A stretch of 64,000 nt of DNA, taken from positions 2,145-66,144 of the forward strand of contig JACDBH010000001.1 of the NCBI GenBank assembly GCA_013694995.1, in the 5' to 3' direction. This document shows, in pieces, positions 1-64,000 of the stretch (positions within the stretch are counted from its first letter, which is position 1; each line of letters begins with the position of its first letter). The translations under genes and the position numbers were made by a program. The notes beneath the pieces were generated by a model that saw nothing but the letters and a program-made list of their open reading frames with translations, was not told where the DNA came from and made no database searches. This stretch comes from Candidatus Saccharimonadota bacterium. Its GTDB lineage: Bacteria; Patescibacteriota; Saccharimonadia; Saccharimonadales; JACDBH01.

Positions 1-1817
1 TTTAACAATATCCAATGATCGGCTGGTGTTTCGGGTGTGGCTTTGTGGCGGCCATCGTAATTATCGCCTATTGTATCTTCCACGAAACGGGCTATATTCC
101 AGAGTTTATTACAGAAATTACGTGCGGCATCTATTTTGCTGGGATCGTAGGCGGCACTGAGTCCTGGACTGCGGCCCGAGATAATACCCATTCTGAGGGC
201 ATCTGAGCCGTGCGATGCAATCACCTGTTGTGGGTCTAAGACGTTGCCTAAACTCTTGCTCATTTTACGTCCGTCTTCACTTCTAACCATGCCGTGCAAG
301 TAGACGTTCTTAAAGGGCACAACACCTGTGACATACAAACCTAAAGCTATCATGCGGGCTACCCATTGGTACAGTATGTCGATACCCGTTTCCATCAAGT
401 CGTTCGGGTAAAAGCGTTTGAAGTCCGGGTTGTCAGGATAGTCCAACGTCACAAACGGCCAATGGCCGGAGCTGAACCATGTATCAAACACATCGGCATC
501 ACGCCGGTAAGTTTTGCCGTCAAGCTCGATAATCTCCTGGTTGGCTCGGTCATCGAATATCCAATCATCCGGATCCTCGGTGTTCTGAAAGGCGGGGATC
601 GGTATACCCCAGGCAATCTGTCGGCTAATGTTCCAGTCTTTGACAGTTTCAAGGTAGGTAATTGTCTGCTCTAATTTCTGGGTGGGATGAAAAGCAATTT
701 TATTGCGTTTCAACTCCTTGATAGCAGGAGCGGCCAGGCGCTTCATGTCTATGAACCATTGGTCCAGCAGCATTGGCTCGATGACCGTGCCGCACTTATA
801 GCAGACCCCTACCCTGTTGCGGTAATTTTCGTCAATTTTTTCAAGCAAGCCTTTGTCTTTTAGGGCTGCGGCAACTTTAATACGGGCTTCTGCGACCGGC
901 ATGCCTTCAAACTGCCCTGCCCTATGGTTCAACATCCCGTCGTGGTTAATAACGCGGATTGCTTCAAGGTTATGGCGCTGGGCGATCTCCCAGTCGTTAA
1001 AATCATGAGCCGGTGTTATTTTAACCGCCCCTGTTCCAAATGCCGGATCAACGTACTGATCAGCGACGACCCGGATTTCAAACGGCCCATTGAGCCCTTC
1101 GGCGGTGATAACTTTGCCAATAAATTCTTTGTAGCGTTTGTCATCAGGGTGGACTGCAACGGCAGTGTCTCCGAATTTAGTCTCCGGGCGGGTAGTGGCA
1201 AGAGTGAACGGGCCATATTTCAAGTAATAAAGCGGACTGGTACGTTCCTCGTAGCTAACTTCGATGTCGGCGAAGCCCGTACGGTGGAAAGTACAGTAAT
1301 TCACAAGACGTTCACCCCTGTAAATGAGCTTGTCCTCCCACATTTTCTTAAAAGTACCATATGTGGTTTTTACGACCTGTTCATCCAGGGTGAACATTGC
1401 CCTGCTCCAGTCAACGCTAGCCCCCATAGCTCGTACCTGTTTTTCCATATTTCCCCGGTTGGCTTGGACGAATTCATAAATTCGGGCATAAAGTTCATCA
1501 CGGGAGAAATCAAACCGACTCTTCCCTTCTTGGGTGAGTTGTTTCTCATACACTACCTGGGTTTCGAAGCCGGCATGGTCTGCACCCGGTAAAAACAGTG
1601 CTGACTTGCCTTGCATACGCTGATAGCGTACAGCTATGTCCTGCAAGGAGTTATTGAGTGCATGGCCGATATGAAGGTTGGCATTGGCGTTTGGGGGTGG
1701 CATGACAGTGACAAATGGCTCGCCGCCTTCTTTGGGTTTGAATGCCCCACTCTGCTCCCAGAGGTCATATATCATTGCTTCATACTCTTGAGGATCGTAG
1801 GTTTTTCCTAGTTTCAT
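1..1817 (-). CDS. valS: valyl-tRNA synthetase, N-terminal ~605 codons; 3' end lies beyond the left window edge
   Basis: Absent from the ORF track because no stop lies in-window. Manual translation from ATG 1817-1815 gives MKLGKTYDPQEYEAMIYDLWEQSGAF...VMPPPNANANLHIGHALN (class I HIGH motif) ... VPFKNVYLHGMVRSEDGRKMSKSLGNVLDP (KMSKS; Met codon 263-261). The frame stays open to position 1. Confidence 0.9.
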   Translation of the reverse strand, partial: MKLGKTYDPQEYEAMIYDLWEQSGAFKPKEGGEPFVTVMPPPNANANLHIGHALNNSLQDIAVRYQRMQGKSALFLPGADHAGFETQVVYEKQLTQEGKSRFDFSRDELYARIYEFVQANRGNMEKQVRAMGASVDWSRAMFTLDEQVVKTTYGTFKKMWEDKLIYRGERLVNYCTFHRTGFADIEVSYEERTSPLYYLKYGPFTLATTRPETKFGDTAVAVHPDDKRYKEFIGKVITAEGLNGPFEIRVVADQYVDPAFGTGAVKITPAHDFNDWEIAQRHNLEAIRVINHDGMLNHRAGQFEGMPVAEARIKVAAALKDKGLLEKIDENYRNRVGVCYKCGTVIEPMLLDQWFIDMKRLAAPAIKELKRNKIAFHPTQKLEQTITYLETVKDWNISRQIAWGIPIPAFQNTEDPDDWIFDDRANQEIIELDGKTYRRDADVFDTWFSSGHWPFVTLDYPDNPDFKRFYPNDLMETGIDILYQWVARMIALGLYVTGVVPFKNVYLHGMVRSEDGRKMSKSLGNVLDPQQVIASHGSDALRMGIISGRSPGLSAAYDPSKIDAARNFCNKLWNIARFVEDTIGDNYDGRHKATPETPADHWILL

Positions 1818-1936
1818 AAGGTATAGGTTACAAGGTATAGAGTAGCGTGTCCAGAGGTACGGGTCGTAGAGGTGAGGTGTTTTTACTATACCCCCACCCT
1901 ATATCCTACCCCCTGGATATAGTTCTTTCATATGAA

Positions 1937-1964
1937 AAAAGGCGCATTATACAACACGCCTTTT
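1937..1964 (-). terminator. weak candidate intrinsic terminator downstream of tsaD
   Basis: AAAAGGCG / CGCCTTTT 8-bp stem (only 4 GC pairs, 12-nt loop) followed by a T-run on the minus strand. Lies 157 nt past the tsaD stop. Confidence 0.3.
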
Positions 1965-2121
1965 CACACGAAAAGAGTACAGTTTTTGCTGTAATTGCTT
2001 TCCCCAAGGTACGACTCCTTACTAGGGAGCTGTTAAGTTTTTGTTTTCCATGCAAGCATAAACCTTTTGCGAAATCGTCGCAACATTGACAATAGTAACA
2101 AATAGTTATCAAGAAACTTTA

Positions 2122-3267
2122 CTACATTGAAAGGCTAGGGGCTATTTCTAAGCTGTAAGGGTCGGCGGCGGGTTGGCCGAGCTTCATCTTAAATGCGCCT
2201 AAGGTGGCAATCATGGCGCCGTTATCAGTGCAAAGCTTGGGGTCGGCATATTTTATTTCTATCGGTAATCGTTCAGATAGTTGCTTCCGCAGCTCCGGGC
2301 TGGCGGCAACACCGCCGGCAATGACGACCGAGGCAGGGGAGAACTCTTCATAAGCCTGAATGGCTTTATCGACCACAGTTTCGATTGCAACGCGTTGGAA
2401 AACAGCGGCTATATCGGCTTTCTGAGCTTCAGAGAGGGCCTCAGGCAGGTTTTTGGACGGAAATGTGAAGTCTTGCCCTATTAAGCTTTGGGCTTGCCTG
2501 AGGGCAGCTGTTTTGAGACCAGAAAACGAAAAGTCATATTTGCCGTTCATCTTTGCCTTCGGTAAAGAAAAAGCCACCGGATTACCCTCGAGCGCCTTTA
2601 ATCCCACAGATGGGCCACCGGGGTAGGGGAGCCCAATCATTTTGGCAACTTTATCAAAGGCTTCACCGATAGCATCATCTTGGGTCTGGCCCAGCAATAA
2701 GTAATCAAAATGATCCTTAAACAGGGCAAGTTGGCTGTGTCCACCACTGACAATCAGCGCCAAAGCTGGAAATACCGGCTGGGCCGTCGGAACCGAATAG
2801 CTTGCGGAGGTCTGACCTTCGCAAGAAGGGGAAATAGAGGTGATGAAGTTGGAATAAACGTGAGCTTCCACATGATTAATTGCATATAGCGGCTTACTTT
2901 TGGCGATCGCAAGGGTACGGGCGGTCATGACTCCTACAAGTAGCGAACCCCCCAAGCCTGCCCCATAGGTCACTGCAATCCCATCAATATTAGACCATAA
3001 TTCCTCACTTTCCGAGGTCCGTCCTCGGAAAGTTAAGGGAGAGAGGGAAGTTTTCAGAACTTCGTCGATCACGGGTATAATACTTTCGATATGGCTACGG
3101 GCGGCAATTTCCGGCACAACTCCTCCGTACTGGGCATGCAGGTCCATGCTTGACGCAACTACATTGCCAAGCAAAGTGCAGTTTAATCTGTCGTCTATCT
3201 CGACGACAGCTGCAGCAGTCTCGTCGCAGCTAGTTTCTATACCTAAAACCCGTAGCCGTTTATTCAT
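2122..3267 (-). CDS. tsaD: tRNA N6-adenosine threonylcarbamoyltransferase (Kae1/Gcp family)
   Basis: 381 aa with LGIETSCDETAAAVV N-terminus, VSGGHSQL and LCTDNGAMIA motifs. About 40 aa longer than E. coli/B. subtilis TsaD because of internal insertions. Confidence 0.92.
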   Translation of the reverse strand: MNKRLRVLGIETSCDETAAAVVEIDDRLNCTLLGNVVASSMDLHAQYGGVVPEIAARSHIESIIPVIDEVLKTSLSPLTFRGRTSESEELWSNIDGIAVTYGAGLGGSLLVGVMTARTLAIAKSKPLYAINHVEAHVYSNFITSISPSCEGQTSASYSVPTAQPVFPALALIVSGGHSQLALFKDHFDYLLLGQTQDDAIGEAFDKVAKMIGLPYPGGPSVGLKALEGNPVAFSLPKAKMNGKYDFSFSGLKTAALRQAQSLIGQDFTFPSKNLPEALSEAQKADIAAVFQRVAIETVVDKAIQAYEEFSPASVVIAGGVAASPELRKQLSERLPIEIKYADPKLCTDNGAMIATLGAFKMKLGQPAADPYSLEIAPSLSM

Positions 3268-3289
3268 CCGTTACAGTATACTTTAGTCA

Positions 3290-4591
3290 ATGGGTTTCAG
3301 AACGGTAGTCAAAAAGTTTATACCTAAAAGGCTCTTTCGAAAAATTGAGCCCTACGGCCATCTATTGGAAGCTTTCTTATTTCATACTTTAAGCGGATTT
3401 CCGGCACGTAATTTCAAAATAATCGGTGTGACTGGTACTAATGGCAAAACGACCACCAGTTTTATGATTCACCGCATGCTACATGAGGCTGGCTTCAACG
3501 TAGGTCTTATGAGCACCGTAGCTTACGGAGTTGGGGAGGATATCCGGCCGCAAATTCACCACATGACCAACGTCACCGTACCTGAGCTAGTCCAACGCTT
3601 AAAATGGATGAAACGCCAAAAAATTGACTGGCTGGTTCTGGAAACTACAAGCCATGCATTGGCTCAGAACCGCGTCTGGGGGGTACCGTATTCTATTGCT
3701 GTTATGACCAATGTTACACACGAACACCTCGATCAGCACGGTACCTTCGAACGATACCGCGACGCTAAACGTAAGCTATTTTGGATTACCGATTTCAATA
3801 AAAAAGGTAAACGGGTAGGTATAATCAACGCCGACGACCCCAGTGCCGAGCTATTTATTAGCGATATAAACCGTCCGATCACTTACGGTATAGAGGAAGG
3901 CGATCTCAAGGCCCAGAACGTGAAGCTTACCCCGGGCGGTTCGCGGTATCAGGCGGTATTTAAGGATCGGGAGCTAAGGGTCGAATGCCATATTCCTGGC
4001 AGTTTTAACGTTTATAACTCTTTGGCAGCAGCAGCAGTTGGGGGCGTTATAGGACTTGGCAAAGAGGAAATCGAACGGGGCATTGCCGCGCTCAGGCGTG
4101 TAGAGGGGCGGATGGATCCGGTCGATGAGGGCCAGGATTTCAGCGTTATTGTTGATTTTGCCCATACGCCGGACAGTTTCGAAAAGTTATTTAAAGACCT
4201 GCGTCCTGTAGTTAAATGCAAGTTAATCGTCTTGTTTGGCTCTGCGGGCAGGCGTGATGAGGCCAAGCGCGCGATCCAGGGCAAATTAGCGGGAGAGTAC
4301 GCAGATGAGGTTATTATCACCGAAGAGGACGACCGCGATATCGATGGAGTAGAAATTATGAACATGATTGCCAGTGGGGCTGAGGCAGCAGGGAAGGACA
4401 GAGATAAAAATCTGTTCTTAGTGCACGACCGTACTGAGGCTATCAATTTTGCCATGAGCCGGGCAAAGCGGGGCGACACTGTGCTGCTGCTTGGAAAAGG
4501 GCACGAGAAGACGATTGAACGTGCTGATGGTGAGCATGATTGGGACGAAATTGCCACCGCTCGCGAAGCATTGCAAAAACTCAAAAAATAG
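3290..4591 (+). CDS. Mur ligase family protein, MurE-like (UDP-MurNAc-tripeptide synthetase) with a truncated N-terminal domain
   Basis: 433 aa. P-loop IIGVTGTNGKTTT, central TNVTHEHLDQHGT and C-terminal DFAHTPDSFEKLF...FGSAGRRDEAKR align with MurE. Only ~45 aa precede the P-loop. The DNPR (DAP-specifying) position reads EEDDRD. Confidence 0.65.
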   Translation: MGFRTVVKKFIPKRLFRKIEPYGHLLEAFLFHTLSGFPARNFKIIGVTGTNGKTTTSFMIHRMLHEAGFNVGLMSTVAYGVGEDIRPQIHHMTNVTVPELVQRLKWMKRQKIDWLVLETTSHALAQNRVWGVPYSIAVMTNVTHEHLDQHGTFERYRDAKRKLFWITDFNKKGKRVGIINADDPSAELFISDINRPITYGIEEGDLKAQNVKLTPGGSRYQAVFKDRELRVECHIPGSFNVYNSLAAAAVGGVIGLGKEEIERGIAALRRVEGRMDPVDEGQDFSVIVDFAHTPDSFEKLFKDLRPVVKCKLIVLFGSAGRRDEAKRAIQGKLAGEYADEVIITEEDDRDIDGVEIMNMIASGAEAAGKDRDKNLFLVHDRTEAINFAMSRAKRGDTVLLLGKGHEKTIERADGEHDWDEIATAREALQKLKK

Positions 4592-4609
4592 GACATAATT
4601 AAATTAACT

Positions 4610-4894
4610 ATGGCGGAGCAACCAGTCTTTATAGAGCAGAGGTTTATTGTAAAACTTTATAATGGACTTGCTGATGAACTGAATACAGAGAAAGAGCATC
4701 TCCGAAGGCACAAGGGTGATCGAGATGAAGAGGATTATGGCAGCGACCCATTATTTAACTATGTCCAAGGCAAAGTAATAGGGCTCGGAATAGGTGTTAA
4801 CGCTCTGCGTGCCTTTCTAGAAGCACAGAGCGCTGACAGCCGAGGTCTACTTACCGCAGAAGCGGCTGGTAAAATTCCAAACTCCACAGAATAA
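4610..4894 (+). CDS. hypothetical protein (94 aa)
   Basis: ORF only, 18 nt after the murE-like stop; no recognisable motif. Confidence 0.4.
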   Translation: MAEQPVFIEQRFIVKLYNGLADELNTEKEHLRRHKGDRDEEDYGSDPLFNYVQGKVIGLGIGVNALRAFLEAQSADSRGLLTAEAAGKIPNSTE

Positions 4895-4896
4895 TA

Positions 4897-4925
4897 TTGA
4901 CAAATATAGTAAATATTGCTAGAAT
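4897..4925 (+). promoter_or_regulatory. sigma70-type promoter TTGACA-17-TAGAAT
   Basis: TTGACA 4897-4902, 17-nt spacer, TAGAAT 4920-4925; 42 nt upstream of ATG 4968. Confidence 0.6.
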
Positions 4926-4967
4926 AGTACTGTTAATAACAAATAAAACAAAAAAGGTTCAAGCAAA

Positions 4968-5231
4968 ATGGAAAACAAGCCAGCAGCACAGGTAGACATT
5001 GATGAGCTTCGTGCGCAAGCTACCACACCAGAAGACCATGTCTACCTTAACGCTGAGCAAACTCGCTTAGACGAAGAGCGTAAGGCTACTCTTGGTGGTG
5101 CCACGGTTGACGCAGCCAAATTAATTGAGTTATCTGACGGCTCAATAGCAACCGAACAAGAAGTTGTCGCATCACGTGAACGTGGTGAAGAGCCAAGCGG
5201 TACCTACGGTAACGGTCACGGTCGGGCATAA
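4968..5231 (+). CDS. hypothetical protein (87 aa)
   Basis: ORF preceded by a canonical promoter and followed by a strong hairpin terminator; no recognisable domain. Confidence 0.5.
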   Translation: MENKPAAQVDIDELRAQATTPEDHVYLNAEQTRLDEERKATLGGATVDAAKLIELSDGSIATEQEVVASRERGEEPSGTYGNGHGRA

Positions 5232-5242
5232 ATTTCTACCAA

Positions 5243-5275
5243 TCAAAAGCCGCCCGTTTACTAGGCGGCTTTTGA
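5243..5275. terminator. bidirectional hairpin terminator between convergent genes
   Basis: 12-bp perfect stem TCAAAAGCCGCC / GGCGGCTTTTGA with a 9-nt loop, A/T runs on both flanks. Lies between the 4968-5231 (+) and 5288-6232 (-) stops. Confidence 0.7.
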
Positions 5276-5287
5276 TTTGTTGTAAAT

Positions 5288-6232
5288 CTATAGCTTATTG
5301 GCGGCCATGTAGCCGGTGTACCAGCTGTAATTACTGCCAAAAAACTTGGCAATAAGTTCGATGCCCAGCTCGGCGGTCTTTTTGTTCTCATCTTGCAGCG
5401 GGTTGTACTCTACGACATCGATGCCGACGACATTACACTTCATACCGATATATTCGGCAATGGCGGCAATTTCTCGGTAGGAAAGACCGCCGGGGTTCGG
5501 CATGCCGGCACCGGGCGCGTAGACACGGTCAATAACATCAAGATCCAGGCTGACCCAGGTGTGGCTGACTTTGTTTGCAAGAGCGTCGATCATATCCAGC
5601 AGCGGCCGCATGCCGTCGCAAAGCAGGTCTACGAGTTTGAAGTGGGGCAGTTTCTCGCGTTCCATGAGGTCGATTTCTGGCTGGTCTAGATCGCTGCCAC
5701 CAATGTGCAGCAGATGCTCTTTGGCAATTTTAGCGCCTTCATGATGGACATTAATTAGACGCTCGTCACCAAAGCCAAGCAGAGAGGCAAGGTGCATGCC
5801 GTGTATATTGCCAGTTTGGGTAGTGTCGGCAGTGTTCATGTCACCGTGGGCATCAAGATAAATCAATCCTAAGTCACCGTTAAGGGCAGCCGATGCGCCA
5901 GCAACGACCCCTAGGTTAATAGAGTGGTCGCCGCCAATGGCAATGACGTGTTCCTGACGGCCTATAATTTCATTTGTAAGTTTGGCGGTTTCTTCGGACA
6001 CGCGGACAATTTCTTCAAGGTAGCGGAGACGGTCATCACCTGGTTCAAGCTCGGAGCGGTCGCGGCTCTTGATATCGCCGTAATCTTTAACTTCTAGCCC
6101 CGCGGAGCTTAACTTATCAATTATGCCCTGGTGGCGAAAAGCGTCTGGGCCAATGTCGACGCCAAGGTTCTTTGCCCCCAAGTCCAGAGGAATTCCAATC
6201 AGGGTTGCCGCACTTGTTGGCCATTTTTTCAT
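5288..6232 (-). CDS. rocF: arginase (ureohydrolase family)
   Basis: 314 aa. Mn-binding motifs GGDHSI, YLDAHGDMNT and SLDLDVID..APGAGMPNPGGLSYRE; GNIHGMHLASLLGFG matches Bacillus-type arginases. Confidence 0.8.
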   Translation of the reverse strand: MKKWPTSAATLIGIPLDLGAKNLGVDIGPDAFRHQGIIDKLSSAGLEVKDYGDIKSRDRSELEPGDDRLRYLEEIVRVSEETAKLTNEIIGRQEHVIAIGGDHSINLGVVAGASAALNGDLGLIYLDAHGDMNTADTTQTGNIHGMHLASLLGFGDERLINVHHEGAKIAKEHLLHIGGSDLDQPEIDLMEREKLPHFKLVDLLCDGMRPLLDMIDALANKVSHTWVSLDLDVIDRVYAPGAGMPNPGGLSYREIAAIAEYIGMKCNVVGIDVVEYNPLQDENKKTAELGIELIAKFFGSNYSWYTGYMAANKL

Positions 6233-6358
6233 TCCTTAAATTGTAGCATGAGGTTTAAAAGTTCGGGGGTATAGTAATTGCAAAAAAACTGACATACATG
6301 TAGGGCAAAAGTCATTAGCATTATCAGTTTAGAAAATATCGTCCTAAACATTATCTAG

Positions 6359-6387
6359 TTGCTTTAATATCAAGTATATGCTATGAT
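6359..6387 (+). promoter_or_regulatory. sigma70-type promoter TTGCTT-17-TATGAT
   Basis: TTGCTT 6359-6364, 17-nt spacer, TATGAT 6382-6387. ATG 6397 is only 9 nt past the -10, so the leader is very short or absent. Confidence 0.55.
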
Positions 6388-6396
6388 ATAAGAGTT

Positions 6397-6690
6397 ATGC
6401 CAAAACAAACAACAGAACAACTTGGAAATTACGCATTCTTTCGTCAGCAAGGTGAATTGCCTCCACCCGACGACATGCACGACGGTAGTATTGGCTTCCA
6501 TAACAAAGGTTTGCATGATGAGTCTGATGTCCCACATACAAAAATTGAACATGATCTTACGCAGTATGGTGACGTACATATAGTCGACGAAGCAGCGATT
6601 TTAAGTGGTGGCATCAGGCACAATCGCCGCCGTGCCAACCCAGAAGCTGACGCCGATGCTTGGATGGCAAAGAACGGCCATACCTGGTAA
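6397..6690 (+). CDS. hypothetical protein (97 aa)
   Basis: ORF with its own promoter; no recognisable domain. Confidence 0.5.
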   Translation: MPKQTTEQLGNYAFFRQQGELPPPDDMHDGSIGFHNKGLHDESDVPHTKIEHDLTQYGDVHIVDEAAILSGGIRHNRRRANPEADADAWMAKNGHTW

Positions 6691-6743
6691 TAACAATCGT
6701 TATCACTTTACCATCTGTAAAAAATATGTTAAAGTATTAAATA

Positions 6744-7118
6744 ATGGAGTATCGGCCTTATTTCCTCAGCCTAGAAGAAACCTACTCAGAGCAGCCGTAT
6801 CCTGACATAGGCGGCTTTTTCGGTATTCACTTCGAAACCTTATTTGATGAAAACGAGGATGGGAATGGTGATTTGCAGAACCTTGCTACTGGGAAGCCAT
6901 ATGATAATTCTACCTATGATGGACTGGAGGAACTCGACGATATTGATGACAGCTATCTGGCGGCCTCTTATTATTTTTTGCCGCATGAGGAGAATGATGA
7001 AGCCGATGACTGGCTGGAGCAGGCCGAACTCGAGCGGGACCTAACTCAGTTAAATGGGCAAGGCGAAGACGAATTGCACTATGACCCTAATGAAGAGCAC
7101 ATAAAGACGCCAAGCTAA
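6744..7118 (+). CDS. hypothetical, strongly acidic protein (124 aa)
   Basis: 35 Asp/Glu against 4 Lys/Arg by my count; no recognisable domain. Confidence 0.5.
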   Translation: MEYRPYFLSLEETYSEQPYPDIGGFFGIHFETLFDENEDGNGDLQNLATGKPYDNSTYDGLEELDDIDDSYLAASYYFLPHEENDEADDWLEQAELERDLTQLNGQGEDELHYDPNEEHIKTPS

Positions 7119-7132
7119 TAGACCTCATAGGC

Positions 7133-7162
7133 AAACAATAAAAAACCGCCTTATTTGGCGGG
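7133..7162 (-). terminator. intrinsic terminator (minus strand) after repeat copy 1
   Basis: CCGCC (7146-7150) / GGCGG (7157-7161) stem with a 6-nt loop, followed on the minus strand by TTTTTTATTGTTT. Confidence 0.65.
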
Positions 7163-7183
7163 CCGAACGTAAGTGGGGTAAAT

Positions 7184-7289
7184 GCGGGCTTGGTTTTTAT
7201 AGATATTGGAGTAATGGGGTGGGGGTGTATCGCAAACGCTAAAGCGCCTGCAAACGATTACTACGACAATAACTTTTTAAACCAAGCCC
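7184..7289 (-). repeat. 106-bp structured repeat, copy 1 (candidate 3'UTR sRNA / MITE-like element)
   Basis: Identical at all 106 positions to 7778-7883. 11-bp terminal inverted repeats GGGCTTGGTTT / AAACCAAGCCC. Lies between the stop of ORF 7350-7679 and a minus-strand terminator. Confidence 0.85.
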
Positions 7290-7349
7290 TAGTGCCCAGC
7301 AGGGTAGTGGACGCCATTGTCCATCTATGCCTGCCGGGCCTAAAGGTTC

Positions 7350-7679
7350 CTACTTCTTCATGCTTGCCAGCCAGCCTTGGATGGCGCGACGGATATCGTC
7401 ACCGTATTTTGCCAGGCGTCCTTGTGTACTGCGGCTGTTCGGGTCCATGCCTCCAAAGGAGACATAGAAGCTGGCTGCTTCACCACTCGGCGTGCAGGTG
7501 CACAGGTAAACATTTGATACGTGCTTGCACACTTTTGAAAGTGCCGACCCCAAGTTCTTGGCATCTGACTCACCGATAGGTTGTACGGTGCGAAAGTATT
7601 GCCGCGGACTTGGATTGACTGTCCCCAAGGGGCTCATCACCGTAGTGACGAACGTGATACCCTTTGTCATTGTTTGCAT
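7350..7679 (-). CDS. hypothetical protein (109 aa)
   Basis: ATG 7679 preceded by GGGAG 8 nt upstream and an extended -10; no recognisable domain. Confidence 0.55.
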   Translation of the reverse strand: MQTMTKGITFVTTVMSPLGTVNPSPRQYFRTVQPIGESDAKNLGSALSKVCKHVSNVYLCTCTPSGEAASFYVSFGGMDPNSRSTQGRLAKYGDDIRRAIQGWLASMKK

Positions 7680-7718
7680 TACGCTTACTCCCTTCGATAG
7701 GGTGGTAGGAATGAAACG

Positions 7719-7727
7719 ATTATAGCA
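7719..7727 (-). promoter_or_regulatory. extended -10 promoter element TGcTATAAT (minus strand)
   Basis: Minus-strand TGCTATAAT immediately after the upstream terminator T-run and ~40 nt upstream of ATG 7679. No good -35. Confidence 0.4.
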
Positions 7728-7728
7728 T

Positions 7729-7750
7729 AAAAAAACCGCCTCTACGCGGT
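7729..7750 (-). terminator. intrinsic terminator (minus strand) after repeat copy 2
   Basis: ACCGC / GCGGT stem (7735-7739 / 7746-7750) with a 6-nt loop, followed on the minus strand by a run of 7 T (one in the stem). Confidence 0.55.
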
Positions 7751-7777
7751 ATAGGGGGAGCTCAAAATGGGATGGGG

Positions 7778-7883
7778 GCGGGCTTGGTTTTTATAGATAT
7801 TGGAGTAATGGGGTGGGGGTGTATCGCAAACGCTAAAGCGCCTGCAAACGATTACTACGACAATAACTTTTTAAACCAAGCCC
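7778..7883 (-). repeat. 106-bp structured repeat, copy 2
   Basis: 100% identical to 7184-7289 (offset 594 bp); flanks diverge at both ends. Lies between the stop of ORF 7950-8435 and a minus-strand terminator. Confidence 0.85.
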
Positions 7884-7949
7884 GGAAGCCGGCAGAGCAG
7901 AGAAGACAACGCTGTCTTCAGAACTCTGACCGGTATCCGTTCCTTCTTC

Positions 7950-8435
7950 TCAGCCGAAGCTGTGTGATACGAGGCCGTGTCCGCCCTTGCTGCTGGTCGC
8001 CATCGCGTTCATGAGCTTGCCAACTGGGGCGTTGTGCTCTTCGATCAGCAGGTCGAGTTCGGCATGGCCGAAGTTTTGGGTAGACTCACAAACCATGAGC
8101 ATGAACTTACGGACGACCTCTTTGGCCTGTTCGTCGCTGGTGACTGCATCGCTCATCTCGATGATGAGGAAGTGCTCGCCGCCGTTGATGTCGATGATTT
8201 CCGCGATGCCGCGCCGCTTGCGGAGCAGACCCAGAAGCATTTCTTGTGCATACGGTGAGTTGACCGGCGCATCCGTCCAGAGACGAACTGCGTAGGTTTG
8301 ACCCCCGTAAACCTGTTGTATGTTGAAGGAACCGAGTTTGTTCTCGTACACTTGCACTTCCTTTATAAGGTAGTGGGTGGATTGGATATCCCGATGGGAT
8401 TGCAGAATAATACGCTTAAACTGCTTATTTTTCAA
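7950..8435 (-). CDS. hypothetical protein (161 aa)
   Basis: ORF with a TTG start (first start codon after the upstream in-frame TAG) and no obvious SD. Balanced composition; no recognisable domain. Confidence 0.45.
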   Translation of the reverse strand: MKNKQFKRIILQSHRDIQSTHYLIKEVQVYENKLGSFNIQQVYGGQTYAVRLWTDAPVNSPYAQEMLLGLLRKRRGIAEIIDINGGEHFLIIEMSDAVTSDEQAKEVVRKFMLMVCESTQNFGHAELDLLIEEHNAPVGKLMNAMATSSKGGHGLVSHSFG

Positions 8436-8443
8436 GCATAAAG

Positions 8444-8472
8444 TTGCAAAATATATAAAAACATTCTACAAT
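8444..8472 (+). promoter_or_regulatory. sigma70-type promoter TTGCAA-17-TACAAT
   Basis: TTGCAA 8444-8449, 17-nt spacer, TACAAT 8467-8472; 16 nt upstream of ATG 8489. Confidence 0.55.
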
Positions 8473-8488
8473 ATGTGGTAGATTTAAT

Positions 8489-9031
8489 ATGATATCAATG
8501 GAAAATGATCAACCACAAGTTAGGAATGAGGTAGAGCTGGAGGAAAACCTCCGGGCTACTGCATTACAGTTAGCAACGCGAGAATACCGCCAAGCGCTTT
8601 TCTTGGATGATACAAGAGACGGGTATTTACAAGGTGTGCAATTTGAAACTCCTGAGCCCACAACCGCTTTTAGGATGGACTCCAAGCGGGCATTTATAAC
8701 CGATAGTCAAGAAATTATTAAGCAAAAATTATACGTCTATGTGCCGCAAGACACTGATTTTAGGGTATTTCTTCCGAAAATATGGACGAAGTTTGTGTTA
8801 CAGACGGGCGAGAAAGGCATGTTCGCCGTAGATCAGAAAGGTGCCCGGGTATACCGCCGGCATCCATCTGAGTTGTCAATTCCGCCGCTGCCAGATACAG
8901 AAATTGAAGGTGATTTTACTGTGCGCCGTATGCTAGAAGCTGGAGTACGGCAAAAAGTCGCAATCAGGGGCTTGAAGGCAATTATCAAAGCTATGAGAGA
9001 TGATTTCGAGCACGTGCCCTTTTATTCGTAA
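8489..9031 (+). CDS. hypothetical protein (180 aa)
   Basis: ORF with its own promoter; no recognisable domain. Confidence 0.55.
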   Translation: MISMENDQPQVRNEVELEENLRATALQLATREYRQALFLDDTRDGYLQGVQFETPEPTTAFRMDSKRAFITDSQEIIKQKLYVYVPQDTDFRVFLPKIWTKFVLQTGEKGMFAVDQKGARVYRRHPSELSIPPLPDTEIEGDFTVRRMLEAGVRQKVAIRGLKAIIKAMRDDFEHVPFYS

Positions 9032-9096
9032 AATCTAAGTCATGTAAACTGAAGCCTGTTAAAATACCAATCAGACAATAATGTTTGGGGGGTTTG

Positions 9097-10434
9097 ATGG
9101 AGTCTATATTCAAGGCCTATGATGTTAGGGGTAAAGTCGGATCAGAATTAACTCCGGAAGTGTTGCAAAAAATCGGACAAGCTTTCGGGGACTGGATGCC
9201 AGAAGAAGGTGCGGTTGCAGTAGGGCGCGACATGCGCCCCGATAGCGCTGAACTCGCGGCAGCTTTGATATTAGGTTTAACAACGCAGGGCAGGGATGTC
9301 ATAGATATCGGCGAGGTTACAAGTGATATGATTTACTTCGCTGTCGGCTATCTGGGACTCTCAGGAGGGGCTATGGTTACCGCCAGCCACAATCCCGGAG
9401 AATATAACGGGATTAAATTATGTGCGGACGAAGCCAAGCCAATCGGCGAAGAATCGGGCTTATTCGAAATCCGCGATGCTGCAATTGCCGAGGCGTTTAA
9501 ACCAGTTAACAAAATGGGTGCTGTCAGCCAGAAGGATATAAGTGAAGCGTGGGTGCAGCATGTTCTGAGTTTCATTGACATTAAGTCTTTGAAATCGGTC
9601 AAAATAGCTGTCGACGCCGGCAACGGCATGGCAGGCAAAATCTTTCCAATTTTGGAGCCGTTTGTGCCATGGCGGGTAACGCAGATATATTTTGAGCTTG
9701 ACGGTACTTTCCCTAACCACATCGCTAATCCTCTGGAACCTAAGAATCTAGTGGACTTGCAAAAGGAGCTTCGTACCGGTGGCTATGCGGCGGGGGTTGC
9801 CTTTGACGGCGACGGAGACAGGGCTGTATTGGTAGATGAAGCGGGCGAGCCTTTGAGTGGAACAGTTATGACTGCAATCCTTGCCGAATATTTTCTTCTG
9901 AAAAGTCCCGACGCAACTATTTTGCATAATGCTATTTGTGGCCGGGCTGTGGTAGAGGCTATTGAAAGAGGTGGGGGAAAAGCAGTGCGGACACGCGTTG
10001 GGCACTCTTTCATAAAAGGCGATATGCGCAAGCACAGCGCGGTTTTTGCTGGCGAGCACAGTGGCCATTATTATTTCAAAGACAATTTTATGGCAGATTC
10101 AGGACTGATAGCCGCCGTCATCGGGCTTTATATTATGGATCAAAGCGGTAAGAAGCTGTCGGAGCTGGCTGCGCCGTTCCGCAAAGCCTACGTACAAATT
10201 TCCGAGACAAACTTTGAGGTTGCAGACAAGAATGCTGTAATCGAAAAACTAACGAAAATTTTCCGGGATGGCAACCAGGACACCCTAGACGGGTTAACCG
10301 TTAGTTATAAAGATGGCTGGTTTAACGTGCGGCCAAGCAACACAGAGCCACTGCTCAGGCTTAACGCGGAATTTAAGGATCAAATCCGTCTGGACGAGAT
10401 AGTGCAAAGTGTTACGAATGTCATAGGGTCTTGA
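9097..10434 (+). CDS. phosphomannomutase/phosphoglucomutase
   Basis: FKAYDVRGKV N-terminus, active-site TASHNPGEYNGIK, metal loop FDGDGDR, GEHSGHYYF. ATG 9097 is preferred over the ORF-track TTG at 9085. Confidence 0.88.
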   Translation: MESIFKAYDVRGKVGSELTPEVLQKIGQAFGDWMPEEGAVAVGRDMRPDSAELAAALILGLTTQGRDVIDIGEVTSDMIYFAVGYLGLSGGAMVTASHNPGEYNGIKLCADEAKPIGEESGLFEIRDAAIAEAFKPVNKMGAVSQKDISEAWVQHVLSFIDIKSLKSVKIAVDAGNGMAGKIFPILEPFVPWRVTQIYFELDGTFPNHIANPLEPKNLVDLQKELRTGGYAAGVAFDGDGDRAVLVDEAGEPLSGTVMTAILAEYFLLKSPDATILHNAICGRAVVEAIERGGGKAVRTRVGHSFIKGDMRKHSAVFAGEHSGHYYFKDNFMADSGLIAAVIGLYIMDQSGKKLSELAAPFRKAYVQISETNFEVADKNAVIEKLTKIFRDGNQDTLDGLTVSYKDGWFNVRPSNTEPLLRLNAEFKDQIRLDEIVQSVTNVIGS

Positions 10435-10459
10435 CCCAAAATTAGCACTCGGCTATTAT
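10431..10459 (+). promoter_or_regulatory. groESL promoter TTGACC-17-TATTAT
   Basis: TTGACC 10431-10436, 17-nt spacer, TATTAT 10454-10459. Overlaps the CIRCE inverted repeat. Confidence 0.6.
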
Positions 10460-10468
10460 GAGTGCTGA
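10442..10468. promoter_or_regulatory. CIRCE operator (HrcA binding site)
   Basis: TTAGCACTC-N9-GAGTGCTGA against the consensus TTAGCACTC-N9-GAGTGCTAA, upstream of groES. Confidence 0.85.
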
Positions 10469-10594
10469 TAAGTTGGTGGTATTTGCGAGAATCACTAACT
10501 TTTCCTGAACAATACACCGCCCGTCCTAAAAAGAAGCCAAGCTATTCTTTGGCCGGATGTTGCGATGTTCAGATATAACCATAAGGGAGGTTTT

Positions 10595-10861
10595 ATGAGT
10601 GTACCAATCCGGCCACTGGCCGATTACGTCGTAGCCCAGAGCGAAGAGGCCGAAACCAAGACCGCCAGCGGCCTGTATCTGCCAGAGGCAGCCAAGGAAA
10701 AGCCGAAGACGGCTAAAGTCCTAGCAGTTGGCAAAGACGCCAAATCTATCAAAGTAGGGGACAGGATTATTTATAAGAGTTATTCAACAACCGATATCAA
10801 ATACGGTACGGAAGAATATATCCTGGTCAAAGAAGAAGACATCTTAGCAACGGTAAAATAG
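10595..10861 (+). CDS. groES: co-chaperonin GroES
   Basis: MSVPIRPLADYVVAQ...ASGLYLPEAAKEKPKTAKVLAVG, the Cpn10 pattern. ATG 10595 follows AAGGGAGG; the ORF-track start at 10565 is less likely. Confidence 0.92.
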   Translation: MSVPIRPLADYVVAQSEEAETKTASGLYLPEAAKEKPKTAKVLAVGKDAKSIKVGDRIIYKSYSTTDIKYGTEEYILVKEEDILATVK

Positions 10862-10870
10862 GAGATAATT

Positions 10871-12520
10871 ATGGCAAAAAAAGTATTTTATGATGAAGAT
10901 GCGCGCCGCCGAGTATTAGGTGGTGCCCAGATTTTATATGAAGCGGTCAAGACAACCATGGGCCCTAAAGGCCGCAACGTGGTCATTAGCAAGAGCTACG
11001 GCAATCCGACCGTCACCCATGATGGAGTCACAGTAGCCAAAGGCGTGGATATCGCCGAAGTAGACGACGAGACTTTAGGTTATAAAGTTGGCGCTGAGCT
11101 TATCAAGCAGGTTGCTAATAAGATGAATGACGTTGCCGGTGATGGAACCACCACCGTAACGGTACTTACGTATCATATGCTTTATGAGGCCAACAAACTG
11201 ATTGCAGCTGGCCACAACCCTATGCTGCTGCGCAAAGGCTTGGAAGCTGCTGCGCACGATGTAATTGCCGCTCTTGATGGTCTGAAAGAAGATATCCAGG
11301 GCAAGAAGAACAGGGTAGCTGAAGTTGCAACCATTAGTGCTGGCGACAATGAAATCGGCAATTTGATTGCTGATGTAATCGACAAAGTCGGCAAAGACGG
11401 CGTCGTGACAGTTGAAGAAGGCCAAGGGTTGGCACTTGAGTCTGAGGTTGTCGAAGGATTTACTTTTGACCGTGGGTTTGTCAGCGCCTACATGGTGACT
11501 GATACGACTCGCATGGAGGCCGTATACGAAAAGCCGGCAATACTAATCACTGATAAGAAAATCAGCAGTGTCCAGGAGTTCCTACCAGTACTTGAAAAGT
11601 TGGCCCAAGCCGGCAAAAAAGACTTGGTATTGATAGCTGAAGATGTCGAAGGTGAAGCACTGGCAACACTGGTGTTAAACCGACTAAAAGGCGTCTTTAA
11701 TACTATTGCAATCAAGGCTCCTGCTTTCGGTGACCGCCGCAAAGATATACTCAATGACATAGCAATCCTCACCGGCGGAGAGGTTATTACCGAAGACCGA
11801 GGTATAACATTCGAAAACGCCGAGCTGTCGATGATTGGTACTGCCCGCAAGGTGATTGTTACTAAAGATGAAACCACTATTATCGAAGGCGCTGGTTCGT
11901 CCGCTGAGGTCAAAGCCCGCATTGACCAAATCAATGCTCAGATTGCAGCCGCCAGCTCGGAATACGACCGTGAAAATCTTGAGAAGCGCCGGGCAGCATT
12001 AAGCGGCAAAGTCGCCGTTATTAAAGTTGGCGGTGCAACCGAGACCGAAATTGAAGAAAAGAAATTTCGCGTTGATGACGCAGTCCATGCCGTAAAAGCC
12101 GCCTTGGACGAGGGTATCGTCGCCGGTGGGGGTGTGACGCTGATTAATTTGTCAACTGCAGTCAAAGACGATCCGAAGGATGATTCTTCCATTACAGCCG
12201 GCAAGAGCATATTGCGTAGTGCGCTGGAACAACCTTTTCGCATATTGTTAACCAACGCAGGATTAAATGCCGACGAATGGCTGCCACAAGTTAAGAAAGG
12301 CAAGCTTGGCCAGGGCGTTAATGTTAATGACCCAAGTAAGTTAGTCGATCTCAAGGCTGCAGGTATTGTTGACCCGGCTCGGGTAACTAAAGAAGCCTTG
12401 CAGAATGCCGCTAGCATTGCCGGTACGGCCATGACCATGGGGGCACTGGTAGTTGATGTCCCAGAAACCAAATCAGCTCCTGATATGAGCGGAATGGGTG
12501 GCATGGGCGGAATGATGTAA
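10871..12520 (+). CDS. groEL: chaperonin GroEL
   Basis: 549 aa with AGDGTTTVTVL and VAGGGV motifs and a C-terminal GMGGMGGMM tail. Confidence 0.97.
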   Translation: MAKKVFYDEDARRRVLGGAQILYEAVKTTMGPKGRNVVISKSYGNPTVTHDGVTVAKGVDIAEVDDETLGYKVGAELIKQVANKMNDVAGDGTTTVTVLTYHMLYEANKLIAAGHNPMLLRKGLEAAAHDVIAALDGLKEDIQGKKNRVAEVATISAGDNEIGNLIADVIDKVGKDGVVTVEEGQGLALESEVVEGFTFDRGFVSAYMVTDTTRMEAVYEKPAILITDKKISSVQEFLPVLEKLAQAGKKDLVLIAEDVEGEALATLVLNRLKGVFNTIAIKAPAFGDRRKDILNDIAILTGGEVITEDRGITFENAELSMIGTARKVIVTKDETTIIEGAGSSAEVKARIDQINAQIAAASSEYDRENLEKRRAALSGKVAVIKVGGATETEIEEKKFRVDDAVHAVKAALDEGIVAGGGVTLINLSTAVKDDPKDDSSITAGKSILRSALEQPFRILLTNAGLNADEWLPQVKKGKLGQGVNVNDPSKLVDLKAAGIVDPARVTKEALQNAASIAGTAMTMGALVVDVPETKSAPDMSGMGGMGGMM

Positions 12521-12565
12521 GAATTTTAGGGAAATGACACCATTTCCAAATACAAATTAGAGATG

Positions 12566-12596
12566 AAAAAGAGCCAGAGAAGTCTTGGCTCTTTTT
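12566..12596 (+). terminator. intrinsic terminator after groEL
   Basis: AAAAAGAGCCA / TGGCTCTTTTT 11-bp stem with a 9-nt loop, ending in a T-run. Confidence 0.75.
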
Positions 12597-12669
12597 CATC
12601 CATGAAGGATATTCTTGCATAATAATCTAAAATGTAGTATTGTGTATTAATTATAGGAGTTAGTAAGTT

Positions 12670-13164
12670 ATGGCATGGTTCCGCCGCAAAAATGTTGATC
12701 CATCAGTCTTACCTGAAGTAGACAAATATTACACTGCCGAGCGCCGCGAGCGTACCGGTTTAGCGTGGCTTTTGGCGCTTGTATCAATTGCCGTAGTCGC
12801 CGCTATTATAATCGCATTATTTTTAGCAGGCCGGTTTATCTATAGCCGGATTGTCGATAAGCCCGATGATGTAGCAACTACCCAGGGCGTATCGGACCCA
12901 CAAGCCCCAAGCTTCGATGGCAATCCATCAGATAATAGTAGTAGTGAGCCTGAAAGTTCTCAGAACGGCTCTACACCTGCTATCACTGAGAATAATAATG
13001 ATGCCGAAGTAAACCCCGCTTCTCCAGGCACTTCCCCGGCTACACCTGTAACGGGTGACGACTCTTTGCCTAGCACCGGTCCTTCAAGCCTCGTCGCTGT
13101 ATTTGCAAGTGTCTCGACAGTTGCCGCAGGTGCCCATTACGCCGTTACCCGCCGCAAACAATAA
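12670..13164 (+). CDS. small LPXTG-anchored surface protein
   Basis: 164 aa with an N-terminal TM/signal-anchor segment and a Ser/Pro/Asn-rich middle. The C-terminus has LPSTG, a hydrophobic stretch and an RRKQ tail, which is a sortase sorting signal. Confidence 0.65.
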   Translation: MAWFRRKNVDPSVLPEVDKYYTAERRERTGLAWLLALVSIAVVAAIIIALFLAGRFIYSRIVDKPDDVATTQGVSDPQAPSFDGNPSDNSSSEPESSQNGSTPAITENNNDAEVNPASPGTSPATPVTGDDSLPSTGPSSLVAVFASVSTVAAGAHYAVTRRKQ

Positions 13165-13212
13165 AATCCCAGGCTATTCTCCGGCTTGCATCTTATTATT
13201 TGTACTAGAACC

Positions 13213-13767
13213 CTAGTTATCTTTGTGCTGAGTAAAGTAAGTTATTTCGTTTACGACGTCCAATAAAGCTTTGGCTCGCTTTTTCTCATCGACAATTGCT
13301 TTGGCGGCTTCGTAGGCTGTACGAACCAGGTTTTGATCGTCTGTGGCTTGGAGCATCATCATAGTGATATGAAATTTTTCTTCAGGAGACTGCTCTAAAT
13401 GGTCAATAATGGGCGAAAGCTGCTGGAGGGCTTGCTGTTTAATGGCTGCCAGATCTTCATCAGCAACGGGGGAGGCAGGGATATTAATTGGCGCCGGAGG
13501 CGATGTATTAACCGAAACCGGTACCTGAAATCCGTCTTGTGCGGGAGCTATGGGCGGATCGGTCATTATGTAGTTATTGGATGCTTCGTTGTTATCCATC
13601 TGGGGCGCCCCTTGGGACAAAACATTATCGACAGACTGCTGCATGACCTGGTCGTCAGTGCCTTGCGGCATCGGATTATTCATAAATTGCCGGTCGTTTG
13701 GCATTCCGGACTGGTCATCAGCTGCCGGTGCCGCCTGGTTATTTCGGTCGTTTCCAAACATGCCCAC
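13213..13767 (-). CDS. hypothetical Gln/Pro/Asn-rich protein (184 aa) with a helical C-terminal region
   Basis: ORF with GTG 13767 (AAGGGG 7 nt upstream) or ATG 13761 as the start; no recognisable domain. Confidence 0.55.
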   Translation of the reverse strand: MGMFGNDRNNQAAPAADDQSGMPNDRQFMNNPMPQGTDDQVMQQSVDNVLSQGAPQMDNNEASNNYIMTDPPIAPAQDGFQVPVSVNTSPPAPINIPASPVADEDLAAIKQQALQQLSPIIDHLEQSPEEKFHITMMMLQATDDQNLVRTAYEAAKAIVDEKKRAKALLDVVNEITYFTQHKDN

Positions 13768-13920
13768 CCCATTACCCCTTATTTTAATTCAAGTGTTATT
13801 ATTTATAGTCTAAATATACCATAAGCTTTTTAGAAAATAGAAATTAGGGGTTAGAAACTAGAGCTCAAAATGCTTATACTAATTATAAGTTACTATTTTT
13901 CAGTTTTAAGCGGAGGCGTT

Positions 13921-14952
13921 ATGTTAGACGATTTGAAATACATCCATGAAAAAGATGCCCAGGACGCACTGGGTATTGCCGAAAAGCAGTGGCAACAGCT
14001 GGAACATAAATTTGATTTGCCTGAGCTATCGTTCCCTATAGATAATATTGTATTTGCGGGCATGGGTGGATCAGCTTTGGCGGCGCTTTTGTCATTAAGC
14101 TGGCCAGATTACATGCTGCCGTTTGAGATTTCGCGTGATTACCAAATACCATCTTACGTCAACGAAAAGACTCTTTTTATCGCTTCTAGTTATTCTGGCA
14201 ATACCGAGGAGACGGTAGAAGCACTAGAAACAGCTGCGAGCAAGAACGCCCATATAGCGGTGATCTCATCTGGCGGAAGGCTGCAAGAAATCGCCCATGA
14301 AAGAGGCTATCCCTTTGCGCAATTACCAGGTGGTTACCAGCCACGTCATGCTGTACTGTATGGCCTAAAAGCACTTGTCACCATCTTGGAGCGGGCCAAA
14401 CTACTCAGCACAGCAAGTGCCGAGCAAAGCCTTCACGAGGCTGCCCAATTTATTCGTGAATCTACAGCTGAGTGGCGGCCGGACGTGAAGACTGTTAGCA
14501 ACCCCGCCAAGCAGCTAGCGCTTGAACTTGCCGGCAAGTCGCCGGTAATTTATGCCGGGCCGTTATTGTTCCCAGCGGCCTACAAGTGGAAGATCAGTTT
14601 CAACGAAAATGCCAAAAATGTCGCCTGGTGCAACCAGTTCCCCGAGTTCAACCATAATGAATTCTTAGGCTGGACTTCACATCCCATAGACAAGCCTTAC
14701 GGGGTAATCGAGCTGCAGTCTGACCTCGAGCATGAACGAGTACAAAAGCGTTTTACGGTTACCAATAAACTTTTAAGCGGCCGCTGGCCGCAACCGCATA
14801 TTGTCGAAGCAAAAGGGGAAACCGTACTGGAGCAGTTGCTTTGGATGGTAGCGCTGGGGGATTTTGTGTCTCTTTATGTTGCACTTTTAAATGGTCTGAA
14901 CCCGACACCGGTCGATCTTATCGAAAAGTTTAAAACGGAGTTGACCAAATAA
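13921..14952 (+). CDS. bifunctional phosphoglucose/phosphomannose isomerase (SIS domain)
   Basis: GMGGSA and SYSGNTEET SIS motifs; C-terminal half typical of PGI/PMI. ATG 13921 follows GGAGG; the ORF-track start at 13870 is less likely. Confidence 0.75.
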   Translation: MLDDLKYIHEKDAQDALGIAEKQWQQLEHKFDLPELSFPIDNIVFAGMGGSALAALLSLSWPDYMLPFEISRDYQIPSYVNEKTLFIASSYSGNTEETVEALETAASKNAHIAVISSGGRLQEIAHERGYPFAQLPGGYQPRHAVLYGLKALVTILERAKLLSTASAEQSLHEAAQFIRESTAEWRPDVKTVSNPAKQLALELAGKSPVIYAGPLLFPAAYKWKISFNENAKNVAWCNQFPEFNHNEFLGWTSHPIDKPYGVIELQSDLEHERVQKRFTVTNKLLSGRWPQPHIVEAKGETVLEQLLWMVALGDFVSLYVALLNGLNPTPVDLIEKFKTELTK

Positions 14953-14991
14953 CTTCCTGGGGTAATGTAACAATCTATTTGTTCTTTAACT

Positions 14992-15561
14992 TTACGTCAA
15001 AGTCTGTAGCTCCAGAAACTCTGCTGTGGTTTTAATGTTTTTCTGCAAGACTGCTTTATAAATTTCAGACGATGTTTGACCTTTTTGCTTCTGTCCGCTC
15101 TGCATAAGGTCATACTTGATCTGTAAGATTGCAGACCTTTGTTCACTCGTTGCATTCTGCACAAGATTAGCTATATTATCTTGTGGCAAGTCTTCTGAGA
15201 CCACAAACCACACGTCAATATTCCAGCGTTCGATAGGGAATGGAATTGTGAGCCCTAAGTACAAACCACGCGGTGCGCCGAGATTCGATAACGGTTCAAA
15301 ATTAACTCTGTCAGTGATATTTACGCTGTATGCCCAGGACTGTGAGGCGAAAGTACGGGCAATCTCTGCTCTGATCTCTGGAGTAACAGATCGTACGGCT
15401 ACACCAAAGTCCAGATCGCGATCTACCATAAGGTTATAAGCATAACTACCGTCTAGATTAACCTGGCCAAATTTCGCAAGCAGGTTTTCTAGCTTGGTTT
15501 GGGTAAGTAATTGTTCAGCCTCTTCTTTAATTTTGCGTGAATGTTCAAATGCATGATTCAT
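14992..15561 (-). CDS. nucleotidyltransferase (Pol-beta superfamily) domain protein
   Basis: 189 aa with the G-S-x10-D-x-D pattern (DGSYAYNLMVDRDLDF) and a helical C-terminal half. Confidence 0.5.
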   Translation of the reverse strand: MNHAFEHSRKIKEEAEQLLTQTKLENLLAKFGQVNLDGSYAYNLMVDRDLDFGVAVRSVTPEIRAEIARTFASQSWAYSVNITDRVNFEPLSNLGAPRGLYLGLTIPFPIERWNIDVWFVVSEDLPQDNIANLVQNATSEQRSAILQIKYDLMQSGQKQKGQTSSEIYKAVLQKNIKTTAEFLELQTLT

Positions 15562-15852
15562 GTACGTATCATATCAAAATCCATCCATTCATCATGGATG
15601 TCCCTGGTCTTAGCGGGCAGTTCAAAATGTTACCTGATTTGGGCGGTGTAAACAAACACAATAGACAGCAAGGTGCCAGCCTACAAACTCTACCATGAAA
15701 CTTTGTGGGCCGACTGAAAGGAGTCCACCTTGCGTATTGTGTTTTTTATCACCAGGCCGAGTAAAGCAACATTTTGGCCCGAGGTTTTTGCATACTTTTT
15801 GTCGGGTCAAAAAGTATGGACTTGCTTCTTCGTCTGAAGAAGATTCAAAAGA

Positions 15853-17091
15853 TTATTCGTAGCGCAGTGATTCTATAGGATCTTTGCGTGCTGCTTTGAC
15901 GGCGGGGATTGTACCAAAAATTATGCCCACAATTGCCGATACGCCAACGGCGAGGGCTACAATCTGCCAGGTCACGGCCGGCTGTAGGTCAGTAGTAATC
16001 CGAAGCAGGGCATTGCCAGCTAGAGCCACGATGATTCCGACAATCCCGCCAACGGTGCTAATAACTGCTGCTTCAATTAAGAACTGATGGTAAATTTGCC
16101 GGTTGGTAGCGCCCAAACTCTTACGGACGCCGATTTCGCGTGTTCGCTCGGTAACATTCACGAACATAATATTCATTATTCCGATGCCTCCGACCAGCAG
16201 GGATATGGCAGCGATTCCCGCAACAAAAGATGTGGCAATCGCCACAGTATTTCGGGCTACTATGGCGGTTTCGTTGCCTTTAAGTACTGTAAAATCTTGT
16301 TGATTGCCATGGTTTTTTAGTAGGAGGGCAGTGGTTGCTTCGGCTATTTGCTCAGCCGAAACATCATCTTTTGGGGTAATGAGCAGCTGGAAAATCGGCG
16401 GGTTAGCAGAGGTAATACTTTGAGCCGTCGTGTAGGAGATAAAAATGGCTTTATTGAAATCGGTAACAGCGCTGAGCGGATTAGTTTTGAACTCGTCAAA
16501 AATGCCGCCGACAACAAAATCATGCCCTCTTATCGTGAGTAGTTTGCCCAAAGGAACATTCTCATTAAACAGTTCTTCGGCAACACGCTTGCCGATAATG
16601 GCCACGCGCCGGCTGGACGTCGAGTCTTGGAAAAACCCGCCGTAAACTACTTTTTGATTTATTATTTCCGGTAGTTTAGCAGTTGTTGCGACAACAGTAG
16701 CTTCGGGATAGCTCTCGCCCTCGAAGTTAGTTGCAAGCCCGGAAACCGTACTTAGAGGCACGACCGTGCCCGCGTTTGGTAGTTTGCCGATTGCCTCATA
16801 ATCCTGGTAGGTGAGGGTATTGACACCCAATGAAGCCAGATAATTAACGTCAGTAATAACCCCATCGGCCGACCGCTTGACGATCTGGCCGGAGCGAACT
16901 GTTACCAGGCTGTCATTGGAAGTCTGGTTAGTATCCGCAACCTGGCGTCTAATCCCTTCCCCCAAAGAAATCGTTAAGATAACAGATGAAACCCCGATAA
17001 TTATGCCCACCATAGTTAGTAAACTGCGCAATTTATTGCTGCGGATAGATTGCAGCGCCATGCGAGCGTTGCTGTTGAGTAGTAAGGTCAT
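15853..17091 (-). CDS. ABC transporter permease, MacB/FtsX type
   Basis: 412 aa with an N-terminal TM, a large extracytoplasmic domain and a C-terminal FtsX-type TM bundle. Overlaps the ATPase gene by 4 bp. Confidence 0.85.
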   Translation of the reverse strand: MTLLLNSNARMALQSIRSNKLRSLLTMVGIIIGVSSVILTISLGEGIRRQVADTNQTSNDSLVTVRSGQIVKRSADGVITDVNYLASLGVNTLTYQDYEAIGKLPNAGTVVPLSTVSGLATNFEGESYPEATVVATTAKLPEIINQKVVYGGFFQDSTSSRRVAIIGKRVAEELFNENVPLGKLLTIRGHDFVVGGIFDEFKTNPLSAVTDFNKAIFISYTTAQSITSANPPIFQLLITPKDDVSAEQIAEATTALLLKNHGNQQDFTVLKGNETAIVARNTVAIATSFVAGIAAISLLVGGIGIMNIMFVNVTERTREIGVRKSLGATNRQIYHQFLIEAAVISTVGGIVGIIVALAGNALLRITTDLQPAVTWQIVALAVGVSAIVGIIFGTIPAVKAARKDPIESLRYE

Positions 17092-17981
17092 GTGCGCAAC
17101 TTCCGTTTGGGAGACTTTGCCGTTTTACGTACAGCACGCTTACGTTTCTTGGTTTTTGGTTGTAAGACTTTACGTGGCGGAGCTGCCTTGGCTGGAATGG
17201 CATTAATGAAGGCGGATACACCAGCCAACTGTTCGTCCTCGTCGCTACTGGGTCGTTCTTCGCCGCCGGATCGTGCCCGGGCTGGAACTTCTCCGAGCTT
17301 CGTTTTTTCATCGTAAATAATGCAGCCATCATGCATATACAGTACCCGGGTAGCATAGCGGGTCAGCTCCGGATTATGGGTGACCATCAGGATAGTACTT
17401 CCGGTTGCATGAAGTTCAGCTAAGATTTCCATAACTATCCGGCTGCTCAAAGAATCAAGATTACCAGTAGGTTCGTCAGCGATTATAAGGCTAGGACTAT
17501 TAACTAGTGCCCTGGCTATGGCTACTCGCTGCGCCTGGCCGCCGCTTAGAGCTTTAGGATAAAAATATTCGCGGTCGCTAAGTCCAACTCGTTCCAGTGC
17601 AGAGGAGGCCTGCTTAAGGCGCTTGGTCTGCGTCATACCTTTATAGGCAAGGGGAAGGGCGACGTTTTCAATCGCTGTCAGACGCGGCAAAAGGTTGAAA
17701 GACTGGAATACAAAGCCTATGTGGTCACGGCGGGCCTTAGCCAAGCGGTTCGGGCGCAGTTTGGATACTAATCGACTGCCGAGCGTATAGGTGCCGTGGG
17801 TTGGCCGGTCTAGTAGGCCAATGATATGAAGAAGCGACGATTTACCTGAGCCAGATGGTCCCATGATAGCAACGAATTCACCTTTTTCTATGCCCAGACT
17901 GATGTCTTCCAACGCCACAGTCGTGGCATTTCCAAAGCCATAAATACGCGACACTTCTTTGAGGTCTATCACTGTTGCCAT
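17088..17981 (-). CDS. ABC transporter ATP-binding protein (MacB/LolD type) with a basic C-terminal tail
   Basis: Walker [10 protein letters not shown], signature LSGGQAQR, Walker [13 protein letters not shown], then a ~70-aa extension ending [22 protein letters not shown]. Confidence 0.9.
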
Positions 17982-18075
17982 AGTTATACTATTCTACGCA
18001 GTTTTACCATATTTTCGCAAGGTGTAAAACGATGTAATTTTAAGATATAATTACGACTTGGCTTTTGCCAAATAC

Positions 18076-18165
18076 GGAAGGGTCGCATAGTGGCCTAGTG
18101 CGCTGCCTTGGAAAGGCAGTATACCCGCAAGGGTATCGAGGGTTCAAATCCCTCTCCTTCCGCCA
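18076..18165 (+). tRNA. tRNA-Ser (anticodon GGA), CCA encoded
   Basis: Hand-folded cloverleaf. Acceptor GGAAGGG/TCCTTCC; anticodon stem CTGCC/GGCAG with loop TTGGAAA; long variable arm TACCC-GCAA-GGGTA; T arm GAGGG-TTCAAAT-CCCTC; discriminator G plus CCA. Confidence 0.9.
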
Positions 18166-18176
18166 AACCACCTAAT

Positions 18177-19670
18177 TTACTCAGCCGGCACTGTAACTGT
18201 AATCTGATTGCTGTAATTGTCACAGGCGCCGTCAGAATATCGGCACACTTTTACATAGTACTTGGTTTCAGTAGATTTGGCTGCAAGGTACAAGCCTGTT
18301 TGTCGTTCGTCTGGTCCCACAAACTGGGCGTCTGACCCGGGGTAGACGGGGCTACCAGAAGTATTCCAAACAACCTTAAAGCCGTCACCATCGATATAGC
18401 TGCTGGTCGTCGACCAGGTCACCTGATACTTACCGTCTATATAGCCGGCATAAGACACGATAATCTCCGTTGCGGCTGTAAGTGATTTATTCTTGAAAAT
18501 TACTGAGATACTTACAACACTTTTATTACCGGTCTTGTCCTTGGAGATAACTTCATACTTTGAAGTGCCGATAATACCTGCAACACTATCGCTCTCAAAA
18601 CTTCCGTCAGCCGCGACGGTAACAGGAATAGGGGCACTGCCTGATACGGATACGGATTGAACTGTTAGAGTAGCACCAACCTCAGTCTTGCCCTTAAAGA
18701 CAACAGAACTGCTACTGTCTGTGGAATCAACAGTAATGGTAGAGCCATTTGACGGGGAAGTGAGTGATAGCTCAGGCGAAGAGATGTCCTTTAAAAAGCC
18801 TAAGTGATCTTTGAAATCATCGATTTTCTCATCCTCGTCACGACACCATTTGACGAAACTATCAGTTTTGATGGCTTCTATATCCAAAGGTGTGATAGTT
18901 CCATTTTTTGTAGTATCAGCGGCGATCTTAACAAGCAGTTTCTCGCCTTCTGCAATGGTCTTGTCTGAAGTTCCTTCGGTTACTTTGCTCTCATATACCT
19001 CGACGGATTCCTCGTCCCCGGTCGTAGTGGTCTTAAAAGCTGTGCCAAGGGCGGTATAAGTGCCATTATTGGTTTCAATAGTGTAAGTGCCTTCGATTGA
19101 GGGGCTGACACGGCTATAGACATGGCCATTGTTCTGCATGATGACAATCTCATCGGAGTTCAGGCTGGTCAGAATTATTTCGGTATCACCGTTAAGCCGG
19201 GCAAAACTGCCGTTTTCTAGGGCGATTGTTGCCCGCGAAGTGGCGCCGGCAGTGCGGATAGCATCACCCTCAGCGAGGATCGTATTAGTAGAAATTTCTG
19301 TGTATTCACTACCATCTTTTAGCTCGACGGCGCCTTCAATATAACTTACGGTTGCGGAAACCTTAGTGACTACTTTGTCTGAGGAGTTTTGATCCGCTGT
19401 TTGTTTTTGAGAGTTTGACTGGCTCAGCATGGCTATGGTGCCGCCGATAACAATTATTAGAGCAACAGCAACTATCGCGAATAATTTTTTGTGGGCTATT
19501 AGTTTATCTTTTAGCCTGGCTGATTTAGCAAGTAGCAACTTTGGGCGTGATACCGAAGGGGACTTCACTTCACTCTCTACTGCGGGTGCCTCGGTTTTAG
19601 CAATATCTAACTCCTCGGGCTTTTGGTTCTCAGTTTCCATTTGAGGTTCATCTTTTGAAGGGTCATTCAT
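18177..19670 (-). CDS. membrane-anchored FecR-domain protein with Ser/Thr-rich Ig-like C-terminal region
   Basis: Single TM (LFAIVAVALIIVIGGTIAML) and a FecR-like segment GDAIRTAGATSRATIALENGSFARLNGDTEIIL. ATG 19670 is preceded by GGTGAG; the ORF-track TTG at 19736 is less likely. Confidence 0.5.
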   Translation of the reverse strand: MNDPSKDEPQMETENQKPEELDIAKTEAPAVESEVKSPSVSRPKLLLAKSARLKDKLIAHKKLFAIVAVALIIVIGGTIAMLSQSNSQKQTADQNSSDKVVTKVSATVSYIEGAVELKDGSEYTEISTNTILAEGDAIRTAGATSRATIALENGSFARLNGDTEIILTSLNSDEIVIMQNNGHVYSRVSPSIEGTYTIETNNGTYTALGTAFKTTTTGDEESVEVYESKVTEGTSDKTIAEGEKLLVKIAADTTKNGTITPLDIEAIKTDSFVKWCRDEDEKIDDFKDHLGFLKDISSPELSLTSPSNGSTITVDSTDSSSSVVFKGKTEVGATLTVQSVSVSGSAPIPVTVAADGSFESDSVAGIIGTSKYEVISKDKTGNKSVVSISVIFKNKSLTAATEIIVSYAGYIDGKYQVTWSTTSSYIDGDGFKVVWNTSGSPVYPGSDAQFVGPDERQTGLYLAAKSTETKYYVKVCRYSDGACDNYSNQITVTVPAE

Positions 19671-19741
19671 GACAGTTCTCTCACCTTGATTAACGTCACC
19701 AGTAGCATACAGCTTACGATTACTGTACGCAACCAAGAGCT

Positions 19742-19972
19742 TTACAAGCTCAAATAGATGTGGCGCGCCTTGTGGTCAGCATCTGCCTCCATTGATTGCA
19801 ACAAGGCTAGTTGCTGCCTAAAAAGAGAGTGTTGCTCGGCCGTAGGCTGTTGTAAATGCTCTATTATTGAGCCATTAATAATAACACCTACTCTTTTTAC
19901 TATAGTTTCTTTCCTTTCATTTAGCTCGTGAGTGTGGGATTCATCTGGCGCAATCTCATAATTATTAGACAT
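19742..19972 (-). CDS. hypothetical protein (76 aa)
   Basis: ORF only. Confidence 0.35.
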   Translation of the reverse strand: MSNNYEIAPDESHTHELNERKETIVKRVGVIINGSIIEHLQQPTAEQHSLFRQQLALLQSMEADADHKARHIYLSL

Positions 19973-19985
19973 TACTTCTGTTATA

Positions 19986-20525
19986 TCATGGTTCTAAGTA
20001 AAACCGCCAGTGTTTATCAACTGCTTTCTTAATGCCGATACGAGGGCTGGTTAGTATATTTGTAACTTTTTGCGTCGGTGCAAGGAGTTCAAGCTTTGTT
20101 TTTGTAATATGCAAACCGCTATAGGTAGGCGGAATCGTCAGTGCTTGTACCAGCGAGCCAGGCCCTTTAGTTAGCTGGCGTATATCTTCTGTTTTTCTAT
20201 TCTGTTTCATAAGCTCCAAGCCGCGAGTTGGTCTTAAGGCACGAATCAGGATGGCTTCGCCGTGGCCTTTCGACCCGGTAACGATATTAAGGCACCAGTG
20301 CATGCCGTAGATGAAGTACATATAAATTGTTCCGGCTTCTTCAAACATCGGTGCCGTGCGCTTAGTGCGACCCCGGAAGCTGTGCGAGGCTTCGTCTTCC
20401 TCTGTATAAGCCTCAGTTTCAATAATAATCCCGCCAATATCGCCAGCAGAAGTGTAGTGTATTAATTCCCAACCAAGCAAGCTTTTGGCCCCCTTCATAG
20501 AATCCGATAGATTAGGCATTAACAT
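19986..20525 (-). CDS. mpg: DNA-3-methyladenine glycosylase (Mpg/AAG family)
   Basis: IIETEAYTEEDEASHSFRGRTKRTAPMF...YMYFIYGMHWCLNIV matches the MPG family core. Confidence 0.85.
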   Translation of the reverse strand: MLMPNLSDSMKGAKSLLGWELIHYTSAGDIGGIIIETEAYTEEDEASHSFRGRTKRTAPMFEEAGTIYMYFIYGMHWCLNIVTGSKGHGEAILIRALRPTRGLELMKQNRKTEDIRQLTKGPGSLVQALTIPPTYSGLHITKTKLELLAPTQKVTNILTSPRIGIKKAVDKHWRFYLEP

Positions 20526-20553
20526 ACTTCTAGATTAGCAGTACGATGGTTAT

Positions 20554-20979
20554 ATGCAGAGCAAAGCTACGACTGTCGAAGAATATATTAGAGAATTGCC
20601 ACAGGAGCGCAAAGTAATCATTAAACAAATTGATAAGTGCATTCGCAAAGCCGCCCCGGAGCTGGAGCGTGAAGAAAATATTTTTATGTTGTACGGCATG
20701 ATCGGCTACGGCAAATACCACTACAAATACGCAAGCGGTCGCGAAGGTGACTGGGCGGTTATCGGTCTGGCGAGTCAAAAAAATTACGTCAGTGTCTACT
20801 TATGCGCCGCCGATAAAGACGGATATATTGCAGAGAACAACAAGGACCGCCTAGGCAAGGTAAATGTTGGCAAAGGCTGTATCAGGCTCAAGAAAATAGA
20901 AGACATTAACCTAAAAGTTCTGGAAGAATTAGTCAAAAAATCGATTAATCTTGCCAAAAATGGCCAGTTTGCGATGTAA
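20554..20979 (+). CDS. DUF1801 (YdhG-like) domain protein
   Basis: 141 aa; TVEEYIRELPQERKVIIKQI...YGMIGYGKYHYKYASGREGDW..GLASQKNYVSVYL pattern. Confidence 0.65.
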   Translation: MQSKATTVEEYIRELPQERKVIIKQIDKCIRKAAPELEREENIFMLYGMIGYGKYHYKYASGREGDWAVIGLASQKNYVSVYLCAADKDGYIAENNKDRLGKVNVGKGCIRLKKIEDINLKVLEELVKKSINLAKNGQFAM

Positions 20980-21035
20980 TTGCAACTCCACTTTAGTGAG
21001 AGTACGCTAGAAACAGTAACAGCGAAGGGACGGAC

Positions 21036-21605
21036 ATGGAAAACCAATTGTTTCATAAAGCAGCGCACATGGTTAATTCAGTCATGCGTCAGGTAAAAAC
21101 AGAGGATTTAGGCAAACCTACCCCTTGTAGTAAATGGGATGTAAACGCGCTTTGCAACCATATTCTCAGCGAAACTGCCTGGATCGAACCACTTCTAGCC
21201 GGCAAAACTATAGCTGAAGTTGGTACGGCACTAGACGGTGATTTAGTCCAGGGTAAGCCGCTCGAAGCCTGGCAACGCTACATGCAGTCTGCAGTAAACG
21301 CAGCCAGCAGTACTCCACCCGAAACAACGGCGCATTTGTCATATACCGATAAGCCAGTCACCGATTATTTGAATGAGGTCGGCGGCGACTTAATTGTACA
21401 TGGCTGGGATCTGGCTCGTGCTGTTGGCGTCGAATATATAATTGACGATGAAACAGCTAGACTAATCCAAAAAGGCGCCGAACCAACAATGCCGATGGCT
21501 CGAGAGGCTGGATTGTTCGCGAGCGAAGTAGTGCCTAAGCCGGATTGTAGTCAAGCCGAAAAGTTGCTAGCAGCCTTTGGACGTGATATAAACTGGGGAA
21601 TATGA
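21036..21605 (+). CDS. DinB/MDMPI-like metal-binding protein (TIGR03086-like, actinobacterial type)
   Basis: PTPCSKWDVNALCNHILSE near the N-terminus and KLLAAFGRDINW at the C-terminus, as I recall for the mycothiol-dependent maleylpyruvate isomerase N-domain / TIGR03086 family. Confidence 0.65.
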   Translation: MENQLFHKAAHMVNSVMRQVKTEDLGKPTPCSKWDVNALCNHILSETAWIEPLLAGKTIAEVGTALDGDLVQGKPLEAWQRYMQSAVNAASSTPPETTAHLSYTDKPVTDYLNEVGGDLIVHGWDLARAVGVEYIIDDETARLIQKGAEPTMPMAREAGLFASEVVPKPDCSQAEKLLAAFGRDINWGI

Positions 21606-22324
21606 AACCCCTCAATACTGTTGATGATATAAAGTCTTTAGGTACTATTTTAGGTGTCTGGGCCCACCCGGATGACGAAACCTTTTCTATGGGCGGGATT
21701 ATGGCGGCCGCTGTAGGTAACGGGCAAAAGGTTTCATGCGTGACTGCAACCCGCGGCGAAGCTGGGGTACAGGATGAATCACGCTGGCCAGCCGCAAGAT
21801 TAGGTGAAATCCGCACAGCTGAACTGAGAGCTTCCATGGAAATCTTAGGTGTCACTGACCATTGTTGGCTGGATTATCCGGACGGTAAATGTAACGTAGT
21901 ACCAACTGAGGACGGCGTGGGTCGTATCGCTGATTGCATTAACAGGTGTCAGCCAGATACTATCTTAACTTTTGGACCGGACGGTATGACCGGCCACCCT
22001 GACCACCAAACAGTTTCAGACTGGGCTAAAAGGGCTATGGAATATACCGGCAGTCAGGCAAATCTCTACTATGCCGTTCAAACTCATGCACAGTATGATG
22101 CAATGATTGAGGCAGACAAGCAGTTCAATATTTTTTTCAATATCGATAAGCCGCCAACGTGCGAGTCTGGGCAATGTAGTGTATGTTTTGAGCTCGATGA
22201 TAATTTATATTTATGCAAAATTGCCGCCCTCAAAGCCATGCCGTCGCAAACAGAAAGTATTATGCAGTTTTTTGAGGATTCCTTACGTACCAGCCTCGGT
22301 ACTGAAGCATTCGTAAAAGCCTAA
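21602..22324 (+). CDS. PIG-L/LmbE family deacetylase
   Basis: ILGVWAHPDDETFSMGG and GHPDHQ zinc motifs. ATGA overlap with the upstream gene. Confidence 0.8.
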   Translation: MKPLNTVDDIKSLGTILGVWAHPDDETFSMGGIMAAAVGNGQKVSCVTATRGEAGVQDESRWPAARLGEIRTAELRASMEILGVTDHCWLDYPDGKCNVVPTEDGVGRIADCINRCQPDTILTFGPDGMTGHPDHQTVSDWAKRAMEYTGSQANLYYAVQTHAQYDAMIEADKQFNIFFNIDKPPTCESGQCSVCFELDDNLYLCKIAALKAMPSQTESIMQFFEDSLRTSLGTEAFVKA

Positions 22325-22361
22325 TATTTAATCATCGAATTAACCAATAAGCATAAGCTAC

Positions 22362-22934
22362 TCAGTATTCGGCCGTTACGGGAATACCTTTTCTAACTGA
22401 GGTTCCGAGTTCGTAAAGAACACTTTTGATGGCGGAATTAGCTGCTTCTTCGTCAACAATATTGCCTTCGAGGTCTATTTCTTTCATGAATCTTAGGTTT
22501 GCTTCGGTTTCCATAGCCTTGGCACTAATAGTACTGCCCATAATGTCACGCAGATGCTTAATAGCCCTAGCTCCGCCAACCCAGCCGTAACCTACAAATG
22601 CTACGGGCTTACCGCTCCATTCATGGTATATCCAGTCGATGGCGTTTTTTAGTACAGCAGTCAGGCTGTGATTATATTCGGCAACTAAAAATAGTACAGC
22701 GTCAGTTTCGCCGATAATCCTAGTCCAGTTAATAACGTTTGCATCTGTTGCTCTAAAATCTTCGCTAGATGGTGATGCCGGTGCATTAAACAGGGGCATA
22801 GGTAAATTTTTAAGATCGGCAACTGTTACTTCAAAATCCCCGAAGTTTGCGAGCTGAACTTTTACTTGTTTCAAAATATTATCGGCAATCCGGTTTTCGC
22901 GGGCACTTCCAATAACAACCATTAATTTTTTCAA
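22362..22934 (-). CDS. NAD(P)H-dependent FMN reductase family oxidoreductase
   Basis: MKKLMVVIGSARENR N-terminus and flavodoxin-like fold pattern (EYNHSLTAVLKNAIDW). Confidence 0.75.
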   Translation of the reverse strand: MKKLMVVIGSARENRIADNILKQVKVQLANFGDFEVTVADLKNLPMPLFNAPASPSSEDFRATDANVINWTRIIGETDAVLFLVAEYNHSLTAVLKNAIDWIYHEWSGKPVAFVGYGWVGGARAIKHLRDIMGSTISAKAMETEANLRFMKEIDLEGNIVDEEAANSAIKSVLYELGTSVRKGIPVTAEY

Positions 22935-22961
22935 TGGGGTTTCCTTTCTAAATAGTATTAT

Positions 22962-23237
22962 TTATAGTTTTGTTGCATCAATCCCATAGCTAACAAGCAG
23001 GGGATTATTAAGCTCGTAAATCTTCTCTGTACCTATCTTGCGATCGAGTACTACACCCGCTGTAACGAGTATTTTAAAATGGTGGCTCATGGCTGGCTGG
23101 CTAAGAGTTGAACAAGAACTGACATCATGGCAGCTGGCAGTATCGTTTGGCTTTTCGGCTAGGCAACGGACTATATCGAGCCGGGTTTTGTCAGCCAAAG
23201 CTTTGAGGACATTTACTTGGTTGTCATGCATAGACAT
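22962..23237 (-). CDS. ArsR/SmtB family transcriptional regulator
   Basis: 91 aa; LKALADKTRLDIVRCLA...LSQPAMSHHFKILVTAGVV winged-helix pattern. Confidence 0.85.
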   Translation of the reverse strand: MSMHDNQVNVLKALADKTRLDIVRCLAEKPNDTASCHDVSSCSTLSQPAMSHHFKILVTAGVVLDRKIGTEKIYELNNPLLVSYGIDATKL

Positions 23238-23242
23238 AGTAT

Positions 23243-23271
23243 ATATTAATTCAAATATTCAAATATGTAAA
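23243..23271 (-). promoter_or_regulatory. promoter TTTACA-17-TAATAT of arsR-family gene, with tandem TATTTGAA repeat in the spacer
   Basis: Minus strand: TTTACA (23271-23266), spacer TATTTGAATATTTGAAT, TAATAT (23248-23243), then 5 nt and ATG 23237, implying a leaderless transcript. Confidence 0.55.
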
Positions 23272-23318
23272 TACTTAAAATTATTAAAAGTTGCATTGAT
23301 TGATATAATTAGTAAGAT

Positions 23319-23996
23319 ATGGCAAAGCATATTTTCCCCGGCATACAAAGCTTACAGCCTCTGCTGTTGCTCTCAGTTCTGAGTATCAGTGTGTATGTTC
23401 TTAGGCTTATTGTAACTGGCAGCGACCGCTATTGGTTTTTGAACTGGAACCTTGTGTTAGCTTGGCTGCCGCTGATATTTGCTTTTGGACTACGGAAAAT
23501 ACTTCGCGAACGGCCATGGGCCAGTTGGCAGGCAATTTTATTGACTATCGGATGGTTTAGCTTACTCCCTAACAGTTTCTATCTGGTGAGCGACTTCGTC
23601 CACTTGAATATCAGTGCCCAGAATGAAGTCAGCCTGCTTTATGACATCGTTCTATTGGTTAGCTTTGGCATCACTGGCCTGGCCATCGGATGCGCTAGTA
23701 CTTACATGGTTCATATGGAACTTAAAAAGCGCCTCAGTTGGCGCAATACTTGGGTAATTGTAGGGCTAGTTTTTATGTTATCCGGCTTTGCGGTTTATTT
23801 GGGGCGTTTTTTAGGCTGGAATAGTTGGGATCTTATACTCAACCTGCCAGGAATAACATCTGATATTTTAGACCGTATAATTAACCCTTCTTTATACCCG
23901 AATACGTTTACTATCACGCTCTTATTCTTTGCCTTCATTATGACGGTGTACAGCAGCTTTTATAGCTTTGTCCAGAGTCTTACCGACCAAAGATGA
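23319..23996 (+). CDS. DUF1361 family membrane protein
   Basis: 225 aa, multi-TM; NWNLVLAWLPLIFA and LPNSFYLVSDFVHL motifs. Confidence 0.7.
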   Translation: MAKHIFPGIQSLQPLLLLSVLSISVYVLRLIVTGSDRYWFLNWNLVLAWLPLIFAFGLRKILRERPWASWQAILLTIGWFSLLPNSFYLVSDFVHLNISAQNEVSLLYDIVLLVSFGITGLAIGCASTYMVHMELKKRLSWRNTWVIVGLVFMLSGFAVYLGRFLGWNSWDLILNLPGITSDILDRIINPSLYPNTFTITLLFFAFIMTVYSSFYSFVQSLTDQR

Positions 23997-24024
23997 TTCT
24001 GTCTCTGTTATACTATAGGGCAAT

Positions 24025-25695
24025 ATGGAAGAAATACGGAGCTTGGTTGCATCTTTGGTGAAGGATTTGTACGGCGTGGAGACGGAGATCAAGCTTACCC
24101 GCACCGAGGAACAGTTTGGCGACTATGCCACCAATGTGGCGCTGCAACTTGCAAATCGTCTCAATAAAAACTCCCGTGAGATTGCCGAGGAAATCGCCGG
24201 CAAACTGCATCATGCTTCGATTGCCAAGGCCGAAGTGGCAGGACCCGGATTTATCAATATCACCCTAAGTGATAAAACGCTCTTATCCCAGGCCACACTA
24301 ACACCACTAACAATTCTTGTAGGCAACAAAATACTAGTTGAATATTCAGACCCGAACCCATTCAAGCCGTTGCACGCTGGGCATCTGTATACGACGCTTG
24401 TCGGCGATATGATCGCCCGTTTAGTCAGTAATGCCGGCGCAGAAACCATACGGATTAATTACGGCGGCGATGTAGGTTTGCACGTTGGCAAGAGTATGTG
24501 GGCCATCATTAAGCATTTGGAGGGTGAGAACCCGGATAAGTTATCAGAAATCAATGAGGCTGAGCGGCCTAACTGGCTGGGGCAAAGGTACATAGAGGGT
24601 AATAATGCCTATGAAGAAGATGAAACTTCCAAACCGGAGATTATTAGTACCAACAAGCGGGTATATGAACTGCATGCTAGCTCTGACCATGAGTCGCAGT
24701 TCGCGCAAATCTACTGGGCATGCCGGAAGTGGAGTTATGATTATTTTGCACAGCTATATGAGCAGCTGGGAGTTGTGCCTTTCGACCGCTTTATTCCGGA
24801 GAGCGAAGTCACGGCATTGGGTGTGGCAACGGTTCAGGAACAACTTGCAAAAGGTGTGTTTGAGCGTAGCGACGGCGCGGTCATTTTTGATGGCGAAAAA
24901 CATAGCCTCCACAAACGTGTTTTTATCAACTCCGAGGGCTTGCCAACGTACGAGACTAAGGATATTGGCCTCAGCCTGAGGAAATGGCAGGACTATCAGT
25001 TTGACCGCTCAATTATCATCACTGCTAGTGAGCAGGGGCAGTATATGCAAGTGGTATTAAAGAGCCTGGAGCAGATTGCACCTGAGCTTGTCCGCCGTAC
25101 AACTCATTTAACGCATGGTGTAGTCAAGCTTCAGGGCGGAGTCAAGATGAGTTCACGGTTAGGTAACATTGTTACCGCGCAGGAAATAATCGAAGCCGCG
25201 CGGGAAGCTGGCAAGGCAACAGGCACCAATCCAAATGAGCAAACTATCCTGGCGGCTATAAAATACGCCTTCGCCCGTAATCGCATCGGTGGCGACATCG
25301 TCTATAACCCGGTGGAGTCCATCGCCTTAGAGGGAAACAGCGGCCCTTATTTACAATATGCCCATGCCCGCGCCCGTAGTATTTTGCACAAAACACAAAA
25401 TACGATGGAGGACCGAGGATCGAAGACTGAAGAACTAGAAAAAGAGGAGCGGACTTTGTTACGTAAAATCGGCGAGGCGTCAGATGTTATCGCTCAGGCT
25501 ACTGATGAGCTGATGCCGCACTATATCTGCACGTACTTGTACGAGCTGGCCCAAACGTTCAACCGTTTTTATGAAAATAACCGGGTAATAGGTGACGAGC
25601 GTGAAGTCTTACGGCTTGAATTAGTAAAAAATTATGCCGATACATTGCAACATGGCCTCGGTTTGCTCGGCATACACGCCCCAGATAAAATGTAG
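24025..25695 (+). CDS. argS: arginyl-tRNA synthetase
   Basis: 556 aa; EYSDPNPFKPLHAGHLYTTLVGD (HIGH region), SSRLGNIVT, C-terminal anticodon-binding domain. Confidence 0.95.
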   Translation: MEEIRSLVASLVKDLYGVETEIKLTRTEEQFGDYATNVALQLANRLNKNSREIAEEIAGKLHHASIAKAEVAGPGFINITLSDKTLLSQATLTPLTILVGNKILVEYSDPNPFKPLHAGHLYTTLVGDMIARLVSNAGAETIRINYGGDVGLHVGKSMWAIIKHLEGENPDKLSEINEAERPNWLGQRYIEGNNAYEEDETSKPEIISTNKRVYELHASSDHESQFAQIYWACRKWSYDYFAQLYEQLGVVPFDRFIPESEVTALGVATVQEQLAKGVFERSDGAVIFDGEKHSLHKRVFINSEGLPTYETKDIGLSLRKWQDYQFDRSIIITASEQGQYMQVVLKSLEQIAPELVRRTTHLTHGVVKLQGGVKMSSRLGNIVTAQEIIEAAREAGKATGTNPNEQTILAAIKYAFARNRIGGDIVYNPVESIALEGNSGPYLQYAHARARSILHKTQNTMEDRGSKTEELEKEERTLLRKIGEASDVIAQATDELMPHYICTYLYELAQTFNRFYENNRVIGDEREVLRLELVKNYADTLQHGLGLLGIHAPDKM

Positions 25696-25709
25696 TAAAA
25701 GGAAAAACA

Positions 25710-26129
25710 ATGGTTAAGAAAATAATCAAAACAGAAGTAGTTGAAGACGACGAATTCCGTCTGGAAATGCTGCGTAAATATGATGCCGCCGGTGCCTTCA
25801 AGAAACAGCTTTATGGCTTCATGGATTTTATCCGTGAACAAGGTGTAGTAGGTCTGGCGGTAGGTTTAACCATCGGCACAGCCGTCACGGTATTCGTCAA
25901 ATCAATCGTTGATAACATCGTCAACCCGCTAATCGGTGCCATTTTACCAGGTGGTACGGATTTGAGTAGCAAGTATGTCTGCCTGACCGCAAAAGGCAGC
26001 GAATGTGTCAATAAGTTGAGTTGGGGCGGGGTGCTCAGCAGCTTTATCAGCTTCTTGGTTATCGCTACTATAGTATATTTTGTGGTGCGCGGCCTTAAGC
26101 TCGACCGTATAGACAAAAAGAAACCCTAA
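25710..26129 (+). CDS. mscL: large-conductance mechanosensitive channel
   Basis: FMDFIREQGVVGLAVGLTIGTAVTVFVKSIVDNIVNPLIG is the TM1 signature. Confidence 0.9.
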   Translation: MVKKIIKTEVVEDDEFRLEMLRKYDAAGAFKKQLYGFMDFIREQGVVGLAVGLTIGTAVTVFVKSIVDNIVNPLIGAILPGGTDLSSKYVCLTAKGSECVNKLSWGGVLSSFISFLVIATIVYFVVRGLKLDRIDKKKP

Positions 26130-26166
26130 ATCTGCTATAGTTAAGCTATAAATAAGGAATCTAAAA

Positions 26167-26439
26167 ATGTATATCGTCAAAGTTCTTAAGCGCAGAGATG
26201 CCGCCTCGGTCATCATAGCTATAGTGTTAGCCATGATTGTAATGCAGGTACTACAAAGTAGTACTTTTGATCTGGCCAATCGGATTACGAGTACCAATGA
26301 ATTTACTGGCGGTGGTCCTGGCTGGAAAACTATGTATTTGCAGCCGATCGTTTCTGCCGCTATCCAACTGGTAGTTTTGGAAATAGGCTTACGTATAGCA
26401 ATTGCGCTGCGTTCCAAACTTGTACGCCGAGCAAGATAA
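26167..26439 (+). CDS. small membrane protein (90 aa, two predicted TM helices)
   Basis: ORF with hydrophobic segments VIIAIVLAMIVMQVL and IVSAAIQLVVLEIGLRIAIAL. Confidence 0.45.
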   Translation: MYIVKVLKRRDAASVIIAIVLAMIVMQVLQSSTFDLANRITSTNEFTGGGPGWKTMYLQPIVSAAIQLVVLEIGLRIAIALRSKLVRRAR

Positions 26440-26479
26440 ATCACACCAATTGTTCGCTCCAACGCGCTATAATTAGGGT

Positions 26480-26878
26480 ATGCAATTAAGCGATGAAGAG
26501 TGGAAGAAGAAACTTACCCCCGAGCAGTACGCGGTATTGAGAGAAAAGGGGACAGAAGCCCCTGGCAGCGGCAAGCTGCTGCACAATAACGACAAGGGGG
26601 ATTATACATGTGCAGCCTGCGGCAGCGTTTTGTTTGATGCTAGAACCAAGTTTGACAGTGGCAGCGGCTGGCCCAGCTTTTATGACGTCAAGAATTCCGA
26701 AGCAGTCACGATGACTGACGATAGCTCCCTAGGCATGGAACGGGTAGAGGTTACCTGCACGACTTGCGGCGGGCACTTAGGCCATCTTTTCAATGACGCC
26801 CACGATCAACCTACTGGGCAGCGGTTCTGTATTAACTCCTGCGCCCTAGAATTCAAGAAAATGAGTGAAAATGAATAA
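26480..26878 (+). CDS. msrB: peptide-methionine (R)-S-oxide reductase
   Basis: CAACGS...GWPSF...[28 protein letters not shown]. Confidence 0.93.
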
Positions 26879-27010
26879 CTATTGCTTCGTTGTCGCTTCG
26901 GCTAGCGCTCGCCCTATGTTAAATACGACTCGCTTACTATTCTCGCTGCCGCCCTGCACTAGCCTATTTATTGCCACTCCTTCACTTAGAGAGAAGTTAG
27001 GAATATCGAA

Positions 27011-27385
27011 ATGATTATTACTACCAACAAAACCGGTATCTGTCTTGAACTTCATGGCCGCGAGCAACTCTGGTCTTTGCGGGCAAAGATAAACGTTCCA
27101 AAAGATACGATTCAAGACGTACGTTTCGAGCCAAAATTCCAAGATTGGCGCAAATGGGAAGTACGAATGCCGGGGAGTGGTGCTCCGAGGATATTATTGG
27201 CTGGTTCCTACTGGACAGAAGAAGGCTGGGACTTTTTATACGTCAAAAAACCAGGGGGTTATTACAAACCGCCGGTTGAAGATGTCCTGGTTATCGAGAC
27301 CAGTGAGAACCGTTACCGTCGTATTATCGTAACTATTGAAGCCAAAGAAGCTAACCAAATAATAAAGTGGTGGCATAAGAAATAA
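27011..27385 (+). CDS. hypothetical protein (124 aa)
   Basis: ORF only; its stop lies 2 nt before the next start. Confidence 0.45.
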   Translation: MIITTNKTGICLELHGREQLWSLRAKINVPKDTIQDVRFEPKFQDWRKWEVRMPGSGAPRILLAGSYWTEEGWDFLYVKKPGGYYKPPVEDVLVIETSENRYRRIIVTIEAKEANQIIKWWHKK

Positions 27386-27387
27386 AC

Positions 27388-28605
27388 ATGGGCTTGCCGC
27401 GGCCTCTGCGTTCAAAAAAAGTCTGGGTACCGCTTTTGCTAGTCGGCTTACTTGTTACGGGCGCGGGTGTTTACGTTAAGTTTTTAAGAGAAGATAGTAG
27501 CCCGGCATCACAAAATAACCAGGCTGCCGAAAGTCAGGATAGCAAAGAGCAACCTGTGACTGACCCGAATACTATCAGAATTATCGCAACTGGCGACTTT
27601 ATAGCCCACGACGCCATAAATGCCCAAGCCAAGCGTGCCGACGGCACCTATGATTATTTACAGTTTATGACCGATATGCAGCCAGCATTTGAGGCTAGTG
27701 ATATTCGGTTCTGCAATCAAGCGACTTTGGGTGGAGGTACGGCGTATGGCATCAGTGGGTACCCGGTATTTAATGCCCCCCTAGAATGGACTCGTGATAT
27801 GGCTAGTCTTGGTTGCAATGTCATCAATACCGGCACAAATCATACCAATGACAAAGGTCAAGGACCGATTACGGCGGAACTCAATGAATGGGACGAGCAG
27901 GAAAATATTTTAGCGGTAGCGGGAGCCAATCGCTCGGCGGCAGAACAAAATATGGTGCGCTATTTTACAGTTAAGGGTGTGAAGTTTGCGTTTTTGTCTT
28001 ACAGCACCTATGTGAATTCACCAAATCCGAATCCCTATAGCCTTAACCGCTTCAGCGAGCCGCTTGTCACCAGCCAAATGACTGAAGCCCGGGCAAAATC
28101 AGATATTATCATTGTGAGCATGCGCTGGGGAACCGAATATTCACCTGGCATCAACGAAGCCCAGAACCGTGATGCCGCTAAACTCGCTAGTTTAGGAGCT
28201 GATATAATACTGGGCCACGGCCCGCATGTGCTTGAACCTGTTAAAATGCTGCCCGGTAAAGATGGGCGGGAAACGCTCGTATGGTTTAGCCTTGGTAATT
28301 TCTTAAACGCCCAGCTCGAGACCGAGGGGTTAATTGGTTGCCTAGCAGACGTGAGCATTGATGTACTAACCAAAAAACTAACCGGTACTTCGTGCCTGCC
28401 GATCTACCAACACTATGAATGGACGGCCGAGCAAAAGGCCAGGGAAGACCTGCTAGCACGCAAGAACTTTAAGCTAGCACCATTAGAAACCGCCAAAGAT
28501 TTACTGGCTGATTCGCAACTAGATACAACCGTAGAAATTCAAACCGAGCGCATCAACAAACTTATTAATACTTATACAAAGGTGTCTATTACTTCTTCTC
28601 AGTGA
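27388..28605 (+). CDS. CapA family (PGA_cap metallophosphatase-like) protein with N-terminal TM anchor
   Basis: IIATGDFIAHD, NTGTNHTNDKG, SMRWGTEYSP, GADIILGHGPHVLEP, SLGNFLNAQ. Confidence 0.8.
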   Translation: MGLPRPLRSKKVWVPLLLVGLLVTGAGVYVKFLREDSSPASQNNQAAESQDSKEQPVTDPNTIRIIATGDFIAHDAINAQAKRADGTYDYLQFMTDMQPAFEASDIRFCNQATLGGGTAYGISGYPVFNAPLEWTRDMASLGCNVINTGTNHTNDKGQGPITAELNEWDEQENILAVAGANRSAAEQNMVRYFTVKGVKFAFLSYSTYVNSPNPNPYSLNRFSEPLVTSQMTEARAKSDIIIVSMRWGTEYSPGINEAQNRDAAKLASLGADIILGHGPHVLEPVKMLPGKDGRETLVWFSLGNFLNAQLETEGLIGCLADVSIDVLTKKLTGTSCLPIYQHYEWTAEQKAREDLLARKNFKLAPLETAKDLLADSQLDTTVEIQTERINKLINTYTKVSITSSQ

Positions 28606-28631
28606 CTTTAGAACTTATTGGTTTAATGAAA

Positions 28632-29435
28632 TTACAGATAATCAGGTGCCACAGGCAGGCCGAAGAACTCTTCCAGTGTTTTCGCGCTTGAGTTATTCAT
28701 CTCGGTGGCGAGTTCGGTGCCAACCCAGCGCAGGTGCCATGGTTCGTATTGGTAGCCGGTAATGCTCTCTTTTCCATCGGGATAGCGGAGTATAAAGCCG
28801 TATTCATGTGCATTTGCTGCCAGCCACATGCCTTCAGGGAGGTTAGCGTAGCAAATTTCCAGGTGGCAGTTCTGGCTAACAGAGGTAGCATCAAAAGCTA
28901 GTCCCGTTTGGTGTTCCGAGGTTCCTGGGCGGGCACTGTAGCGGTCGGCAGCTGCTTTGCCGTCCTGGGCAACATAACTGTTATAAAACTGCCGTTGTAA
29001 AGCCTCTGAGCGGTAGCCGCTGCCAAATACCAACTGTACATCATCTGCTTCTGCTGCTTTAAACATAGCAATCAAGTCAGCTGTAGCGGATTTACTAAAT
29101 TTCATCTGCTCTTCGCTGTCGGCAAGCCGCAGACGTACATCCGGAACAGCTAAATCAGCGGGGACATAACCGGCGGGCAGGGGCCTGGTCTTATTAACAA
29201 CCCACCAGGGGCTGGCCGACTTATCAAGCGCGTATTTCGTCTTGTCAAAACCGGCTGGGGCTTCATCTTTGAGTTCAGGAGTAACAGTTTCTTCGTTTTC
29301 TGAATTACTAGTGTTAATAAGCGGTATTTCGGTAAAGACATCATGGAATTTTAACCAACCAAAATAAAGTGAAACAGCGAGAATTATCACACCAAGCAGG
29401 ATAAGAAGTTTCTTTGGCATGAATATATTGTACAA
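28632..29435 (-). CDS. D-alanyl-D-alanine carboxypeptidase, VanY/M15B family, membrane anchored
   Basis: SGYRSEALQ, SEHQTGLAFD, EPWHLRW zinc-peptidase motifs and an N-terminal TM. Confidence 0.85.
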   Translation of the reverse strand: MYNIFMPKKLLILLGVIILAVSLYFGWLKFHDVFTEIPLINTSNSENEETVTPELKDEAPAGFDKTKYALDKSASPWWVVNKTRPLPAGYVPADLAVPDVRLRLADSEEQMKFSKSATADLIAMFKAAEADDVQLVFGSGYRSEALQRQFYNSYVAQDGKAAADRYSARPGTSEHQTGLAFDATSVSQNCHLEICYANLPEGMWLAANAHEYGFILRYPDGKESITGYQYEPWHLRWVGTELATEMNNSSAKTLEEFFGLPVAPDYL

Positions 29436-29444
29436 TAATTACCA

Positions 29445-30002
29445 ATGAGTAAAGAGTTAGCCATACCTACCAAGTTGCTTTGGATGGACTTGGAGTTTAC
29501 GGATTTTGATTATCCAAATGCTTGTGTTTTGGAGGTCTCGGCAGAAATTACTGATTTTAACTTCGTGACAATTGGGAATTACGAGGCGCGCGTCAAAAAC
29601 AATCCTGACAAGCTAGTCAAGCGATTTAAGCTCAATACCTTCTGGCAAGAATTTGTCAGTAACCGCGACAACTTCTTGAAACATAATGATAGCGGCAAAG
29701 ACCTAAAACTAGTCGAACAAGAGCTGCTAAGTCTAATTGATGACCATTTCGATGGGGAACCACCGATTTTAGCCGGCAATTCTATTCATTCAGATAGGGC
29801 AGTCATTAAGGCCCATTGGCCGACACTGGATCTTAAGCTTCATTACCGTATGCTAGACGTTAGCAGTTTTAAAACCCTGATGCTCGGCAAATACGGCGTT
29901 GTGTATGAAAAAAATAATACTCACCGCGCCTACGACGACATCCAGGCAAGCATTGCCGAACTACAATTTTATTTAGACTGGTTTGATAAAAAACATGAGT
30001 AA
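29445..30002 (+). CDS. orn: oligoribonuclease
   Basis: LLWMDLEFTD, AGNSIHSDRAVI, HRAYDDIQASIAELQFY (DEDDh exonuclease motifs). Confidence 0.82.
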   Translation: MSKELAIPTKLLWMDLEFTDFDYPNACVLEVSAEITDFNFVTIGNYEARVKNNPDKLVKRFKLNTFWQEFVSNRDNFLKHNDSGKDLKLVEQELLSLIDDHFDGEPPILAGNSIHSDRAVIKAHWPTLDLKLHYRMLDVSSFKTLMLGKYGVVYEKNNTHRAYDDIQASIAELQFYLDWFDKKHE

Positions 30003-30634
30003 AATCCGCGGTGTAGTGTTTGACGTTGATGGAACGATACTAAATACGTTTGAGCATATTGTGCAGGCGTTTGAGGTAGTACTACCTAATTATGGCGCTG
30101 CTGCTGATCGGCAAAAAATTGATCGACTGCTACAAAGCACTCGCGCCGGAAGGCGACCATGAGGCTATGGTAAAAGCGCACCATGAGATGCAGCAGACTC
30201 CTGAAATGTATCAGTTAATAGTTGCATATGACGGACTTCGCGAAGCGCTGGATGAGCTTCATAAAGTTGGGCTTGAAACAGCCATCCAAACTAATCGGGG
30301 CAGGGATTCCCTAGTTCCTATCTTTGAGCATATCGGTATCTCCGATGTATTCGATACCATTTTGACCCACGAAGATGTAACAGAGCCTAAGCCAAACCCG
30401 GAAGGTATACGGATTATTGCTGAGAGGTTGAACATTAAACCGGAGGAAATGATTATGGTAGGCGACACAGCTATAGACGTATTGACGGCGACAAATGCTG
30501 GAATGGCAGGCGCAGTTGGTGTGTTGCATGGATTCGGGACCGAGCAGGAATTACGCATTGCCGGTGCAAAGGAAATAGTTGCGGGGCTCGGTGAGGTTCC
30601 GAAAGCATTAAGGAGCATGTCATATGGATCATAA
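29995..30634 (+). pseudogene. HAD-IA hydrolase (PpaX/phosphoglycolate phosphatase-like) split by a frameshift
   Basis: ATG 29995 (ATGA overlap with orn) encodes motif I MSKIRGVVFDVDGTILNT... and stops at 30160-30162. The rest of the domain (LIGKKL..., TNRGRD, MVGDTAIDVLTATNAG) is in the next frame (ORF 30092-30634), which is closed upstream by TAG 30077-30079. Confidence 0.7.
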
Positions 30635-30983
30635 AACTGTAGAAGAATATATCCTAAGTATGGCTAACAGTTATTTGGATTATCCATTCGGTAAAGAAGT
30701 TGCCGTGTATAAAACCGGGCCAAAGGGGGACGGCAAAATGTTCGCTCTAATAAGTGAAAATACCAATCCGCTGCAGCTGAGCCTAAAATGTGACCCATTG
30801 CTGGCTAAAACGCTGCGGGAGCGCTTTGAAACGGTCATGGAAGGCTATCACCTCAATAAGAAGCATTGGAATACAATATTGCTTACTGGCCAGTTGCCAT
30901 GGGATGAAATCCAAGCTCTTATTTTGCATAGTTATATCCTAGTGACCGAAGGCAGCGATAGTAACCAACCTACCCAGGCATAA
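30624..30983 (+). CDS. MmcQ/YjbR family DNA-binding protein
   Basis: YLDYPFGKEVAVYKTG..GKMFALIS...LSLKCDP...EGYHLNKKHWNTILL. Confidence 0.75.
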   Translation: MDHKTVEEYILSMANSYLDYPFGKEVAVYKTGPKGDGKMFALISENTNPLQLSLKCDPLLAKTLRERFETVMEGYHLNKKHWNTILLTGQLPWDEIQALILHSYILVTEGSDSNQPTQA

Positions 30984-31055
30984 ATAATTTTTTTCTGTTC
31001 TTTTTCCAACCAAACAATAAAAGCAAGTTCGGTCTTAGCTTGAAGAACATTTATG

Positions 31056-31958
31056 TTATTGGGAAAGTGCCGAATAGATAGTCTTAGCAAAGTTAGCAAT
31101 TGGGACAGATGATCCATTGCCTTGGCTCAAAATTGCAACAATGTATTCACGCTTATCTGGCATGGTCATGATACCGATATCATGGTAGTTGTAGGTTTCG
31201 TTCCAGCCGACTTTCGTTTCCCACTTGGCATCAGGCGCACCAGTAGCTAGCCCACGTTTGTACTTGGCGTCCTGTGTCAGCATGGCATCGCGTAAGAACG
31301 CCGTGTTTTCAGAGTTCAGATCTCTCTTATCAAGGATATATTGCAAAATAAGCGCCGAGTCATGAGCCGAGGTTTGTATGCCAGCAAATGTCGTATGGTT
31401 AATGCCCATGGATTTAACACGGGCTTCAAGCGTCTTTTGTCCCATATCTGCCATCATTGCCTCTCCGCATGGGCTATGTGATTCACGGATCATTTTATCG
31501 ACGCAGATTTTACGGCTAAAGCCACCGGTTATTATCTCATTTGGATCTTGTGCGCCAGTCTGAAAGTCTAACAGGGCTAGGTAAGCTACATATATCTTAT
31601 ACAGGCTGGCTGCAAAAAATACTTTATCCGGCTGTGTACTGCCAATAACTTTATTAGCCCTAGCATCATAAACAACAATACTGTAGGTTGCGGATTGCTT
31701 CGCAATCCAAGAATCTATGACTGGCTGGAGATCAGTCGGCTCTGGGGTAGGCTCACCAGTCGTCAGCGGCTGTGGTCCTTCTAATTCCTGAATAAGTTGC
31801 GCCGAAGGATCGGGTGCAACAGCTTTATCGCTAAGAACAAACCATATACCCAAAGCCAGCAAACCAAGCAAGATGGCTATAATTACCACTTTCTTTCTAG
31901 GCCGGCGCTTTGAGGGACGTATAGATATATTTGAGGGTCGTCTAGGTATATATGGCAT
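31056..31958 (-). CDS. class A beta-lactamase-related serine hydrolase, membrane anchored
   Basis: S-x-x-K as FFAASLYK and a KTG-like KVGW. Start moved to ATG 31958 (MPYIPRRP...) because the ORF-track N-terminus overlaps the divergent gene. Confidence 0.6.
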   Translation of the reverse strand: MPYIPRRPSNISIRPSKRRPRKKVVIIAILLGLLALGIWFVLSDKAVAPDPSAQLIQELEGPQPLTTGEPTPEPTDLQPVIDSWIAKQSATYSIVVYDARANKVIGSTQPDKVFFAASLYKIYVAYLALLDFQTGAQDPNEIITGGFSRKICVDKMIRESHSPCGEAMMADMGQKTLEARVKSMGINHTTFAGIQTSAHDSALILQYILDKRDLNSENTAFLRDAMLTQDAKYKRGLATGAPDAKWETKVGWNETYNYHDIGIMTMPDKREYIVAILSQGNGSSVPIANFAKTIYSALSQ

Positions 31959-31992
31959 AAATCTAGTATAGCGCCCGTGCTTGTTATAATGA

Positions 31993-33606
31993 ATGCAGCT
32001 TATGAGGACATACTCACCTAACAGATACAACAGGCGCCGTAGTTTGGTGCGACGTAAACGGTCTAGGGTCCTCATTAATATATTCATAATGCTGTTATTA
32101 ATTGGGGTAGGGTATACGGCTTACACATATTTTGCACCAAAAAGCATCGAGGAGGCGGTCGAACAACTACGATTTGATAACAGCGTCACCGTAAGCGAGC
32201 AACAAACGATCCGTGACGCGATGCAGGCGCAATCAAAAACATATAAAGGTAGTTTGCAAGCCAGCGTCAAGACTAATCAGGAGGCCGTTAAGGATTCGCC
32301 AGTACTAATGGCTTATGTACTGGTAACCAATGTCTATTCGTCTCGGCAAACAATTACAACGGCTGAACTAAAAAAGATGGCTTTAAAAATTCCGTCAAAT
32401 ACCGATGATAAGATTCGCACCGCGTTTGCTGCAGCACTTGGGTTGGACGTATCCAAAATTACGCTGCTTGCAGGGGCAGTAAAAGATATGTCCGCTTCCG
32501 ACATAGCATTTATACCTGCCAGCGAGCTTACTAAGGACATAAAACTACTCAGCTTTGACGGCACGTATTATCTCGATAATTTTACCAAAGGTGCTATATT
32601 CCGACAGGCGGATTTTGCTGGCCCAGACGCAAGCAGCTTAGCCGATCTGAAATTAAATGATCTTGCGAGGGAAGATACGACTCTTTCGGTCAAGATGACG
32701 GGGGTCACCGCATTAACTCGTGTCATGATGAGAAAACTGACTACGGTAAAAGATCCGCTCTATTTCAGTGAAAAAATCGGCGATTTTCTGGCTGAAGCTG
32801 ACATAACTCACGTGTCGAACGAGGTTTCTTTCCGGTCCGGCTGCCAGTATAGTAGTGTATCGTTTTGCTCGCCGCTAGAATTCATCGAAACGCTCAAAGA
32901 CAGCGGGGTCGACTTGGTAGAGCTGACAGGCAACCATAACAATGATAACGGTAATTTGTATAATACAGAGAGCATCAATTTGTATCACAGTCTTGGGATG
33001 GCTACCTTCGGTGGTGGCTTGAACAGTGCCGAGGCAGCAAAACCACACTTAGCCAGCCAAAAAGGCACCACCATTACTTTTATTGGGTATAACATGGCCG
33101 ATGGGCCGAACAGTGGCGCGGTTGCCGGCAGTACCACTGCTGGCGCTAATCACTACAACGACGCAAAGGCTAAAGCTGATATAGCAGCAGCCAGGCAGAG
33201 TTCGCAGTTTGTCATAGTAAACATTCAATATGCCGAATGCCAGGCTTACCCGGATGGTTACGTGGAATTCCCGCTGTGTGACGGTACGATTGGCGGCCAA
33301 GCGGCAGCTTTTCGTAAGATGATAGATTATGGCGCCGACATGGTCGTTGGTTCTTCAGCCCATCAGCCGCAAACATACGAACTATATAGCGGCAAACCGA
33401 TCTATTACGGACTTGGTAATCTCTACTTCGATCAGACACAGTGGCCAGGTACGGAGCGGGGTATCATCCTGACGCACTATTTTCTGAACGGCAAGCTGCT
33501 GCAGACCAAACTCTCTCCAACGGTGTACGATCGAGACCTTCAGACCAGACTATCTGATAACGAAGAAACTGTTTATTTACTCGAGCGGCTGAACGCCGCC
33601 AGATAA
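31993..33606 (+). CDS. membrane-anchored protein with C-terminal CapA (PGA_cap) domain
   Basis: N-terminal basic segment plus TM. C-terminal half has ELTGNHNNDNG, GADMVVGSSAHQPQ and GLGNLYFDQ; it is a paralog of 27388-28605. Confidence 0.75.
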   Translation: MQLMRTYSPNRYNRRRSLVRRKRSRVLINIFIMLLLIGVGYTAYTYFAPKSIEEAVEQLRFDNSVTVSEQQTIRDAMQAQSKTYKGSLQASVKTNQEAVKDSPVLMAYVLVTNVYSSRQTITTAELKKMALKIPSNTDDKIRTAFAAALGLDVSKITLLAGAVKDMSASDIAFIPASELTKDIKLLSFDGTYYLDNFTKGAIFRQADFAGPDASSLADLKLNDLAREDTTLSVKMTGVTALTRVMMRKLTTVKDPLYFSEKIGDFLAEADITHVSNEVSFRSGCQYSSVSFCSPLEFIETLKDSGVDLVELTGNHNNDNGNLYNTESINLYHSLGMATFGGGLNSAEAAKPHLASQKGTTITFIGYNMADGPNSGAVAGSTTAGANHYNDAKAKADIAAARQSSQFVIVNIQYAECQAYPDGYVEFPLCDGTIGGQAAAFRKMIDYGADMVVGSSAHQPQTYELYSGKPIYYGLGNLYFDQTQWPGTERGIILTHYFLNGKLLQTKLSPTVYDRDLQTRLSDNEETVYLLERLNAAR

Positions 33607-33649
33607 CAGTAGGGAAGTCTAAAAATCCACTACCGACCGGCAGGCATTG

Positions 33650-34279
33650 TTACGGTACGTTCAAAATGGCAGTTGTACTGCTAAAGCTATCAGAGAGCAA
33701 GTCTTTACTCGTTGGATTGGCCGCAGCATTATAAGCATTTTGGAGGGCTTCAGCGTAGTTGGTGAGCTGTGAGTTGAGTACTTCATTAAATACATCATCG
33801 TAACGGTTATTGCTGGTGGCAGTTTTTAAAGCATCATCGACTTCTGAGTCTTTTTTGCTGGCTAGCTCTTCTTTGGTTAGTACAATTTTATTCTTTTCCA
33901 GGTGGCTTTTTAGGGCAGTTTGCTGGGTCTGGACGCTTAACTTGGCCGTAATCGCAATTGAGCGTGTGTTGCTATCAGCTGCTTTTGCTCCCATATCTGC
34001 AACCCGTATTAGCTCTTGTTGTTGTGCTACTAAAGACTTGAGGTTACCAGCGGCACTTTTGCTGCCGCTGGTAAGGATAGTCGATGCAACGACAAAAAGT
34101 ACCATAAGTAGCACTGCAATTCCGCCGATCAGGAGCAAGCGTGATTTCATTGATCCGCTACCCAATAGTAGAAATGGTTTTTTTGGCGGCTTGGACGGAT
34201 TAGTAATAAAATCATACTGATTATTGCCTGGAGTTGGTTTCGGCTCGTACGACTGGTTATGATTCATAACCATAAGCAT
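33650..34279 (-). CDS. hypothetical single-pass membrane protein (209 aa)
   Basis: Pro-rich N-terminus with QYDFITNP, one TM (LLLIGGIAVLLMVLFVVAS), helical ectodomain. Confidence 0.5.
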   Translation of the reverse strand: MLMVMNHNQSYEPKPTPGNNQYDFITNPSKPPKKPFLLLGSGSMKSRLLLIGGIAVLLMVLFVVASTILTSGSKSAAGNLKSLVAQQQELIRVADMGAKAADSNTRSIAITAKLSVQTQQTALKSHLEKNKIVLTKEELASKKDSEVDDALKTATSNNRYDDVFNEVLNSQLTNYAEALQNAYNAAANPTSKDLLSDSFSSTTAILNVP

Positions 34280-34339
34280 ATCTTATGAGTAGAAAGGTAG
34301 TAAAGTTTATAAAGTAGAAAGTATTCTAAAACAATGGAA

Positions 34340-34368
34340 TTGACAAAAAGATATAAGTATTATACAAT
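34340..34368 (+). promoter_or_regulatory. sigma70-type promoter TTGACA-17-TACAAT
   Basis: TTGACA 34340-34345, 17-nt spacer, TACAAT 34363-34368; 47 nt upstream of ATG 34416. Confidence 0.6.
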
Positions 34369-34415
34369 GCTACTAGCTTAACAGATATCATCAATCTTTT
34401 TTAACGAGATAAATC

Positions 34416-34904
34416 ATGAACGAAGCATTAAATGCCGATCCCTATCATAGCCTTGAAACCAGTCCCGAGTTGGTGGCCAGCGAACAACTCCGCTTAGCCG
34501 ATGAGTGGGCGCGGATATATGGCAATCCAACTGCGGAAGGTCCCGATCGTTCTGCGGAAATAATTTTAAGAAACCCCGCAGTATACCTAAATGATGTGGA
34601 TATGCGAAGATTGCCGGAACATCTTCAGTCAGGATGGAAGAAAACCCTACAATTTGCAGAAGACATTGCCAGGATTGGCGCTACAAAGGATTATGAATGG
34701 AGCACTAGCGCTAACAGCCTGGAAAAAGTGCAAAGCATGGTTTTTTGCGGAGAAATGAACTTACCGGGTTCCGTAAGCGACCTCATGCGTGAGGCAGCCG
34801 GCTTATTTGCGCAGTCAACTAAGTACGATCCAGGCAATACCTCATACTACGCCGGCAATATTCGCGGTGCATCCGGTTGGCTAACTCACGCTACCAATAG
34901 CTAG
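34416..34904 (+). CDS. hypothetical protein (162 aa)
   Basis: ORF with its own consensus promoter; no recognisable domain. Confidence 0.5.
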   Translation: MNEALNADPYHSLETSPELVASEQLRLADEWARIYGNPTAEGPDRSAEIILRNPAVYLNDVDMRRLPEHLQSGWKKTLQFAEDIARIGATKDYEWSTSANSLEKVQSMVFCGEMNLPGSVSDLMREAAGLFAQSTKYDPGNTSYYAGNIRGASGWLTHATNS

Positions 34905-34992
34905 AAACGCTTATACCGTAACCTTAAAATTAGGCTAAGAGCTATGTTCCTAGTGCTTGCTACTTGCTACTTTCTAATTGATACTACCACGC

Positions 34993-36744
34993 ATGGATGC
35001 GGTTGCGGAGGTTAAGGCACGGTTATCGATTGAAGACGTTATAGGTGAGTACGTCCAGCTTAAGCGTGCCGGCAGGAACTTAAAAGGCCTGAGCCCATTC
35101 GGCAATGAAAAAACTGCTAGTTTTATGGTTAGTCCCGAGAAGCAGATCTGGCACGATTTTAGCTCGGGCAAGGGCGGCGATATGTTTAGTTTTATCCAGG
35201 AAGTCGAGGGGTTGGATTTTAAGGAAACCCTAGAACTACTCGCTCGCAAAGCCGGGGTAGACCTTGAACAATTTAAGGGGCAATCCAAAGGCAACTCCAA
35301 AGAAAAGGAACGGCTGTACGAAGTATTGGAACTAGCTAGTAGGTTTTACCAGACACAGCTCCGCAATAGCCGCCAAGCGCTCGAATACCTATTAAAAAAG
35401 CGAGCTTTCAGTAAAGAAACGGTCTTGTTGTTCAAACTTGGCTATTCGCCCAACACCGGTGATGCTTTGTATACATTTTTGAAGAGCAAAGGCTTTAGCG
35501 AGCCGGAAATGACCCGTGCCGGATTGGTGACCAAACGCTACCGGGGGCCAGGCGACATGTTCCGCGGCCGGATTATGGTACCTCTGAGCGATGCTCAAGG
35601 CCGTGTAGTCGGTTTTACCGCCCGGTTACTCCTAGACGATCCCGATGCGCCTAAATATATCAATACACCTTCAACTCTGCTCTATGACAAAGGCCGTCAG
35701 GTGTATGGTTTGCATCTTGCGAAGGATGCTATACGTAAAATTGGCTTCGGGGTAGTAGTAGAAGGCAATTTGGACGTTATCGCAAGCCATCAGGCCGGCG
35801 TCCAAAACGTGGTGGCCGCCGCCGGCACAGCCCTAACTGAGTCTCATCTCAAGGACCTGAGCCGCTTTGCCGGCGATATCCGCTTTGCATTCGACAGCGA
35901 CCGGGCTGGTATAAATGCGACCGAACGGGCTATACCACTGGCACAAAAGGTAGGGGTGAACGTCAGCATTATAGATATACCCGGTGGCAAGGATCCGGAT
36001 GAGTTGGTGCGCAAGGATCCGAAATTGTGGCAGAACGCTATCGACAAGCACCAATATGCAGTCGATTGGCTGATTGACCGCTACAGCAAGCTACTGGATA
36101 CCACTACCGGCAAGGGTAAGCGGGAATTTATCGATGCGATATTAGGTGTTATTAGGAATCTTACTAACAGCGTCGAGCAAGACCATTACATTGATGTGCT
36201 AGCCAAAAAAATTGACGTTAGCCGAGCGGCGGTTTCGGCCAAATTGCATGAAAAACCTAAAAGCTTAGTGCGACTTAAAAAAGCGGCTAAAACACCTGAA
36301 CAGGAAAGTAAAAGTCTTATCGACCAGCGTAAAGCCGAGCAGCACCTGGTGGCGCTGATGCTCATGCAACCAAGCATTCGCGAACATGTTAAACTGGCGA
36401 CCGCCGACATGTTCACGCTAGACTCGGCGCGTGAACTGTTTACTTTTATCAAGGAACACCCCGACTTTGCTGGAGACTCAAATGCGTTAAAACCATTGCA
36501 ATCCATCGCCGATTATGTAAAAATTACTATATTACAGTTCGATGAACTATACCGCACGCTCGAGACGATAGAACTTCAATACGAAGCCGCTCGATTGCAA
36601 GAACGCCTGGTAACACAATACGTAAAACAGCAAAAAAAAGTCACTTCTGAACAATTGGCAGAGGCAGATGATGCCACTGCTCATAAGTTGTTAGAGCAAG
36701 ACAAGATATTAAACAACCTCTTAAACCAAGTAAAACGGAGTTAA
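34993..36744 (+). CDS. dnaG: DNA primase
   Basis: IEDVIGEYVQLKRAGRNLKGL.PF.NEKT.SF.VSPEKQ N-terminal fold, TOPRIM (VVVEGNLDVIASHQAG, FDSDRAG, GKDPDE). ATG 34993 is preferred to the ORF-track TTG at 34978. Confidence 0.9.
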   Translation: MDAVAEVKARLSIEDVIGEYVQLKRAGRNLKGLSPFGNEKTASFMVSPEKQIWHDFSSGKGGDMFSFIQEVEGLDFKETLELLARKAGVDLEQFKGQSKGNSKEKERLYEVLELASRFYQTQLRNSRQALEYLLKKRAFSKETVLLFKLGYSPNTGDALYTFLKSKGFSEPEMTRAGLVTKRYRGPGDMFRGRIMVPLSDAQGRVVGFTARLLLDDPDAPKYINTPSTLLYDKGRQVYGLHLAKDAIRKIGFGVVVEGNLDVIASHQAGVQNVVAAAGTALTESHLKDLSRFAGDIRFAFDSDRAGINATERAIPLAQKVGVNVSIIDIPGGKDPDELVRKDPKLWQNAIDKHQYAVDWLIDRYSKLLDTTTGKGKREFIDAILGVIRNLTNSVEQDHYIDVLAKKIDVSRAAVSAKLHEKPKSLVRLKKAAKTPEQESKSLIDQRKAEQHLVALMLMQPSIREHVKLATADMFTLDSARELFTFIKEHPDFAGDSNALKPLQSIADYVKITILQFDELYRTLETIELQYEAARLQERLVTQYVKQQKKVTSEQLAEADDATAHKLLEQDKILNNLLNQVKRS

Positions 36745-36747
36745 ATA

Positions 36748-37863
36748 ATGCCCGATGACAAAGCCGCCAAAGAAGCTGCATTAAAAGTTGCCAAAGACAC
36801 CTTGCTTGCCAAGGGCAAAAAAGCCGGCAAGCTGGACCAGCGCGATATTTTTGCCGCTATTGCTGATACGCCCGATAATGTCGATATTTTGGACCAGCTT
36901 TATACCGAACTGAGTGATGCTTCGGTGGAGTTAATCGGTGCCACCGATCCAACACCAGAGGATTTCAGCGATGAGTGGGCTCTAGAGGACGGCGAAGAAA
37001 TAGTTCTTGATGACAAAGTCTACCTAGATGACATCGCCGATGACTCGGTTCGTTTGTATTTACGTGAAATTGGTAAGATCCCTCTTCTTACAGCCGAGCA
37101 GGAGCTGGCTCTTGCCCAGCGCGTTGTATCAGGTGAAAAGAAGGCCAAGGACGAAATGGCAGAGGCCAACATGCGTCTAGTCGTCAGTATCGCCAAGCGA
37201 TACGTCGGCCGCGGCTTGGATCTACTAGACCTTATCCAAGAAGGCAACACAGGACTCCTGCGCGCAGTAGAAAAGTTTGACCCGGACAAAGGTTTTAAAT
37301 TTTCTACTTATGCTACGTGGTGGATCCGCCAAGCTATTACCCGCGCTATCGCCGACCAGGCCCGCACCATTCGCATCCCGGTGCATATGGTCGAGACTAT
37401 CAATAAGCTGCTGCGTACTCAGCGTCGTCTTACCCAGGAGCTAAACCGCGAACCATCTAATGAAGAAATCGCCAAAGAGATGGAAATAGAAGTCGACAAA
37501 GTTGAGCACATCATGAAGATTAAGCAAGATATCAGCAGTTTAGACGCTTCCGTGCGTGATGACGAAGAAGATTCTGTTCTTGGTGACTTCATCGAGGATG
37601 AGGATACGGTTAGCCCCGAGGAATCAGCTGCCGGGCAGCTTTTAAAGGAGCAAGTTAAAGATTTGCTTGGTAGCCTCACAGAACGCGAACAGAAGATTTT
37701 GAAGCTCCGCTTTGGTCTAGAAGACGGCAAGAGCCACACGTTAGAGGAAGTCGGCCAGGAATTCTCAGTCACCCGAGAACGCATCCGCCAAATCGAGGCC
37801 AAGGCTCTTGCCAAACTCCGCAAACACAAAGACAGTAAAAAACTCCTGGATTACATAAAATAA
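36748..37863 (+). CDS. rpoD: RNA polymerase sigma factor (primary, sigma70 family)
   Basis: Region 2 ([44 protein letters not shown]), region 3 and region 4 ([24 protein letters not shown]). Confidence 0.92.
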
Positions 37864-37867
37864 CCCT

Positions 37868-38434
37868 ATGATAATTGGACTTTCAGGAACATTTGCCAGC
37901 GGCAAGGACACTTTGGCGCATTTTTTGTTGCAGAACCATAATTTTATGCACGTTTCGACGGGCGACATGGTTCGGGCTGTTGCGGAGGCAGAATATGGTA
38001 ATACCGAGCGTCCAACTCTTGTTAAGACAGCTAATGAGTTACGTGAAAAGCGCGGACCAGGCGTTTTGGCTGAACTTGCAATAGAGCGCTACGAACTGCA
38101 AAAAAAGAACTACAGCGGCATAGTCATTAGCGGCGTACGCAGCTTAGGGGAGGCAAATGTTATCCAAGCCAAGGCAGGCATTATTGTGTTTACAGATGCG
38201 CCAGTCGAAGTCCGTTTTGAACGGATTAAAAACCGTCAGCGGGCACACGAGGAACAGTTATCTCTAGAAGATTTTAAAAACAGCGAAATCGTCGAATCTA
38301 ACATTAATCATGACAACCCTGCCGTTCAAGATATTTCTGGAGTTAGAGAGCTAGCAGACATTATTGTATCCAATAACAACAATGTCGAAGCATTTTATGA
38401 AGAAGCCGAACAAAAACTTGGGCTGTCTGTATAG
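37868..38434 (+). CDS. P-loop nucleotide kinase family protein (dephospho-CoA kinase / dNMP kinase-like)
   Basis: MIIGLSGTFASGKDT Walker A at the extreme N-terminus; 188 aa. The substrate cannot be assigned from sequence alone. Confidence 0.5.
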   Translation: MIIGLSGTFASGKDTLAHFLLQNHNFMHVSTGDMVRAVAEAEYGNTERPTLVKTANELREKRGPGVLAELAIERYELQKKNYSGIVISGVRSLGEANVIQAKAGIIVFTDAPVEVRFERIKNRQRAHEEQLSLEDFKNSEIVESNINHDNPAVQDISGVRELADIIVSNNNNVEAFYEEAEQKLGLSV

Positions 38435-38450
38435 CTACTGGTCGAGCTAA

Positions 38451-38479
38451 TTGACTTTTTAACATAAGTGTGATATATT
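38451..38479 (+). promoter_or_regulatory. sigma70-type promoter TTGACT-17-TATATT
   Basis: TTGACT 38451-38456, 17-nt spacer, TATATT 38474-38479; 25 nt upstream of ATG 38505. Confidence 0.55.
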
Positions 38480-38504
38480 TATACTGTTAAGTTAAAATAA
38501 ACAT

Positions 38505-39224
38505 ATGGATAAAACACTCTCAGAACAAATGCTTCCTACGCCTCATATTGCCGAGGCGGCTGAAAGTGTTGAGTTGAATCCTGAAGTTGAAAAACTTTAT
38601 CTAGCATCCGTTAACGCCGAAGCGAATCTGATTAAGAATGGGGTTGATCCACGTATCTTGCCGATGGCTGGACAGGCAATCAAGCATGCTGAAACTGCCA
38701 GGGAGAACATTACCGATCCTCTAACCGGCCTGCTTAACCGCCGTGGCATGGATTTATGGATGGAGCGCAATAAGCCCGAAGTTTTTGGCGTAATTTTTGC
38801 TGATGGACGAAACTTTAAGCAGTACAACAATATCAGTTATGATGCCGGTAATGCCGTCATCGAGAAAATTGGAACGGAAATAGCCGGTAAGTTACGCATT
38901 ACTGAATCAGAGGAAGAAATAAAAGAGAAGCGTAGTGATCCAGACGCACGCGATGCGCTCGGTATTATGCGCTTTGGTGGTGATGAATTCATGATTGTCG
39001 TTGACCTAAGCACAATTGATCTGGATAAACGTGAAGCTATTCTAGACACTATAAAGGCACGCCTCCATGACTTTGGACAGTATAAAGATGCGGCTAAGGG
39101 CATAGATTTACCTATCCAAGTCGATGCTGTCGCTAAAATTGGCTACAGTGCCGATAATAAGTCTCTTGATGAATACCGCAATGAACTTGATGCTGAGCTT
39201 AAACAAGTCAAGCTTGTTAACTAG
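38505..39224 (+). CDS. GGDEF domain protein (putative diguanylate cyclase) without sensor domain
   Basis: DPLTGLLNRRG, FADGRNFKQYN and RFGGDEFMIVV (GGDEF at 38976-38990). No RxxD I-site at the usual position. 239 aa. Confidence 0.75.
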   Translation: MDKTLSEQMLPTPHIAEAAESVELNPEVEKLYLASVNAEANLIKNGVDPRILPMAGQAIKHAETARENITDPLTGLLNRRGMDLWMERNKPEVFGVIFADGRNFKQYNNISYDAGNAVIEKIGTEIAGKLRITESEEEIKEKRSDPDARDALGIMRFGGDEFMIVVDLSTIDLDKREAILDTIKARLHDFGQYKDAAKGIDLPIQVDAVAKIGYSADNKSLDEYRNELDAELKQVKLVN

Positions 39225-39236
39225 CAGTAAATAAAC

Positions 39237-39265
39237 TTGCTATTTGTAAGCTTTAGACTTATAAA
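39237..39265 (+). promoter_or_regulatory. sigma70-type promoter TTGCTA-17-TATAAA (leaderless configuration)
   Basis: TTGCTA 39237-39242, 17-nt spacer, TATAAA 39260-39265, then 6 nt to ATG 39272. Confidence 0.55.
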
Positions 39266-39271
39266 GAACCC

Positions 39272-39790
39272 ATGAGTTTATTTGAATCTGTCCACCCGTT
39301 AGGACAAGAGGTAGAAACTATCCAGAGTGCACTCGCTGCAGGGTTGATAAGCGATGACTTAAAGCTACCAGAGCATCTTCGAATTGCCTATACTGATCCA
39401 CTAACATCTGGGGATGGTGTAGGAGTTTTACGTATAGCGGACTGGCAGACAGATAATGTAACCCAAGTTTTGTTTCCTATTTTGCCGAATGTCGAAGATA
39501 CGACATGGGAAATCCATAGTAATGAAGGGCCGTTATCTGTCAGGCAAAGAATATTTACTAGAGATGTATTGGGGCGCAACTTTCCAGTAACACTTAATAA
39601 AAATCCAGTTGAAACACCATATCTACAATTTGACCTGGTTGATGAGGGCGTTGTTTTTTCTGTACAAGATCAAGATGAACAAAAAGTAGCCTTTGGTGGA
39701 TTTGAAAGTGAATGCTATGAGATGCTGGCTAAATTGGCCCGTCATACATCAAGCATAAGAGCAGTACTGCAGTTAGCTATAGAATACTAA
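39272..39790 (+). CDS. hypothetical protein (172 aa), possible degenerate PilZ-like C-terminal half
   Basis: RQRIFTR (RxxxR) followed 23 aa later by DLVDEG then VVFSV, which resembles the PilZ RxxxR...D/NxSxxG signature with Ser replaced by Val. Weak, motif-level evidence only. Confidence 0.5.
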   Translation: MSLFESVHPLGQEVETIQSALAAGLISDDLKLPEHLRIAYTDPLTSGDGVGVLRIADWQTDNVTQVLFPILPNVEDTTWEIHSNEGPLSVRQRIFTRDVLGRNFPVTLNKNPVETPYLQFDLVDEGVVFSVQDQDEQKVAFGGFESECYEMLAKLARHTSSIRAVLQLAIEY

Positions 39791-39802
39791 GAGCTTATGT
39801 TT

Positions 39803-39829
39803 TTGTATTAACTTCTTACGGCGTATAAT
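39803..39829 (+). promoter_or_regulatory. candidate promoter with perfect -10 TATAAT (weak -35)
   Basis: TATAAT 39824-39829, 7 nt before ATG 39837. The best -35 candidates (TTGTAT/TTTGTA) have non-optimal spacing. Confidence 0.4.
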
Positions 39830-39836
39830 TTATCTA

Positions 39837-40052
39837 ATGGCTGAAGGTAGAGTGCGGAATTTGCTTGAGAGAAGTGCTATGGCGCGTACATTAGCTGTAT
39901 ATGGTGTTCTGGCGTCAGTGGTTAGTGTAGCGGGGGTTACTGATATTTATCCTAAAGGGGAGCGCCCACATTATGAAGAGAAAGATGAAAACATCCCACT
40001 GGCGACGTATGTGCCGATAACTGTGGAGTTGGGGGAGGTGGGGAGTGGCTGA
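39837..40052 (+). CDS. hypothetical small protein (71 aa)
   Basis: ORF starting 7 nt after a TATAAT box. One hydrophobic segment. Its 3' end carries the polA SD and overlaps the polA GTG by 8 nt. Confidence 0.4.
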   Translation: MAEGRVRNLLERSAMARTLAVYGVLASVVSVAGVTDIYPKGERPHYEEKDENIPLATYVPITVELGEVGSG

Positions 40053-42714
40053 TGCTATACGGAAGAAACTAGCGATTATTGATGGTAAGTCGGTGTTTTA
40101 CCGCGGTTATTATGCCATGCCAAATTTGAGTACGGCCGATGGTACGCCTACAGGTGGTGTTTACGGCTTTGCAGCTATGAGTTTGGAGCTAATTAAGAAG
40201 TTAAAACCGGACTACGTAGCGGTTGCATGGGATAAGCCAAAAACTAACATACGCTCGCGACTGGCAATTTATCCGCAGTACAAGGCGGGCCGCAAGGCAG
40301 CGCCGCCGGATTTCTACGCCCAGATCCCGATTTTGCATGATCTACTCAAGGCATTTAGCTGGCCGCTGTACGAGTATGACGATTACGAAGCCGACGACAT
40401 TATGTGTACGCTCGCCAAGAACGCACACAAACAGGGGCTCGAGACGATGCTAATAACATCGGATCTGGATGCTTTGCAGTGCATCGACGAGCATACGCAT
40501 GTGTATGTACTCAAAAAAGGCTTCAGCAACATTGAGCGTTTTGATATTGAACACTTCGAAGAAAAACATGGCATCAAAATCGATCAGTTCTTAGACCTAA
40601 AGTCCCTAAAAGGCGATAGCTCAGATAATATTCCTGGAGTTCCCGGCATTGGTGAAAAAACCGCTGTGCAGCTTCTGCAACAATACGAGACACTAGACGG
40701 GATTTATGAAAACCTGGGACTGCTCAAAGATTCTTTGCGATTAAAACTTGAGTCTGGAAAAGAATCAGCCCTGATGAGTAAAAAGATTGCCCGGCTGTTT
40801 GATGATGCGCCGGTGCCACTCGACCTTGAGGGCATGGATGTGCGTGATCTTGATGTCGGCAAACTAAAAAGTATTTTACAGACCTTAGAGTTCCGGAGCT
40901 TGCTGAGAAACTTGCCAGATTATATGCAGGTTGTTAGTGGTAACAATCTACAAACCGAGAGTGTGAAATTAAATATCAGAGAAGTTGAAGATCTCAAGAC
41001 AGTTTTAATTGACTCAGATGAAAAATTGGAGAGTTTGAATTTAGATGGAAATGAAACTGTTATTCATTCGCTATCAGCAGGTACCCACGGCAAAGAACCG
41101 CAGGTATTAATACTCGCTGATAGCCAGACAGCTTATGTGATTAACATGGCTAAAATTTCAAAAAAATCTATTGTTACTAATTTCCCAACTATAAAATCAC
41201 TCGTTGGCTATGACACCAAAGCATCATTAAAAGTTTTATTAGAGCTAGGCATAGATTTGCCAAGAGTCAGTCATGACGTGCTTGTCGGCGGGTTTTTAAT
41301 TAATTCAATTAGGCGAGAACATACATTAACAGAGCTTGCATTTAGCGACTTAGGCTACGAAGGGGCAAATTTAGATAATATGCCGCCGGAAGAGCTAATG
41401 GAAAAGGCTGGTACGGTTGCGGCTGTGATTTTAGCTATAAAAAACTTTCAGGCCGAAAGCATGAGTGAGCTGACAAAAATGATTCAGCTAACTGAACAAG
41501 TAGAATGGCCCGTAATCCCAGTTTTAGCAAGAATGGAGTGGCAGGGTATCGGTCTAAATAAGCCTTATCTGTCTGATATGAGTGTAGAATTAACAGATAA
41601 AATTAGCGACATTGAACAAACTATTTATGGCTTTGCTGACCAGGAATTTAATATTTCCAGCCCAAGCCAATTATCAGATATATTGTTTGATAAATTAAAT
41701 TTACCGACTTCTGTATCTAAAAAAGGTAAAGCTGGGCATTTTAGTACTGCTACCGATGTCCTTCAAAAACTAAAAGGACTACATCCGATTGTTGAAAGCA
41801 TAGAGCAATACCGCGAGTTTACTAAGTTAAAAAGTACTTATGTGGATACGTTGCCAAAACAAACTGATGAAAACTCTAGAGTTCATACTACTTTCAACCT
41901 GACAATAGCCGCAACGGGGCGTTTAAGTTCGGTTGATCCTAATTTGCAGAATATTCCTGTAAGAACTGAAGTTGGTAAAAAAATCCGGACAGCTTTTGTG
42001 GCTAAGCCCGGATTTGTATTTGTTAGCGCTGATTATTCCCAGTTTGAACTGAGGCTGGCAGCAGCGTTAAGCTCCGACCAAGACATGATAGATGCTTTTA
42101 ATAATGACCAGGACATTCATCAGCTTACTGCGGCTGCCGTTTTAAACATCAAACCAGAGGAAGTTACCAAAGACATGCGATATCGCGCCAAGGCTGTAAA
42201 CTTTGGGATATTATATGGGCAGGGGCCACACGGTTTGGCTGCCGGAACTGGCATGGGGTTTGGCGAGGCGAAGGATTTTATCACTAAATATTTTATGATA
42301 AGGCCAAAACTTAAGGAATACCTAGACAGCTTACGCGAACAGGCAAAAAATAAGGGTTTTGTAGAAACATTACTTGGCCGGCGGCGTCCAACGCCTGATG
42401 CCCAAAGCAGTAACCACATGGTGCGAGAGGGTGCACTCCGGGCAGCTGTAAACATGCCGATACAAGGAACGGCCGCTGACCTGACTAAGCTTGCCATGGT
42501 TGCCGTGGACGGCAAGTTTAAAGCTGAAGGAATAAAGTTCAAAGAAGAACCTCGCCAGCTTTTGCAAATTCACGACTCCATCATGGTTGAGTGCAGAAAA
42601 GAAGACGCCGAAGTAGTCAGTAAAATTATGAAAGAAACAATGGAAAATATTTACAAGCTGCCCGTTAAATTGAAGGCTGACATATCGGTCGGCAATAATT
42701 GGGGCGAGCTATAA
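40045..42714 (+). CDS. polA: DNA polymerase I
   Basis: 889 aa. 5' nuclease domain (LAIIDGKSVFYRGYYA, GDSSDNIPGVPGIGEKTA) and Pol A motifs (VSADYSQFELRLAA, RYRAKAVNFGILYG, QIHDSIMVE). GTG start preceded by GGGAGG. Confidence 0.96.
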   Translation: MADAIRKKLAIIDGKSVFYRGYYAMPNLSTADGTPTGGVYGFAAMSLELIKKLKPDYVAVAWDKPKTNIRSRLAIYPQYKAGRKAAPPDFYAQIPILHDLLKAFSWPLYEYDDYEADDIMCTLAKNAHKQGLETMLITSDLDALQCIDEHTHVYVLKKGFSNIERFDIEHFEEKHGIKIDQFLDLKSLKGDSSDNIPGVPGIGEKTAVQLLQQYETLDGIYENLGLLKDSLRLKLESGKESALMSKKIARLFDDAPVPLDLEGMDVRDLDVGKLKSILQTLEFRSLLRNLPDYMQVVSGNNLQTESVKLNIREVEDLKTVLIDSDEKLESLNLDGNETVIHSLSAGTHGKEPQVLILADSQTAYVINMAKISKKSIVTNFPTIKSLVGYDTKASLKVLLELGIDLPRVSHDVLVGGFLINSIRREHTLTELAFSDLGYEGANLDNMPPEELMEKAGTVAAVILAIKNFQAESMSELTKMIQLTEQVEWPVIPVLARMEWQGIGLNKPYLSDMSVELTDKISDIEQTIYGFADQEFNISSPSQLSDILFDKLNLPTSVSKKGKAGHFSTATDVLQKLKGLHPIVESIEQYREFTKLKSTYVDTLPKQTDENSRVHTTFNLTIAATGRLSSVDPNLQNIPVRTEVGKKIRTAFVAKPGFVFVSADYSQFELRLAAALSSDQDMIDAFNNDQDIHQLTAAAVLNIKPEEVTKDMRYRAKAVNFGILYGQGPHGLAAGTGMGFGEAKDFITKYFMIRPKLKEYLDSLREQAKNKGFVETLLGRRRPTPDAQSSNHMVREGALRAAVNMPIQGTAADLTKLAMVAVDGKFKAEGIKFKEEPRQLLQIHDSIMVECRKEDAEVVSKIMKETMENIYKLPVKLKADISVGNNWGEL

Positions 42715-43379
42715 TGAAACGCTGGCTTAAAGATAATTCACTCAGCTTAGTTATGGGGATTTTATTCTTGATTTTCTTAAGCGGACATAGCCTGACAGGG
42801 CAGCGGCTTTATAACGAAGAACAATTGGAGCATGGCCAGCAGAAAGTAACATATTCTGAATATATAGGCTCTAGTGATTTCATTGAATCCGTCTTTGAAA
42901 ACTGGGAAAGTGAGTTCTTGCAGATGGGGGCATACGTAGCGCTGACGGTATTTTTATACCAAAAGGGCTCGGCTGAATCGAAAAAACTAATTGGGCGTGA
43001 GGCTGTGGATCAGAAGCCTAAGAAATCAAGTAATAAATATGCTCCATGGCCGGTACGTAAAGGTGGTGTGGTACTGAAGATATACGAAAATTCGTTGCTC
43101 ATCTCGTTTATATTACTTTTCCTCATGTCATTCTTCTTGCACGCTTATGGTGGGGCGCAGGCGACAACCGAAGAGTATATAGCACACGGCGAGGATCGTG
43201 TGGTCAGTACAGCGGAATACATGACAACTTCTAAGTTCTGGTTTGAATCATTCCAGAACTGGCAGAGCGAATTTTTAGCTGTATTTTCTATTGTCGTATT
43301 GAGCATTTGGCTCCGCCAAAAGGGCTCACCGGAATCCAAGCCTGTTAATTCGGCGTATTCGGAAACCGGCAGTTCATGA
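42714..43379 (+). CDS. DUF6766-like membrane protein (internal duplication)
   Basis: Two repeats of the ...FENWESEFLQMGAYV...KGSAESK / ...FQNWQSEFLAVFSIV...KGSPESK pattern. The ATG overlaps the polA stop (TAATG). Confidence 0.6.
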   Translation: MKRWLKDNSLSLVMGILFLIFLSGHSLTGQRLYNEEQLEHGQQKVTYSEYIGSSDFIESVFENWESEFLQMGAYVALTVFLYQKGSAESKKLIGREAVDQKPKKSSNKYAPWPVRKGGVVLKIYENSLLISFILLFLMSFFLHAYGGAQATTEEYIAHGEDRVVSTAEYMTTSKFWFESFQNWQSEFLAVFSIVVLSIWLRQKGSPESKPVNSAYSETGSS

Positions 43380-43963
43380 TAAAAGCTATAATATTTGATT
43401 GTTTTGATGTTGTTTTAAGTGACGGGTTTGAGGCTGCGTATGCTAAGTTTGGCGGAGACTCAACTAAGGATAGGGAGTTTTTACACCAGCTAATCCAGGA
43501 CGTTTCGAGTGGCAAGATTGACGGTTCGTCATCTATAATCGCACTGCGGCTTGGTATTACAGAAGCTGAATGGCGAGAAGCTAATTTTGCCGGCTATGTC
43601 ATCAATACGCCGCTGCTGGACTATGCCTTAGAATTAAAAAAGACATATAAGCTCGCAATGTTATCCAACGTCGGCAAGGGCGGATTGAAGCGTTTTTTTG
43701 ACCCTGGTTTTTTAGAACGCTATTTTGATCCTGTAGTTGAGTCAGCCGCTATTGGTTATGCTAAACCCGAAGCCCGCGCCTACGAAATCGTAGCAGGTAT
43801 GCTAGGAGTTCGCTTAGACGAATGTGTATTTATTGATGATAGGCAAGAGTACGTGGATGGCGCCACTGCTGTGGGCATGCAGGCGGTACTTTATAAGTCG
43901 GTCAGCCAACTCCGAGATGATATAAATAATATTCTTGAGGAGGGAGATGAAAATGGAAAATAA
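43376..43963 (+). CDS. HAD-IA family hydrolase
   Basis: MIKAIIFDCFDVVL (motif I, DxF variant), MLSNVGKG, FIDDRQEYVDGA. ATGA overlap with the upstream gene. Confidence 0.75.
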   Translation: MIKAIIFDCFDVVLSDGFEAAYAKFGGDSTKDREFLHQLIQDVSSGKIDGSSSIIALRLGITEAEWREANFAGYVINTPLLDYALELKKTYKLAMLSNVGKGGLKRFFDPGFLERYFDPVVESAAIGYAKPEARAYEIVAGMLGVRLDECVFIDDRQEYVDGATAVGMQAVLYKSVSQLRDDINNILEEGDENGK

Positions 43964-44561
43964 TGAAACTTTCGATACTCATAATCGTTCAGCCAAACAA
44001 CTTGCCAAATACTTTAAAGGCATTGGCCCGCGTATAAGGCATATTGAATTCGCGCTTGAACAGGCTGGTAAAAATGACGGTTCTGCAAGCGTATTAGAAA
44101 TTGGGTGTGGCGATGGACGGGATGCTGTTGAAATAATAAAAAGATGCCGTTTGTATACGGGGATCGATTATTCAGTAGGCCTAATTGGTCTTGCTAAGGA
44201 ACTTTTACCGGCAGCGGATTTCAGGGTAGTGGATATGCAGAATTTTGATTATCCGTATAAAACCTATGATGTAGTTTTTGCCTTTGCCTCAATACTACAT
44301 ATAGACAAGGCAAGCCTACGCGATCTTATGAATGTTGTAGCCAGATCTCTAAAAATTGGCGGTATATTTTATATTTCAACTAAACAAGCTGACCGCTATA
44401 AAAAAGAATGGAAAGAGGACAAACACGGCCATCGTTTGTTCTATTTCTATAGTCCAAAACTTCTTGCACGACTAGCAGCGAATAATTTTGAGGTAGCTTC
44501 GGTAGAATTAGAAGTCAAAAATGGTAAACCATGGATAGAAATGGCATTACGAAGAAAATGA
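43947..44561 (+). CDS. class I SAM-dependent methyltransferase
   Basis: VLEIGCGDGRD motif I. ATG 43947 is preceded by GAGGAGGGAG; the ORF-track TTG at 43935 is less likely. Confidence 0.8.
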   Translation: MKMENNETFDTHNRSAKQLAKYFKGIGPRIRHIEFALEQAGKNDGSASVLEIGCGDGRDAVEIIKRCRLYTGIDYSVGLIGLAKELLPAADFRVVDMQNFDYPYKTYDVVFAFASILHIDKASLRDLMNVVARSLKIGGIFYISTKQADRYKKEWKEDKHGHRLFYFYSPKLLARLAANNFEVASVELEVKNGKPWIEMALRRK

Positions 44562-45133
44562 TTAAAGCTATAATCTTTGATTGTTTTGGAGTGCTAGCCG
44601 AGGACGGCTGGACGCCGTTTAAGCGTAAATATATTATTCACGATTCAAAACTTGCGAAGGAAGTTGCGGATCTAGGCAAGCGAACCGACAAAGGCATGCT
44701 TGACCATGAGGAAATGATTTCAGAAGTCGCAGAGCTTGCACATGTTGACCCCGCAATTTTACGCGAGGCCGTCGGTAAGAAAATACCGAACGAAGAGCTA
44801 TTTCAATACATTAAAAAAGAATTAAAGCCTAAGTACAAAATCGGGCTGATGAGCAACGCTAACTACGATGTTGTTAGTGAACTTTTTACATATGATCAGG
44901 CAAGTTTGTTCGATGCAACCGTGATGTCATTTGAATCACGTATGGTTAAACCTGACCCGCGCATGTATAAACTGATGGCCGAGCGGCTGGGTTCGGAGCT
45001 AAAAGAGAGTGTGTTTATCGACGACCAAGAACGCTACTGCATGGCAGCGGAGGAAATCGGCATGAGTTCGATACTTTACACATCACCCGAACAATTAAAG
45101 ACTGAACTGAGCGATATCCTAAAAATTATTTAA
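44558..45133 (+). CDS. HAD-IA family hydrolase (paralog of 43376-43963)
   Basis: MIKAIIFDCFGVLAEDG, LMSNANYD, FIDDQERYCMAA. ATGA overlap with the methyltransferase stop. Confidence 0.75.
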   Translation: MIKAIIFDCFGVLAEDGWTPFKRKYIIHDSKLAKEVADLGKRTDKGMLDHEEMISEVAELAHVDPAILREAVGKKIPNEELFQYIKKELKPKYKIGLMSNANYDVVSELFTYDQASLFDATVMSFESRMVKPDPRMYKLMAERLGSELKESVFIDDQERYCMAAEEIGMSSILYTSPEQLKTELSDILKII

Positions 45134-46054
45134 GCGTCCTTGAGCTAAGCGTAATTCTTCTTCCTGGGTCGCATATTTACCTATAGCAGAAATACGTCTA
45201 AAAATTTTTACTTGAGCCTTTTCTGCCTCAGGTGTTAAGCCGCTTCTTTCACTAATTTTCCATTTTGTAGTGAGTCTTTCGAAAATGCTGTGGAGCTGTT
45301 TTGCATCAAAGATTCCTGCATTCGCAATCATTGCAGCCTTTTCTTTAAAGCCAGGAATACTTAGACCTGGCATACGAAATCCCGTCATTTGCCGCGCAAT
45401 AGCTCTAATTGCTAGCGACGGATTTACTTTAAGCGCTTCTTCCATCAAACTGTCTTTAAATTTACCGTGCTTGACCTCATCCCCTACGACAGAGGCAAGG
45501 GCTTTTTTACCAATTTTATGGACAGACGGTAGCAGGCGCATTGTGTTGCGGTGGCTTACTTCAGTTGCAGGCTCCTGGAAGGCAGGGTAAGCTATGCCCT
45601 CAATAAATGATCCAGGTTGTGGTGTATCAGGATTAGTCATCATAGTCATACGGTCGCGTTCAAGCTGACGCATATCAACTTGTTGGGTGCGATTAAGCCA
45701 GTTTGCAATTGTCGGTCCATGTCTTCCTTCTTCGGCAGTCCAACGATAAATCCAGTCACGGAAAGGATGTTTCTTGGGTAATCCCCGAAGTAGAGTTTCT
45801 GTATAGTACGGCAAACCGTCCTCTGTAAGCAGGTTAACCTCAAGACTAGCAATAATAATTGGCGACAATGGGGCATCCTCGGGCACATAATCACCGGTCT
45901 TAATCGCTTCATCCATTTCCTCAACAAAATCGTAGGGGTAGAATTCACGCGGACTAGCTATATGTTGATCTAGCAGACGTTCAATTTCCGGACTTAACTC
46001 GGCCATAAACATCTGGTCAGATTCATTCAAGGGTAATACAACTCTCTCGGACAT
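45119..46054 (-). CDS. soluble acyl-ACP desaturase family (di-iron, DesA-like)
   Basis: NLLTEDGLPYY, WTAEEGRHG, FQEPATEVSHRNT, VGDEVKHG; both E-x-x-H di-iron motifs are retained. Confidence 0.75.
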   Translation of the reverse strand: MSERVVLPLNESDQMFMAELSPEIERLLDQHIASPREFYPYDFVEEMDEAIKTGDYVPEDAPLSPIIIASLEVNLLTEDGLPYYTETLLRGLPKKHPFRDWIYRWTAEEGRHGPTIANWLNRTQQVDMRQLERDRMTMMTNPDTPQPGSFIEGIAYPAFQEPATEVSHRNTMRLLPSVHKIGKKALASVVGDEVKHGKFKDSLMEEALKVNPSLAIRAIARQMTGFRMPGLSIPGFKEKAAMIANAGIFDAKQLHSIFERLTTKWKISERSGLTPEAEKAQVKIFRRISAIGKYATQEEELRLAQGRLNNF

Positions 46055-46066
46055 ATGTATATTATA

Positions 46067-46303
46067 TCAGCCTATGCGAATGAATAACTTCTTCTCGGTT
46101 TTTAGCTCTTTTTTTAATTTATGAAGCAATGGTCTAAGGGAACCTGCCAAACCAGAGGAGGGTGTGGTAATAGTTATGCTGTGGGTTTGTAAATAAACCC
46201 CAACATCCATCTGGAATTGCTTACGTACGAAATCTTTGATAACCGTAACTTCAACCGGTTCGTCAAAATTCCGGTTGCCCATAATGTCCTGTAAACTCTG
46301 CAT
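46067..46303 (-). CDS. DUF721/DciA-like small protein
   Basis: 78 aa. N-terminal MQSLQDIMG, central ITITTPSSGLAGSLRPLLHKL and C-terminal KLFIRIG resemble the DUF721 layout. Motif-level evidence only. Confidence 0.45.
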   Translation of the reverse strand: MQSLQDIMGNRNFDEPVEVTVIKDFVRKQFQMDVGVYLQTHSITITTPSSGLAGSLRPLLHKLKKELKTEKKLFIRIG

Positions 46304-46357
46304 ACACTTAGTCTAAATCGAAAAGTCTAAAGCGAAAAGCTTGATAATAACTTGCTT

Positions 46358-47305
46358 ATGACAAAAAACGGCATACAATCAGCAATAATAATGGCTAATT
46401 ATCCTCATAGCCGTAACTCTGTTACAGAGACTCGTAATTCGAGTAGTGGGGGATGCGGCTACGAGTTAAATTTCCGTAGGCAGAGGACCCGGACTACTGG
46501 TGGGGCTGTAGTTTTATTCAAAGGTGGCTTAGGTGACGTGCACTCGGTTTCACTTGAACCACTAGCGAATGCGGTTCACGAACTGAGCCGCGGACAGGTT
46601 TCTGTCGGTACGGTTGGTACTATCCGCCCATTGAACCCAGTAGAGGCTGTATTGTCCGTAATATCTAAAAAAGAGGCGAATATAGCTCGCACACAGCGGT
46701 CTAAAAGTACCTATAAAGCTGCTAAGTATGTAAATAATAAGTTCCAACCAGAAGTTTTAATTGTAGCCGGACAGTCAGAAGGTAGCGTATCGGTAGTTGA
46801 TGCCGTGCATCATTGGTTAATTGATGCTAAAAATCCTGGTATTCGGCCGAGAACGGGGGCGGTGACTATAGATGGTCCGGCAGTCTATGAAACTATGGCT
46901 CATGAAGGAATTCCAGTCAAAGCGCTATGGCAGCTACTAAAAAATTGCTGGCCTGACATTAAGGCTATGAGCACAATAGAAAAATTAAAAATGGCCAAAA
47001 ATAATATTGGCCACTTTACTTCGCCGTGGGAACCGCTTTATTTTGTTAGCGAAATAGACTACTTGCGTACCGTGGACATTAGCCCAAAAATAGCTACATT
47101 ACGCGAAAATAAGGTGGTAGTACGGCACGCTTTCCATAGCGAAGACGTTGTATCGGGCGCGGAAAGGGCCTTATTCGACCCCAATGCTTGGGTCTATCCT
47201 GGCCGGCATGTCCGAATTGTTCATGAACCGGAACCAGTTGCAGCCGATATTGTTACTATGGCCGAGGGAATGTTAGAAGATTTACGTTATTCTCAAGCCG
47301 CCTGA
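46358..47305 (+). CDS. hypothetical protein (~315 aa), possibly alpha/beta-hydrolase-like
   Basis: Long ORF with a G-x-S-x-G-like GQSEGS. The start is uncertain (TTG 46352, ATG 46358 or ATG 46391). Confidence 0.5.
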   Translation: MTKNGIQSAIIMANYPHSRNSVTETRNSSSGGCGYELNFRRQRTRTTGGAVVLFKGGLGDVHSVSLEPLANAVHELSRGQVSVGTVGTIRPLNPVEAVLSVISKKEANIARTQRSKSTYKAAKYVNNKFQPEVLIVAGQSEGSVSVVDAVHHWLIDAKNPGIRPRTGAVTIDGPAVYETMAHEGIPVKALWQLLKNCWPDIKAMSTIEKLKMAKNNIGHFTSPWEPLYFVSEIDYLRTVDISPKIATLRENKVVVRHAFHSEDVVSGAERALFDPNAWVYPGRHVRIVHEPEPVAADIVTMAEGMLEDLRYSQAA

Positions 47306-47326
47306 ACAAATTGATACAATGAATGA

Positions 47327-48196
47327 ATGCCGGAACTTCCCGAGGTAGAAACAGTCCGCCGTGGTTTGCACGGTTTGATTATTGGTAAGACTATTAAGGC
47401 TGTAAAGCATGACTGGCCAAAAAGCTTCCCAAATGCACTCAATGATGTAGAAGAATTTTTGATTGGTGCCAAAATTAGCGATGTGCGCCGCCGCGCTAAA
47501 GTACTTATGATTGACCTAGATAGTGGATACAGTCTGGTTGTACACCTTAAAATGACCGGGCAATTGGTTTATAGGGGCAAGGAAGTGTTTGGAGCAGGAC
47601 ACCCTAGTGGTAGTCTGGTCGGAAAGTTGCCAGACAAATCTACCAGGGTGAATATAGAGTTTACTGATGGTTCAAACTTATATTTTAACGATCAAAGAAA
47701 ATTTGGTTGGATGCGATTAATGCCAACAATCGAAATCCCCAACATTGATTTCATGAAAAAGGTGGGTCCAGAGCCGCTAGGCGATGAATTTACATCTAAA
47801 ATTTTTATTAGCCGTGTACGCAGACGCGCCAATACTACTATTAAAGCAGCCTTGCTCGACCAAACGGTGTTAGCTGGCATCGGTAATATCTATGCCGATG
47901 AAAGTTTATGGGGTGCCAGAGTTCACCCTGCTACACGTGTGCACGACGTATCTCCAGCTAAATTAAAAGTGTTGTATACAGAACTGCGCTTCGTATTAAA
48001 TCTGGCAATTGAAAAGGGCGGTTCAACCGACCGCAATTATGTTAATGCTGAAGGCAAAAAGGGAAGTTACATAGAATTTGCCCGGGTCTTCCGCCGCGAA
48101 GGCCAACAATGTACACGTTGCGGCAATATTATTATAAAAACCCGCGTTGCCGGCCGTGGCACCCATTCCTGTCCGCATTGTCAGATTTTAAGTTAA
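47327..48196 (+). CDS. mutM: formamidopyrimidine-DNA glycosylase
   Basis: MPELPEVETVRRGL N-terminus, H2TH region, C-terminal zinc finger CTRCGNIIIKTRVAGRGTHSCPHC. Confidence 0.92.
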   Translation: MPELPEVETVRRGLHGLIIGKTIKAVKHDWPKSFPNALNDVEEFLIGAKISDVRRRAKVLMIDLDSGYSLVVHLKMTGQLVYRGKEVFGAGHPSGSLVGKLPDKSTRVNIEFTDGSNLYFNDQRKFGWMRLMPTIEIPNIDFMKKVGPEPLGDEFTSKIFISRVRRRANTTIKAALLDQTVLAGIGNIYADESLWGARVHPATRVHDVSPAKLKVLYTELRFVLNLAIEKGGSTDRNYVNAEGKKGSYIEFARVFRREGQQCTRCGNIIIKTRVAGRGTHSCPHCQILS

Positions 48197-50362
48197 AAAT
48201 TTACTTAGTAGTTTCAATACGCTTGCCGGCGAATCAAGCCGGAATTTAGCCCGGCTTCTGCCCGGCCCGACTTTAATGGTATAGGAGTTAGCGGGCAAAA
48301 CACTGAACATATCTTCGTCAGTATAGTCGTCACCAATGGCTATAATGAAATCAGCATGTTTATCTAGCAGATCCCGGGCAGCCAAGCTCTTTTTGGCATA
48401 TTTAGATTTGATTTCGATGATTTTATGGCCGCCATGGAATTCCAGCTGACTAGTGCGTAGCTTGCCGCGCAGAACTTTTTTGAGTAGCACCAGGTTCTTT
48501 TGGGCGTAGTAGGGTGGCGACATCCGGTAGTGCCAGACCAGTGAATGGTTCTTGTCCTCGATAAATGCTCCAGGAGTTTTAAGAGCATAATCAATTAGTA
48601 GCGGCCTGAGGAGCTTTTTCCAGTTGTCGGCTTCCATCCCGAACTGCTGCCACGTACCTTGATGTTTGCGCATCGCCGCTCCATGCTCAGATACAAGCGA
48701 AATGTCAAGGCTTCCTAGCCAATTGTCGAGATCAGCTTGTTTGCGGCCGCTTATAACTATTACTTCATTTTTTTTGTCCGCTGCAAGATTACCTAGTAAT
48801 TTAAGCAGGGCTTTAGAAGGCCTGGCCTCATCTGGCATGTTAAAGAAGGGCATTAACACTCCGTCGTAATCTAAGAATAATTGCCGTTTTTGCGCCGTTT
48901 GGTAATTTCTAATTAATTCATCCTCTGATTTACCGATGAGCCTCGAGGTATAAGGCTGCATCAAACGGTGGGATTTTTGCAAAGTACCCATAAAGGTGCC
49001 CGCCCAGTCATGAACAGTGTGTTGGGACAAGTATTTCTGCATGGTATCAACGCGGTTTTTTAGCTCCTTGCTCGGCATAATGATAGCTTTATGTAGTGCT
49101 TGGACCATGCTCGGACGCTCCTCAGGGTCGACTAGCAGCGCATGGGTCAACTCTTCGGCAGCACCGGCGGTTTTGCTTAGTATTAAAACACCATTCTTGT
49201 ACTTCTGAGAGGCAAGGTATTCTTTTGCGACCAGGTTCATGCCGTCGCGCAAGGGAGTAATAAAAGCGATGTCGGCTATCTGGTACAAGGCAGTCAACTT
49301 ATCGAAGGACAAGGAACCATAGATATAATCGACAGGCTTCCAAATAAGTGTTCCATATTTCGTGTTGATTTCTTTGACCAACGACTCCAGCTTACTACGC
49401 AGGTCCTGGTAGGCGGCAATATCAGTGCGGGAAGGCACTGCCAGCATGACCAGTACAACCTTACGGTGCAGCTTTGGCTGCGTCTCTAGCAATTGCTTGT
49501 AAGCTTCCAATCGTTCAAGCAGGCCTTTTGTGGGGTCAAGTCGGTCCACAGTTAGTATGACCTTTTTACGGCCGTATTTTTGCCGTAAGATCTTAGCCTC
49601 CAGCCGCACGGTTTTGGTATTTTGGGCAATTGTGTATTTTTCATAATCAATTCCCATCGGAAAATCCGCAACCTGTATTAAGTGGTTGAGGTATGAAACG
49701 CTGCTGCCAGAAATGATGGCAGAGGTAGCAGTCTGGCAAGCATCTAGAAAATGGCGGACGTAGGATTTGGTATGGAAGCCGATTAAGCTTGCCCCAAGCA
49801 GCCCATCTAAAAGTTTTTTACCGTAACGCAGTGACAAAAATGTCTGGGCGTCAGGGAAGGGTATATGTAAAAAAAAGCCGATGGCGTCATAGGGACGTTG
49901 CTGCCTCAGCATTCCCGGCAAAAGCATGAGCTGATAATCGTGTACCCATATAGTACTTCCCGGTTTGCTTAAGGCTATTACTACATCTTTAAAAAGTAGG
50001 TTGACGGTCTCGTACGAGCGCCAGTATTCAGTATAATTAGCCGGTTCGACGGGCAAATTATGGAATAGCGGCCACAAAATGCTATTACTGAACACATTAT
50101 AAAAATCATTAAGCTGTTTGCGCGTTAAAAACACCGGATAGCAGTTTGATTTTTCTAGCTCATCGATTATGTGCTGTTTTTCCTTCTTGGACAAATCCTC
50201 TGAGGCAATACCGGGCCAGCCGATCCACTTATGACCACGTTGTGTGGCGTAAGAGGACAAGCCAGTAGCAAGACCACCGATACTAGGGGAAAATTCAAGA
50301 CCTGTAGGTGTCTTTTTTACGCTAATTGGCAGGCGGTTAGAAACAATAATAATATCAGACAT
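48188..50362 (-). CDS. bifunctional trehalose-6-phosphate synthase / trehalose-6-phosphate phosphatase (OtsA-OtsB fusion)
   Basis: 724 aa with an N-terminal GT20 domain (IIVSNRLPISVKK, WVHDYQLMLLP) and a C-terminal HAD phosphatase (LFLDYDGVLMPF, IAIGDDYTDEDMF). Confidence 0.85.
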   Translation of the reverse strand: MSDIIIVSNRLPISVKKTPTGLEFSPSIGGLATGLSSYATQRGHKWIGWPGIASEDLSKKEKQHIIDELEKSNCYPVFLTRKQLNDFYNVFSNSILWPLFHNLPVEPANYTEYWRSYETVNLLFKDVVIALSKPGSTIWVHDYQLMLLPGMLRQQRPYDAIGFFLHIPFPDAQTFLSLRYGKKLLDGLLGASLIGFHTKSYVRHFLDACQTATSAIISGSSVSYLNHLIQVADFPMGIDYEKYTIAQNTKTVRLEAKILRQKYGRKKVILTVDRLDPTKGLLERLEAYKQLLETQPKLHRKVVLVMLAVPSRTDIAAYQDLRSKLESLVKEINTKYGTLIWKPVDYIYGSLSFDKLTALYQIADIAFITPLRDGMNLVAKEYLASQKYKNGVLILSKTAGAAEELTHALLVDPEERPSMVQALHKAIIMPSKELKNRVDTMQKYLSQHTVHDWAGTFMGTLQKSHRLMQPYTSRLIGKSEDELIRNYQTAQKRQLFLDYDGVLMPFFNMPDEARPSKALLKLLGNLAADKKNEVIVISGRKQADLDNWLGSLDISLVSEHGAAMRKHQGTWQQFGMEADNWKKLLRPLLIDYALKTPGAFIEDKNHSLVWHYRMSPPYYAQKNLVLLKKVLRGKLRTSQLEFHGGHKIIEIKSKYAKKSLAARDLLDKHADFIIAIGDDYTDEDMFSVLPANSYTIKVGPGRSRAKFRLDSPASVLKLLSKFLT

Positions 50363-50501
50363 AGATGTGCTTTAGCAGCGCACGAACCAATTATAGAGTA
50401 ATTTCAGCTTTTATGAATGTATGATGGCTTACATTAGTCTTAATAGACCCATTGCATATCGCCACTCCGTTATGCAATGGGTTCATAGTATGATAACTGA
50501 C

Positions 50502-51416
50502 ATGGTGATTACATTGACCGGGAGCAACGATTTTTTACGTAAAATCGCCCTGCAAAAAATAAAAGCAGATTTTGTTAAAAATCATGGGGATTTCGGGCTG
50601 GAAAATATTCATTCCGGGGAGGTTGAATTAGGACGGTTGCTCGAAAGTGTAGCAAGCCTACCGTTTTTAGCACAGCGCCGGATGATTATTTTAGATGATC
50701 CAAGTAGCAATAAGTTATTGGGCGAAAAAATTGAACAATTTCTGGATGCGATAGCCAATACGACGGATCTAATTATGGTCGAGCGTAAGTTCGATAAGCG
50801 GCTCACGCTATACAAGGTTCTAAAAAAACGTACGGATTACAGGGAATACTTAGACCTAGACGAGCACGGTCTTGCAAGATGGCTGTCTATGGAAGCTACC
50901 CAGCGCGGCGGTGAATTGAACAGTTCCGATGCCCATTATCTGATCCAACGAGCTGGAAGTAACCAAATGGGACTGAGTAATGAGCTTGATAAACTACTTA
51001 GCTACGAGCCGACAATCAGTAAGGGTACCATTGATTTACTCATAGAACCCTTGCCTCAAAGCAGTGTGTTCCATCTTCTTGATGCGGCCTTTGCCGGTAA
51101 CCATAAAAAGGCTTTGGAATTGTATGACGACCAGCGCAATCAACAAGTCGAGCCACAAGCCATTATGGGCATGCTGGCTTGGCAACTGCATGTTATAGCC
51201 GTTGTTAAATTCAATGAAAAAGAAGGCGCGGACATTATTGCCAAAGAGGCCAAACTTAACCCTTATGTTGTGCGTAAAACTCTTAACCTGACGCGCAATT
51301 TGTCTCAAAAAGCCGTTAAGGAACTAGTCAGCAGGGCACTGGCGCTTGATGTTAGTTTAAAAACCGAAAATATTGACGCCGACGACGCTGTCCAGCACTT
51401 TCTGCTTACCATTTAG
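50502..51416 (+). CDS. holA: DNA polymerase III subunit delta
   Basis: MVITLTGSNDFL..., LPFLAQRRMIIL, the C-terminal helical domain pattern of HolA. ATG 50502 (or 50490) is preferred to the ORF-track start at 50421. Confidence 0.8.
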   Translation: MVITLTGSNDFLRKIALQKIKADFVKNHGDFGLENIHSGEVELGRLLESVASLPFLAQRRMIILDDPSSNKLLGEKIEQFLDAIANTTDLIMVERKFDKRLTLYKVLKKRTDYREYLDLDEHGLARWLSMEATQRGGELNSSDAHYLIQRAGSNQMGLSNELDKLLSYEPTISKGTIDLLIEPLPQSSVFHLLDAAFAGNHKKALELYDDQRNQQVEPQAIMGMLAWQLHVIAVVKFNEKEGADIIAKEAKLNPYVVRKTLNLTRNLSQKAVKELVSRALALDVSLKTENIDADDAVQHFLLTI

Positions 51417-51478
51417 AACCAGGCTAGCTAACCTATCGTTAAATTGGCCCGCGGGAATACGACGATAGTCCGGGTAGA

Positions 51479-51823
51479 CTATTTCTTCTTGGTGGTTTTT
51501 TTCTTTGCAGGAGCTTTTTTTGCTACAGACTTTTTGGGTGGTGCTTTTTTGGCGGCTGCTTTCTTAGTACCGGTGTGCTTGACACCAGCTTTTTTGGCGG
51601 CTGCGGCCAGTTGGCGCTTTTTGCGGGCGACTTTGTTCTTGTGAAGCAGGCCTTTTTTGGCAGCTTTGTCTAAAGTGCTTTGGGCTTTGCTGTGGGTAGC
51701 AGAAGAGGCTTTCTTTGAAAAAAGCTTTAAGGCACTACGCAGAGTTTTCTTGGTACGGGCATTGCGGGCAGTAGCCTTGCGGGTCTGCTTAACACGCTTT
51801 TTGGCTGATTTGATAATTGGCAT
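51479..51823 (-). CDS. rpsT: 30S ribosomal protein S20 with Lys/Ala-rich C-terminal extension
   Basis: MPIIKSAKKRVKQTRKATARNARTKKTLRSALK, followed by a ~35-aa AKK/PKK tail. Confidence 0.88.
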   Translation of the reverse strand: MPIIKSAKKRVKQTRKATARNARTKKTLRSALKLFSKKASSATHSKAQSTLDKAAKKGLLHKNKVARKKRQLAAAAKKAGVKHTGTKKAAAKKAPPKKSVAKKAPAKKKTTKKK

Positions 51824-51984
51824 GAATTTTCCTTACTTTATAGTTGTTGATCTTACTAATAGTTAAATATACCGATTCCGCCTCTGTTTGTAAAGAAGGG
51901 TAAGCATTATGTAGAAATATCTTGGACTTTACAAAGTAGTTATGGTAATGTAACAGGGAGTCATAAAAACTAAAAAACTAAAAA

Positions 51985-53580
51985 ATGGATCCCAACCAGA
52001 ACCCAGTCGTAACCAGTCCTAAACAGCAGGTCGCCGAACATGTCCGGCAGGCTGCTAATGTACTAGTTACGGTCCGGTCTAATCCTACAGTAGACGAGCT
52101 TGCAGCAACTATAGGGCTAACCTTGATGCTCAACAAACTGGGCAAGCACGCAACCGCGGTATTCAGCGGTCCAATACCTTCAACCCTGGAATTTCTCAAG
52201 CCCGAAGAAACCCTGGAAACAAATACCAACTCCTTGCGTGATTTCATAGTTTCTTTGGATAAGAGCAAGGCTGACAAACTGCGTTATAAAGTCGAAGAGA
52301 ACGTAGTTAAGATATTTATTACACCCTATAGAACGTCAATAACCCAGGATGATTTGGAATTCAGTCAAGGCGATTTCAATGTCGATGTTGTCATGGCGCT
52401 TGGTGTTACCCAGCGCGAGGAACTAGACCAGGCAATTGTCTCTCATGGCCGGATACTGCATGACGCAACCGTAGTTACTATCACCGCTGGACAACGGGAG
52501 TCGAGTTTGGGCGGCGTCAACTGGCAGGAACCTGCCGCTAGTAGTTTGTGCGAAATGCTGGTCAGTATAAGCGAAGCCTTTCAGGGCGGTCTGATTGATG
52601 CCCAAATTGCAACTGCATTCCTAACCGGTATTGTCGCTGAGACCCAGCGCTTCAGCAATACCAAAACCACTCCGAAAGTTATGACCATGGCGGCACAACT
52701 AATGGCATCCGGCGCTAATCAGCAGCTAATAGCCAATGAACTGCAAAAGGCTGAACCAGACGCGGTTAGTAACCCACTGCCTTTGTTGCCAGTCGAATCT
52801 GTTACTCCGGTTGACTCACAAGACGGAGCTTTATCAATCGAGCATGTCGAGTCAAAGGCCGTGGAAGAAAATCCGGAGCAACCAGAAGAGCTGCCAGCTT
52901 TACCAGAGGCAGGAGTTTCTTTAGAAGAACCCGAACCAGTTGCTGAAACCCCACTTGCTGCCGAACAGCCATCGTTTGGTTCGATTTTACCGCCTCCGCC
53001 TGTTTTAGACGTACCCGAGCCTAATAATTCAGATCAAATACACATTGATCCAGACGGCAATATAATGCCCTCCAACCAGTCAATGGCAACCCGTCACAAG
53101 GTCATTGAACCTTTAGAGCAAGCAGCAGCGCCGATATTGCCTGACTCGGGAGCGACTGTCACGTCGGCTCCATTCTCAGCTTTTGATACAGGCAACTCAC
53201 CGAGTACACCCGTAGAATCGCCTGCAGTTAATTCGGAACCGGCGGCCATGCTACCGACTGTCGCCGAGCCTACTGATACACCTGAACCGCAAGGTCCTAA
53301 TACATTGCTTGATATAGAAAAATCAGTCCATAGCCCCCATGTAGAGCAGGTAGCTGCGTCTGATGGTGGAGTTGATATGGCCCGGAGTGCGGTCATGGAT
53401 GCTATAACCCAGGCACCGTATGATCCGACCAGGCCTGATCCACGTGCTGATATCAATGCTCAGCCTATGGGTATGCCACCTGATCCCTTAGCGCAGCTTA
53501 CGCAGTCCGCACCCCCGCAGCAGGTCAGTGATGACTTATCGGCACCACCACCCGTGCCACCACCACTGATGCCCCAGTAG
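51985..53580 (+). CDS. DHH-family-like protein with degenerate catalytic motifs and a long Pro-rich C-terminal region
   Basis: The N-terminal ~250 aa follow the NrnA/DHH layout, but the DxD and DHH positions are substituted (RSNPTVDELAAT; ETQRFSN instead of DTGxF). The C-terminal ~280 aa are low-complexity Pro/Ala/Ser/Glu. Confidence 0.45.
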   Translation: MDPNQNPVVTSPKQQVAEHVRQAANVLVTVRSNPTVDELAATIGLTLMLNKLGKHATAVFSGPIPSTLEFLKPEETLETNTNSLRDFIVSLDKSKADKLRYKVEENVVKIFITPYRTSITQDDLEFSQGDFNVDVVMALGVTQREELDQAIVSHGRILHDATVVTITAGQRESSLGGVNWQEPAASSLCEMLVSISEAFQGGLIDAQIATAFLTGIVAETQRFSNTKTTPKVMTMAAQLMASGANQQLIANELQKAEPDAVSNPLPLLPVESVTPVDSQDGALSIEHVESKAVEENPEQPEELPALPEAGVSLEEPEPVAETPLAAEQPSFGSILPPPPVLDVPEPNNSDQIHIDPDGNIMPSNQSMATRHKVIEPLEQAAAPILPDSGATVTSAPFSAFDTGNSPSTPVESPAVNSEPAAMLPTVAEPTDTPEPQGPNTLLDIEKSVHSPHVEQVAASDGGVDMARSAVMDAITQAPYDPTRPDPRADINAQPMGMPPDPLAQLTQSAPPQQVSDDLSAPPPVPPPLMPQ

Positions 53581-53617
53581 TAGCCAACTTATCTCATCTT
53601 CTATATACTCCTGACCG

Positions 53618-54364
53618 ATGGATGGCATTCTACTTATTGATAAACCCGAGGGCTGGACGTCTTTTGACGTGGTGGCCAAAGTTCGCGGCCTGCTTCGGCA
53701 GGCCGCCAGTGAAAAGTTGAAAGTTGAAAGTGAAAAGTATGAAGCACCTTTTAACTTTAAGAACTTGCAACTTTCTACTCGCGCACCAAAGGTGCGCGTG
53801 GGGCATACGGGAACCTTAGATCCGCTTGCAACAGGGTTACTTGTGATTGTTGTAGGCAGTTATTGCAAGCGCGCACAGGAATTCTCTAAGTTGGACAAGG
53901 TTTATGAAGTTACTATGAAACTCGGGCAAACTAGCACAACCGGAGACGAGGAAGGTGTGAAGACAATAACTAGTAACCAGGAACCAGAAACTAGGGAAAT
54001 CGAGGCAGCTTTAGAGAAATTCAGTGGCGAAATCATGCAAACACCACCCATTTACAGCGCCATTAAGGTTAACGGCCAGCGGGCTTATAAACTCGCTCGA
54101 GAGGGGAAAGAAGTCAAGCTCGAACCTCGGAAAGTAACTATTTATAATATTCAGCTGACAGATTACAGTTATTCAGAAGTAAAATTCACTGCCAAGGTTA
54201 GTAGCGGAACGTACATTCGATCATTGGTAGAAGATATAGGCAAAGAACTCGGCACTGGAGCATATATGAGCGGTCTGTGTCGAACAGAGGTAGGTGTCTT
54301 TTCTATAAAAAATGCTAACCCGGTGCAGGGAGTAGACATCACGAGGCATGTATTTGACATATAA
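53618..54364 (+). CDS. truB: tRNA pseudouridine(55) synthase
   Basis: GILLIDKPEGWTSFDVV and RVGHTGTLDPLATGLLVIVVG (catalytic Asp), separated by a ~29-aa insertion absent from E. coli/B. subtilis TruB. Confidence 0.9.
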   Translation: MDGILLIDKPEGWTSFDVVAKVRGLLRQAASEKLKVESEKYEAPFNFKNLQLSTRAPKVRVGHTGTLDPLATGLLVIVVGSYCKRAQEFSKLDKVYEVTMKLGQTSTTGDEEGVKTITSNQEPETREIEAALEKFSGEIMQTPPIYSAIKVNGQRAYKLAREGKEVKLEPRKVTIYNIQLTDYSYSEVKFTAKVSSGTYIRSLVEDIGKELGTGAYMSGLCRTEVGVFSIKNANPVQGVDITRHVFDI

Positions 54365-54382
54365 TAGCAAGGGTTATATAAT
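54354..54382 (+). promoter_or_regulatory. perfect consensus sigma70 promoter TTGACA-17-TATAAT
   Basis: TTGACA 54354-54359, 17-nt spacer, TATAAT 54377-54382. Overlaps the truB stop; ATG 54391 lies 8 nt downstream. Confidence 0.7.
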
Positions 54383-54390
54383 GTATGTAC

Positions 54391-54747
54391 ATGTGGAATA
54401 ATAAAGAGCGACCTGAGTTAGTAAAGCGAGCAATTTATACTAGGCGAAATGAAGTAGCTATACACGAATCCAGAGCTACGATTAATAGAGTACTTGCGGC
54501 GATTAATCTAGGTGCTGCAGTTATGGAAGGGTCGATCGTATTGCAAAATGTCGTGGAGCACAAAGGTGGTCTTAATCTTTTTGTGTCCGTAGGGCTTACA
54601 GGGCTTTCTTCAGGCGTCTCTGCTTACACATTTAGCCGTGCCGCGAGCGAGTCTAGAACTGCTGAAACATTTAGGGCTCAGCAGCTACAACTTGAAGACG
54701 CTGTACTATTACAGCAAACTCATGTCTCATCCAATGAATCTCTGTAG
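54391..54747 (+). CDS. hypothetical membrane protein (~118 aa)
   Basis: ORF with two hydrophobic segments. Start set at ATG 54391 because ATG 54385 lies only 2 nt after the -10 box. Confidence 0.45.
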   Translation: MWNNKERPELVKRAIYTRRNEVAIHESRATINRVLAAINLGAAVMEGSIVLQNVVEHKGGLNLFVSVGLTGLSSGVSAYTFSRAASESRTAETFRAQQLQLEDAVLLQQTHVSSNESL

Positions 54748-54798
54748 AATTTAAGGGTTGAAAAAGTCTGACAGGGGTGATACAATTGGAGCCAAGAT

Positions 54799-55065
54799 AT
54801 GATTAGTAGAGAGAACAAGCAGAAGGTGATTGCAGACATGCAAACCGCTAAGAACGACAACGGTTCACCCGTTGTTCAGGTTGGCATTTTGACCGCACGT
54901 ATAACCGAATTAACTGGCCATCTTAAGGTTAACAAAAAAGATCATGCCGCCCGCCGCGGTTTATTGCAAATGGTCGGTCGCCGCAAGAAGCTTCTCCGCT
55001 ACATCTCTGAAAAAGACACCAATACATATCTGAAAACTATTGAAAAACTAGGTCTCCGCCGTTAG
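54799..55065 (+). CDS. rpsO: 30S ribosomal protein S15
   Basis: 88 aa; GSPVVQVGILTARITELTGHLKVNKKDHAARRGLLQMVGRRKKLLRY. Confidence 0.95.
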   Translation: MISRENKQKVIADMQTAKNDNGSPVVQVGILTARITELTGHLKVNKKDHAARRGLLQMVGRRKKLLRYISEKDTNTYLKTIEKLGLRR

Positions 55066-55229
55066 TTCTTTATTCGTTTCTAGTTAGACATTGTAATCAC
55101 AGTGTTTGCCATGAAATGCGTAAAAAACAGTTAACCGGAACTTGGTCTCAGAGCACAGCTATACGGCCGAATAAGCATTTCCAGGCGTATACCTGAACCT
55201 TGGGAACCAAGTCCGACCGAAAGGATAGA

Positions 55230-57368
55230 ATGGGCACAATAAACCCTCTCAATAAGAAAATTATTACCGTGGAAACCGATTTCTGCGGCCAAAAACTAAA
55301 GTTCGAAGTCAACCGCGTTGGTTTTAGAACTTCTGCGAGCGTACTAGTTAGCTACGGCGACACTGTGATCTTAGGCACCGCTATGGTCAGCCCAAATCGT
55401 ATTAAGGGCATGGACTATTTTCCGCTCAGTATTGATTATGAAGAAAAAATGTATGCATCCGGCAAGATTAGCGGCAGTCGTTTTATCAAGCGTGAAGGCC
55501 GTCCGTCTGATGACGCAGTTTTAATTGGCCGTTTGATCGATCGCCCTATCCGTCCGTTATGGCCCAAAGGCTACCGTAACGAAGTCCAAGGAGTCACGTC
55601 TGTATTAAGCATGGATCCAGGCTTCCGCCCGGATATGATTGCCATGATTGCAATGAGTACAGCATTTATGCTCACTGGTGCGCCATTTGAAGGTCCGGTG
55701 GCCGGTTTACGCGTCGGTATGAAAGAAGACGGGAGCTTTGCTGCTTTTATGACGCTTAATGAACTTGAAACAGGCAAACTTGATCTGGTTGTTGCCGGTA
55801 CAGAACACGGCATTATGATGGTTGAGGCCGGCGCATCGGAAGTGTCGGAAAAAACCATTGTCGACGCTATGAAGTTTGCCTATGACGCGTTTCAGCCTGC
55901 GATCAAACTGCAACAAGAACTAGTAAAAAAAGTCGGCGTAACAGCCCAAGAGTTTGAAGTTATTAAACCTGATACAGACCTCCAGAAGCGCGTTGACACC
56001 TGGGCTGCAAACAAGATGGGGAATAACCTACGCAAAGTATATCCAGAACGCAACCAGCTGGTACAGACATTGCGCGAGGCCATGCATGACCACTTTGCCG
56101 CCGAAATCGGTGAAGAAGAATATGCAGCTCTTAAAGACGAGTATGATGAAGCTTTAACTATGGCCATTCACGGTGATGTCCGCCTCGGCATTGTCAAGGA
56201 ATCCATCCGACCCGACGGCCGGTCATTAGACGAGATCCGCACGTTATCTAGCGAAATTAGTATTTTGCCGCGTGCCCACGGCTCAAGTTTATTTACTCGC
56301 GGCCTGACCCAGGCGATGAACATTGTGACACTAGCGCCGCTCTCATATGCGCAGATGGTAGATACTATGGAAAAAGAAGGTGAGCGCCGCTTTTTACACC
56401 ACTACAACGCGCCCGGCTATACCGTTGGTGAAGTCCGCCGTCTTGGTTCACCAGGACGCCGCGAAATTGGCCATGGATACCTAGCTGAGCGTGCTTTAAC
56501 AGCCGTACTGCCAGATGAAGCCGAGTTTCCATACACCATCCGTTCTGTCACAGAGATTATGAGCCAAAACGGCTCGACCTCAATGGCCGCAACCTGTTCT
56601 AGTACTTTGGCTATGATGGACGCAGGCGTGCCACTGAAGCGCCCGGTTTCCGGAATTGCCATGGGGCTAATGATGGACGGCGATAAGCCATATATTTTAA
56701 GCGACATAGCTGACGCCGAGGATTTTGCCGGCGACATGGACTTCAAAGTCACGGGTACGACCGAAGGTATTACGGCACTACAGATGGACATGAAAGTCCA
56801 CGGGCTGCCGGTTGAAATACTCGCTAAAGCCCTTGAACAGGGCAAAGCTGGCCGCGCCCATATCCTCGAGCATATGCTTACGACAATTGCGGAACCACGC
56901 AAAGAAATGAGCCCGTACGCACCGCGCGTCGAAGCCATCCACATTAATCCGGATAAAATCCGCGAAGTCATCGGCAAGGGCGGGGAAATGATCCAGAAGA
57001 TCACTGCCGAGACTAACACCGAGATTGACATTAAAGATGACGGCACAGTAATGATCGCCAGCCCAGATGGCGCCAGCATCGCAGCTGCTATTAAATGGAT
57101 CAAGGGCATTACCGATGATCCAGAAGTCGGCGCAATTTACGAAAATGTGCCGGTGGTGAGCGTGCTCGATTTTGGGGCTTTTGTGCAGATCATGCCAGGC
57201 AAAGACGGCCTTGTGCACATTTCTGAACTGAGCGAAGACCGGGTTGAAAAAGTTACTGATGTCGTTAAGGAAGGTGATAAGGTTACGGTCAAACTCATCG
57301 CGGTTGACGACCGCGGCCGACTAAACCTTTCAATGAAACAAGCCGCCCGCGAAGCTAAAAATAAATAG
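55230..57368 (+). CDS. pnp: polynucleotide phosphorylase
   Basis: Two RNase PH domains (RPDGRSLDEIR, FLHHYNAPGYTVGE, GSTSMA), KH (GKGGEMIQKI) and S1 domains. ATG 55230 follows AAGGA; the ORF-track TTG at 55200 is less likely. Confidence 0.95.
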   Translation: MGTINPLNKKIITVETDFCGQKLKFEVNRVGFRTSASVLVSYGDTVILGTAMVSPNRIKGMDYFPLSIDYEEKMYASGKISGSRFIKREGRPSDDAVLIGRLIDRPIRPLWPKGYRNEVQGVTSVLSMDPGFRPDMIAMIAMSTAFMLTGAPFEGPVAGLRVGMKEDGSFAAFMTLNELETGKLDLVVAGTEHGIMMVEAGASEVSEKTIVDAMKFAYDAFQPAIKLQQELVKKVGVTAQEFEVIKPDTDLQKRVDTWAANKMGNNLRKVYPERNQLVQTLREAMHDHFAAEIGEEEYAALKDEYDEALTMAIHGDVRLGIVKESIRPDGRSLDEIRTLSSEISILPRAHGSSLFTRGLTQAMNIVTLAPLSYAQMVDTMEKEGERRFLHHYNAPGYTVGEVRRLGSPGRREIGHGYLAERALTAVLPDEAEFPYTIRSVTEIMSQNGSTSMAATCSSTLAMMDAGVPLKRPVSGIAMGLMMDGDKPYILSDIADAEDFAGDMDFKVTGTTEGITALQMDMKVHGLPVEILAKALEQGKAGRAHILEHMLTTIAEPRKEMSPYAPRVEAIHINPDKIREVIGKGGEMIQKITAETNTEIDIKDDGTVMIASPDGASIAAAIKWIKGITDDPEVGAIYENVPVVSVLDFGAFVQIMPGKDGLVHISELSEDRVEKVTDVVKEGDKVTVKLIAVDDRGRLNLSMKQAAREAKNK

Positions 57369-57380
57369 GAGTCATAGCAC

Positions 57381-57953
57381 TTGAGTGCACAAGACCAGCA
57401 AGCTAAGCTCGATCAGATCAAGGCAGATATTCTTCAAAAAAATGTCTGCCCCAATTTGGCCAAGACAGCCAAACAGCTCGTTATGGGGGATGGTAACCCC
57501 GATGCAGATATCCTCTTCATCGGTGAGGCGCCGGGCAAGAAAGAAGATGAACAGGGCAAACCATTCGTAGGTGCGGCGGGCAAGTTCCTGAACGAAATGC
57601 TAGCGCTCATCGATCTCAAACGAGAGGACATTTACATTACAAATATCGTCAAATACCGGCCGCCAAATAACCGTGATCCGGAGCCCGACGAAAAAGAAGC
57701 ATTTTTGCCATATCTAGCCGAGCAAATTGCAGTAATCAAGCCGAAACTAATTGTACTCTTAGGCAGGCACAGTATGGAGAGCCTGATTCCAGGGCTAAAG
57801 ATAAGCCAAGTACACGGCGAACCGAAGCGGTATAATGGGCAGGTATATTTACCGCTCTTTCATCCGGCGGCAGCGCTATATAACGGAGGAATGCGCCAGA
57901 CATTAATAGATGACTTTATGCGCATCCCGACTATTTTAGAGAAAATTAAATAA
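57381..57953 (+). CDS. uracil-DNA glycosylase, family 4
   Basis: ILFIGEAPGKKEDEQGKPFVGAAGKFLNEML motif and a C-terminal HPAAALY. TTG start preceded by AGGAG. Confidence 0.8.
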   Translation: MSAQDQQAKLDQIKADILQKNVCPNLAKTAKQLVMGDGNPDADILFIGEAPGKKEDEQGKPFVGAAGKFLNEMLALIDLKREDIYITNIVKYRPPNNRDPEPDEKEAFLPYLAEQIAVIKPKLIVLLGRHSMESLIPGLKISQVHGEPKRYNGQVYLPLFHPAAALYNGGMRQTLIDDFMRIPTILEKIK

Positions 57954-57983
57954 TAATAATTTAACCAAAAGGAAACAAACTTT

Positions 57984-60068
57984 ATGGATAACAAACCAAA
58001 AAACAACAACCCAAGACCTGCGTCCCAAAACCGGCCAGGAAGTAATCAGAATCAGCAACGTAACAACGGGCAGAGCCAGGGCAACAGCTTGCGCAAGTCA
58101 TCCCGCGGGGCGGCTATACGTGCCCAGAAACGCGTAAACGAAGATGCTACAAGGCTAATCAATTCGGTTCTGGCAACCACGTCGCCATCCGACCAAAGCC
58201 GTCCGCGGGCAAACCAAATCGATGATACGCCGCGCCTAAAGGTTATCGGTCTCGGTGGCATGGACGGGGCAGGGTCAAAGAACATGATGCTAGTCGAATA
58301 TAAGAATGACGCAGTAGTTATCGATGCCGGTAATGACCTGAGTGTTGATTTGCCAGGTATCAACTACGGCATAGCAGACACTACTTATCTTGAAACGATC
58401 AAAAATAAGTTGCGTGCCTATATCATTACTCACGGACACCTTGACCACATTGGCGGCTTGCCCCATATCGTGCCGTTGTATCCGGCTCCAATTTATGGCA
58501 GCAAATTTACCATTGGCCGCGTACAAGAGATATTTGAGAATTTCGGCCTGCCACTGCCTGAAGGTTTTGAGCTTAAGACTGTCATGATGAATGAGGATAC
58601 GCACGAAAGGCTTAAGATCGGCGAGTTTTTCGTTGAACTCGTCCGCGTAACCCACTCAATCCCAGGTAGCACCGTGGTAGTTCTTGATACGCCCGTTGGA
58701 CGCATCATTAACACTGGAGATTTCCGACTTGACCCAAATCCGCTCGACCACGAGCGTACGGACGTTGATCGTCTGAAACAGCTTGGCGATGAAGGCGTGC
58801 TGGCCTTATTTAGTGAAAGTACTTCTACCGAACGTCCTGGCCGTACTCCATCGGAAAGCACTATCGAACAAAGCTTCGTAGATATAATGGACCGGGCTCC
58901 AGGCCGAATATTCGTTGGACTTTTTAGCACCAATATGAACCGCGTCCAGATGATTATTAATGCTGCTATCCACCACAACCGTAAGATTGCCATGGATGGC
59001 CGCAGCATGGTCTCTACGCTTGAAATGGCCGTACGCCACGGTTTTATGAAGGTACCAAAAGGAACATTCGTGCCAATTGCCTCGGTGCCAAACATGAAAG
59101 ACACTGACGTTGTTGTAGTCTGTACGGGCTCGCAGGGTGAACCTAGCTCGGCGCTGCAACGCATGGCTAGCGGTGAGCACCGCCACATCAAGCTAAAAGA
59201 GCAGGACACCGTAGTTCTCTCTAGCTCGCCGATTCCAGAAAGCGGTAATGACAAGCTTGTAGGTAGCATGGTAGACGGTCTGATGATGAAGGGTGTCCAT
59301 GTCTTTGAGCACAGGTTTCACGAGATTGATAACATCGGTCCGCTGCACGTTTCGGGACACGCAAGCCGGGATGAATACGCTGATATGATTAGCTACTTGA
59401 AGCCCCAGTTCTTCATTCCTATCTACGGCCCATTTCGTTCAAAGCGCCGGCACATTGATATTGCAATCGAGCAAGGCATTCCGCGTAAAAACACTGCTAA
59501 TGTTGGCAATGGTGAGATACTGGCTTTTACGCCTACGAGCATGGAAAACGCTGGTCAAGTGCCGCATGGTACCGTATTGGTCGACCAGACAGGTGCTATT
59601 GTCAGCTCGGTCGTCATTAAGGACCGCTTGGTACTGGCTGAAGAAGGCCTGGTTGCTGTCGTACTGACTATCGACCGCAAGAATGGCAACCTAATGACCA
59701 GCCCCGATATTATTTCCCGCGGATTCATATATATGCGCGACAACGAAGAACTGATGAATGGCTTTAGGACGGAACTCCGTAGGGCAGTGCAGCAGCGCTT
59801 TAAGCGCGTTGATTTGGACCGCTTTAAGCAAGAGCTGAAAGAGCACATTACTCACTATTTGTTCGAACAAACCCAAAGATCTCCAATTGTCATCCCGGTC
59901 GTAAACATTGTTGGAGGCGGCAAAGTTGAAACCAAGATTGTTGATGGAAATACTGGTAACGGCCAGTACCAAGCGGCCAAAACCCCTGAGGAAATCGCTG
60001 CAGCTCAGCAGCGCCGCTTCCAGGAAATGCGGTCCAAGCTCCTTAGTCAAGATGCCCGCACCGATTAA
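57984..60068 (+). CDS. rnj: ribonuclease J with Asn/Gln-rich N-terminal extension
   Basis: Metallo-beta-lactamase/beta-CASP: IITHGHLDHIGGLP, TGDFRLD, HVSGHASRDE. About 80 aa of low-complexity N-terminus. Confidence 0.88.
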   Translation: MDNKPKNNNPRPASQNRPGSNQNQQRNNGQSQGNSLRKSSRGAAIRAQKRVNEDATRLINSVLATTSPSDQSRPRANQIDDTPRLKVIGLGGMDGAGSKNMMLVEYKNDAVVIDAGNDLSVDLPGINYGIADTTYLETIKNKLRAYIITHGHLDHIGGLPHIVPLYPAPIYGSKFTIGRVQEIFENFGLPLPEGFELKTVMMNEDTHERLKIGEFFVELVRVTHSIPGSTVVVLDTPVGRIINTGDFRLDPNPLDHERTDVDRLKQLGDEGVLALFSESTSTERPGRTPSESTIEQSFVDIMDRAPGRIFVGLFSTNMNRVQMIINAAIHHNRKIAMDGRSMVSTLEMAVRHGFMKVPKGTFVPIASVPNMKDTDVVVVCTGSQGEPSSALQRMASGEHRHIKLKEQDTVVLSSSPIPESGNDKLVGSMVDGLMMKGVHVFEHRFHEIDNIGPLHVSGHASRDEYADMISYLKPQFFIPIYGPFRSKRRHIDIAIEQGIPRKNTANVGNGEILAFTPTSMENAGQVPHGTVLVDQTGAIVSSVVIKDRLVLAEEGLVAVVLTIDRKNGNLMTSPDIISRGFIYMRDNEELMNGFRTELRRAVQQRFKRVDLDRFKQELKEHITHYLFEQTQRSPIVIPVVNIVGGGKVETKIVDGNTGNGQYQAAKTPEEIAAAQQRRFQEMRSKLLSQDARTD

Positions 60069-60108
60069 TTCTTGTACCAACTCCTTAACATTACCCCATA
60101 TTAAATTA

Positions 60109-60137
60109 TTGACAAAAGACGAACAATTTGCTATTAT
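60109..60137 (+). promoter_or_regulatory. sigma70-type promoter TTGACA-17-TATTAT (leaderless configuration)
   Basis: TTGACA 60109-60114, 17-nt spacer, TATTAT 60132-60137, then 7 nt to ATG 60145. Confidence 0.65.
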
Positions 60138-60144
60138 ATATTTT

Positions 60145-60459
60145 ATGAGTAATAGCGAAAATCATGAAAACGACGATTACGGCCCCTTTGAAACTGAGCC
60201 CATACATATCCAGGATGCAATTGATTCATGGCACGATAAGATATTAGTACAGTCCAGCGAAGATTTAAGTAATAATAATGCTAGAAACGAAGTCAGAGGT
60301 GGATCAAGTCCTGAGCTTTTAGAGATAGAAAACCAAATTCAAAAGCTAAGGCAAGAGAAAGCTTTTGATCCGAATTCAGAACGAACTGCAGAAATAAAAA
60401 GCCTTCGTGAGCAGTATGATGAACTAATTCGCAACCGTTACCAAGGCCCGCCAGCATAA
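60145..60459 (+). CDS. hypothetical protein (104 aa)
   Basis: MSNSENHENDDYGPF... The in-frame upstream part of ORF 59908-60459 overlaps rnj and is rejected. A promoter lies directly upstream. Confidence 0.55.
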   Translation: MSNSENHENDDYGPFETEPIHIQDAIDSWHDKILVQSSEDLSNNNARNEVRGGSSPELLEIENQIQKLRQEKAFDPNSERTAEIKSLREQYDELIRNRYQGPPA

Positions 60460-60485
60460 GTGGTATAATAGTAGAAGAGAAATCC

Positions 60486-62654
60486 ATGGCAAAAAGAAAA
60501 AAACGAAAATCACGCAAAGTTACTGAAATTAGAGAACCCAATATGTTCTGGCGACAGAGCGCGGCATTGCTTTTGTTCGTGGTTGCTGCCTTTTTGCTGC
60601 TCGGTGGCTTCGGTACAGGCGGGCCGCTGCCGACAAACATGTTTAATGCGGTTTACTGGCTATTTGGCTGGGCAGCCTATCTGACTCCAGTGGCATTAAT
60701 ATATTTTGGCGTTTTAAAGCTCAAATCTGAGGAGCACCAGATTCCTTTTGGTAATTTTATCAGCATGATTTTGTTATTAACCTTTCTGGCTAGCTGGCTG
60801 CATACCGGGTTCGTTACGGAGTCAAGTGATGGCAGTTTCAGCGGTGGCTTTGGAGGTGCGGCCGGTCGGGTAGTTGGCGGGACGGCACTTAATGCGTTAG
60901 ATACTTTGCCGGCAGCTGCCATGTTCTTCTTTTTCGCCATGCTTGCCATGTTCTTTAGTTTTAGTATTTCACCGGGCGTTCTAATGAAGCTAGGTGCTTT
61001 CTTTAAGCCTCGGCAACATGAAGAAGATACGGATTTGGCAAGCCTAAAAATGGCACTACCTTTACGCAATTTCCAAACTAATGAAGGTGTGCCGATTGAG
61101 CATCATCGGGGTGGTGCGCTTAGAAATAGTGCCCCCACCAAGCTAACCAAAGACGAAAATCACCAGGCTCTGACGGTTGCCAGCGATCCGGACTGGCAAT
61201 TCCCATCCATGGATTTATTAAATCAAAAGCAGGATAAAGCTGACCCAGGTGACATTGGCGCCAACGTCAGTACCATTCAGGAAACGCTCAGCAACTTTAA
61301 TATCGAAGTTGAGATGGAGGAGGCCAATATAGGCCCTCGTGTCACTCAATATACTCTGAAGCCACAGTCAGGGGTCAAGCTAAGTAAGATTACGGCACTA
61401 GAGAGCAATATAGCACTTGATCTAGGTGCCCATTCAATCCGCATGGAAGCGCCAATCCCCGGCAAGAAGGCAGTCGGAATTGAAGTGCCGAACATTAAAT
61501 CAGCTACAGTACGCGTATCAAGCATTTTGAATGCCGCCGAATGGAAGAATCTACCCAATCCCTTAGGTATTGTCATCGGCAAGGATATTTCCGGTATGCC
61601 GATTGTCGGTGCCTTGGATAAGATGCCCCATCTTTTAGTAGCCGGCCAGACAGGCTCTGGAAAGTCGGTAATGATCAATTCGCTGCTAACGAGTCTTTTA
61701 TACCGCAACAGTCCCAGTGACCTTAAATTAATCTTAGTTGACCCCAAGCAAGTTGAAATGGCGCCGTACCAAGACATTCCACATTTGTTAACACCGGTTA
61801 TAACCGAGCCCGAGAAGTGTATTTCGGCTCTCAAATGGGCAGTAGCCGAAATGGAGCGTCGCTACCGGACGCTCGCAGAAGATAAAAAGCGTAATATCAC
61901 CGAGTACAATGCCGTCAAAAAAGAAGCTGGTATGCCATACATTGTTATCGTTATTGACGAGTTGGCCGATCTTATGATGATGGCGGCTCGTGACGTCGAG
62001 GCTTTGGTAGTACGTCTGGCACAAAAGGCCCGTGCAGTTGGTATTCACCTGGTGCTGGCGACCCAGCGTCCCTCTGTCGATGTCATCACCGGACTAATTA
62101 AAGCCAATATTCCTGCCCGGGTGGCCTTTACGGTTGCCAGCCAGGTTGATTCTCGCACTATTATCGATGGCGTAGGTGCCGAGAAACTCTTAGGCATGGG
62201 CGACATGCTCTATAGCACGGCCGACATGCCGAAGCCCAAGCGTGTTCAAGGCGCACTGATTACTGATGCAGAAACTCAAGCTGTAACAGACTTCCTGCGC
62301 ATGCAACGACCGCCGCAATATGATGACGAAGTTGTCAGCCAGCCGGTGCAGTTGAACGGCAAGGGTGGGATTGTGGCAGATTTCAATGAAAGTGGCGGTG
62401 GTCCGGATGGGGACATGTGGCGTGACGCAGTACATGTAGTACTTGAAGCCCGCAAAGCCAGCACCAGCTTATTACAACGCCGCCTGCGTATTGGTTATGG
62501 CCGTGCGGCCCGGCTAATTGAAACAATGGAAGAGCAAGGTATTATTAGCCAAGCTGACGGTTCCCGTCCCCGAGAAGTCCTGATTAGCTCAATGGACGAT
62601 GTATTTGGTAGCGGTGACAGTGCTTCGGTGGGCGCAGACTCCGAAGAAGTTTAG
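60486..62654 (+). CDS. ftsK: DNA translocase FtsK/SpoIIIE
   Basis: N-terminal TM helices, motor domain with Walker A AGQTGSGKS and Walker B IVIVIDELADLMM, and a C-terminal gamma (winged-helix) domain ASTSLLQRRLRIGYGRAARLIE. Confidence 0.93.
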   Translation: MAKRKKRKSRKVTEIREPNMFWRQSAALLLFVVAAFLLLGGFGTGGPLPTNMFNAVYWLFGWAAYLTPVALIYFGVLKLKSEEHQIPFGNFISMILLLTFLASWLHTGFVTESSDGSFSGGFGGAAGRVVGGTALNALDTLPAAAMFFFFAMLAMFFSFSISPGVLMKLGAFFKPRQHEEDTDLASLKMALPLRNFQTNEGVPIEHHRGGALRNSAPTKLTKDENHQALTVASDPDWQFPSMDLLNQKQDKADPGDIGANVSTIQETLSNFNIEVEMEEANIGPRVTQYTLKPQSGVKLSKITALESNIALDLGAHSIRMEAPIPGKKAVGIEVPNIKSATVRVSSILNAAEWKNLPNPLGIVIGKDISGMPIVGALDKMPHLLVAGQTGSGKSVMINSLLTSLLYRNSPSDLKLILVDPKQVEMAPYQDIPHLLTPVITEPEKCISALKWAVAEMERRYRTLAEDKKRNITEYNAVKKEAGMPYIVIVIDELADLMMMAARDVEALVVRLAQKARAVGIHLVLATQRPSVDVITGLIKANIPARVAFTVASQVDSRTIIDGVGAEKLLGMGDMLYSTADMPKPKRVQGALITDAETQAVTDFLRMQRPPQYDDEVVSQPVQLNGKGGIVADFNESGGGPDGDMWRDAVHVVLEARKASTSLLQRRLRIGYGRAARLIETMEEQGIISQADGSRPREVLISSMDDVFGSGDSASVGADSEEV

Positions 62655-62808
62655 AGGGTCATTGACAGCTAACTGAAAAATACAATATTTAATTAACTAA
62701 TTGCTGAATAAGTTTATTCAATTAAACTCTTGCCCCAAAGCATAAGCAGGGGTTATGCTAAAGCTAATATGTGGTACGCAAATAAAAACTTAGGGTCAGG
62801 CTGCTGAA

Positions 62809-63630
62809 ATGGCAGAAGGGTATGCGCCAGTCGATGAATACGGCATGGCGCATGCACCCTTTCCCTCAGACATTAACTACACTGGCGCGACAGAAGACCA
62901 CCACCTTATATTTCAAAGAGCCGATCCTGAACTAGCAACCCCAGCGGGGGAGGCATGGCGGTTGATACAAGTACTCAAACTAGCACCCCGTGACCACAGG
63001 GTATTTCATGATGCCCATATGCTAGGGCTGGAAAGCCTCGATGTTAATAGTAGTAAGCATCATTCTATAAGCGATGAAGATAAAAAATGCGGCCTTGTTA
63101 TTGCTGGGGGCGCTAATTATCTCAACCGCTGGGGGGTGAGGACTACTCCGGACGGGAAATCAACACTTAAGTATATAGACGACGCGACGTATAAGTTTAT
63201 CCACGATCCTGGGAATATGTACCCTGAACGCAGCTATCCTACCGTACCTGTGCATGGTGAGGATACCTCAGCACGTGCAAAAGAGCGAATTGGCAAATTC
63301 TTCACTTATTTCGTTGTTAACAAGGGCTTTGATTATCTCGATCCAGAAAAAATTAACAGCTTCACCCGGAAAGAAGGCGACAAAAATCGCAAAATTTCAG
63401 GGCGAGTTATGTTTGCCGAAGCAATCACTGAAGCAATGCGACCCTTTGAACATATGTATGAGCGGATGGGGAAAGCAGGTTTATTGAATACTGAGTTTAG
63501 TACAGCTGCTGAGTTAGTCCAGAGTTTGCACATTCCAATGAGTTGGCAAGAGCTACAACTGATCACAAGGAAAGAAAAACCGTTTGAATGGTATAAAGTT
63601 GAGCAGACTTCCAAAGCCAAAGCTGCATAA
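62809..63630 (+). CDS. hypothetical protein (273 aa)
   Basis: Long ORF; no recognisable domain. Confidence 0.5.
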   Translation: MAEGYAPVDEYGMAHAPFPSDINYTGATEDHHLIFQRADPELATPAGEAWRLIQVLKLAPRDHRVFHDAHMLGLESLDVNSSKHHSISDEDKKCGLVIAGGANYLNRWGVRTTPDGKSTLKYIDDATYKFIHDPGNMYPERSYPTVPVHGEDTSARAKERIGKFFTYFVVNKGFDYLDPEKINSFTRKEGDKNRKISGRVMFAEAITEAMRPFEHMYERMGKAGLLNTEFSTAAELVQSLHIPMSWQELQLITRKEKPFEWYKVEQTSKAKAA

Positions 63631-63633
63631 GCA

Positions 63634-63975
63634 CTAGGCAGTGAGCAGAACTTCCGGGAGTTTAGGAATAATTGCCCCATTGCGGATTCGCTGCCTAAGC
63701 GCACGTACATCAGACAAGCGTGTGACGGGTACAATGCGATGCTCCGGAGGGACTTCTGCTTGTATGTTTCCTATTTTTCGCCACCCATAGAGGCGCTCAT
63801 TGAGTTCACTTAGCCAATACTCGGTATCTAAAACATCCCTGTATGTTTCCAGTGAATATTGGCTCCGTGGCGTTATCCCGGCAATATATCCGAGAACTCT
63901 GCGAGTCTTATATTTCTTCTCATCATATTCATCACGGGCTTTATCGAGCCGGTGTGCGCTTCTGAGAAGTACCAT
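63634..63975 (-). CDS. hypothetical protein (113 aa)
   Basis: ORF convergent with 62809-63630 (3-nt gap between the stops); no recognisable domain. Confidence 0.4.
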   Translation of the reverse strand: MVLLRSAHRLDKARDEYDEKKYKTRRVLGYIAGITPRSQYSLETYRDVLDTEYWLSELNERLYGWRKIGNIQAEVPPEHRIVPVTRLSDVRALRQRIRNGAIIPKLPEVLLTA

Positions 63976-64000
63976 AGCCGCTGCCCACGCAGAATTGCGA

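Follow-up and report, generated by a model that had tools for sequence, protein, structure and literature searches.

We analysed a window of 64 kb from a Saccharibacteria (Saccharimonadales) genome, in which three housekeeping genes, tsaD, mutM and truB, carry segments that the original prediction regarded as lineage-specific inserts encoded by inverted repeats. The features discussed below are as follows (z is the fold score relative to shuffled sequence).

2122..3267, minus strand: tsaD, tRNA t6A transferase subunit (Pfam TsaD, E=1e-73), host of two hairpin inserts
2801-2825, minus strand: tsaD insert 2 hairpin, 9/10 pairs, CTTGCGAAGG TCAGA CCTCCGCAAG
3007-3033, minus strand: tsaD insert 1 hairpin, perfect 11-bp stem, 5-nt loop, arms ACTTTCCGAGG/CCTCGGAAAGT
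34044..34074, minus strand: strongest perfect hairpin among the window's coding sequences, stem of 12 bp and loop of 7 nt, z -6.4
34290..34326, plus strand: intergenic AAAGT-periodic segment, TAGAAAG GTAGTAAAG TTTATAAAG TAGAAAGT
34949..34985, plus strand: intergenic array CTTGCTA x4.3 (TRF), directly upstream of dnaG
47327-48196, plus strand: mutM (Pfam and PDB alignment)
47600..47650, plus strand: mutM imperfect hairpin, inside segment GHPSGSLVGKLPDKSTRV, z -2.1
53618..54364, plus strand: truB, tRNA pseudouridine-55 synthase (Pfam TruB_N and TruB_C_2), host gene
53685..53706, plus strand: truB hairpin H1, 9 bp, GCGGCCTGC TTCG GCAGGCCGC with TTCG loop, z -4.8
53709..53779 (approximate), plus strand: truB hairpin H2, TRF period 7, z -3.4
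53780..53798, plus strand: truB hairpin H3, 8 bp, CGCGCACC AAA GGTGCGCG, z -4.3
53964..53995, plus strand: second truB heptamer array, TAACTAG TAACCAG GAACCAG AAACTAG

All four predicted positions (two in tsaD, one each in mutM and truB) hold extra residues relative to solved structures, and insert sites lie between secondary-structure elements in PDB alignments. In TsaD, 262 positions of the Pfam profile are matched by 323 residues, and residues additional to the PDB structures fall at aa ~71-90, ~145-160 and ~263-282. The alignment of TruB to PDB is split, with ~30 additional residues between aa 26 and 59. Independent Logan assemblies contain TsaD and TruB proteins identical to these, evidence against an artefact of assembly. 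The inverted repeats themselves were recovered at the predicted coordinates in 4/4 cases, with fold z of -3.7 and -4.3 for tsaD, -7.5 for the truB module and -2.1 for mutM.

Within Saccharibacteria, each of the two tsaD inserts is private to this genome. Insert 1 is delimited by alignment as aa 74-86 (3010-3048), and it is absent from 69/69 other tsaD genes from metagenome loci and from 27/27 closest database homologs aligned. Its hairpin encodes ...PLTFRGRTSESE... and has a stem extendable to 3003-3038; the DNA-fold z is -3.66 (0/200 shuffles equally good), and the codon-shuffle z is -3.6. Insert 2, aa 147-153 by alignment (2809-2829), adds ~5 codons relative to the relative L081; its hairpin (z -4.33, 0/200 shuffles equally good) encodes SCEGQTSAS. 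The two hairpins have the same base at 18/25 positions, and their motif has no third copy in the 64-kb window and occurs in 0/168 relative loci searched. Across relatives, most tsaD hairpin inserts are confined to one lineage, with neither sequence nor position in the loop conserved. The clade-wide, old tsaD insert at aa 263-282 is without structure.

The mutM case is the weakest of the four, and its hairpin is probably due to chance or codon-driven. The hairpin is the most structured 60-nt stretch of the gene, and 7/200 shuffles fold equally well. Compared with Geobacillus MutM (PDB alignment), the surrounding segment adds 12 aa, and AGHPSGSLVGKLPDKSTRV is conserved in 20/20 Saccharibacteria orthologs; it is therefore not lineage-specific. 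The DNA of the orthologs lacks a fold here (mean z -0.18 across 21 sequences, window included, with z below -2 in 3/21). The mutM segment is thus an old insert that all Saccharibacteria have in common, without conservation of the hairpin. The observation as a whole holds, with lineage specificity for both tsaD inserts and for truB; mutM lacks it, and its hairpin is marginal.

We then compared inserts with matched conserved segments in 118 Saccharibacteria sequences (1.3 Mb, 23 ortholog families), defining inserts blindly by alignment and scoring z against codon shuffles. In ordered proteins, z<-2 was reached by 16/44 inserts (36%) and 6/176 matched controls (3.4%; Fisher p=1.6e-8, Mann-Whitney p=1.4e-5), and z<-3 by 23% of the 44 inserts and 1.1% of the 176 controls. 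By site, a hairpin insert is found at 10/24. Of fixed 48-nt windows, 10.9% of those in inserts and 1.4% of those in conserved sequence reach z<-3; fold z showed no general correlation with conservation in such windows. In the window under study, alignment alone finds three specific inserts, and all three are hairpins (z -3.6, -3.4, -4.6); in its coding sequence, perfect stems of >=10 bp number 6 with nested ones counted and 3 without, whereas synonymous shuffles predict 0.6. Among the ordered core proteins of Saccharibacteria, lineage-specific inserts show a strong enrichment for hairpin-forming DNA. The worry about ascertainment bias voiced with the original prediction is largely removed, as the matched-control comparison reproduces the association. 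TsaD (at least 4 sites) and TruB (2 sites) account for most of the effect, and MutM and MurE contribute occasional cases; the 57 inserts in a disordered tail have no hairpin excess (mean z 0.01). In a control from other phyla, 0/10 inserts had z<-2, a sample too small to establish lineage specificity.

The palindromy looks DNA-level. Stems are Watson-Crick, with G:U pairs rare on both strands and in no excess; the sense strand is the stabler in only 7/16 cases; and A.C mismatches on the sense strand are at least as common as G.U. Watson-Crick pairing that is alike on both strands is the expected product of inverted duplication of DNA.

The truB module deserves separate treatment. It consists of three consecutive hairpins, and the whole 126 nt scores z -7.5. 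H1 stands at the 5' edge of the insert and encodes RGLLRQAA; most insert-bearing relatives have small hairpins at this position. H2 encodes SEKLKVESEKYEAPFNFKNLQLST; its 5' arm is the tandem series GTGAAAA GTTGAAA GTTGAAA GTGAAAA (TRF copy number 3.4-4.4, period 7; lag-7 autocorrelation 0.53), and its 3' arm is the inverted complement. In H3 the insert's 3' end is base-paired to the conserved K-V-R-V codons, and four of these pairs have changed on both sides across relatives. The insert is common to a subclade; ~60% of the 120 closest homologs carry it, at a single site. Among the sequenced relatives that have it, 11/11 inserts fold as hairpins (codon-shuffle z from -0.5 to -4.9) and 11/11 contain a hairpin homologous to H2, while arm sequences vary by lineage (AAAGTTG, TAGGAAA and GAGTACA types). 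In the alignment of the module, pairing holds in 92% of cells, and 0/500 shuffles reach its level of covariation (score 0.14, against 0.08). After amino-acid matching, identical amino acids use the same codon 207 times against 125 expected, an excess limited to the hairpin columns.

Together, the 11/11 hairpins, the local synonymous suppression and the compensatory substitutions indicate that sequence and pairing of the truB module are now constrained at the nucleotide level. The module is more than tolerated: it is kept at one site across a large subclade. Persistence combined with nucleotide and pairing constraint implies a DNA- or RNA-level role, acquired or original. Given the constraint at truB, function rather than mutational origin could be the main cause of the association between inserts and hairpins. 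Of the three explanations first offered, selection for hairpins in the mRNA is unneeded for the origin of inserts; something like it is supported for the maintenance of the truB module, where synonymous suppression falls exactly over the hairpins and changes are compensatory.

The main mechanistic clue is a heptanucleotide architecture that the original prediction had missed. The larger modules comprise 3-5 tandem heptanucleotide units, a spacer, and then the inverted complement of the units. Lag-7 autocorrelation is 0.43-0.58 in 10/11 truB inserts, 0.47 in one tsaD insert and 0.66 in one mutM insert, against 0.25 in controls; arrays number 51 at lag 7 and 0-27 at other lags. The architecture is absent from the two tsaD hairpins of the window, and the long tsaD inserts of four relatives (L091, L098, L118, L142) lack a 7-nt period, each having a sequence of its own. 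In all three phases, A-rich heptamers such as AAAGTYG encode Lys/Glu/Ser/Val, and their complement translates as Leu/Ser/Thr/Phe/Asn; these translations yield the observed peptides of the form KLKVESEK...FNFxxLQLST.

Heptamer arrays are not limited to genes. Spacers between genes and 5' leaders in these genomes hold them singly or as inverted pairs, and 45% of the lag-7 arrays lie outside ORFs, compared with 11% non-coding DNA, a ~4-fold intergenic enrichment. The array at 34949..34985 is of the same repeat class as the coding inserts. In relatives, an intergenic hairpin has heptamer arms (L165, 6029-6110), and arrays stand directly before the start codons of RNase J (L165, 12556) and truB (L168, 7959; L013, 3450), the last made of TAACTGA repeats just before truB (3450-3481). 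L013 also carries a hairpin insert (z -3.5) at the loop of the second truB array of the window, which lies in a variable loop of unchanged length. Furthermore, 34301-34321 in the intergenic AAAGT-periodic segment is a 21-nt identity with the truB insert of L013 (E=3e-5), and the tsaD site-1 arrays (AAAGTCG)n of L169 and L170 align to truB arrays, including the trailing TAT(T/C)CGG (~80% identity between L169 tsaD and L163 truB, estimated by eye). There are hints of sequence families common to different genes. Blastn among hairpin inserts returns almost no cross-matches; most have a sequence of their own, and no family with multiple copies emerged.

Several known systems resemble this one, contrary to the suggestion that nucleotide-level explanations for such inserts were lacking (PMC1779305, PMC6649704, PMC4679880, PMC4692102). 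Rickettsia has palindromic repeats (RPEs) inside ORFs; they are both intergenic and in-frame in coding genes, including housekeeping enzymes, and the extra peptides are tolerated (PMC1779305; citing Claverie and Ogata 2003). The RPEs and the coding palindromic repeats of Wolbachia share with our modules the combination of intergenic and in-frame palindromic DNA, and Rickettsia also shares a reduced genome and a host-dependent lifestyle. However, RPEs span 100-150 bp and form multi-copy families (RPE-1 to RPE-8), whereas the Saccharibacteria modules span 25-200 nt, are mostly unique, yielded no multi-copy family and in many cases are built of tandem heptamers; the truB module adds site persistence and synonymous-site constraint. 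In many prokaryotes, heptamers outnumber all other long simple-sequence repeats, and they were ascribed to polymerase slippage (PMC4679880, PMC4692102); named examples are cyanobacterial STRR, TAACTGA (Beggiatoaceae/Cyanobacteria/Bacteroidetes) and Xanthomonas GGGAATC. As here, period 7 dominates, and arrays are mostly intergenic, often directly before start codons, with occasional inverted pairs and occasional ORF location. The published arrays are mainly direct repeats, non-coding or at ORF ends of poorly conserved proteins, whereas the direct-plus-inverted arrays of Saccharibacteria form in-frame hairpins inside universal enzymes, and those of truB are conserved across a clade. In Nematomorpha mitochondria, long inverted repeats are translated in functional coding genes (PMC6649704), and structure and coding are preserved together, as here; there both arms encode conserved regions and are perfect, up to 284 bp, whereas our arms encode hypervariable lineage-specific loops. 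PMC5896051 describes MITEs in ORFs of Coxiella burnetii as small inverted-repeat elements that feed protein and small-RNA evolution. Terminal inverted repeats, target-site duplications and numerous copies mark MITEs; of the inserts here, only that at tsaD site 2 of L099, with 17-nt terminal inverted repeats enclosing ~100 nt, resembles them.

With modest confidence, we regard the inserts as short self-complementary repeat DNA that entered or expanded in-frame and persists in permissive surface loops. Heptamer units would multiply by replication slippage, strand-switching would produce their inverted duplication, and/or small palindromic repeats would spread; this would be the same poorly understood process by which heptamer arrays and Rickettsia-type palindromic elements become dispersed. 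Selection would eliminate copies that break the frame, bring a stop codon or strike constrained parts of the protein, and surviving inserts would persist because surface loops are permissive. The two DNA-level options of the original prediction, template switching and miniature palindromic elements, fit most of the evidence, namely the symmetric Watson-Crick stems, the heptamer arms, the intergenic enrichment and the hints of shared families; a multi-copy family, as noted, is missing. Housekeeping enzymes of Saccharibacteria such as TsaD and TruB thus seem to be enlarged by the uptake of small hairpin repeats.

A second reading, unlikely overall, gives the hairpins a function in cis, with the peptide as a by-product; they might, for example, guide processing, stability or pausing of the mRNA, or be bound by a candidate protein reading NAG-N4 heptads. 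They would be housed in ORFs because there is almost no intergenic space, in keeping with a coding density of 89-92% in the genomes examined. The fixed site of H1-H2-H3, the constant folding despite lineage-differing arms, the synonymous conservation over hairpins only and the compensatory changes all speak for it, as do the arrays directly upstream of RNase J, truB and dnaG, which match TAACTGA repeats proposed as translational regulators (PMC4679880). Against it, the sense strand is not preferred, and the scarcity of G:U, no commoner than A.C, is unusual for an mRNA helix under long-term selection; moreover, the single-lineage tsaD inserts are unconserved, the old clade-wide inserts (mutM, tsaD aa 263-282) are unstructured, and no Rfam family matches.

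Less probable still is local quasi-palindrome template switching, in which an adjacent complementary strand is copied. Neither a repeat family nor an element would take part, and the hairpin would be a decaying birthmark. This Ripley model is known mostly from laboratory mutation spectra. It shares with our data the strand-symmetric Watson-Crick hairpins, concerted multi-base changes and the pairing of arms with sequence already present alongside; truB H3 is such a case, as is the L099/L110 tsaD hairpin TTTGATCC-TTG-GGATCAAA, where the 3' end of the insert pairs with conserved flanking codons. The perfect 12-bp palindrome at 34044-34074 is the expected outcome of a multi-base templated correction: it involves no indel and falls within the hypervariable linker of a hypothetical membrane protein, a linker that is variable but of equal length in an alignment with 13 homologs. 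The unique sequence of most inserts and the lack of hairpins in old ones also fit. However, the model predicts neither the 7-nt periodicity of the arms nor sequences common to different genes, such as the tsaD/truB array similarity between genomes and the identical intergenic 21-mer, and it leaves unexplained why the truB module has persisted and stayed conserved at the nucleotide level. An ancestral arm was not identified in the nearest relatives, which at best ~76-79% protein identity are too distant to catch an insertion event or target-site duplication.

Chance combined with selective noticing of hairpins common in coding DNA could draw on the marginal, widespread mutM case, on the ~6% of ordinary 48-nt coding windows with z<-2, and on strong hairpins outside inserts (3188-3209, 34044-34074, 50447-50482), but it is effectively refuted by the blind test, the fixed-window comparison, the 3/3 alignment-defined inserts of the window, the 11/11 truB hairpins and the z of -7.5 for the truB module. 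Compact hairpins in ORFs of essential genes also recall the hairpin 'byp' elements of yeast mitochondria and the coding gap of T4 gene 60, where sequence is bypassed or removed; that the inserts are cut from the mRNA or skipped by the ribosome is nevertheless very improbable, given that every insert seen keeps the frame and is free of stop codons, including those of 41-59 codons and all 120 TruB and 120 TsaD homologs, and that peptide motifs are conserved inside the truB subclade. In addition, the AlphaFold model of TruB (mean pLDDT 90.8) predicts that the insert extends helix alpha-1 to residue 40, its 5' half forming the helix extension at pLDDT ~86-91, followed by a lower-confidence loop at residues 41-60.

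The association between hairpins and insertions in conserved core proteins holds up and is statistically robust; known phenomena account for part of it. The original prediction listed four palindrome-coded, lineage-specific inserts in the window, two in tsaD and one each in mutM and truB. We confirmed the identity of the three genes and found all four inverted repeats, of which the one in mutM is imperfect. Genes and hairpins are listed below in window coordinates; z scores the fold of single-stranded DNA against 200 dinucleotide shuffles, more negative values meaning that the sequence folds better than its shuffles.

2122-3267, minus strand: tsaD
2801-2825, minus strand: tsaD insert 2 hairpin, 9/10 stem, peptide SCEGQTSAS, z -4.33
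3007-3033 (extendable to 3003-3038), minus strand: tsaD insert 1 hairpin, perfect 11-bp stem, 5-nt loop, peptide PLTFRGRTSESE, z -3.66
47327-48196, plus strand: mutM
47600-47650, plus strand: mutM imperfect hairpin, z -2.10
53618-54364, plus strand: truB
53685-53706, plus strand: truB hairpin H1, z -4.80
about 53709-53779, plus strand: truB hairpin H2, z -3.39
53780-53798, plus strand: truB hairpin H3, z -4.28

The whole truB module, formed by H1, H2, and H3, reaches z -7.51 by the same measure. The 64-kb window is about 92% coding, with a G+C content of 42-50%. All of its closest relatives in the species-level genome collection are MAGs from Saccharibacteria/Saccharimonadales, at best 70% identical in TruB. 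The nearest relatives for TruB and TsaD in the searched collections share about 76-79% protein identity, and because none is closer, no insertion event was caught. Compared with solved structures, extra residues occur at all four positions: about 12 at one TsaD site and about 15 at the other, with about 30 for TruB and 12 for MutM. In PDB alignments of TsaD and TruB the insert sites are gaps between aligned blocks. All inserts observed, including those of 41-59 codons, are stop-free and a multiple of 3 in length, which argues for translation and against bypassing or excision.

Sliding MFE alone confounded hairpins with generic GC-rich structure, so we used codon-shuffle z-scores and counts of perfect stems instead. 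The coding sequences of the window contain 6 perfect stems of 10 bp or more with loops of 3-12 nt (nested counting; 3 distinct hairpins), against 0.6 expected from synonymous-codon shuffles. The hairpin of tsaD insert 1 is one of these three, and the 9-bp stem of truB H1 ranks fourth among perfect hairpins in the window's coding sequences.

We assembled 118 Saccharibacteria sequences (1.33 Mb): the window, 26 truB loci, 80 tsaD loci, and 11 later loci. The insert test used the window and the first 106 loci, in which ORFs were called and 23 ortholog families clustered. Inserts were defined from alignment only, as internal column runs of at least 6 aa with occupancy of at most 0.25; each was folded with 12 nt on either side against 200 codon shuffles, and was compared with four control segments of equal length taken from conserved stretches of that gene. 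Scores below -2 were obtained for 36% of inserts (16/44) versus 3.4% of controls (6/176; Fisher p=1.6e-8, Mann-Whitney p=1.4e-5), and scores below -3 for 23% versus 1.1%. This is the enrichment of self-complementarity over matched controls that the original prediction anticipated. Hairpin inserts occupy 10 of 24 insertion sites and are found in TsaD (11/15, at least 4 sites), TruB (4/4, two sites), MutM (1/2), and MurE (1/3). As window-specific inserts, the blind procedure returned exactly the two in tsaD and the one in truB (z -3.6, -3.4, and -4.6). With fixed 48-nt windows, z fell below -3 for 10.9% of those in inserts, 1.4% of those in conserved sequence, and 4.5% of the most variable ones outside inserts, and conservation had no overall correlation with z. 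The same pipeline applied to 54 loci from other phyla yielded 0/10 structured inserts, a comparison underpowered at that number.

One family, with inserts in a disordered Pro/Glu-rich tail, was handled apart from the other 44 inserts; its 57 disordered-tail inserts have no hairpin excess (mean z 0.01). A 531-aa window protein without Pfam match (51985-53580) has a long, hypervariable C-terminal half rich in Pro, Glu, and Ala. Its indels are many and come without hairpin excess, making it an internal negative control.

Three of the four proposed lineage-specific hairpin inserts are solid, namely both in tsaD and the one in truB; the fourth is not. The mutM segment AGHPSGSLVGKLPDKSTRV is conserved in 20 of 20 orthologs, and orthologous DNA does not fold (mean z -0.18 for 21 sequences, the window's among them), so the mutM hairpin is not conserved. 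In mutM, the insert is thus old and spread across the clade, and its hairpin is marginal and specific to this genome.

Both window tsaD inserts are absent from all 69 other metagenome-locus tsaD genes and from all 27 closest database homologs aligned; the homolog search recovered a TsaD protein identical to the window's from NCBI and Logan. The two hairpins agree at 18 of 25 bases, equal to 10 of 15 independent positions (p roughly 1e-3, our own binomial estimate), and are not heptamer-built. No third copy of their motif was found in the 64-kb window, the loci fetched by then, or IMG/VR. At the first tsaD insertion site (site 1), the homolog P0137 carries a peptide, GSISES, that resembles TSESEE; an ancestral hairpin arm sought there showed no nucleotide similarity. 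Site-1 inserts of two other genomes (loci L169 and L170) are (AAAGTCG)n arrays that align to truB arrays, trailing TAT(T/C)CGG included; array identity between L169 and L163 is about 80%, estimated by eye.

Several further features of tsaD were noted. A third insertion hot spot follows LPKA(K/Q)M (homologs P0149, P0153, P0154, P0189, and P0233, alignment columns ~340-395; loci L098 and L118). Its inserts, 40-55 aa long and starting ISPAL..LR, are partly conserved across lineages, and the two with DNA, in L098 and L118, are strongly structured (z -3.7 each). At the second insertion site (site 2), a conserved peptide, S-T-N-Y-Q-L-P-T, is coded by (CAACTAC)3 in three lineages, L081 (10389-10417), L169 (757-785), and L171 (774-810); it may represent an old heptamer array, perhaps now a fixed part of the protein. 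The 45-aa site-2 insert of L099 (2240-2385) has 17-nt near-perfect terminal inverted repeats enclosing ~100 nt of unrelated sequence, a MITE-like architecture unlike the whole-length hairpins. Outside the inserts, an 8-bp perfect hairpin at 3188-3209 (aa about 20-25; CTGTCGTC/GACGACAG) has a local z of -4.1 and matches insert 1 in strength.

The arms of the larger hairpins consist of tandem 7-nt units. The period of heptanucleotide repeats is found in inserts of truB and in part of those in tsaD and mutM: against 0.25 in controls, lag-7 autocorrelation reaches 0.43-0.58 for 10 of 11 truB inserts, 0.47 for the tsaD insert of L110, and 0.66 for the mutM insert of L001 (CAGCTGA units). Across 1.33 Mb, 51 segments are periodic at lag 7, versus 0-8 at lags 4-6, 8, 10, and 11; the codon-multiple lags 9 and 12 give 27 and 16. 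Although non-coding DNA amounts to only 11%, 45% of lag-7 arrays (23/51) lie outside ORFs, and this intergenic bias, with examples near the starts of dnaG, truB, and RNase J, is that of heptanucleotide repeats. Direct arrays stand immediately upstream of starts at window 34949-34985 (dnaG), L165 12556 (RNase J), and L168 7959 and L013 3450 (truB), and some intergenic arrays are inverted pairs that make periodic hairpins like those of the inserts, as does (AGGGTNN)4/(NNACCCT)4 at L165 6029-6110. This agrees with the literature, in which heptamers outnumber all other long simple-sequence repeats of many prokaryotes and are ascribed to polymerase slippage; they are mostly intergenic, often before starts, and occasionally occur as inverted pairs or in ORFs (PMC4679880; PMC4692102).

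AAAGT is the commonest 5-mer core across all arrays, and AAAGT-heptad arrays are common to tsaD, truB, and intergenic DNA. Clustering of the hairpins into families, a check proposed in the original prediction, gave no families and few cross-matches: by blastn, most inserts are unique, with one 21-nt match and a few of 16-18 nt. The 21-nt match joins the truB insert of another species (L013), without a mismatch, to intergenic sequence of the window at 34301-34321. The dispersed-copy search covered 64 kb of the window genome and at most 21 kb per relative. Oscillospiraceae and Acidobacteria (Pyrinomonadaceae) truB loci carry similar inverted heptamer arrays, so the repeat class is not CPR-specific.

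Individual arrays have features of their own. The dnaG array comprises 4.3 copies of CTTGCTA directly upstream of the start (TRF period 7 at 34956-34985), and read on the opposite strand, as TAGCAAG/TAGAAAG, it is similar to the heptads of the truB hairpin. An AAAGT-periodic stretch at 34290-34326 lies just upstream of a strong promoter-like site, TTGACA-17-TATACAAT (gene 34416). Direct arrays at RBS or start codons include five copies of TAGAAAC (L165 12556-12595), AATCTGT-type units (L168 7959-7997), and three copies of TAGAAGA (L011 522-563); with TAG every 7 nt, the TAGAAAC and TAGAAGA arrays put a stop codon into each of the three frames. Units of the AATCNNT form are similar to WATCACW heptads, which the omega repressor binds. 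Among the Oscillospiraceae and Acidobacteria loci, inverted heptamer pairs occur as hairpins near or inside truB in L027 (4251-4380), L048 (5281-5378, 9841-9949, and 10902-11002), and L071 (8887-8997), and L073 has six arrays in 20 kb. The Acidobacteria array of L073 was dropped as a same-site truB case, since it sits in a different loop. At L013 3450-3481, four TAACTGA-type heptamers immediately precede the truB start. In Beggiatoaceae, Cyanobacteria, and Bacteroidetes, TAACTGA is reported to abound directly ahead of start codons (PMC4679880), and its occurrence in Saccharibacteria widens this odd phylogenetic distribution.

Only 7 of 16 hairpin inserts are more stably folded on the sense strand than on the antisense, and G:U pairs are rare on both strands; given this symmetry, an RNA-specific signature was not found. 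The pairing in hairpin inserts bears the signature of Watson-Crick palindromy made at the DNA level, not of a helix long refined on mRNA. The best-supported account is in-frame insertion or expansion of hairpin repeat DNA, tolerated in surface loops. Short hairpin-forming repeat DNA would enter or expand in-frame and would survive only at places where the protein can accommodate one more surface loop. Such DNA would often consist of direct-then-inverted heptamer arrays, the same material as in spacers. Its origin would lie at the DNA level, in slippage and strand switching, and/or in the spread of small palindromic repeats. Selection would first act as a filter (frame, stop codons, hydrophilic peptides, and permissive sites), and at truB it would additionally maintain structure. 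This account merges two explanations offered originally, template switching and miniature palindromes, and draws on the symmetric Watson-Crick stems and heptamer arms. The third, selection of hairpins in mRNA, is retained only as maintenance at truB, where same-codon excess and covariation speak for it, whereas the origin is placed at the DNA level.

The truB insert is common to a subclade (only 3 among 27 species representatives, against roughly 60% of the nearest 120 homologs) and is hypervariable, with a length of 15-60 aa. All 11 insert-bearing truB genes with DNA have a long hairpin at the same place (codon-shuffle z -0.5 to -4.9), with arms that vary by lineage (AAAGTTG, TAGGAAA, and GAGTACA types); most of the 11 add a small hairpin on the 5' side and, on the 3' side, the hairpin CACC-AAA-GGTG. 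In the window, the 5' arm of H2 reads GTGAAAA, GTTGAAA, GTTGAAA, GTGAAAA, the 3' arm is its inverted complement, and the arm at 53708-53738 has period 7 in 3.4-4.4 copies (TRF). In 7 alignable sequences, amino-acid identity is 52% in the insert versus 66% in the rest of the protein, and the same codon is used for identical residues in 65% of cases versus 38% elsewhere. Matched for amino acid, same-codon use is 207 observed versus 125 expected, an excess that is limited to the hairpin columns and gone immediately downstream. The consensus structure pairs 92% of cells, versus 26-52% with the partner slid, and the covariation score exceeds 500 of 500 shuffles; in H3, both partners changed in four of the pairs. 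On the sense strand, A.C mismatches are no rarer than G.U. The alignment patterns together indicate that the truB module is under nucleotide-level constraint, though with few independent events. Conserved structure with suppressed synonymous change, as a cis-element should have, is found for truB only (7 sequences, few independent events).

A functional cis-regulatory nucleic-acid element housed in the coding sequence of truB, and by extension in the other in-ORF hairpins of Saccharibacteria, is a candidate reading that we consider unlikely. The module comprises three hairpins over about 125 nt, and its long stem pairs NAG-N4 heptads with their complement. In this reading, it might direct the processing or stability of the truB-rpsO-pnp transcript, or an oligomeric protein might bind it by recognizing triplets spaced 7 nt apart, like HutP and TRAP; if so, ultra-compact CPR genomes would encode regulation within protein loops. 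The truB module has no Rfam match, the sole window match at gathering score being a tRNA (18076-18162). A T-arm mimic for TruB autoregulation was ruled out, as the H1 loops vary (UUCG, UUAG, UUA, UAC, CAG, and others). Copying of AAAGTTG from the ancestral K-V-G codons adjoining the truB site was dropped because the 7-mer match is not distinctive. A second heptamer array in truB (53964-53995; TAACTAG, TAACCAG, GAACCAG, AAACTAG) lies in a variable loop of unchanged length, ITSNQEPETRE, and has CAG where TAG would be in frame.

Rickettsia palindromic elements (RPEs) occur in spacers and ORFs alike (PMC1779305) and are the closest precedent for in-frame hairpin insertion. Like RPEs, the window inserts are palindromic (z -3.4 to -7.5), and homologs of TruB and TsaD are full-length throughout, as in-frame insertion that keeps the ORF implies. 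The inserts are also predicted to lie at the surface, away from the catalytic core. In the AlphaFold model of the window's TruB (mean pLDDT 90.8), the 5' arm of the insert prolongs helix alpha-1 up to residue 40, and residues 41-60 return to the catalytic GHTGTLD strand as a loop modelled with lower confidence (pLDDT about 71-74); the insert has pLDDT 71-86 versus 90-98 in the core. Unlike RPEs, the Saccharibacteria inserts are smaller, have a heptamer architecture, include a conserved truB module, and have no multi-copy family demonstrated in the 64 kb of the window genome and the at most 21 kb searched per relative. They also differ from MITEs: most are hairpins along their whole length rather than terminal repeats plus core, repeated copies were not found, and TIR-like ends occur in the site-2 insert of L099 alone.

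Insert-rich core proteins are a recognized CPR oddity for which we know of no mechanistic account, and the searched literature held no description of hairpin-coded inserts in Saccharibacteria or CPR. That a measurable share of CPR-type inserts are in-frame hairpin repeats, many of heptanucleotide arrays, provides such an account. It ties protein expansion in a major uncultivated lineage to heptamer-repeat biology and to the peptide-creating palindromes of Rickettsia. Young inserts in phylogenetic marker-gene alignments can be recognized by nucleotide self-complementarity and 7-nt periodicity. As a structured element inside an ORF, the truB module is a concrete candidate open to testing; Saccharibacteria are now genetically manipulable, so recoding experiments are feasible.

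Elsewhere, locus L164 has two 23S rRNA intervening-sequence protein genes (PF05635; 735-1094 and 3405-3773) on either side of a trehalose-phosphate synthase gene, both absent from the window's syntenic region. The two most stable 44-nt windows in any window ORF are 62812-62861, at the start of gene 62809-63630, and 7295-7338, inside gene 7190-7579 (-24.7 and -24.0 kcal/mol); neither gene has a Pfam match. At 50447-50482 lies a 12-bp perfect (15-bp, 93%) hairpin with z -5.8. Orthologs of holA are about 304 aa long versus 331 aa for the window ORF, so the true start is probably near 50493, which would put this hairpin about 10 nt ahead of the start codon, within the 5' leader. Among perfect hairpins in the window's coding sequences, the strongest (34044-34074; 12-bp stem, z -6.4) is in the minus-strand gene 33650-34279, where it codes TSGSKSAAG, a hypervariable linker after a transmembrane helix of a hypothetical protein. 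Homologs are equal in length at this linker, and the palindrome therefore arose without an indel.

Follow-up and report, generated by a model that had tools for sequence, protein, structure and literature searches.

On the minus strand of the window (the whole stretch of DNA that was analyzed, 64 kb in length) lie a gene for a 184-amino-acid protein, called the target gene below, and two small genes, each followed by one copy of a structured RNA module (Table 1). The exact target protein is H0V99_00095, from a Candidatus Saccharibacteria MAG. Synteny is kept in related contigs, which carry PGI divergent from the target gene, a membrane protein, GroEL/GroES, PGM, a variable block of small genes, and arginase. 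The module is located in the hypervariable locus of this region, which extends from PGM/GroES to arginase. The earlier note had proposed that an RNA of this locus pairs with the ribosome binding site (RBS) of the target gene.

Table 1 Features of both loci in the window and homologous elements in related contigs
Feature	Position	Strand	Details
Gene H0V99_00060, 109 aa	7350..7679	−	Predicted transcript ends in RNA copy A; the L131 homologue likewise has an RNA copy after it
Gene H0V99_00065, 161-aa ORF (annotated as 133 aa)	7950..8435	−	Predicted transcript ends in RNA copy B; likewise for the L001 and L132 homologues
D1 of copy A	7290..7342	−	Hairpin of ~54 nt directly 5' of D2, just past the stop of gene 7350-7679; z −6.3, 0/200 shuffles as stable
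D2 of copy A (element copy A)	7184..7289	−	Base stem GGGCUUGGUUU/AAACCAAGCCC; central hairpin UUGCAGGCGC-UUUA-GCGUUUGCGA; C/A-rich 3' arm; seed 7223→7208
C-rich tail and intrinsic terminator of copy A	7136..7183	−	Tail AUUUACCCCAC...; terminator CCGCC-AAAUAA-GGCGG-UUUUUU
D1 of copy B	7884..7939	−	57-nt hairpin closed by CGGA:UCCG, just past the stop of gene 7950-8435; z −6.3
D2 of copy B (element copy B)	7778..7883	−	106/106 identical to copy A; seed 7817→7802
C-rich tail and intrinsic terminator of copy B	7726..7777	−	Tail CCCCAUCCCAUUUUGAGCUCCCCCUAU; terminator ACCGC-GUAGAG-GCGGU-UUUUUUU
Target gene, 184 aa from GUG 13767	13213..13767	−	Low-complexity N-terminal half, conserved C-terminal domain
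Proposed mRNA target site GGGGUAAUGGGGUGGG	13763..13778	−	SD GGGG 13778-13775, 7-nt spacer, GUG 13767-13765, GG of codon 2
Extended −10 promoter element TGGTATATT of the target gene	13813..13821	−	Within the conserved CTTATGGTAYATTGTA box; kept in L001, L002, and L131, looser in L127
Homologous element, L002	12510-12688		Profile search; same orientation and syntenic block
Homologous element, L127	15994-16098		Profile search; same orientation and syntenic block
Homologous element, L001	16113-16228		Profile search; same orientation and syntenic block
Homologous elements, L131	18629-18794, 19187-19384		Profile search; same orientation and syntenic block
Homologous element, L132	about 612-752		Profile search; same orientation and syntenic block

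The target gene and its initiation region

A protein search with the target protein revealed at least 769 homologues at E≤1e-3, all of which were of the Saccharibacteria type wherever the source named an organism. The gene had been taken for an orphan, a status that is not compatible with this number. NCBI annotates a protein of 182 amino acids that starts at AUG 13761. The N-terminal sequence GTG GGN ATN TTT GG is conserved in L001, L002, L003, L127, and L131, and the second ATG is missing in L002, L127, and L131. GUG 13767 is therefore the most probable true start, with a predicted Shine-Dalgarno sequence (SD) GGGG 7 nt upstream.

The position of the −10 box implies a leader of about 40 nt for the putative transcript. 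A −10-like hexamer located 5 to 12 nt before the start codon was found for about 20 of the 70 predicted genes in the window, and an SD-like 4-mer for only 13 of the 70. Many genes of the window thus appear to be leaderless, unlike the target gene with its conserved leader and SD.

The initiation region of the target gene is unusually G-rich and comprises the SD GGGG and the sequence GGG-GUG-GG, the latter being typical of the family. The GGG that precedes GUG is non-coding, yet it recurs in most clade members. The earlier note had named a frequent RBS variant as one way in which the match could prove trivial. Within the window the motif is not common: GGGGTGGG occurs three times, and GGTGGG was detected at 2 of 71 start regions.

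A structured RNA module at the 3' ends of small-gene transcripts

The element had been described as a unit of 106 nt. Such a repeat exists, but it represents domain D2 of a larger structured RNA rather than the whole element. The D1-D2 module is a conserved structured RNA in which hairpin D1 and domain D2 are followed by a C-rich tail and an intrinsic terminator. In one Saccharibacteria clade, where eight copies were found in six genomes, it forms the end of predicted small-gene transcripts, and it stands behind at least three unrelated small-gene families; the two genes that precede it in the window (7350-7679 and 7950-8435) are likewise unrelated to each other. Comparison of the small neighboring proteins with Pfam, PADLOC, PHROGs, and NCBIfam gave no informative match. 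The plus-strand open reading frames 7190-7579 and 7772-8014 were rejected as coding sequences, since they are antisense to minus-strand genes with homologues elsewhere. A coding function of the element's plus strand was rejected as well, since the indels in the alignment are not multiples of three. An Rfam search of the whole window at the gathering threshold returned tRNA only, and a search in E-value mode of the element regions of the window, L131, and L002 returned only scattered and inconsistent weak matches.

D1 is a hairpin of 54 to 63 nt that varies in sequence and is constant in shape, with the CGGA:UCCG closure in most copies. Its minimum free energy (MFE) z-scores ranged from −6.0 to −8.2 in all eight copies, and none of 200 shuffles was as stable. 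In D2, the base stem is invariant (GGGCUUGGU/ACCAAGCCC), and the conserved central hairpin has two G·U pairs that are kept as well. The 3' arm of D2, poor in G and rich in C/A, differs in both sequence and length and is the most variable part of the RNA. The tail motif CCCCAYCCCA is present in five of the eight copies. The two window copies each have a distinct short terminator hairpin with a U-run 22 to 27 nt past D2, on the minus strand at 7161→7146 (copy A) and 7750→7735 (copy B), and the TGCTATAAT promoter of the next gene comes after the terminator of copy B. A U-run comes directly after D2 in L001 and after a short tail of D2 in L127. A stable hairpin plus U-tract was thus found at the transcription-unit end in the window, L001, and L127, and the position of the U-run in the latter two suggests that the module itself behaves as a terminator hairpin. 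Between the two window copies, D1 is identical at 27 of 58 positions and the tail with the terminator at 26 of 58; the sequence that flanks D2 is thus about 45% identical. D2 is identical while D1, tail, and terminator have diverged, which indicates that D2 was homogenised as a unit.

The reading of the element from the minus strand, as claimed earlier, agrees with the terminators, the co-orientation, and the G·U pairs. In both copies the element is preceded by the stop codon of a minus-strand gene and followed by an intrinsic terminator on the same strand, and its orientation relative to the upstream genes is constant in every related genome. On the opposite strand, A·C would stand in place of the two conserved G·U pairs in the central hairpin. 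Together with the G-poor arm, these features support transcription of the element as a putative minus-strand RNA. Folding energy does not discriminate between the strands, since the antisense folds as well or better in six of the eight copies. No promoter-like site was found directly upstream of D1, so a small RNA would have to come from processing of the 3'UTR.

Several known systems resemble the module in part. REP/BIME, ERIC, the Correia elements of Neisseria, and pneumococcal BOX/RUP are repeated palindromic elements of 3'UTRs. Like these elements, the module is an imperfect long hairpin in a transcribed intergenic region downstream of genes, its copies are homogenised within the genome, and it likely has a role in the stability or termination of mRNA 3' ends. 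Unlike them, it is present in only one or two copies per ~20 to 64 kb examined and at one syntenic hypervariable locus only, and it has two domains with an invariant base stem and no evident terminal target-site duplication. CpxQ, SroC, DapZ, and MicL are small RNAs derived from 3'UTRs, which end at the same terminator as their parent mRNAs. As in these RNAs, the module is positioned between a stop codon and the terminator of the mRNA with no separate promoter evident, and its putative seed is close to the terminator. It differs from CpxQ-type RNAs in that it follows at least three unrelated genes and is duplicated within the locus.

The module could also be a DNA-level recombination or mobile site (attC- or MITE-like) that marks gene cassettes, in which case the match to the start region would be irrelevant. 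As with integron cassettes, small unrelated co-oriented genes in a hypervariable locus each precede the same imperfect hairpin of about 100 nt, and direct repeats enclose a single-gene unit: identical 106-nt repeats lie on both sides of a 594-bp segment that comprises the 109-amino-acid gene and one D2. The invariant sequence of the base stem and the presence of hairpins with the same base stem in Collinsella and Varibaculum fit this explanation too. In attC, the 5' core site is R'' RYYYAAC and the 3' core site is R' GTTRRRY. Such sites are absent here, and the terminal boxes (5'...TTGGTTT / AAACCAA...3') have the opposite polarity. The ends of the element read GGGCTTGGTTT...AAACCAAGCCC on either strand, with GTT on the 5' side and AAC on the 3' side, and for this reason the element was rejected as an attC site. 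Among nine neighboring proteins scanned, no integron integrase was found, and none of the nine contained a recombinase or transposase domain. The arrangement of the 109-amino-acid gene followed by the RNA is shared with the distant L131, which indicates that it is old and not a recent insertion. The whole 64 kb contains just these two copies, and the conservation of the G·U pairs, unlike attC, points to a constraint at the level of RNA and not of single-stranded DNA. We therefore regard a cassette site as very unlikely.

Complementarity between the D2 arm and the start region

In the mRNA of the target gene, positions 13778→13763 of the minus strand read GGGGUAAUGGGGUGGG (as listed also GGGGTAATGGGGTGGG). 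The minus strand of the element reads CCCACCCCATTACTCC at 7223→7208 in copy A and at 7817→7802 in copy B, corresponding to the seed RNA CCCACCCCAUUACUCC, which is identical in both copies. Re-reading of the sequence confirmed the pairing put forward in the earlier note, with Watson-Crick pairs contiguous over 13 nt and a total of 16 pairs when one G·U is counted, as well as its geometry with respect to GUG 13767 and AUG 13761. The 16-bp duplex has an energy of −31.2 kcal/mol. It ends 1 nt short of AUG 13761 and includes GUG 13767 and the GGGG of the SD, so the predicted duplex would span both the SD and the start codon, as claimed, and it covers both candidate start regions. The 13-mer GTAATGGGGTGGG has exactly three occurrences in the 64-kb window, at 7211+, 7805+, and 13763−.

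The chance expectation of 0.002 given earlier is valid only for a 13-mer specified in advance. About 94 to 170 13-mers of the RNA could each have matched, blastn gives E≈0.2 per 13-mer match of the RNA against 2×64 kb, and for an RNA of ~200 nt against 128 kb about 0.2 to 1 matches of 12 to 13 nt are expected per window. Two other matches of 12 to 13 nt were indeed observed, both meaningless, one of them a 13-mer at 13154. The start regions of the 70 predicted genes in the window were subjected to an accessibility-aware scan that considered stacked helices with up to two single mismatches and combined ViennaRNA duplex energies with opening energies from unpaired probabilities. A raw RNAduplex ranking of the full-length RNA against 40-nt windows was discarded, as it was dominated by long gapped duplexes with GC-rich coding windows. 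In the accessibility-aware scan the target site ranked first of the 70 start regions with a net energy of −17.3 kcal/mol, and the next best reached about −9 to −10 kcal/mol. Only 1 of 400 dinucleotide shuffles of the RNA attained this net energy at any of the 70 start regions, and 3 of 400 attained the duplex energy; against the target start region alone, none of 200 shuffles was as good. The comparison with shuffled controls that the earlier note had suggested thus favors the site within the window. The complementarity is real and locally significant, with P roughly 0.005 to 0.01 within one window for a match that was found post hoc.

The predicted fold of the RNA agrees with the caveat, raised earlier, that part of the seed lies within a helix. 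The segment CCCACCCC is located in an internal loop with a probability of being unpaired of 0.58 (0.30 for the 13-mer), and the segment AUUACUCC is helical, with a probability of being unpaired of 0.0003. Opening would cost 5.1 kcal/mol for the whole 16-mer of the RNA and 8.1 kcal/mol for the mRNA site.

Strain- or lineage-specific antisense repression of the 184-amino-acid protein, by the module or by a processed 3' fragment of it with its end at the terminator, has a real though less than even probability. Either form would have to accumulate as a small RNA. The unpaired loop ACACCCCCACCCC would nucleate on GGGGUGGG over the GUG start, and pairing would then extend into AUUACUCC, open part of the D2 helix, and cover the spacer and the SD. 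The resulting 16-bp duplex would block binding of the 30S subunit and repress translation, and two identical copies of the RNA would double the dose. The exactness and energy of the match, its first rank, and the shuffle statistics agree with such a mechanism, and so do the correct orientation and terminators, the sense-strand-specific G·U pairs, and the accessibility of half of the seed. The G-poor arm together with a C-rich tail beside the terminator is a typical small-RNA architecture, the proposed target has a conserved 5'UTR and SD, and its motif is not a common RBS variant. Repression of this kind is opposed by the post hoc discovery of the match and by the lack of a promoter directly upstream of D1, which makes derivation from the 3'UTR necessary. 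Saccharibacteria, moreover, had no validated small RNA as of 2022 (bioRxiv 10.1101/2022.03.25.485537). The pair of RNA arm and RBS is presented as a candidate small-RNA target that can be tested and not as a demonstrated regulator.

The proposed pairing has counterparts in other phyla. In RsaE/RoxS of Firmicutes, 6C RNA of Actinobacteria, and the Rsa RNAs of Staphylococcus (UCCC motifs), C-rich seeds occlude the SD. The module shares with them a C-rich stretch, predicted here to be unpaired in part, a structured RNA, an intrinsic terminator, and a predicted duplex over a G-rich SD and start codon, for which translational occlusion is proposed. Its C-rich stretch is located in an internal loop and the 3' arm of a long hairpin, unlike RsaE/RoxS and 6C, in which it is in apical loops. 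Unlike in all three groups, the seed is not conserved, the RNA is found in 3'UTRs, and the host belongs to the CPR phylum Saccharibacteria. No cmscan match to 6C RNA (RF01066) or RsaE/RoxS (RF01820) was detected at the gathering threshold in the whole window, nor at E≤10 in the element regions of the window, L131, and L002. Judged by these covariance-model searches, membership of the module in either family is excluded.

Conservation in relatives and origin of the match

Both loci are present on one contig in four related genomes (L002, L127, L001, and L131, the last with two RNA copies); L132 is one extra contig that was obtained from protein searches with the two upstream small genes. In L002, the RNA and its own start region form CCCACC:GGUGGG with a net energy of −8.0 kcal/mol, a value matched by 87 of 200 shuffles (P = 0.44). 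In L127, CCCACCC:GGGUGGG (−4.9 kcal/mol; 37 of 200 shuffles, P = 0.19) involves the tail and not the arm. The second RNA copy of L131 (L131b) forms CCCAUCC:GGGUGGG (−7.3 kcal/mol; 58 of 200, P = 0.29). The RNA of L001 and the first copy of L131 (L131a) find only unrelated weak sites (161 of 200, P = 0.80, and 200 of 200, P = 1.0, respectively). For the five relative RNAs, the homologous start ranked 4/18, 6/28, 3/24, 9/23, and 4/23 among the neighboring starts. The earlier note had listed a lack of conservation in relatives among the outcomes that would refute the pairing, and this outcome was seen in the available relatives: what is kept is a core of 6 to 7 nt or nothing, and it is no better than in shuffled RNAs (P = 0.19 to 1.0). 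Among the four relatives with both loci, the extended complementarity is specific to the strain of the window.

These comparisons count against antisense repression, since the extended pairing is absent in all four relatives, the short core does no better than chance, the motif lies in the tail and not in the arm in L127 and L131b, and L001 has none. It is to the credit of the same explanation that the core of 6 to 7 nt, CCCACC(C):GG(G)UGGG, recurs at the same mRNA position in L002, L127, and L131b. The relatives are also distant, with 44 to 58% identity in the target protein, which leaves some probability to a young, strain-specific interaction. The closest relatives of the target gene, L003/L004 (67%), have the start region GGGGAAAUAGGGUGGG with two substitutions in the site, and its duplex with the RNA of the window would drop to −19.9 kcal/mol. 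The L003/L004 contigs are 1 kb in length, and the RNA locus lies outside them. Two further assemblies with identical GroES were 100% identical to the window, which speaks for reproducibility and contributes no variation.

Comparison of the RNAs revealed that each seed half is a family-typical motif. The segment CCCACCCC(A) is also present in the arm of L002 and L127, and the UUACUCC of the window arm is matched by UAACUCC in L127 and L132. CCCACC(C) recurs in the RNAs of four of the five genomes, and the arm of L001 is not C-rich and has no C-run. Since the seed halves occur in genomes whose start regions do not match, the arm sequence appears to predate the match.

This point weighs on the possibility of common descent without function, namely, that recombination or repair placed a short inverted copy of the initiation region in the arm, or moved sequence the opposite way, and that gene conversion then spread the captured sequence to both D2 copies. 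Copying between loci has clearly taken place in this strain, as D2 is 106/106 identical between flanks of about 45%, and the plus strand of the element remains weakly similar to the start region past the 16 nt (79% over 28 nt). The extension is not significant, however (nhmmer E=28; blastn gives the 13-mer only), and the occurrence of both seed halves in RNAs of other genomes with non-matching start regions argues in the same direction. An origin by such capture is very unlikely.

The most likely explanation, with a probability close to even, is that the match arises fortuitously from base composition and motif content and not from a conserved regulatory pairing, and that the module acts mainly in cis at the 3' ends of transcripts; chance encounter of a C-rich arm with a G-rich RBS is about as likely as a young, strain-specific antisense repressor. 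In cis, the module would form and protect transcript 3' ends and may insulate adjacent transcription units in a compact genome. In this strain the 3' arm of D2 carries the two family-typical motifs CCCACCCC(A) and UUACUCC, which happen to be in register with the G-rich initiation region, with a matching 4-nt spacer, to give 16 bp. A fortuitous match is favored by the pairing in the four relatives, which is no better than that of shuffled RNAs, by the location of the seed in the least conserved part of D2, without a C-run in L001, and by the family-typical seed halves in genomes whose start regions do not match. It is in line with the number of 12- to 13-nt matches expected per window and the two other meaningless ones seen, with the burial of half of the seed in a helix, and with the cost of opening the mRNA site. 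The cis function, for its part, is supported by the constant position of the module between stop codon and terminator and by D1 hairpins that differ in sequence and share a shape of high stability (z −6 to −8.2).

Several observations sit less well with a fortuitous match. The site is a clear outlier within the window (−17.3 versus about −10 kcal/mol; 1/400 and 0/200 shuffles), and the C-rich loop of 8 to 13 nt, predicted to be accessible, is exactly seed-like. An SD and a conserved leader of ~40 nt set the target apart from the many genes that look leaderless. The non-coding GGG recurs before GUG, and its complement CCCACC(C) is found in RNAs of four of the five genomes. Because the relatives are distant, lost conservation is weak evidence against a young interaction, and a stabilizer or terminator role of the module in cis is itself a proposal. 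Both the cis role and the absence of an effect in trans are what we infer from the data as a whole.

A broader proposal is that D1-D2 constitutes a previously undescribed regulatory RNA family of Saccharibacteria that is embedded in 3'UTRs, in which the variable C-rich arm would be a fast-evolving antisense seed, locked in this strain onto the SD and GUG of a conserved gene that has a leader. We consider it rather unlikely. If true, no pair of small RNA and target would have been proposed in a CPR bacterium before the one described here. Saccharibacteria have reduced epibiont genomes that encode few regulators, and a structured, conserved 3'-end RNA with a strain-specific 16-bp match to an RBS provides a concrete case in which post-transcriptional control could be tested at low cost. 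If the match is fortuitous, it can serve as a calibration case, in which a C-rich arm and a G-rich start yield a perfect RBS match of 13 to 16 nt that is gone in relatives.

Wider pattern searches were also performed. The pattern of central hairpin plus stem gave only two chance matches in metagenome contigs, and a pattern scan of viral contigs likewise gave only two chance matches. When the base-stem pattern was compared with genome contigs, no Saccharibacteria were among the matches listed. Among the matches listed, this pattern also retrieved covarying hairpins of 98 to 110 nt from more than 100 Collinsella species and from Varibaculum, which share a stem of 11 to 12 bp with D2. Actinobacteria, to which both genera belong, are the host phylum of Saccharibacteria. 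Should D1-D2 be a regulatory family, the stem shared with Collinsella and Varibaculum might mean a common protein partner or exchange across phyla. In Collinsella, the hairpin is preceded by CCGGG(G/A)CC, which resembles the D1-D2 junction by either homology or coincidence.

Architecture and distribution of the RNA module

The structured RNA module consists of two domains and is arranged in the order D1 hairpin, D2, C-rich tail and terminator. The D2 base stem, GGGCUUGGU/ACCAAGCCC, is invariant. Comparison with Rfam revealed no described family for this two-domain RNA. Eight copies were found in six genomes of one Saccharibacteria clade, in which the module forms the 3' end of transcripts from small genes of the variable PGM/GroES-arginase locus.

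RNA modules and example hairpins in the window and on related or pattern-retrieved contigs (L numbers)
Feature	Sequence	Positions	Strand
RNA module	window	7130-7345	minus
RNA module	window	7720-7945	minus
RNA module	L002	12449-12700	
RNA module	L127	15930-16115	
RNA module	L001	16055-16225	
RNA module, first of two	L131	18560-18805	
RNA module, second of two	L131	19150-19395	
RNA module	L132	610-790	
Example hairpin	L009	3950-4076	
Example hairpin	L093	414-511	

Among the matches listed, covarying hairpins of 98 to 110 nt occur in Varibaculum cambriense and in representatives of more than 100 Collinsella species (L005-L124); they have the same 11- to 12-bp base stem as the Saccharibacteria element, GGGCTTGGTTT(T)...(A)AAACCAAGCCC. 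These hairpins had no match in Rfam. In Collinsella, the base stem is lengthened by CCGGG(G/A)CC, and the hairpin in L009 is positioned between convergent genes. The common base stem may reflect homology or coincidence.

Homogenization of D2 in the window

Alignment of the two window D2 copies (7184-7289 and 7778-7883) revealed identity at 106 of 106 positions. The adjoining D1 hairpins are strongly diverged (27/58 identical), as are the tails and terminators (26/58 identical). Judged from these alignments, D2 alone has evidently been homogenized, with sharp edges, by gene conversion or by replacement as a unit. Of two further assemblies of the same strain, L135 (GCA_020063845.1) is 100% identical to window positions 595-20861. 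In the independent assembly L136 (Logan SRR11719867), the contig begins at window position 7854, within element copy B, a break that is expected because the element is an identical repeat.

Start regions and minor repeats

Across the whole window, a -10-like hexamer ending 5 to 12 nt upstream of the start codon was detected in approximately 20 of 70 predicted start regions and an SD-like 4-mer in only 13 of 70, which suggests that leaderless mRNAs are numerous. The target gene, whose start region is complementary to the D2 3' arm, is an exception, with a leader of approximately 40 nt and an SD. The deposited annotation places its start at AUG 13761 (182 aa); conservation across relatives favors GUG 13767 (184 aa; window 13759-13767).

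The tail of RNA copy B contains, at 7754-7765, the 12-mer CATTTTGAGCTC (minus strand), which recurs between the target gene and PGI (13861-13872, intergenic); this match is at chance level. The starts of two ORFs share a 31-nt direct repeat (94% identical; 43376-43406 and 44558-44588), as would be expected of tandem paralogues.

Follow-up and report, generated by a model that had tools for sequence, protein, structure and literature searches.

In the window (the whole 64-kb stretch of DNA analysed here), positions 53685-53798 within truB are best read as a palindromic insertion cassette that is in frame and translated, resembles the Rickettsia palindromic elements (RPEs), spreads laterally and most likely represents neutral or selfish DNA. 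Taken as a whole, this reading is on balance probable. The cassette would have replaced the short loop between helix α1 and the strand carrying the catalytic motif GHTGTLD, and its architecture is that of an AT-rich heptamer-array hairpin placed between two short GC-rich hairpins. The features concerned are the following.

53618-54364, plus strand: truB (tRNA pseudouridine-55 synthase, 248 aa), the host of the cassette, recognized from the ORF and from Pfam and PDB matches

53685-53798, plus strand: putative palindromic cassette, in frame and made up of hairpins i-iii in succession, covering approximately residues 24-60 and replacing the short α1-β2 loop

53685-53706, plus strand: hairpin i, GCGGCCTGC-TTCG-GCAGGCCGC, nine perfect pairs with a GC-rich stem and a UUCG loop

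53708-53779, plus strand: hairpin ii, long, imperfect and AT-rich, with 26 pairs predicted by RNAfold, 22 of them inside 53713-53774

53780-53798, plus strand: hairpin iii, CGCGCACC-AAA-GGTGCGCG, eight perfect pairs with a GC-rich stem and an AAA loop

53801-53821, plus strand: codons for GHTGTLD, the catalytic motif (His63, Asp68), directly 3' of the cassette, located by translation

53975-53995, plus strand: second short period-7 array within truB, three copies of AACCAGG (TRF)

The 248-aa product of the host gene matches, at 100% identity, an NCBI entry for TruB of a Candidatus Saccharibacteria bacterium and contains the Pfam domains TruB_N and TruB_C_2, the match to TruB_N starting at residue 60. 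The gene is followed by a small hypothetical ORF and then by rpsO and pnp, which are customary downstream surroundings of truB. The GHTGTLD columns are invariant in both TruB alignments (A1 and A2); the histidine of this motif is the RNA-intercalating residue that binds the T loop in the E. coli TruB-RNA complex, and the aspartate is the catalytic one. The second period-7 array falls into another variable surface region according to the same two alignments.

An earlier note on this DNA had described three hairpins in truB, and a reading of the sequence located all of them at the positions given there. The 9-bp perfect stem with its UUCG loop at 53685-53706 and the 8-bp perfect stem with its AAA loop at 53780-53798 were seen as described, and for the central inverted repeat RNAfold returned 22 pairs within 53713-53774, the number that had been counted by hand. 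The GAAAGTT-like heptamer, noted as repeated four times, corresponds to an array of period 7 with 4.4 copies (TRF) that forms the 5' arm of hairpin ii (53708-53738) and places the cassette among the heptanucleotide long simple sequence repeats. Its pyrimidine-rich inverted complement makes up the 3' arm (53745-53779), and the loop of hairpin ii has 10 nt. The two flanking hairpins are of another make. Hairpin i encodes (R)GLLRQAA, its 5' arm being written in near-native codons (RGLL) and its 3' arm being the inverted complement of those codons; hairpin iii encodes RAPKVR(V), stops 2 nt short of the GHTGTLD codons and likewise pairs one arm of near-native codons (KVRV) with its inverted complement. 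The fold of the whole segment (114 nt) has a minimum free energy of -51.7 kcal/mol, against -28.5 ± 3.3 kcal/mol for 200 dinucleotide shuffles, none of which was as stable (z -6.98). In a comparison with 200 synonymous recodings of the peptide, for which truB's own codon usage was taken, the z-score was -5.67, again with none as stable; the fold thus exceeds codon-shuffled controls, the comparison on which the earlier note had been prepared to give up its idea.

The segment is variable among relatives. In HMMER alignments the TruB proteins of Mycobacterium tuberculosis and E. coli in the PDB match residues 2/3-25 and 60 onward, so that 34 residues of the window TruB (26-59) stand in place of 4; the earlier estimate of some 29 inserted amino acids against 3-4 residues in canonical TruB holds, the three hairpins encoding about 30 residues. 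Measured from DKP to GHTG, the spacing is 54 residues versus 30 in the nearest insert-less Saccharibacteria, an excess of 24. Among the best 120 TruB homologues, 41 have no insert and a DKPxGxTS-to-GHTGTLD spacing of 29-32 residues (29-30 in 35 of the 41), while the other 79 carry an insert at the same loop with a spacing of 35-87 and a sequence and length that vary greatly; in more distant bacteria the spacing is 23-24. The presence/absence polymorphism that had been proposed as a check thus exists within the lineage. Insert-bearing and insert-less proteins are interleaved: outside the insert, the window TruB is 78.6% identical to the insert-less P0025 and equally 78.6% identical to the insert-bearing P0004, and the mean identities within the insert-bearing and insert-less classes and between them (71.5%, 68.3% and 69.2%) are indistinguishable. 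The loop sequences ETGLKKPKV (as in RQETGLKKPKV) and EGKKPKNxKV recur among the insert-less relatives, hence the short loop is most simply ancestral and the cassette derived. By these alignments, 53685-53798 is a putative cassette and not an old conserved feature. None of the 79 insert-bearing homologues has an interrupted reading frame, and the insert lengths are multiples of three, in a set that is biased by gene calling.

The DNA of 24 insert-bearing truB genes was obtained. Most of their inserts contain a central hairpin composed of a purine-rich 5' array of units of about 7 nt (GAAAGTT, GAGAATC, GGAAATA, GAGTTAA and others) and a complementary, pyrimidine-rich 3' arm, and in most of them a small hairpin over the codons just before GHTG follows. 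Divergent and non-palindromic inserts in the relatives would have spoken against the earlier note's proposal; the inserts found there are palindromic. Compared with synonymous recodings they reached a mean z of -1.9, with 10 of the 24 below -2, and the loops of their hairpins are not conserved. In ten close insert-less relatives the site was no more structured than its controls (mean z about 0), which indicates that all three hairpins come with the insert.

For the long hairpin, slippage of the heptamer register makes the alignment used by RNAalifold unreliable, and hairpin iii alone could be scored. In a gap-free alignment of 15-16 heptamer-type cassettes, 82.5% of its cells are paired, compared with 29-50% when the partner is slid as a control; both sides have changed in six of the eight pairs, and the covariation score of 0.344 (versus 0.159) was reached by none of 500 shuffles. 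This pairing is kept while the encoded peptide changes (SPKVK, SAKPK, RAPKVR, LPKVK). Relative to L161, one of the related loci, hairpin i of the window has been strengthened by one-sided, mostly synonymous changes and one paired change, and has gained its UUCG loop. Of 16 heptamer-type inserts, 15 have their more stable fold on the antisense strand, but hairpin iii makes use of sense-strand G-U pairs. For the A·C mismatches, selection on the protein that favours T-to-C changes, with Ser, Thr or Pro replacing Phe or Leu, is also a possible explanation.

Several known types of element were considered for the segment and rejected. A T-arm or tRNA mimic serving TruB autoregulation does not fit, as none of the loops is the 7-nt UUCRANY loop expected on a 5-bp stem, no cloverleaf is formed, ARAGORN was negative and the fold of 181 nt has no closing stem. 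An intrinsic terminator or attenuator is contradicted by the lack of a T run and of any terminator-like site on either strand between 53300 and 54500. A known RNA family was dismissed as well: the only match of Rfam 15 in the window is the tRNA at 18076-18162, and a search of Rfam 15 with the related elements in L099, L169, L171 and L172 gave no match. Translational bypass finds no support in the open frame and triplet lengths of the 79 homologues, again with the bias of gene calling.

The history of the cassette departs from that of its host gene. A subgroup of TruBs carries inserts homologous to that of the window ('SEKLKVES...LST..PKVKV'), and in their DNA the cassette is more alike than the gene around it: between the window and L162 the cassette is 86% identical and the rest of truB about 61%, and between the window and L161 the values are 80% and 71%. 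The 19 nt of hairpin iii in L162 are identical to those of the window. Yet the TruB protein of L162 is only 63.6% identical to the window TruB outside the insert, below the 74-79% of insert-less TruBs. It is closest to the insert-less L009 and L088 (70%), as L004 is to the insert-less L021 (76%). In a three-way alignment of the window, L161 and L162, 27 of 28 positions in the 5' arm of hairpin ii are invariant, all third positions included, whereas the flanking conserved TruB motifs vary normally at third positions; the changes in the 3' arm of the same hairpin are uncompensated. Identical residues use the same codon in 57% of cases inside the cassette versus 36% outside, and for the window and L162 in 25 of 30 cases inside versus 43 of 125 outside. 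Homologous cassettes therefore look like acquisitions by three or more TruB subclades, each with insert-less nearest relatives, as judged from a neighbour-joining TruB tree of 205 columns and pairwise identities rather than a genome phylogeny. Such a patchy occurrence of cassettes whose DNA is more alike than their host genes argues for lateral spread and against simple vertical descent. The constraint at the nucleotide level may stem from selection on the hairpin, from templated correction or from a recent common origin of the copies; conserved synonymous sites and covariation would equally be expected of an RNA structure under selection.

Related elements were found in other genes. The window contains five perfect stems of at least 11 bp where 0.08 are expected, and two of them lie in coding sequence, namely an 11-bp stem in tsaD (3007-3033) and a 12-bp stem in a hypothetical ORF (34044-34074). 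The tsaD hairpin encodes TFRGRTSES within an extra segment absent from the other 119 TsaD homologues. These two perfect palindromes are unique and apparently young. The TsaD homologues of the clade range from 353 to 457 residues and possess three hypervariable hot spots of in-frame insertion. Some of their inserts resemble the truB cassette of the window, for example 'DSKKSKVESRKYSALP...', the DNA of which contains (GAAAGTC)3. On the contig of L171, (GAAAGTC)n arrays occur in frame in both TsaD and a Mur ligase, about 1.5 kb apart, and give SKVES-like peptides. The nhmmer E-values that link the cassette to these arrays (0.0015 and 0.006) were obtained on short repetitive sequence, and convergence by slippage is a possible cause of the likeness.

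A second family consists of a long hairpin of about 165 nt that encodes LDxxQGAxE...TQQSAK... and is homologous in DNA between truB (L169, L099) and tsaD (L172). Its local alignment score is 64, where shuffles reach 30 at most, and the nhmmer E-values are 1e-28 to 1e-43. Across genomes it also occupies a second tsaD site and occurs as free-standing ORFs of 58-67 aa. This family constitutes good evidence that in-frame palindromic elements move between genes in the clade. A profile of its peptide matched five small ORFs only, the host proteins not being among the matches. The search for further copies of the window cassette gave less: none of its arms has a second copy within the 64-kb window, where hairpins i and iii are single-copy, and the 30-aa insert peptide, a very short query, had no match among 1.84 billion representative proteins. 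In blastn against phage genomes the 165-nt element had no match and the cassette one weak match, and (GAAAGTY)3 occurred at 69 loci of the viral contigs scanned, mostly in unrelated direct arrays. Taken together, the polymorphism, the palindromic inserts of relatives, the fold and the related cassettes elsewhere uphold the earlier proposal of a structured in-frame element resembling those of Rickettsia.

In 579 kb of Saccharibacteria loci, 53 arrays of period 7 with at least three copies were counted where 0.8 are expected; the loci were mostly chosen around truB, and part of this excess consists of the truB inserts themselves. Period 5 gave three arrays and period 8 five in the same DNA. Some arrays, such as those of L108 and L126, are 100% identical tandem copies (TRF), which suggests ongoing slippage. 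Heptanucleotide repeats are reported to be the commonest class of long simple repeats in bacteria (PMC4679880, citing Mrazek 2007; PMC4692102). Polymerase slippage has been proposed as their cause (PMC4679880, PMC4692102), with a bias to 7 nt (PMC4679880). We suppose that slippage of heptamers, combined with intrastrand template switching (inverted duplication and quasi-palindrome correction), would create, enlarge and perfect the cassettes, which would survive only if they are in frame, free of stop codons and located on a permissive surface loop. They would then spread between Saccharibacteria lineages and genes and so acquire a history unlike that of the host gene, either by a transposition-like route or by short-patch recombination in which the two conserved TruB motifs on either side could serve as homology arms. 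No transposase, terminal inverted repeat or target-site duplication was identified for the cassette.

A surface location is also what the structural model predicts. In the AF2 model of the window TruB (64 homologues, mean pLDDT 89), helix α1 spans residues 15-40, so that the peptide of the 5' arm prolongs the helix already present in TruB. For residues 41-60 the block-mean pLDDT is 64-75, and DSSP assigns coil to them except at 47-49, where there is one brief helical turn. In the model the cassette is thus a surface protrusion beside the RNA-binding cleft, made of the α1 extension and a loosely ordered return loop; whether the insert is a surface loop was a check that the earlier note had suggested. 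It would most likely be neutral or selfish DNA and no part of TruB catalysis.

Three other explanations bear on the same observations. The hairpins might have been selected as an mRNA structure acting in cis, or as an antisense RNA structure, that tunes the expression, stability or ribosome pausing of truB or rpsO-pnp, with the peptide as a tolerated by-product. In its favour, synonymous recodings fold far less stably, synonymous sites are better conserved inside the cassette, hairpin iii covaries, and hairpin i has been strengthened relative to L161 by mostly synonymous or paired changes with gain of the UUCG loop. We nonetheless regard it as unlikely. The nearest relatives do without the cassette, only 10 of 24 relatives' inserts fall below z -2 against recoding, the 3' arm of hairpin ii accumulates uncompensated changes while its 5' arm stays invariant, and the strand signal is inconsistent, with the antisense strand folding better in 15 of 16 inserts and hairpin iii nevertheless using sense G-U pairs. 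Similar cassettes moreover sit in unrelated genes, and no Rfam family, terminator, tRNA-like fold or closing stem was found. The option left in the earlier note, an mRNA structure retained for regulation, is accordingly weakened by the patchy distribution over the subclades and by the want of a known regulatory class, the structure itself being confirmed. Still less credit can be given to an adaptive protein arm, a Lys/Glu-rich helix in contact with tRNA or a partner and placed near the RNA-intercalating His and catalytic Asp, the palindrome being but a trace of its origin. The frame open in 79 of 79 insert-bearing homologues, the ordered extension of α1 to residue 40 and the position directly upstream of GHTGTLD agree with such an arm; the hypervariability of the inserts (spacing 35-87), their absence from equally close relatives and the moderate confidence of the return loop (block-mean pLDDT 64-75) do not, and the synonymous conservation together with covariation that changes amino acids is unexpected from protein selection alone. 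Neither a regulatory structure nor a protein arm that the host requires sits easily with the patchy distribution.

The third explanation is a by-product of local mutation alone, in which slippage and template switching act independently in each lineage without mobility or lateral transfer. It draws on the strong excess of period-7 arrays, some of them with 100% identical copies (L108, L126), on the unique and apparently young perfect palindromes in tsaD and the hypothetical ORF of the window, and on the slippage bias to 7 nt proposed in PMC4679880. It cannot yield a cassette that is 86% identical, with an identical 19-nt hairpin iii, in hosts of about 61% identity, nor a non-repetitive 165-nt element common to truB and tsaD, and we think it improbable. 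The strongest form of the reading preferred here is more tentative: an undescribed class of translated palindromic cassettes in the Candidate Phyla Radiation (CPR) that moves between lineages and between TruB, TsaD and Mur ligase and settles in loops near catalytic motifs, with hairpins kept by covariation despite an amino-acid cost, the hairpin being either the unit of propagation (by hairpin-guided insertion, homing or recombination with the conserved enzyme motifs as arms) or the bearer of a host RNA function. This we consider possible, and doubtful in its entirety.

If confirmed genome-wide, selfish DNA within protein-coding genes would extend from Rickettsia to the CPR, and many lineage-specific insertions in CPR proteins would have a concrete mechanism, together with a warning that such inserts need not be adaptive. 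Annotation of CPR marker genes and phylogenetics based on them would be affected, because the history of the cassette differs from that of the host gene. The cassettes would also offer a natural system for the creation, perfecting and tolerance of palindromes and non-triplet repeats in essential genes of reduced genomes.

Among known systems, quasi-palindrome (template-switch) mutagenesis perfects stems by one-sided corrections and generates inverted copies of adjacent sequence. It would explain hairpins i and iii and the tsaD hairpin as inverted copies of native sequence; it is, however, a mechanism and not an element, and leaves the cassettes shared by divergent hosts unexplained. With REPs/REPINs and MITEs the cassette has in common that it is small, non-autonomous and hairpin-forming. 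REPs are extragenic and bear a GTAG or CGTC tag (PMC3733652); an assignment to RAYT-associated REP/BIME was rejected, since the cassette is intragenic, has neither GTAG nor CGTC abutting either GC hairpin and is single-copy in the window. Some MITEs make in-frame fusions (PMC10969869). MITEs carry terminal inverted repeats and target-site duplications, neither of which was found for the cassette; a classical MITE was rejected because hairpins i and iii do not have mutually complementary outer arms and the sequence analysis reported no flanking direct repeat. Described heptanucleotide repeats comprise the tandem heptanucleotides of cyanobacteria, TAACTGA of Beggiatoaceae and GGGNATC of Xanthomonas and Nostoc (PMC4679880, PMC4692102). 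Tandem 7-nt units are the dominant non-triplet class here too, but those described are mostly intergenic direct arrays, whereas the present ones lie in frame in essential genes and are paired with an inverted array.

The closest likeness is to the RPEs. PMC10969869 describes these as several families, each with a conserved peptide, of in-frame palindromes that are inserted into unrelated housekeeping genes, translated and compatible with the protein fold. The window cassette and the 165-nt element of truB, tsaD and free-standing ORFs are likewise short, hairpin-forming and in frame, and the cassette displays two features of this functional class, a stable palindromic hairpin and an added in-frame peptide that leaves the fold intact (high core pLDDT in the AF2 model). 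The cassette is not a member of the named RPE families. It measures about 110 nt instead of about 150 bp and contains heptanucleotide arrays and three hairpins, it is distributed as if it had spread from lineage to lineage at a single homologous site, and its host belongs to Candidatus Saccharibacteria (CPR) and not to the genus Rickettsia; the resemblance is a functional one, of behaviour. The literature searched contained no description of such elements in Saccharibacteria; what is new is the architecture of a heptamer-array hairpin with two short GC-rich flanking hairpins, and its occurrence in a new lineage, the CPR.

Across 579 kb of Saccharibacteria loci (the window, L001-L067 and L081-L172), 53 period-7 tandem arrays of at least three copies were observed vs 0.8 expected, and period 7 was predominant among the non-triplet repeat classes. 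Many of these arrays are located either immediately 5' of truB or where proteins have variable loops; the heptamer sequence varies from lineage to lineage. Particular arrays and hairpins, together with the gene upstream of truB, are the following (L099, L169, L171 and L172 are compared Saccharibacteria loci).

Window 3007-3033, minus strand: perfect 11-bp hairpin, ACTTTCCGAGG-ACGGA-CCTCGGAAAGT, within tsaD ORF 2122-3267
Window 12562-12600: perfect 15-bp terminator-like stem
Window 15640-15760, minus strand: long hairpin, -45.7 kcal/mol over 121 nt, in intergenic region 15561-15853
Window 34044-34074, minus strand: perfect 12-bp hairpin, TTACCAGCGGCA-GCAAAAG-TGCCGCTGGTAA, within hypothetical ORF 33650-34279
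Window 34288-34323: (AGTAGAA)n heptamer array
Window 34956-34985: (CTTGCTA)n heptamer array
Window 51985-53580: gene for a 531-aa protein, upstream of truB
Window 53975-53995: second short period-7 array, AACCAGG x3, inside truB
L171 499-529, minus strand: (GAAAGTC)n array, in frame in a Mur ligase gene
L171 2025-2108: (GAAAGTC)n array, in frame in tsaD
L169 702-865, L099 1673-1837 and L172 10801-10967: long-hairpin element of ~165 nt

The (GAAAGTC)n arrays of L171 are situated within two separate housekeeping genes, spaced ~1.5 kb apart, and encode the peptides 'KSQKSKVES' and 'SKKSKVESRK'. In tsaD the array is followed by a (CTCTGMC)n array; since this second array is non-complementary to the first, some heptamer-array inserts are without a hairpin.

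The ~165-nt element, for which Rfam gave no match, resides in frame in truB and, at two sites, in frame in tsaD of Saccharibacteria. It encodes the conserved peptide LDxxQGAxE..TQQSAK..GFAxRQAxAxR and also occurs as free-standing ORFs of 58-67 aa (proteins P0241-P0245).

The window has 60 times as many stems of 11 bp or longer as expected. The tsaD hairpin, which encodes the peptide TFRGRTSES and has the look of a young inverted duplication in frame, is held in an extra segment unique to the window's TsaD among 120 homologues. The 12-bp hairpin is likewise coding and lies directly past a predicted hydrophobic segment of its ORF.

The AACCAGG array is situated in another homologue-variable region of truB. 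Upstream, the 531-aa protein had no Pfam match; its long C-terminal half is of low complexity and rich in Pro, Ser and Glu, and the protein's homologues in other loci differ strongly in length. The intergenic 121-nt hairpin is very stable and had no match in Rfam.

The (AGTAGAA)n and (CTTGCTA)n arrays form an approximate inverted pair and flank an unannotated 162-aa ORF (34416-34904), with a promoter-like TTGACA-17-TATACA site shortly 3' of the former. Repeated intergenic inverted arrays, (GTTGAAA)n then (TTTCAAC)n, were also observed in the viral contigs L217 (IMG/VR 3300007142_000090; three elements within 3.4 kb) and L223 (3300042269_000678; two copies separated by ~700 nt, with a short coding stretch between them). 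The viral (GTTGAAA)n heptamer is that of hairpin ii, the long AT-rich hairpin of the cassette in the window's truB.
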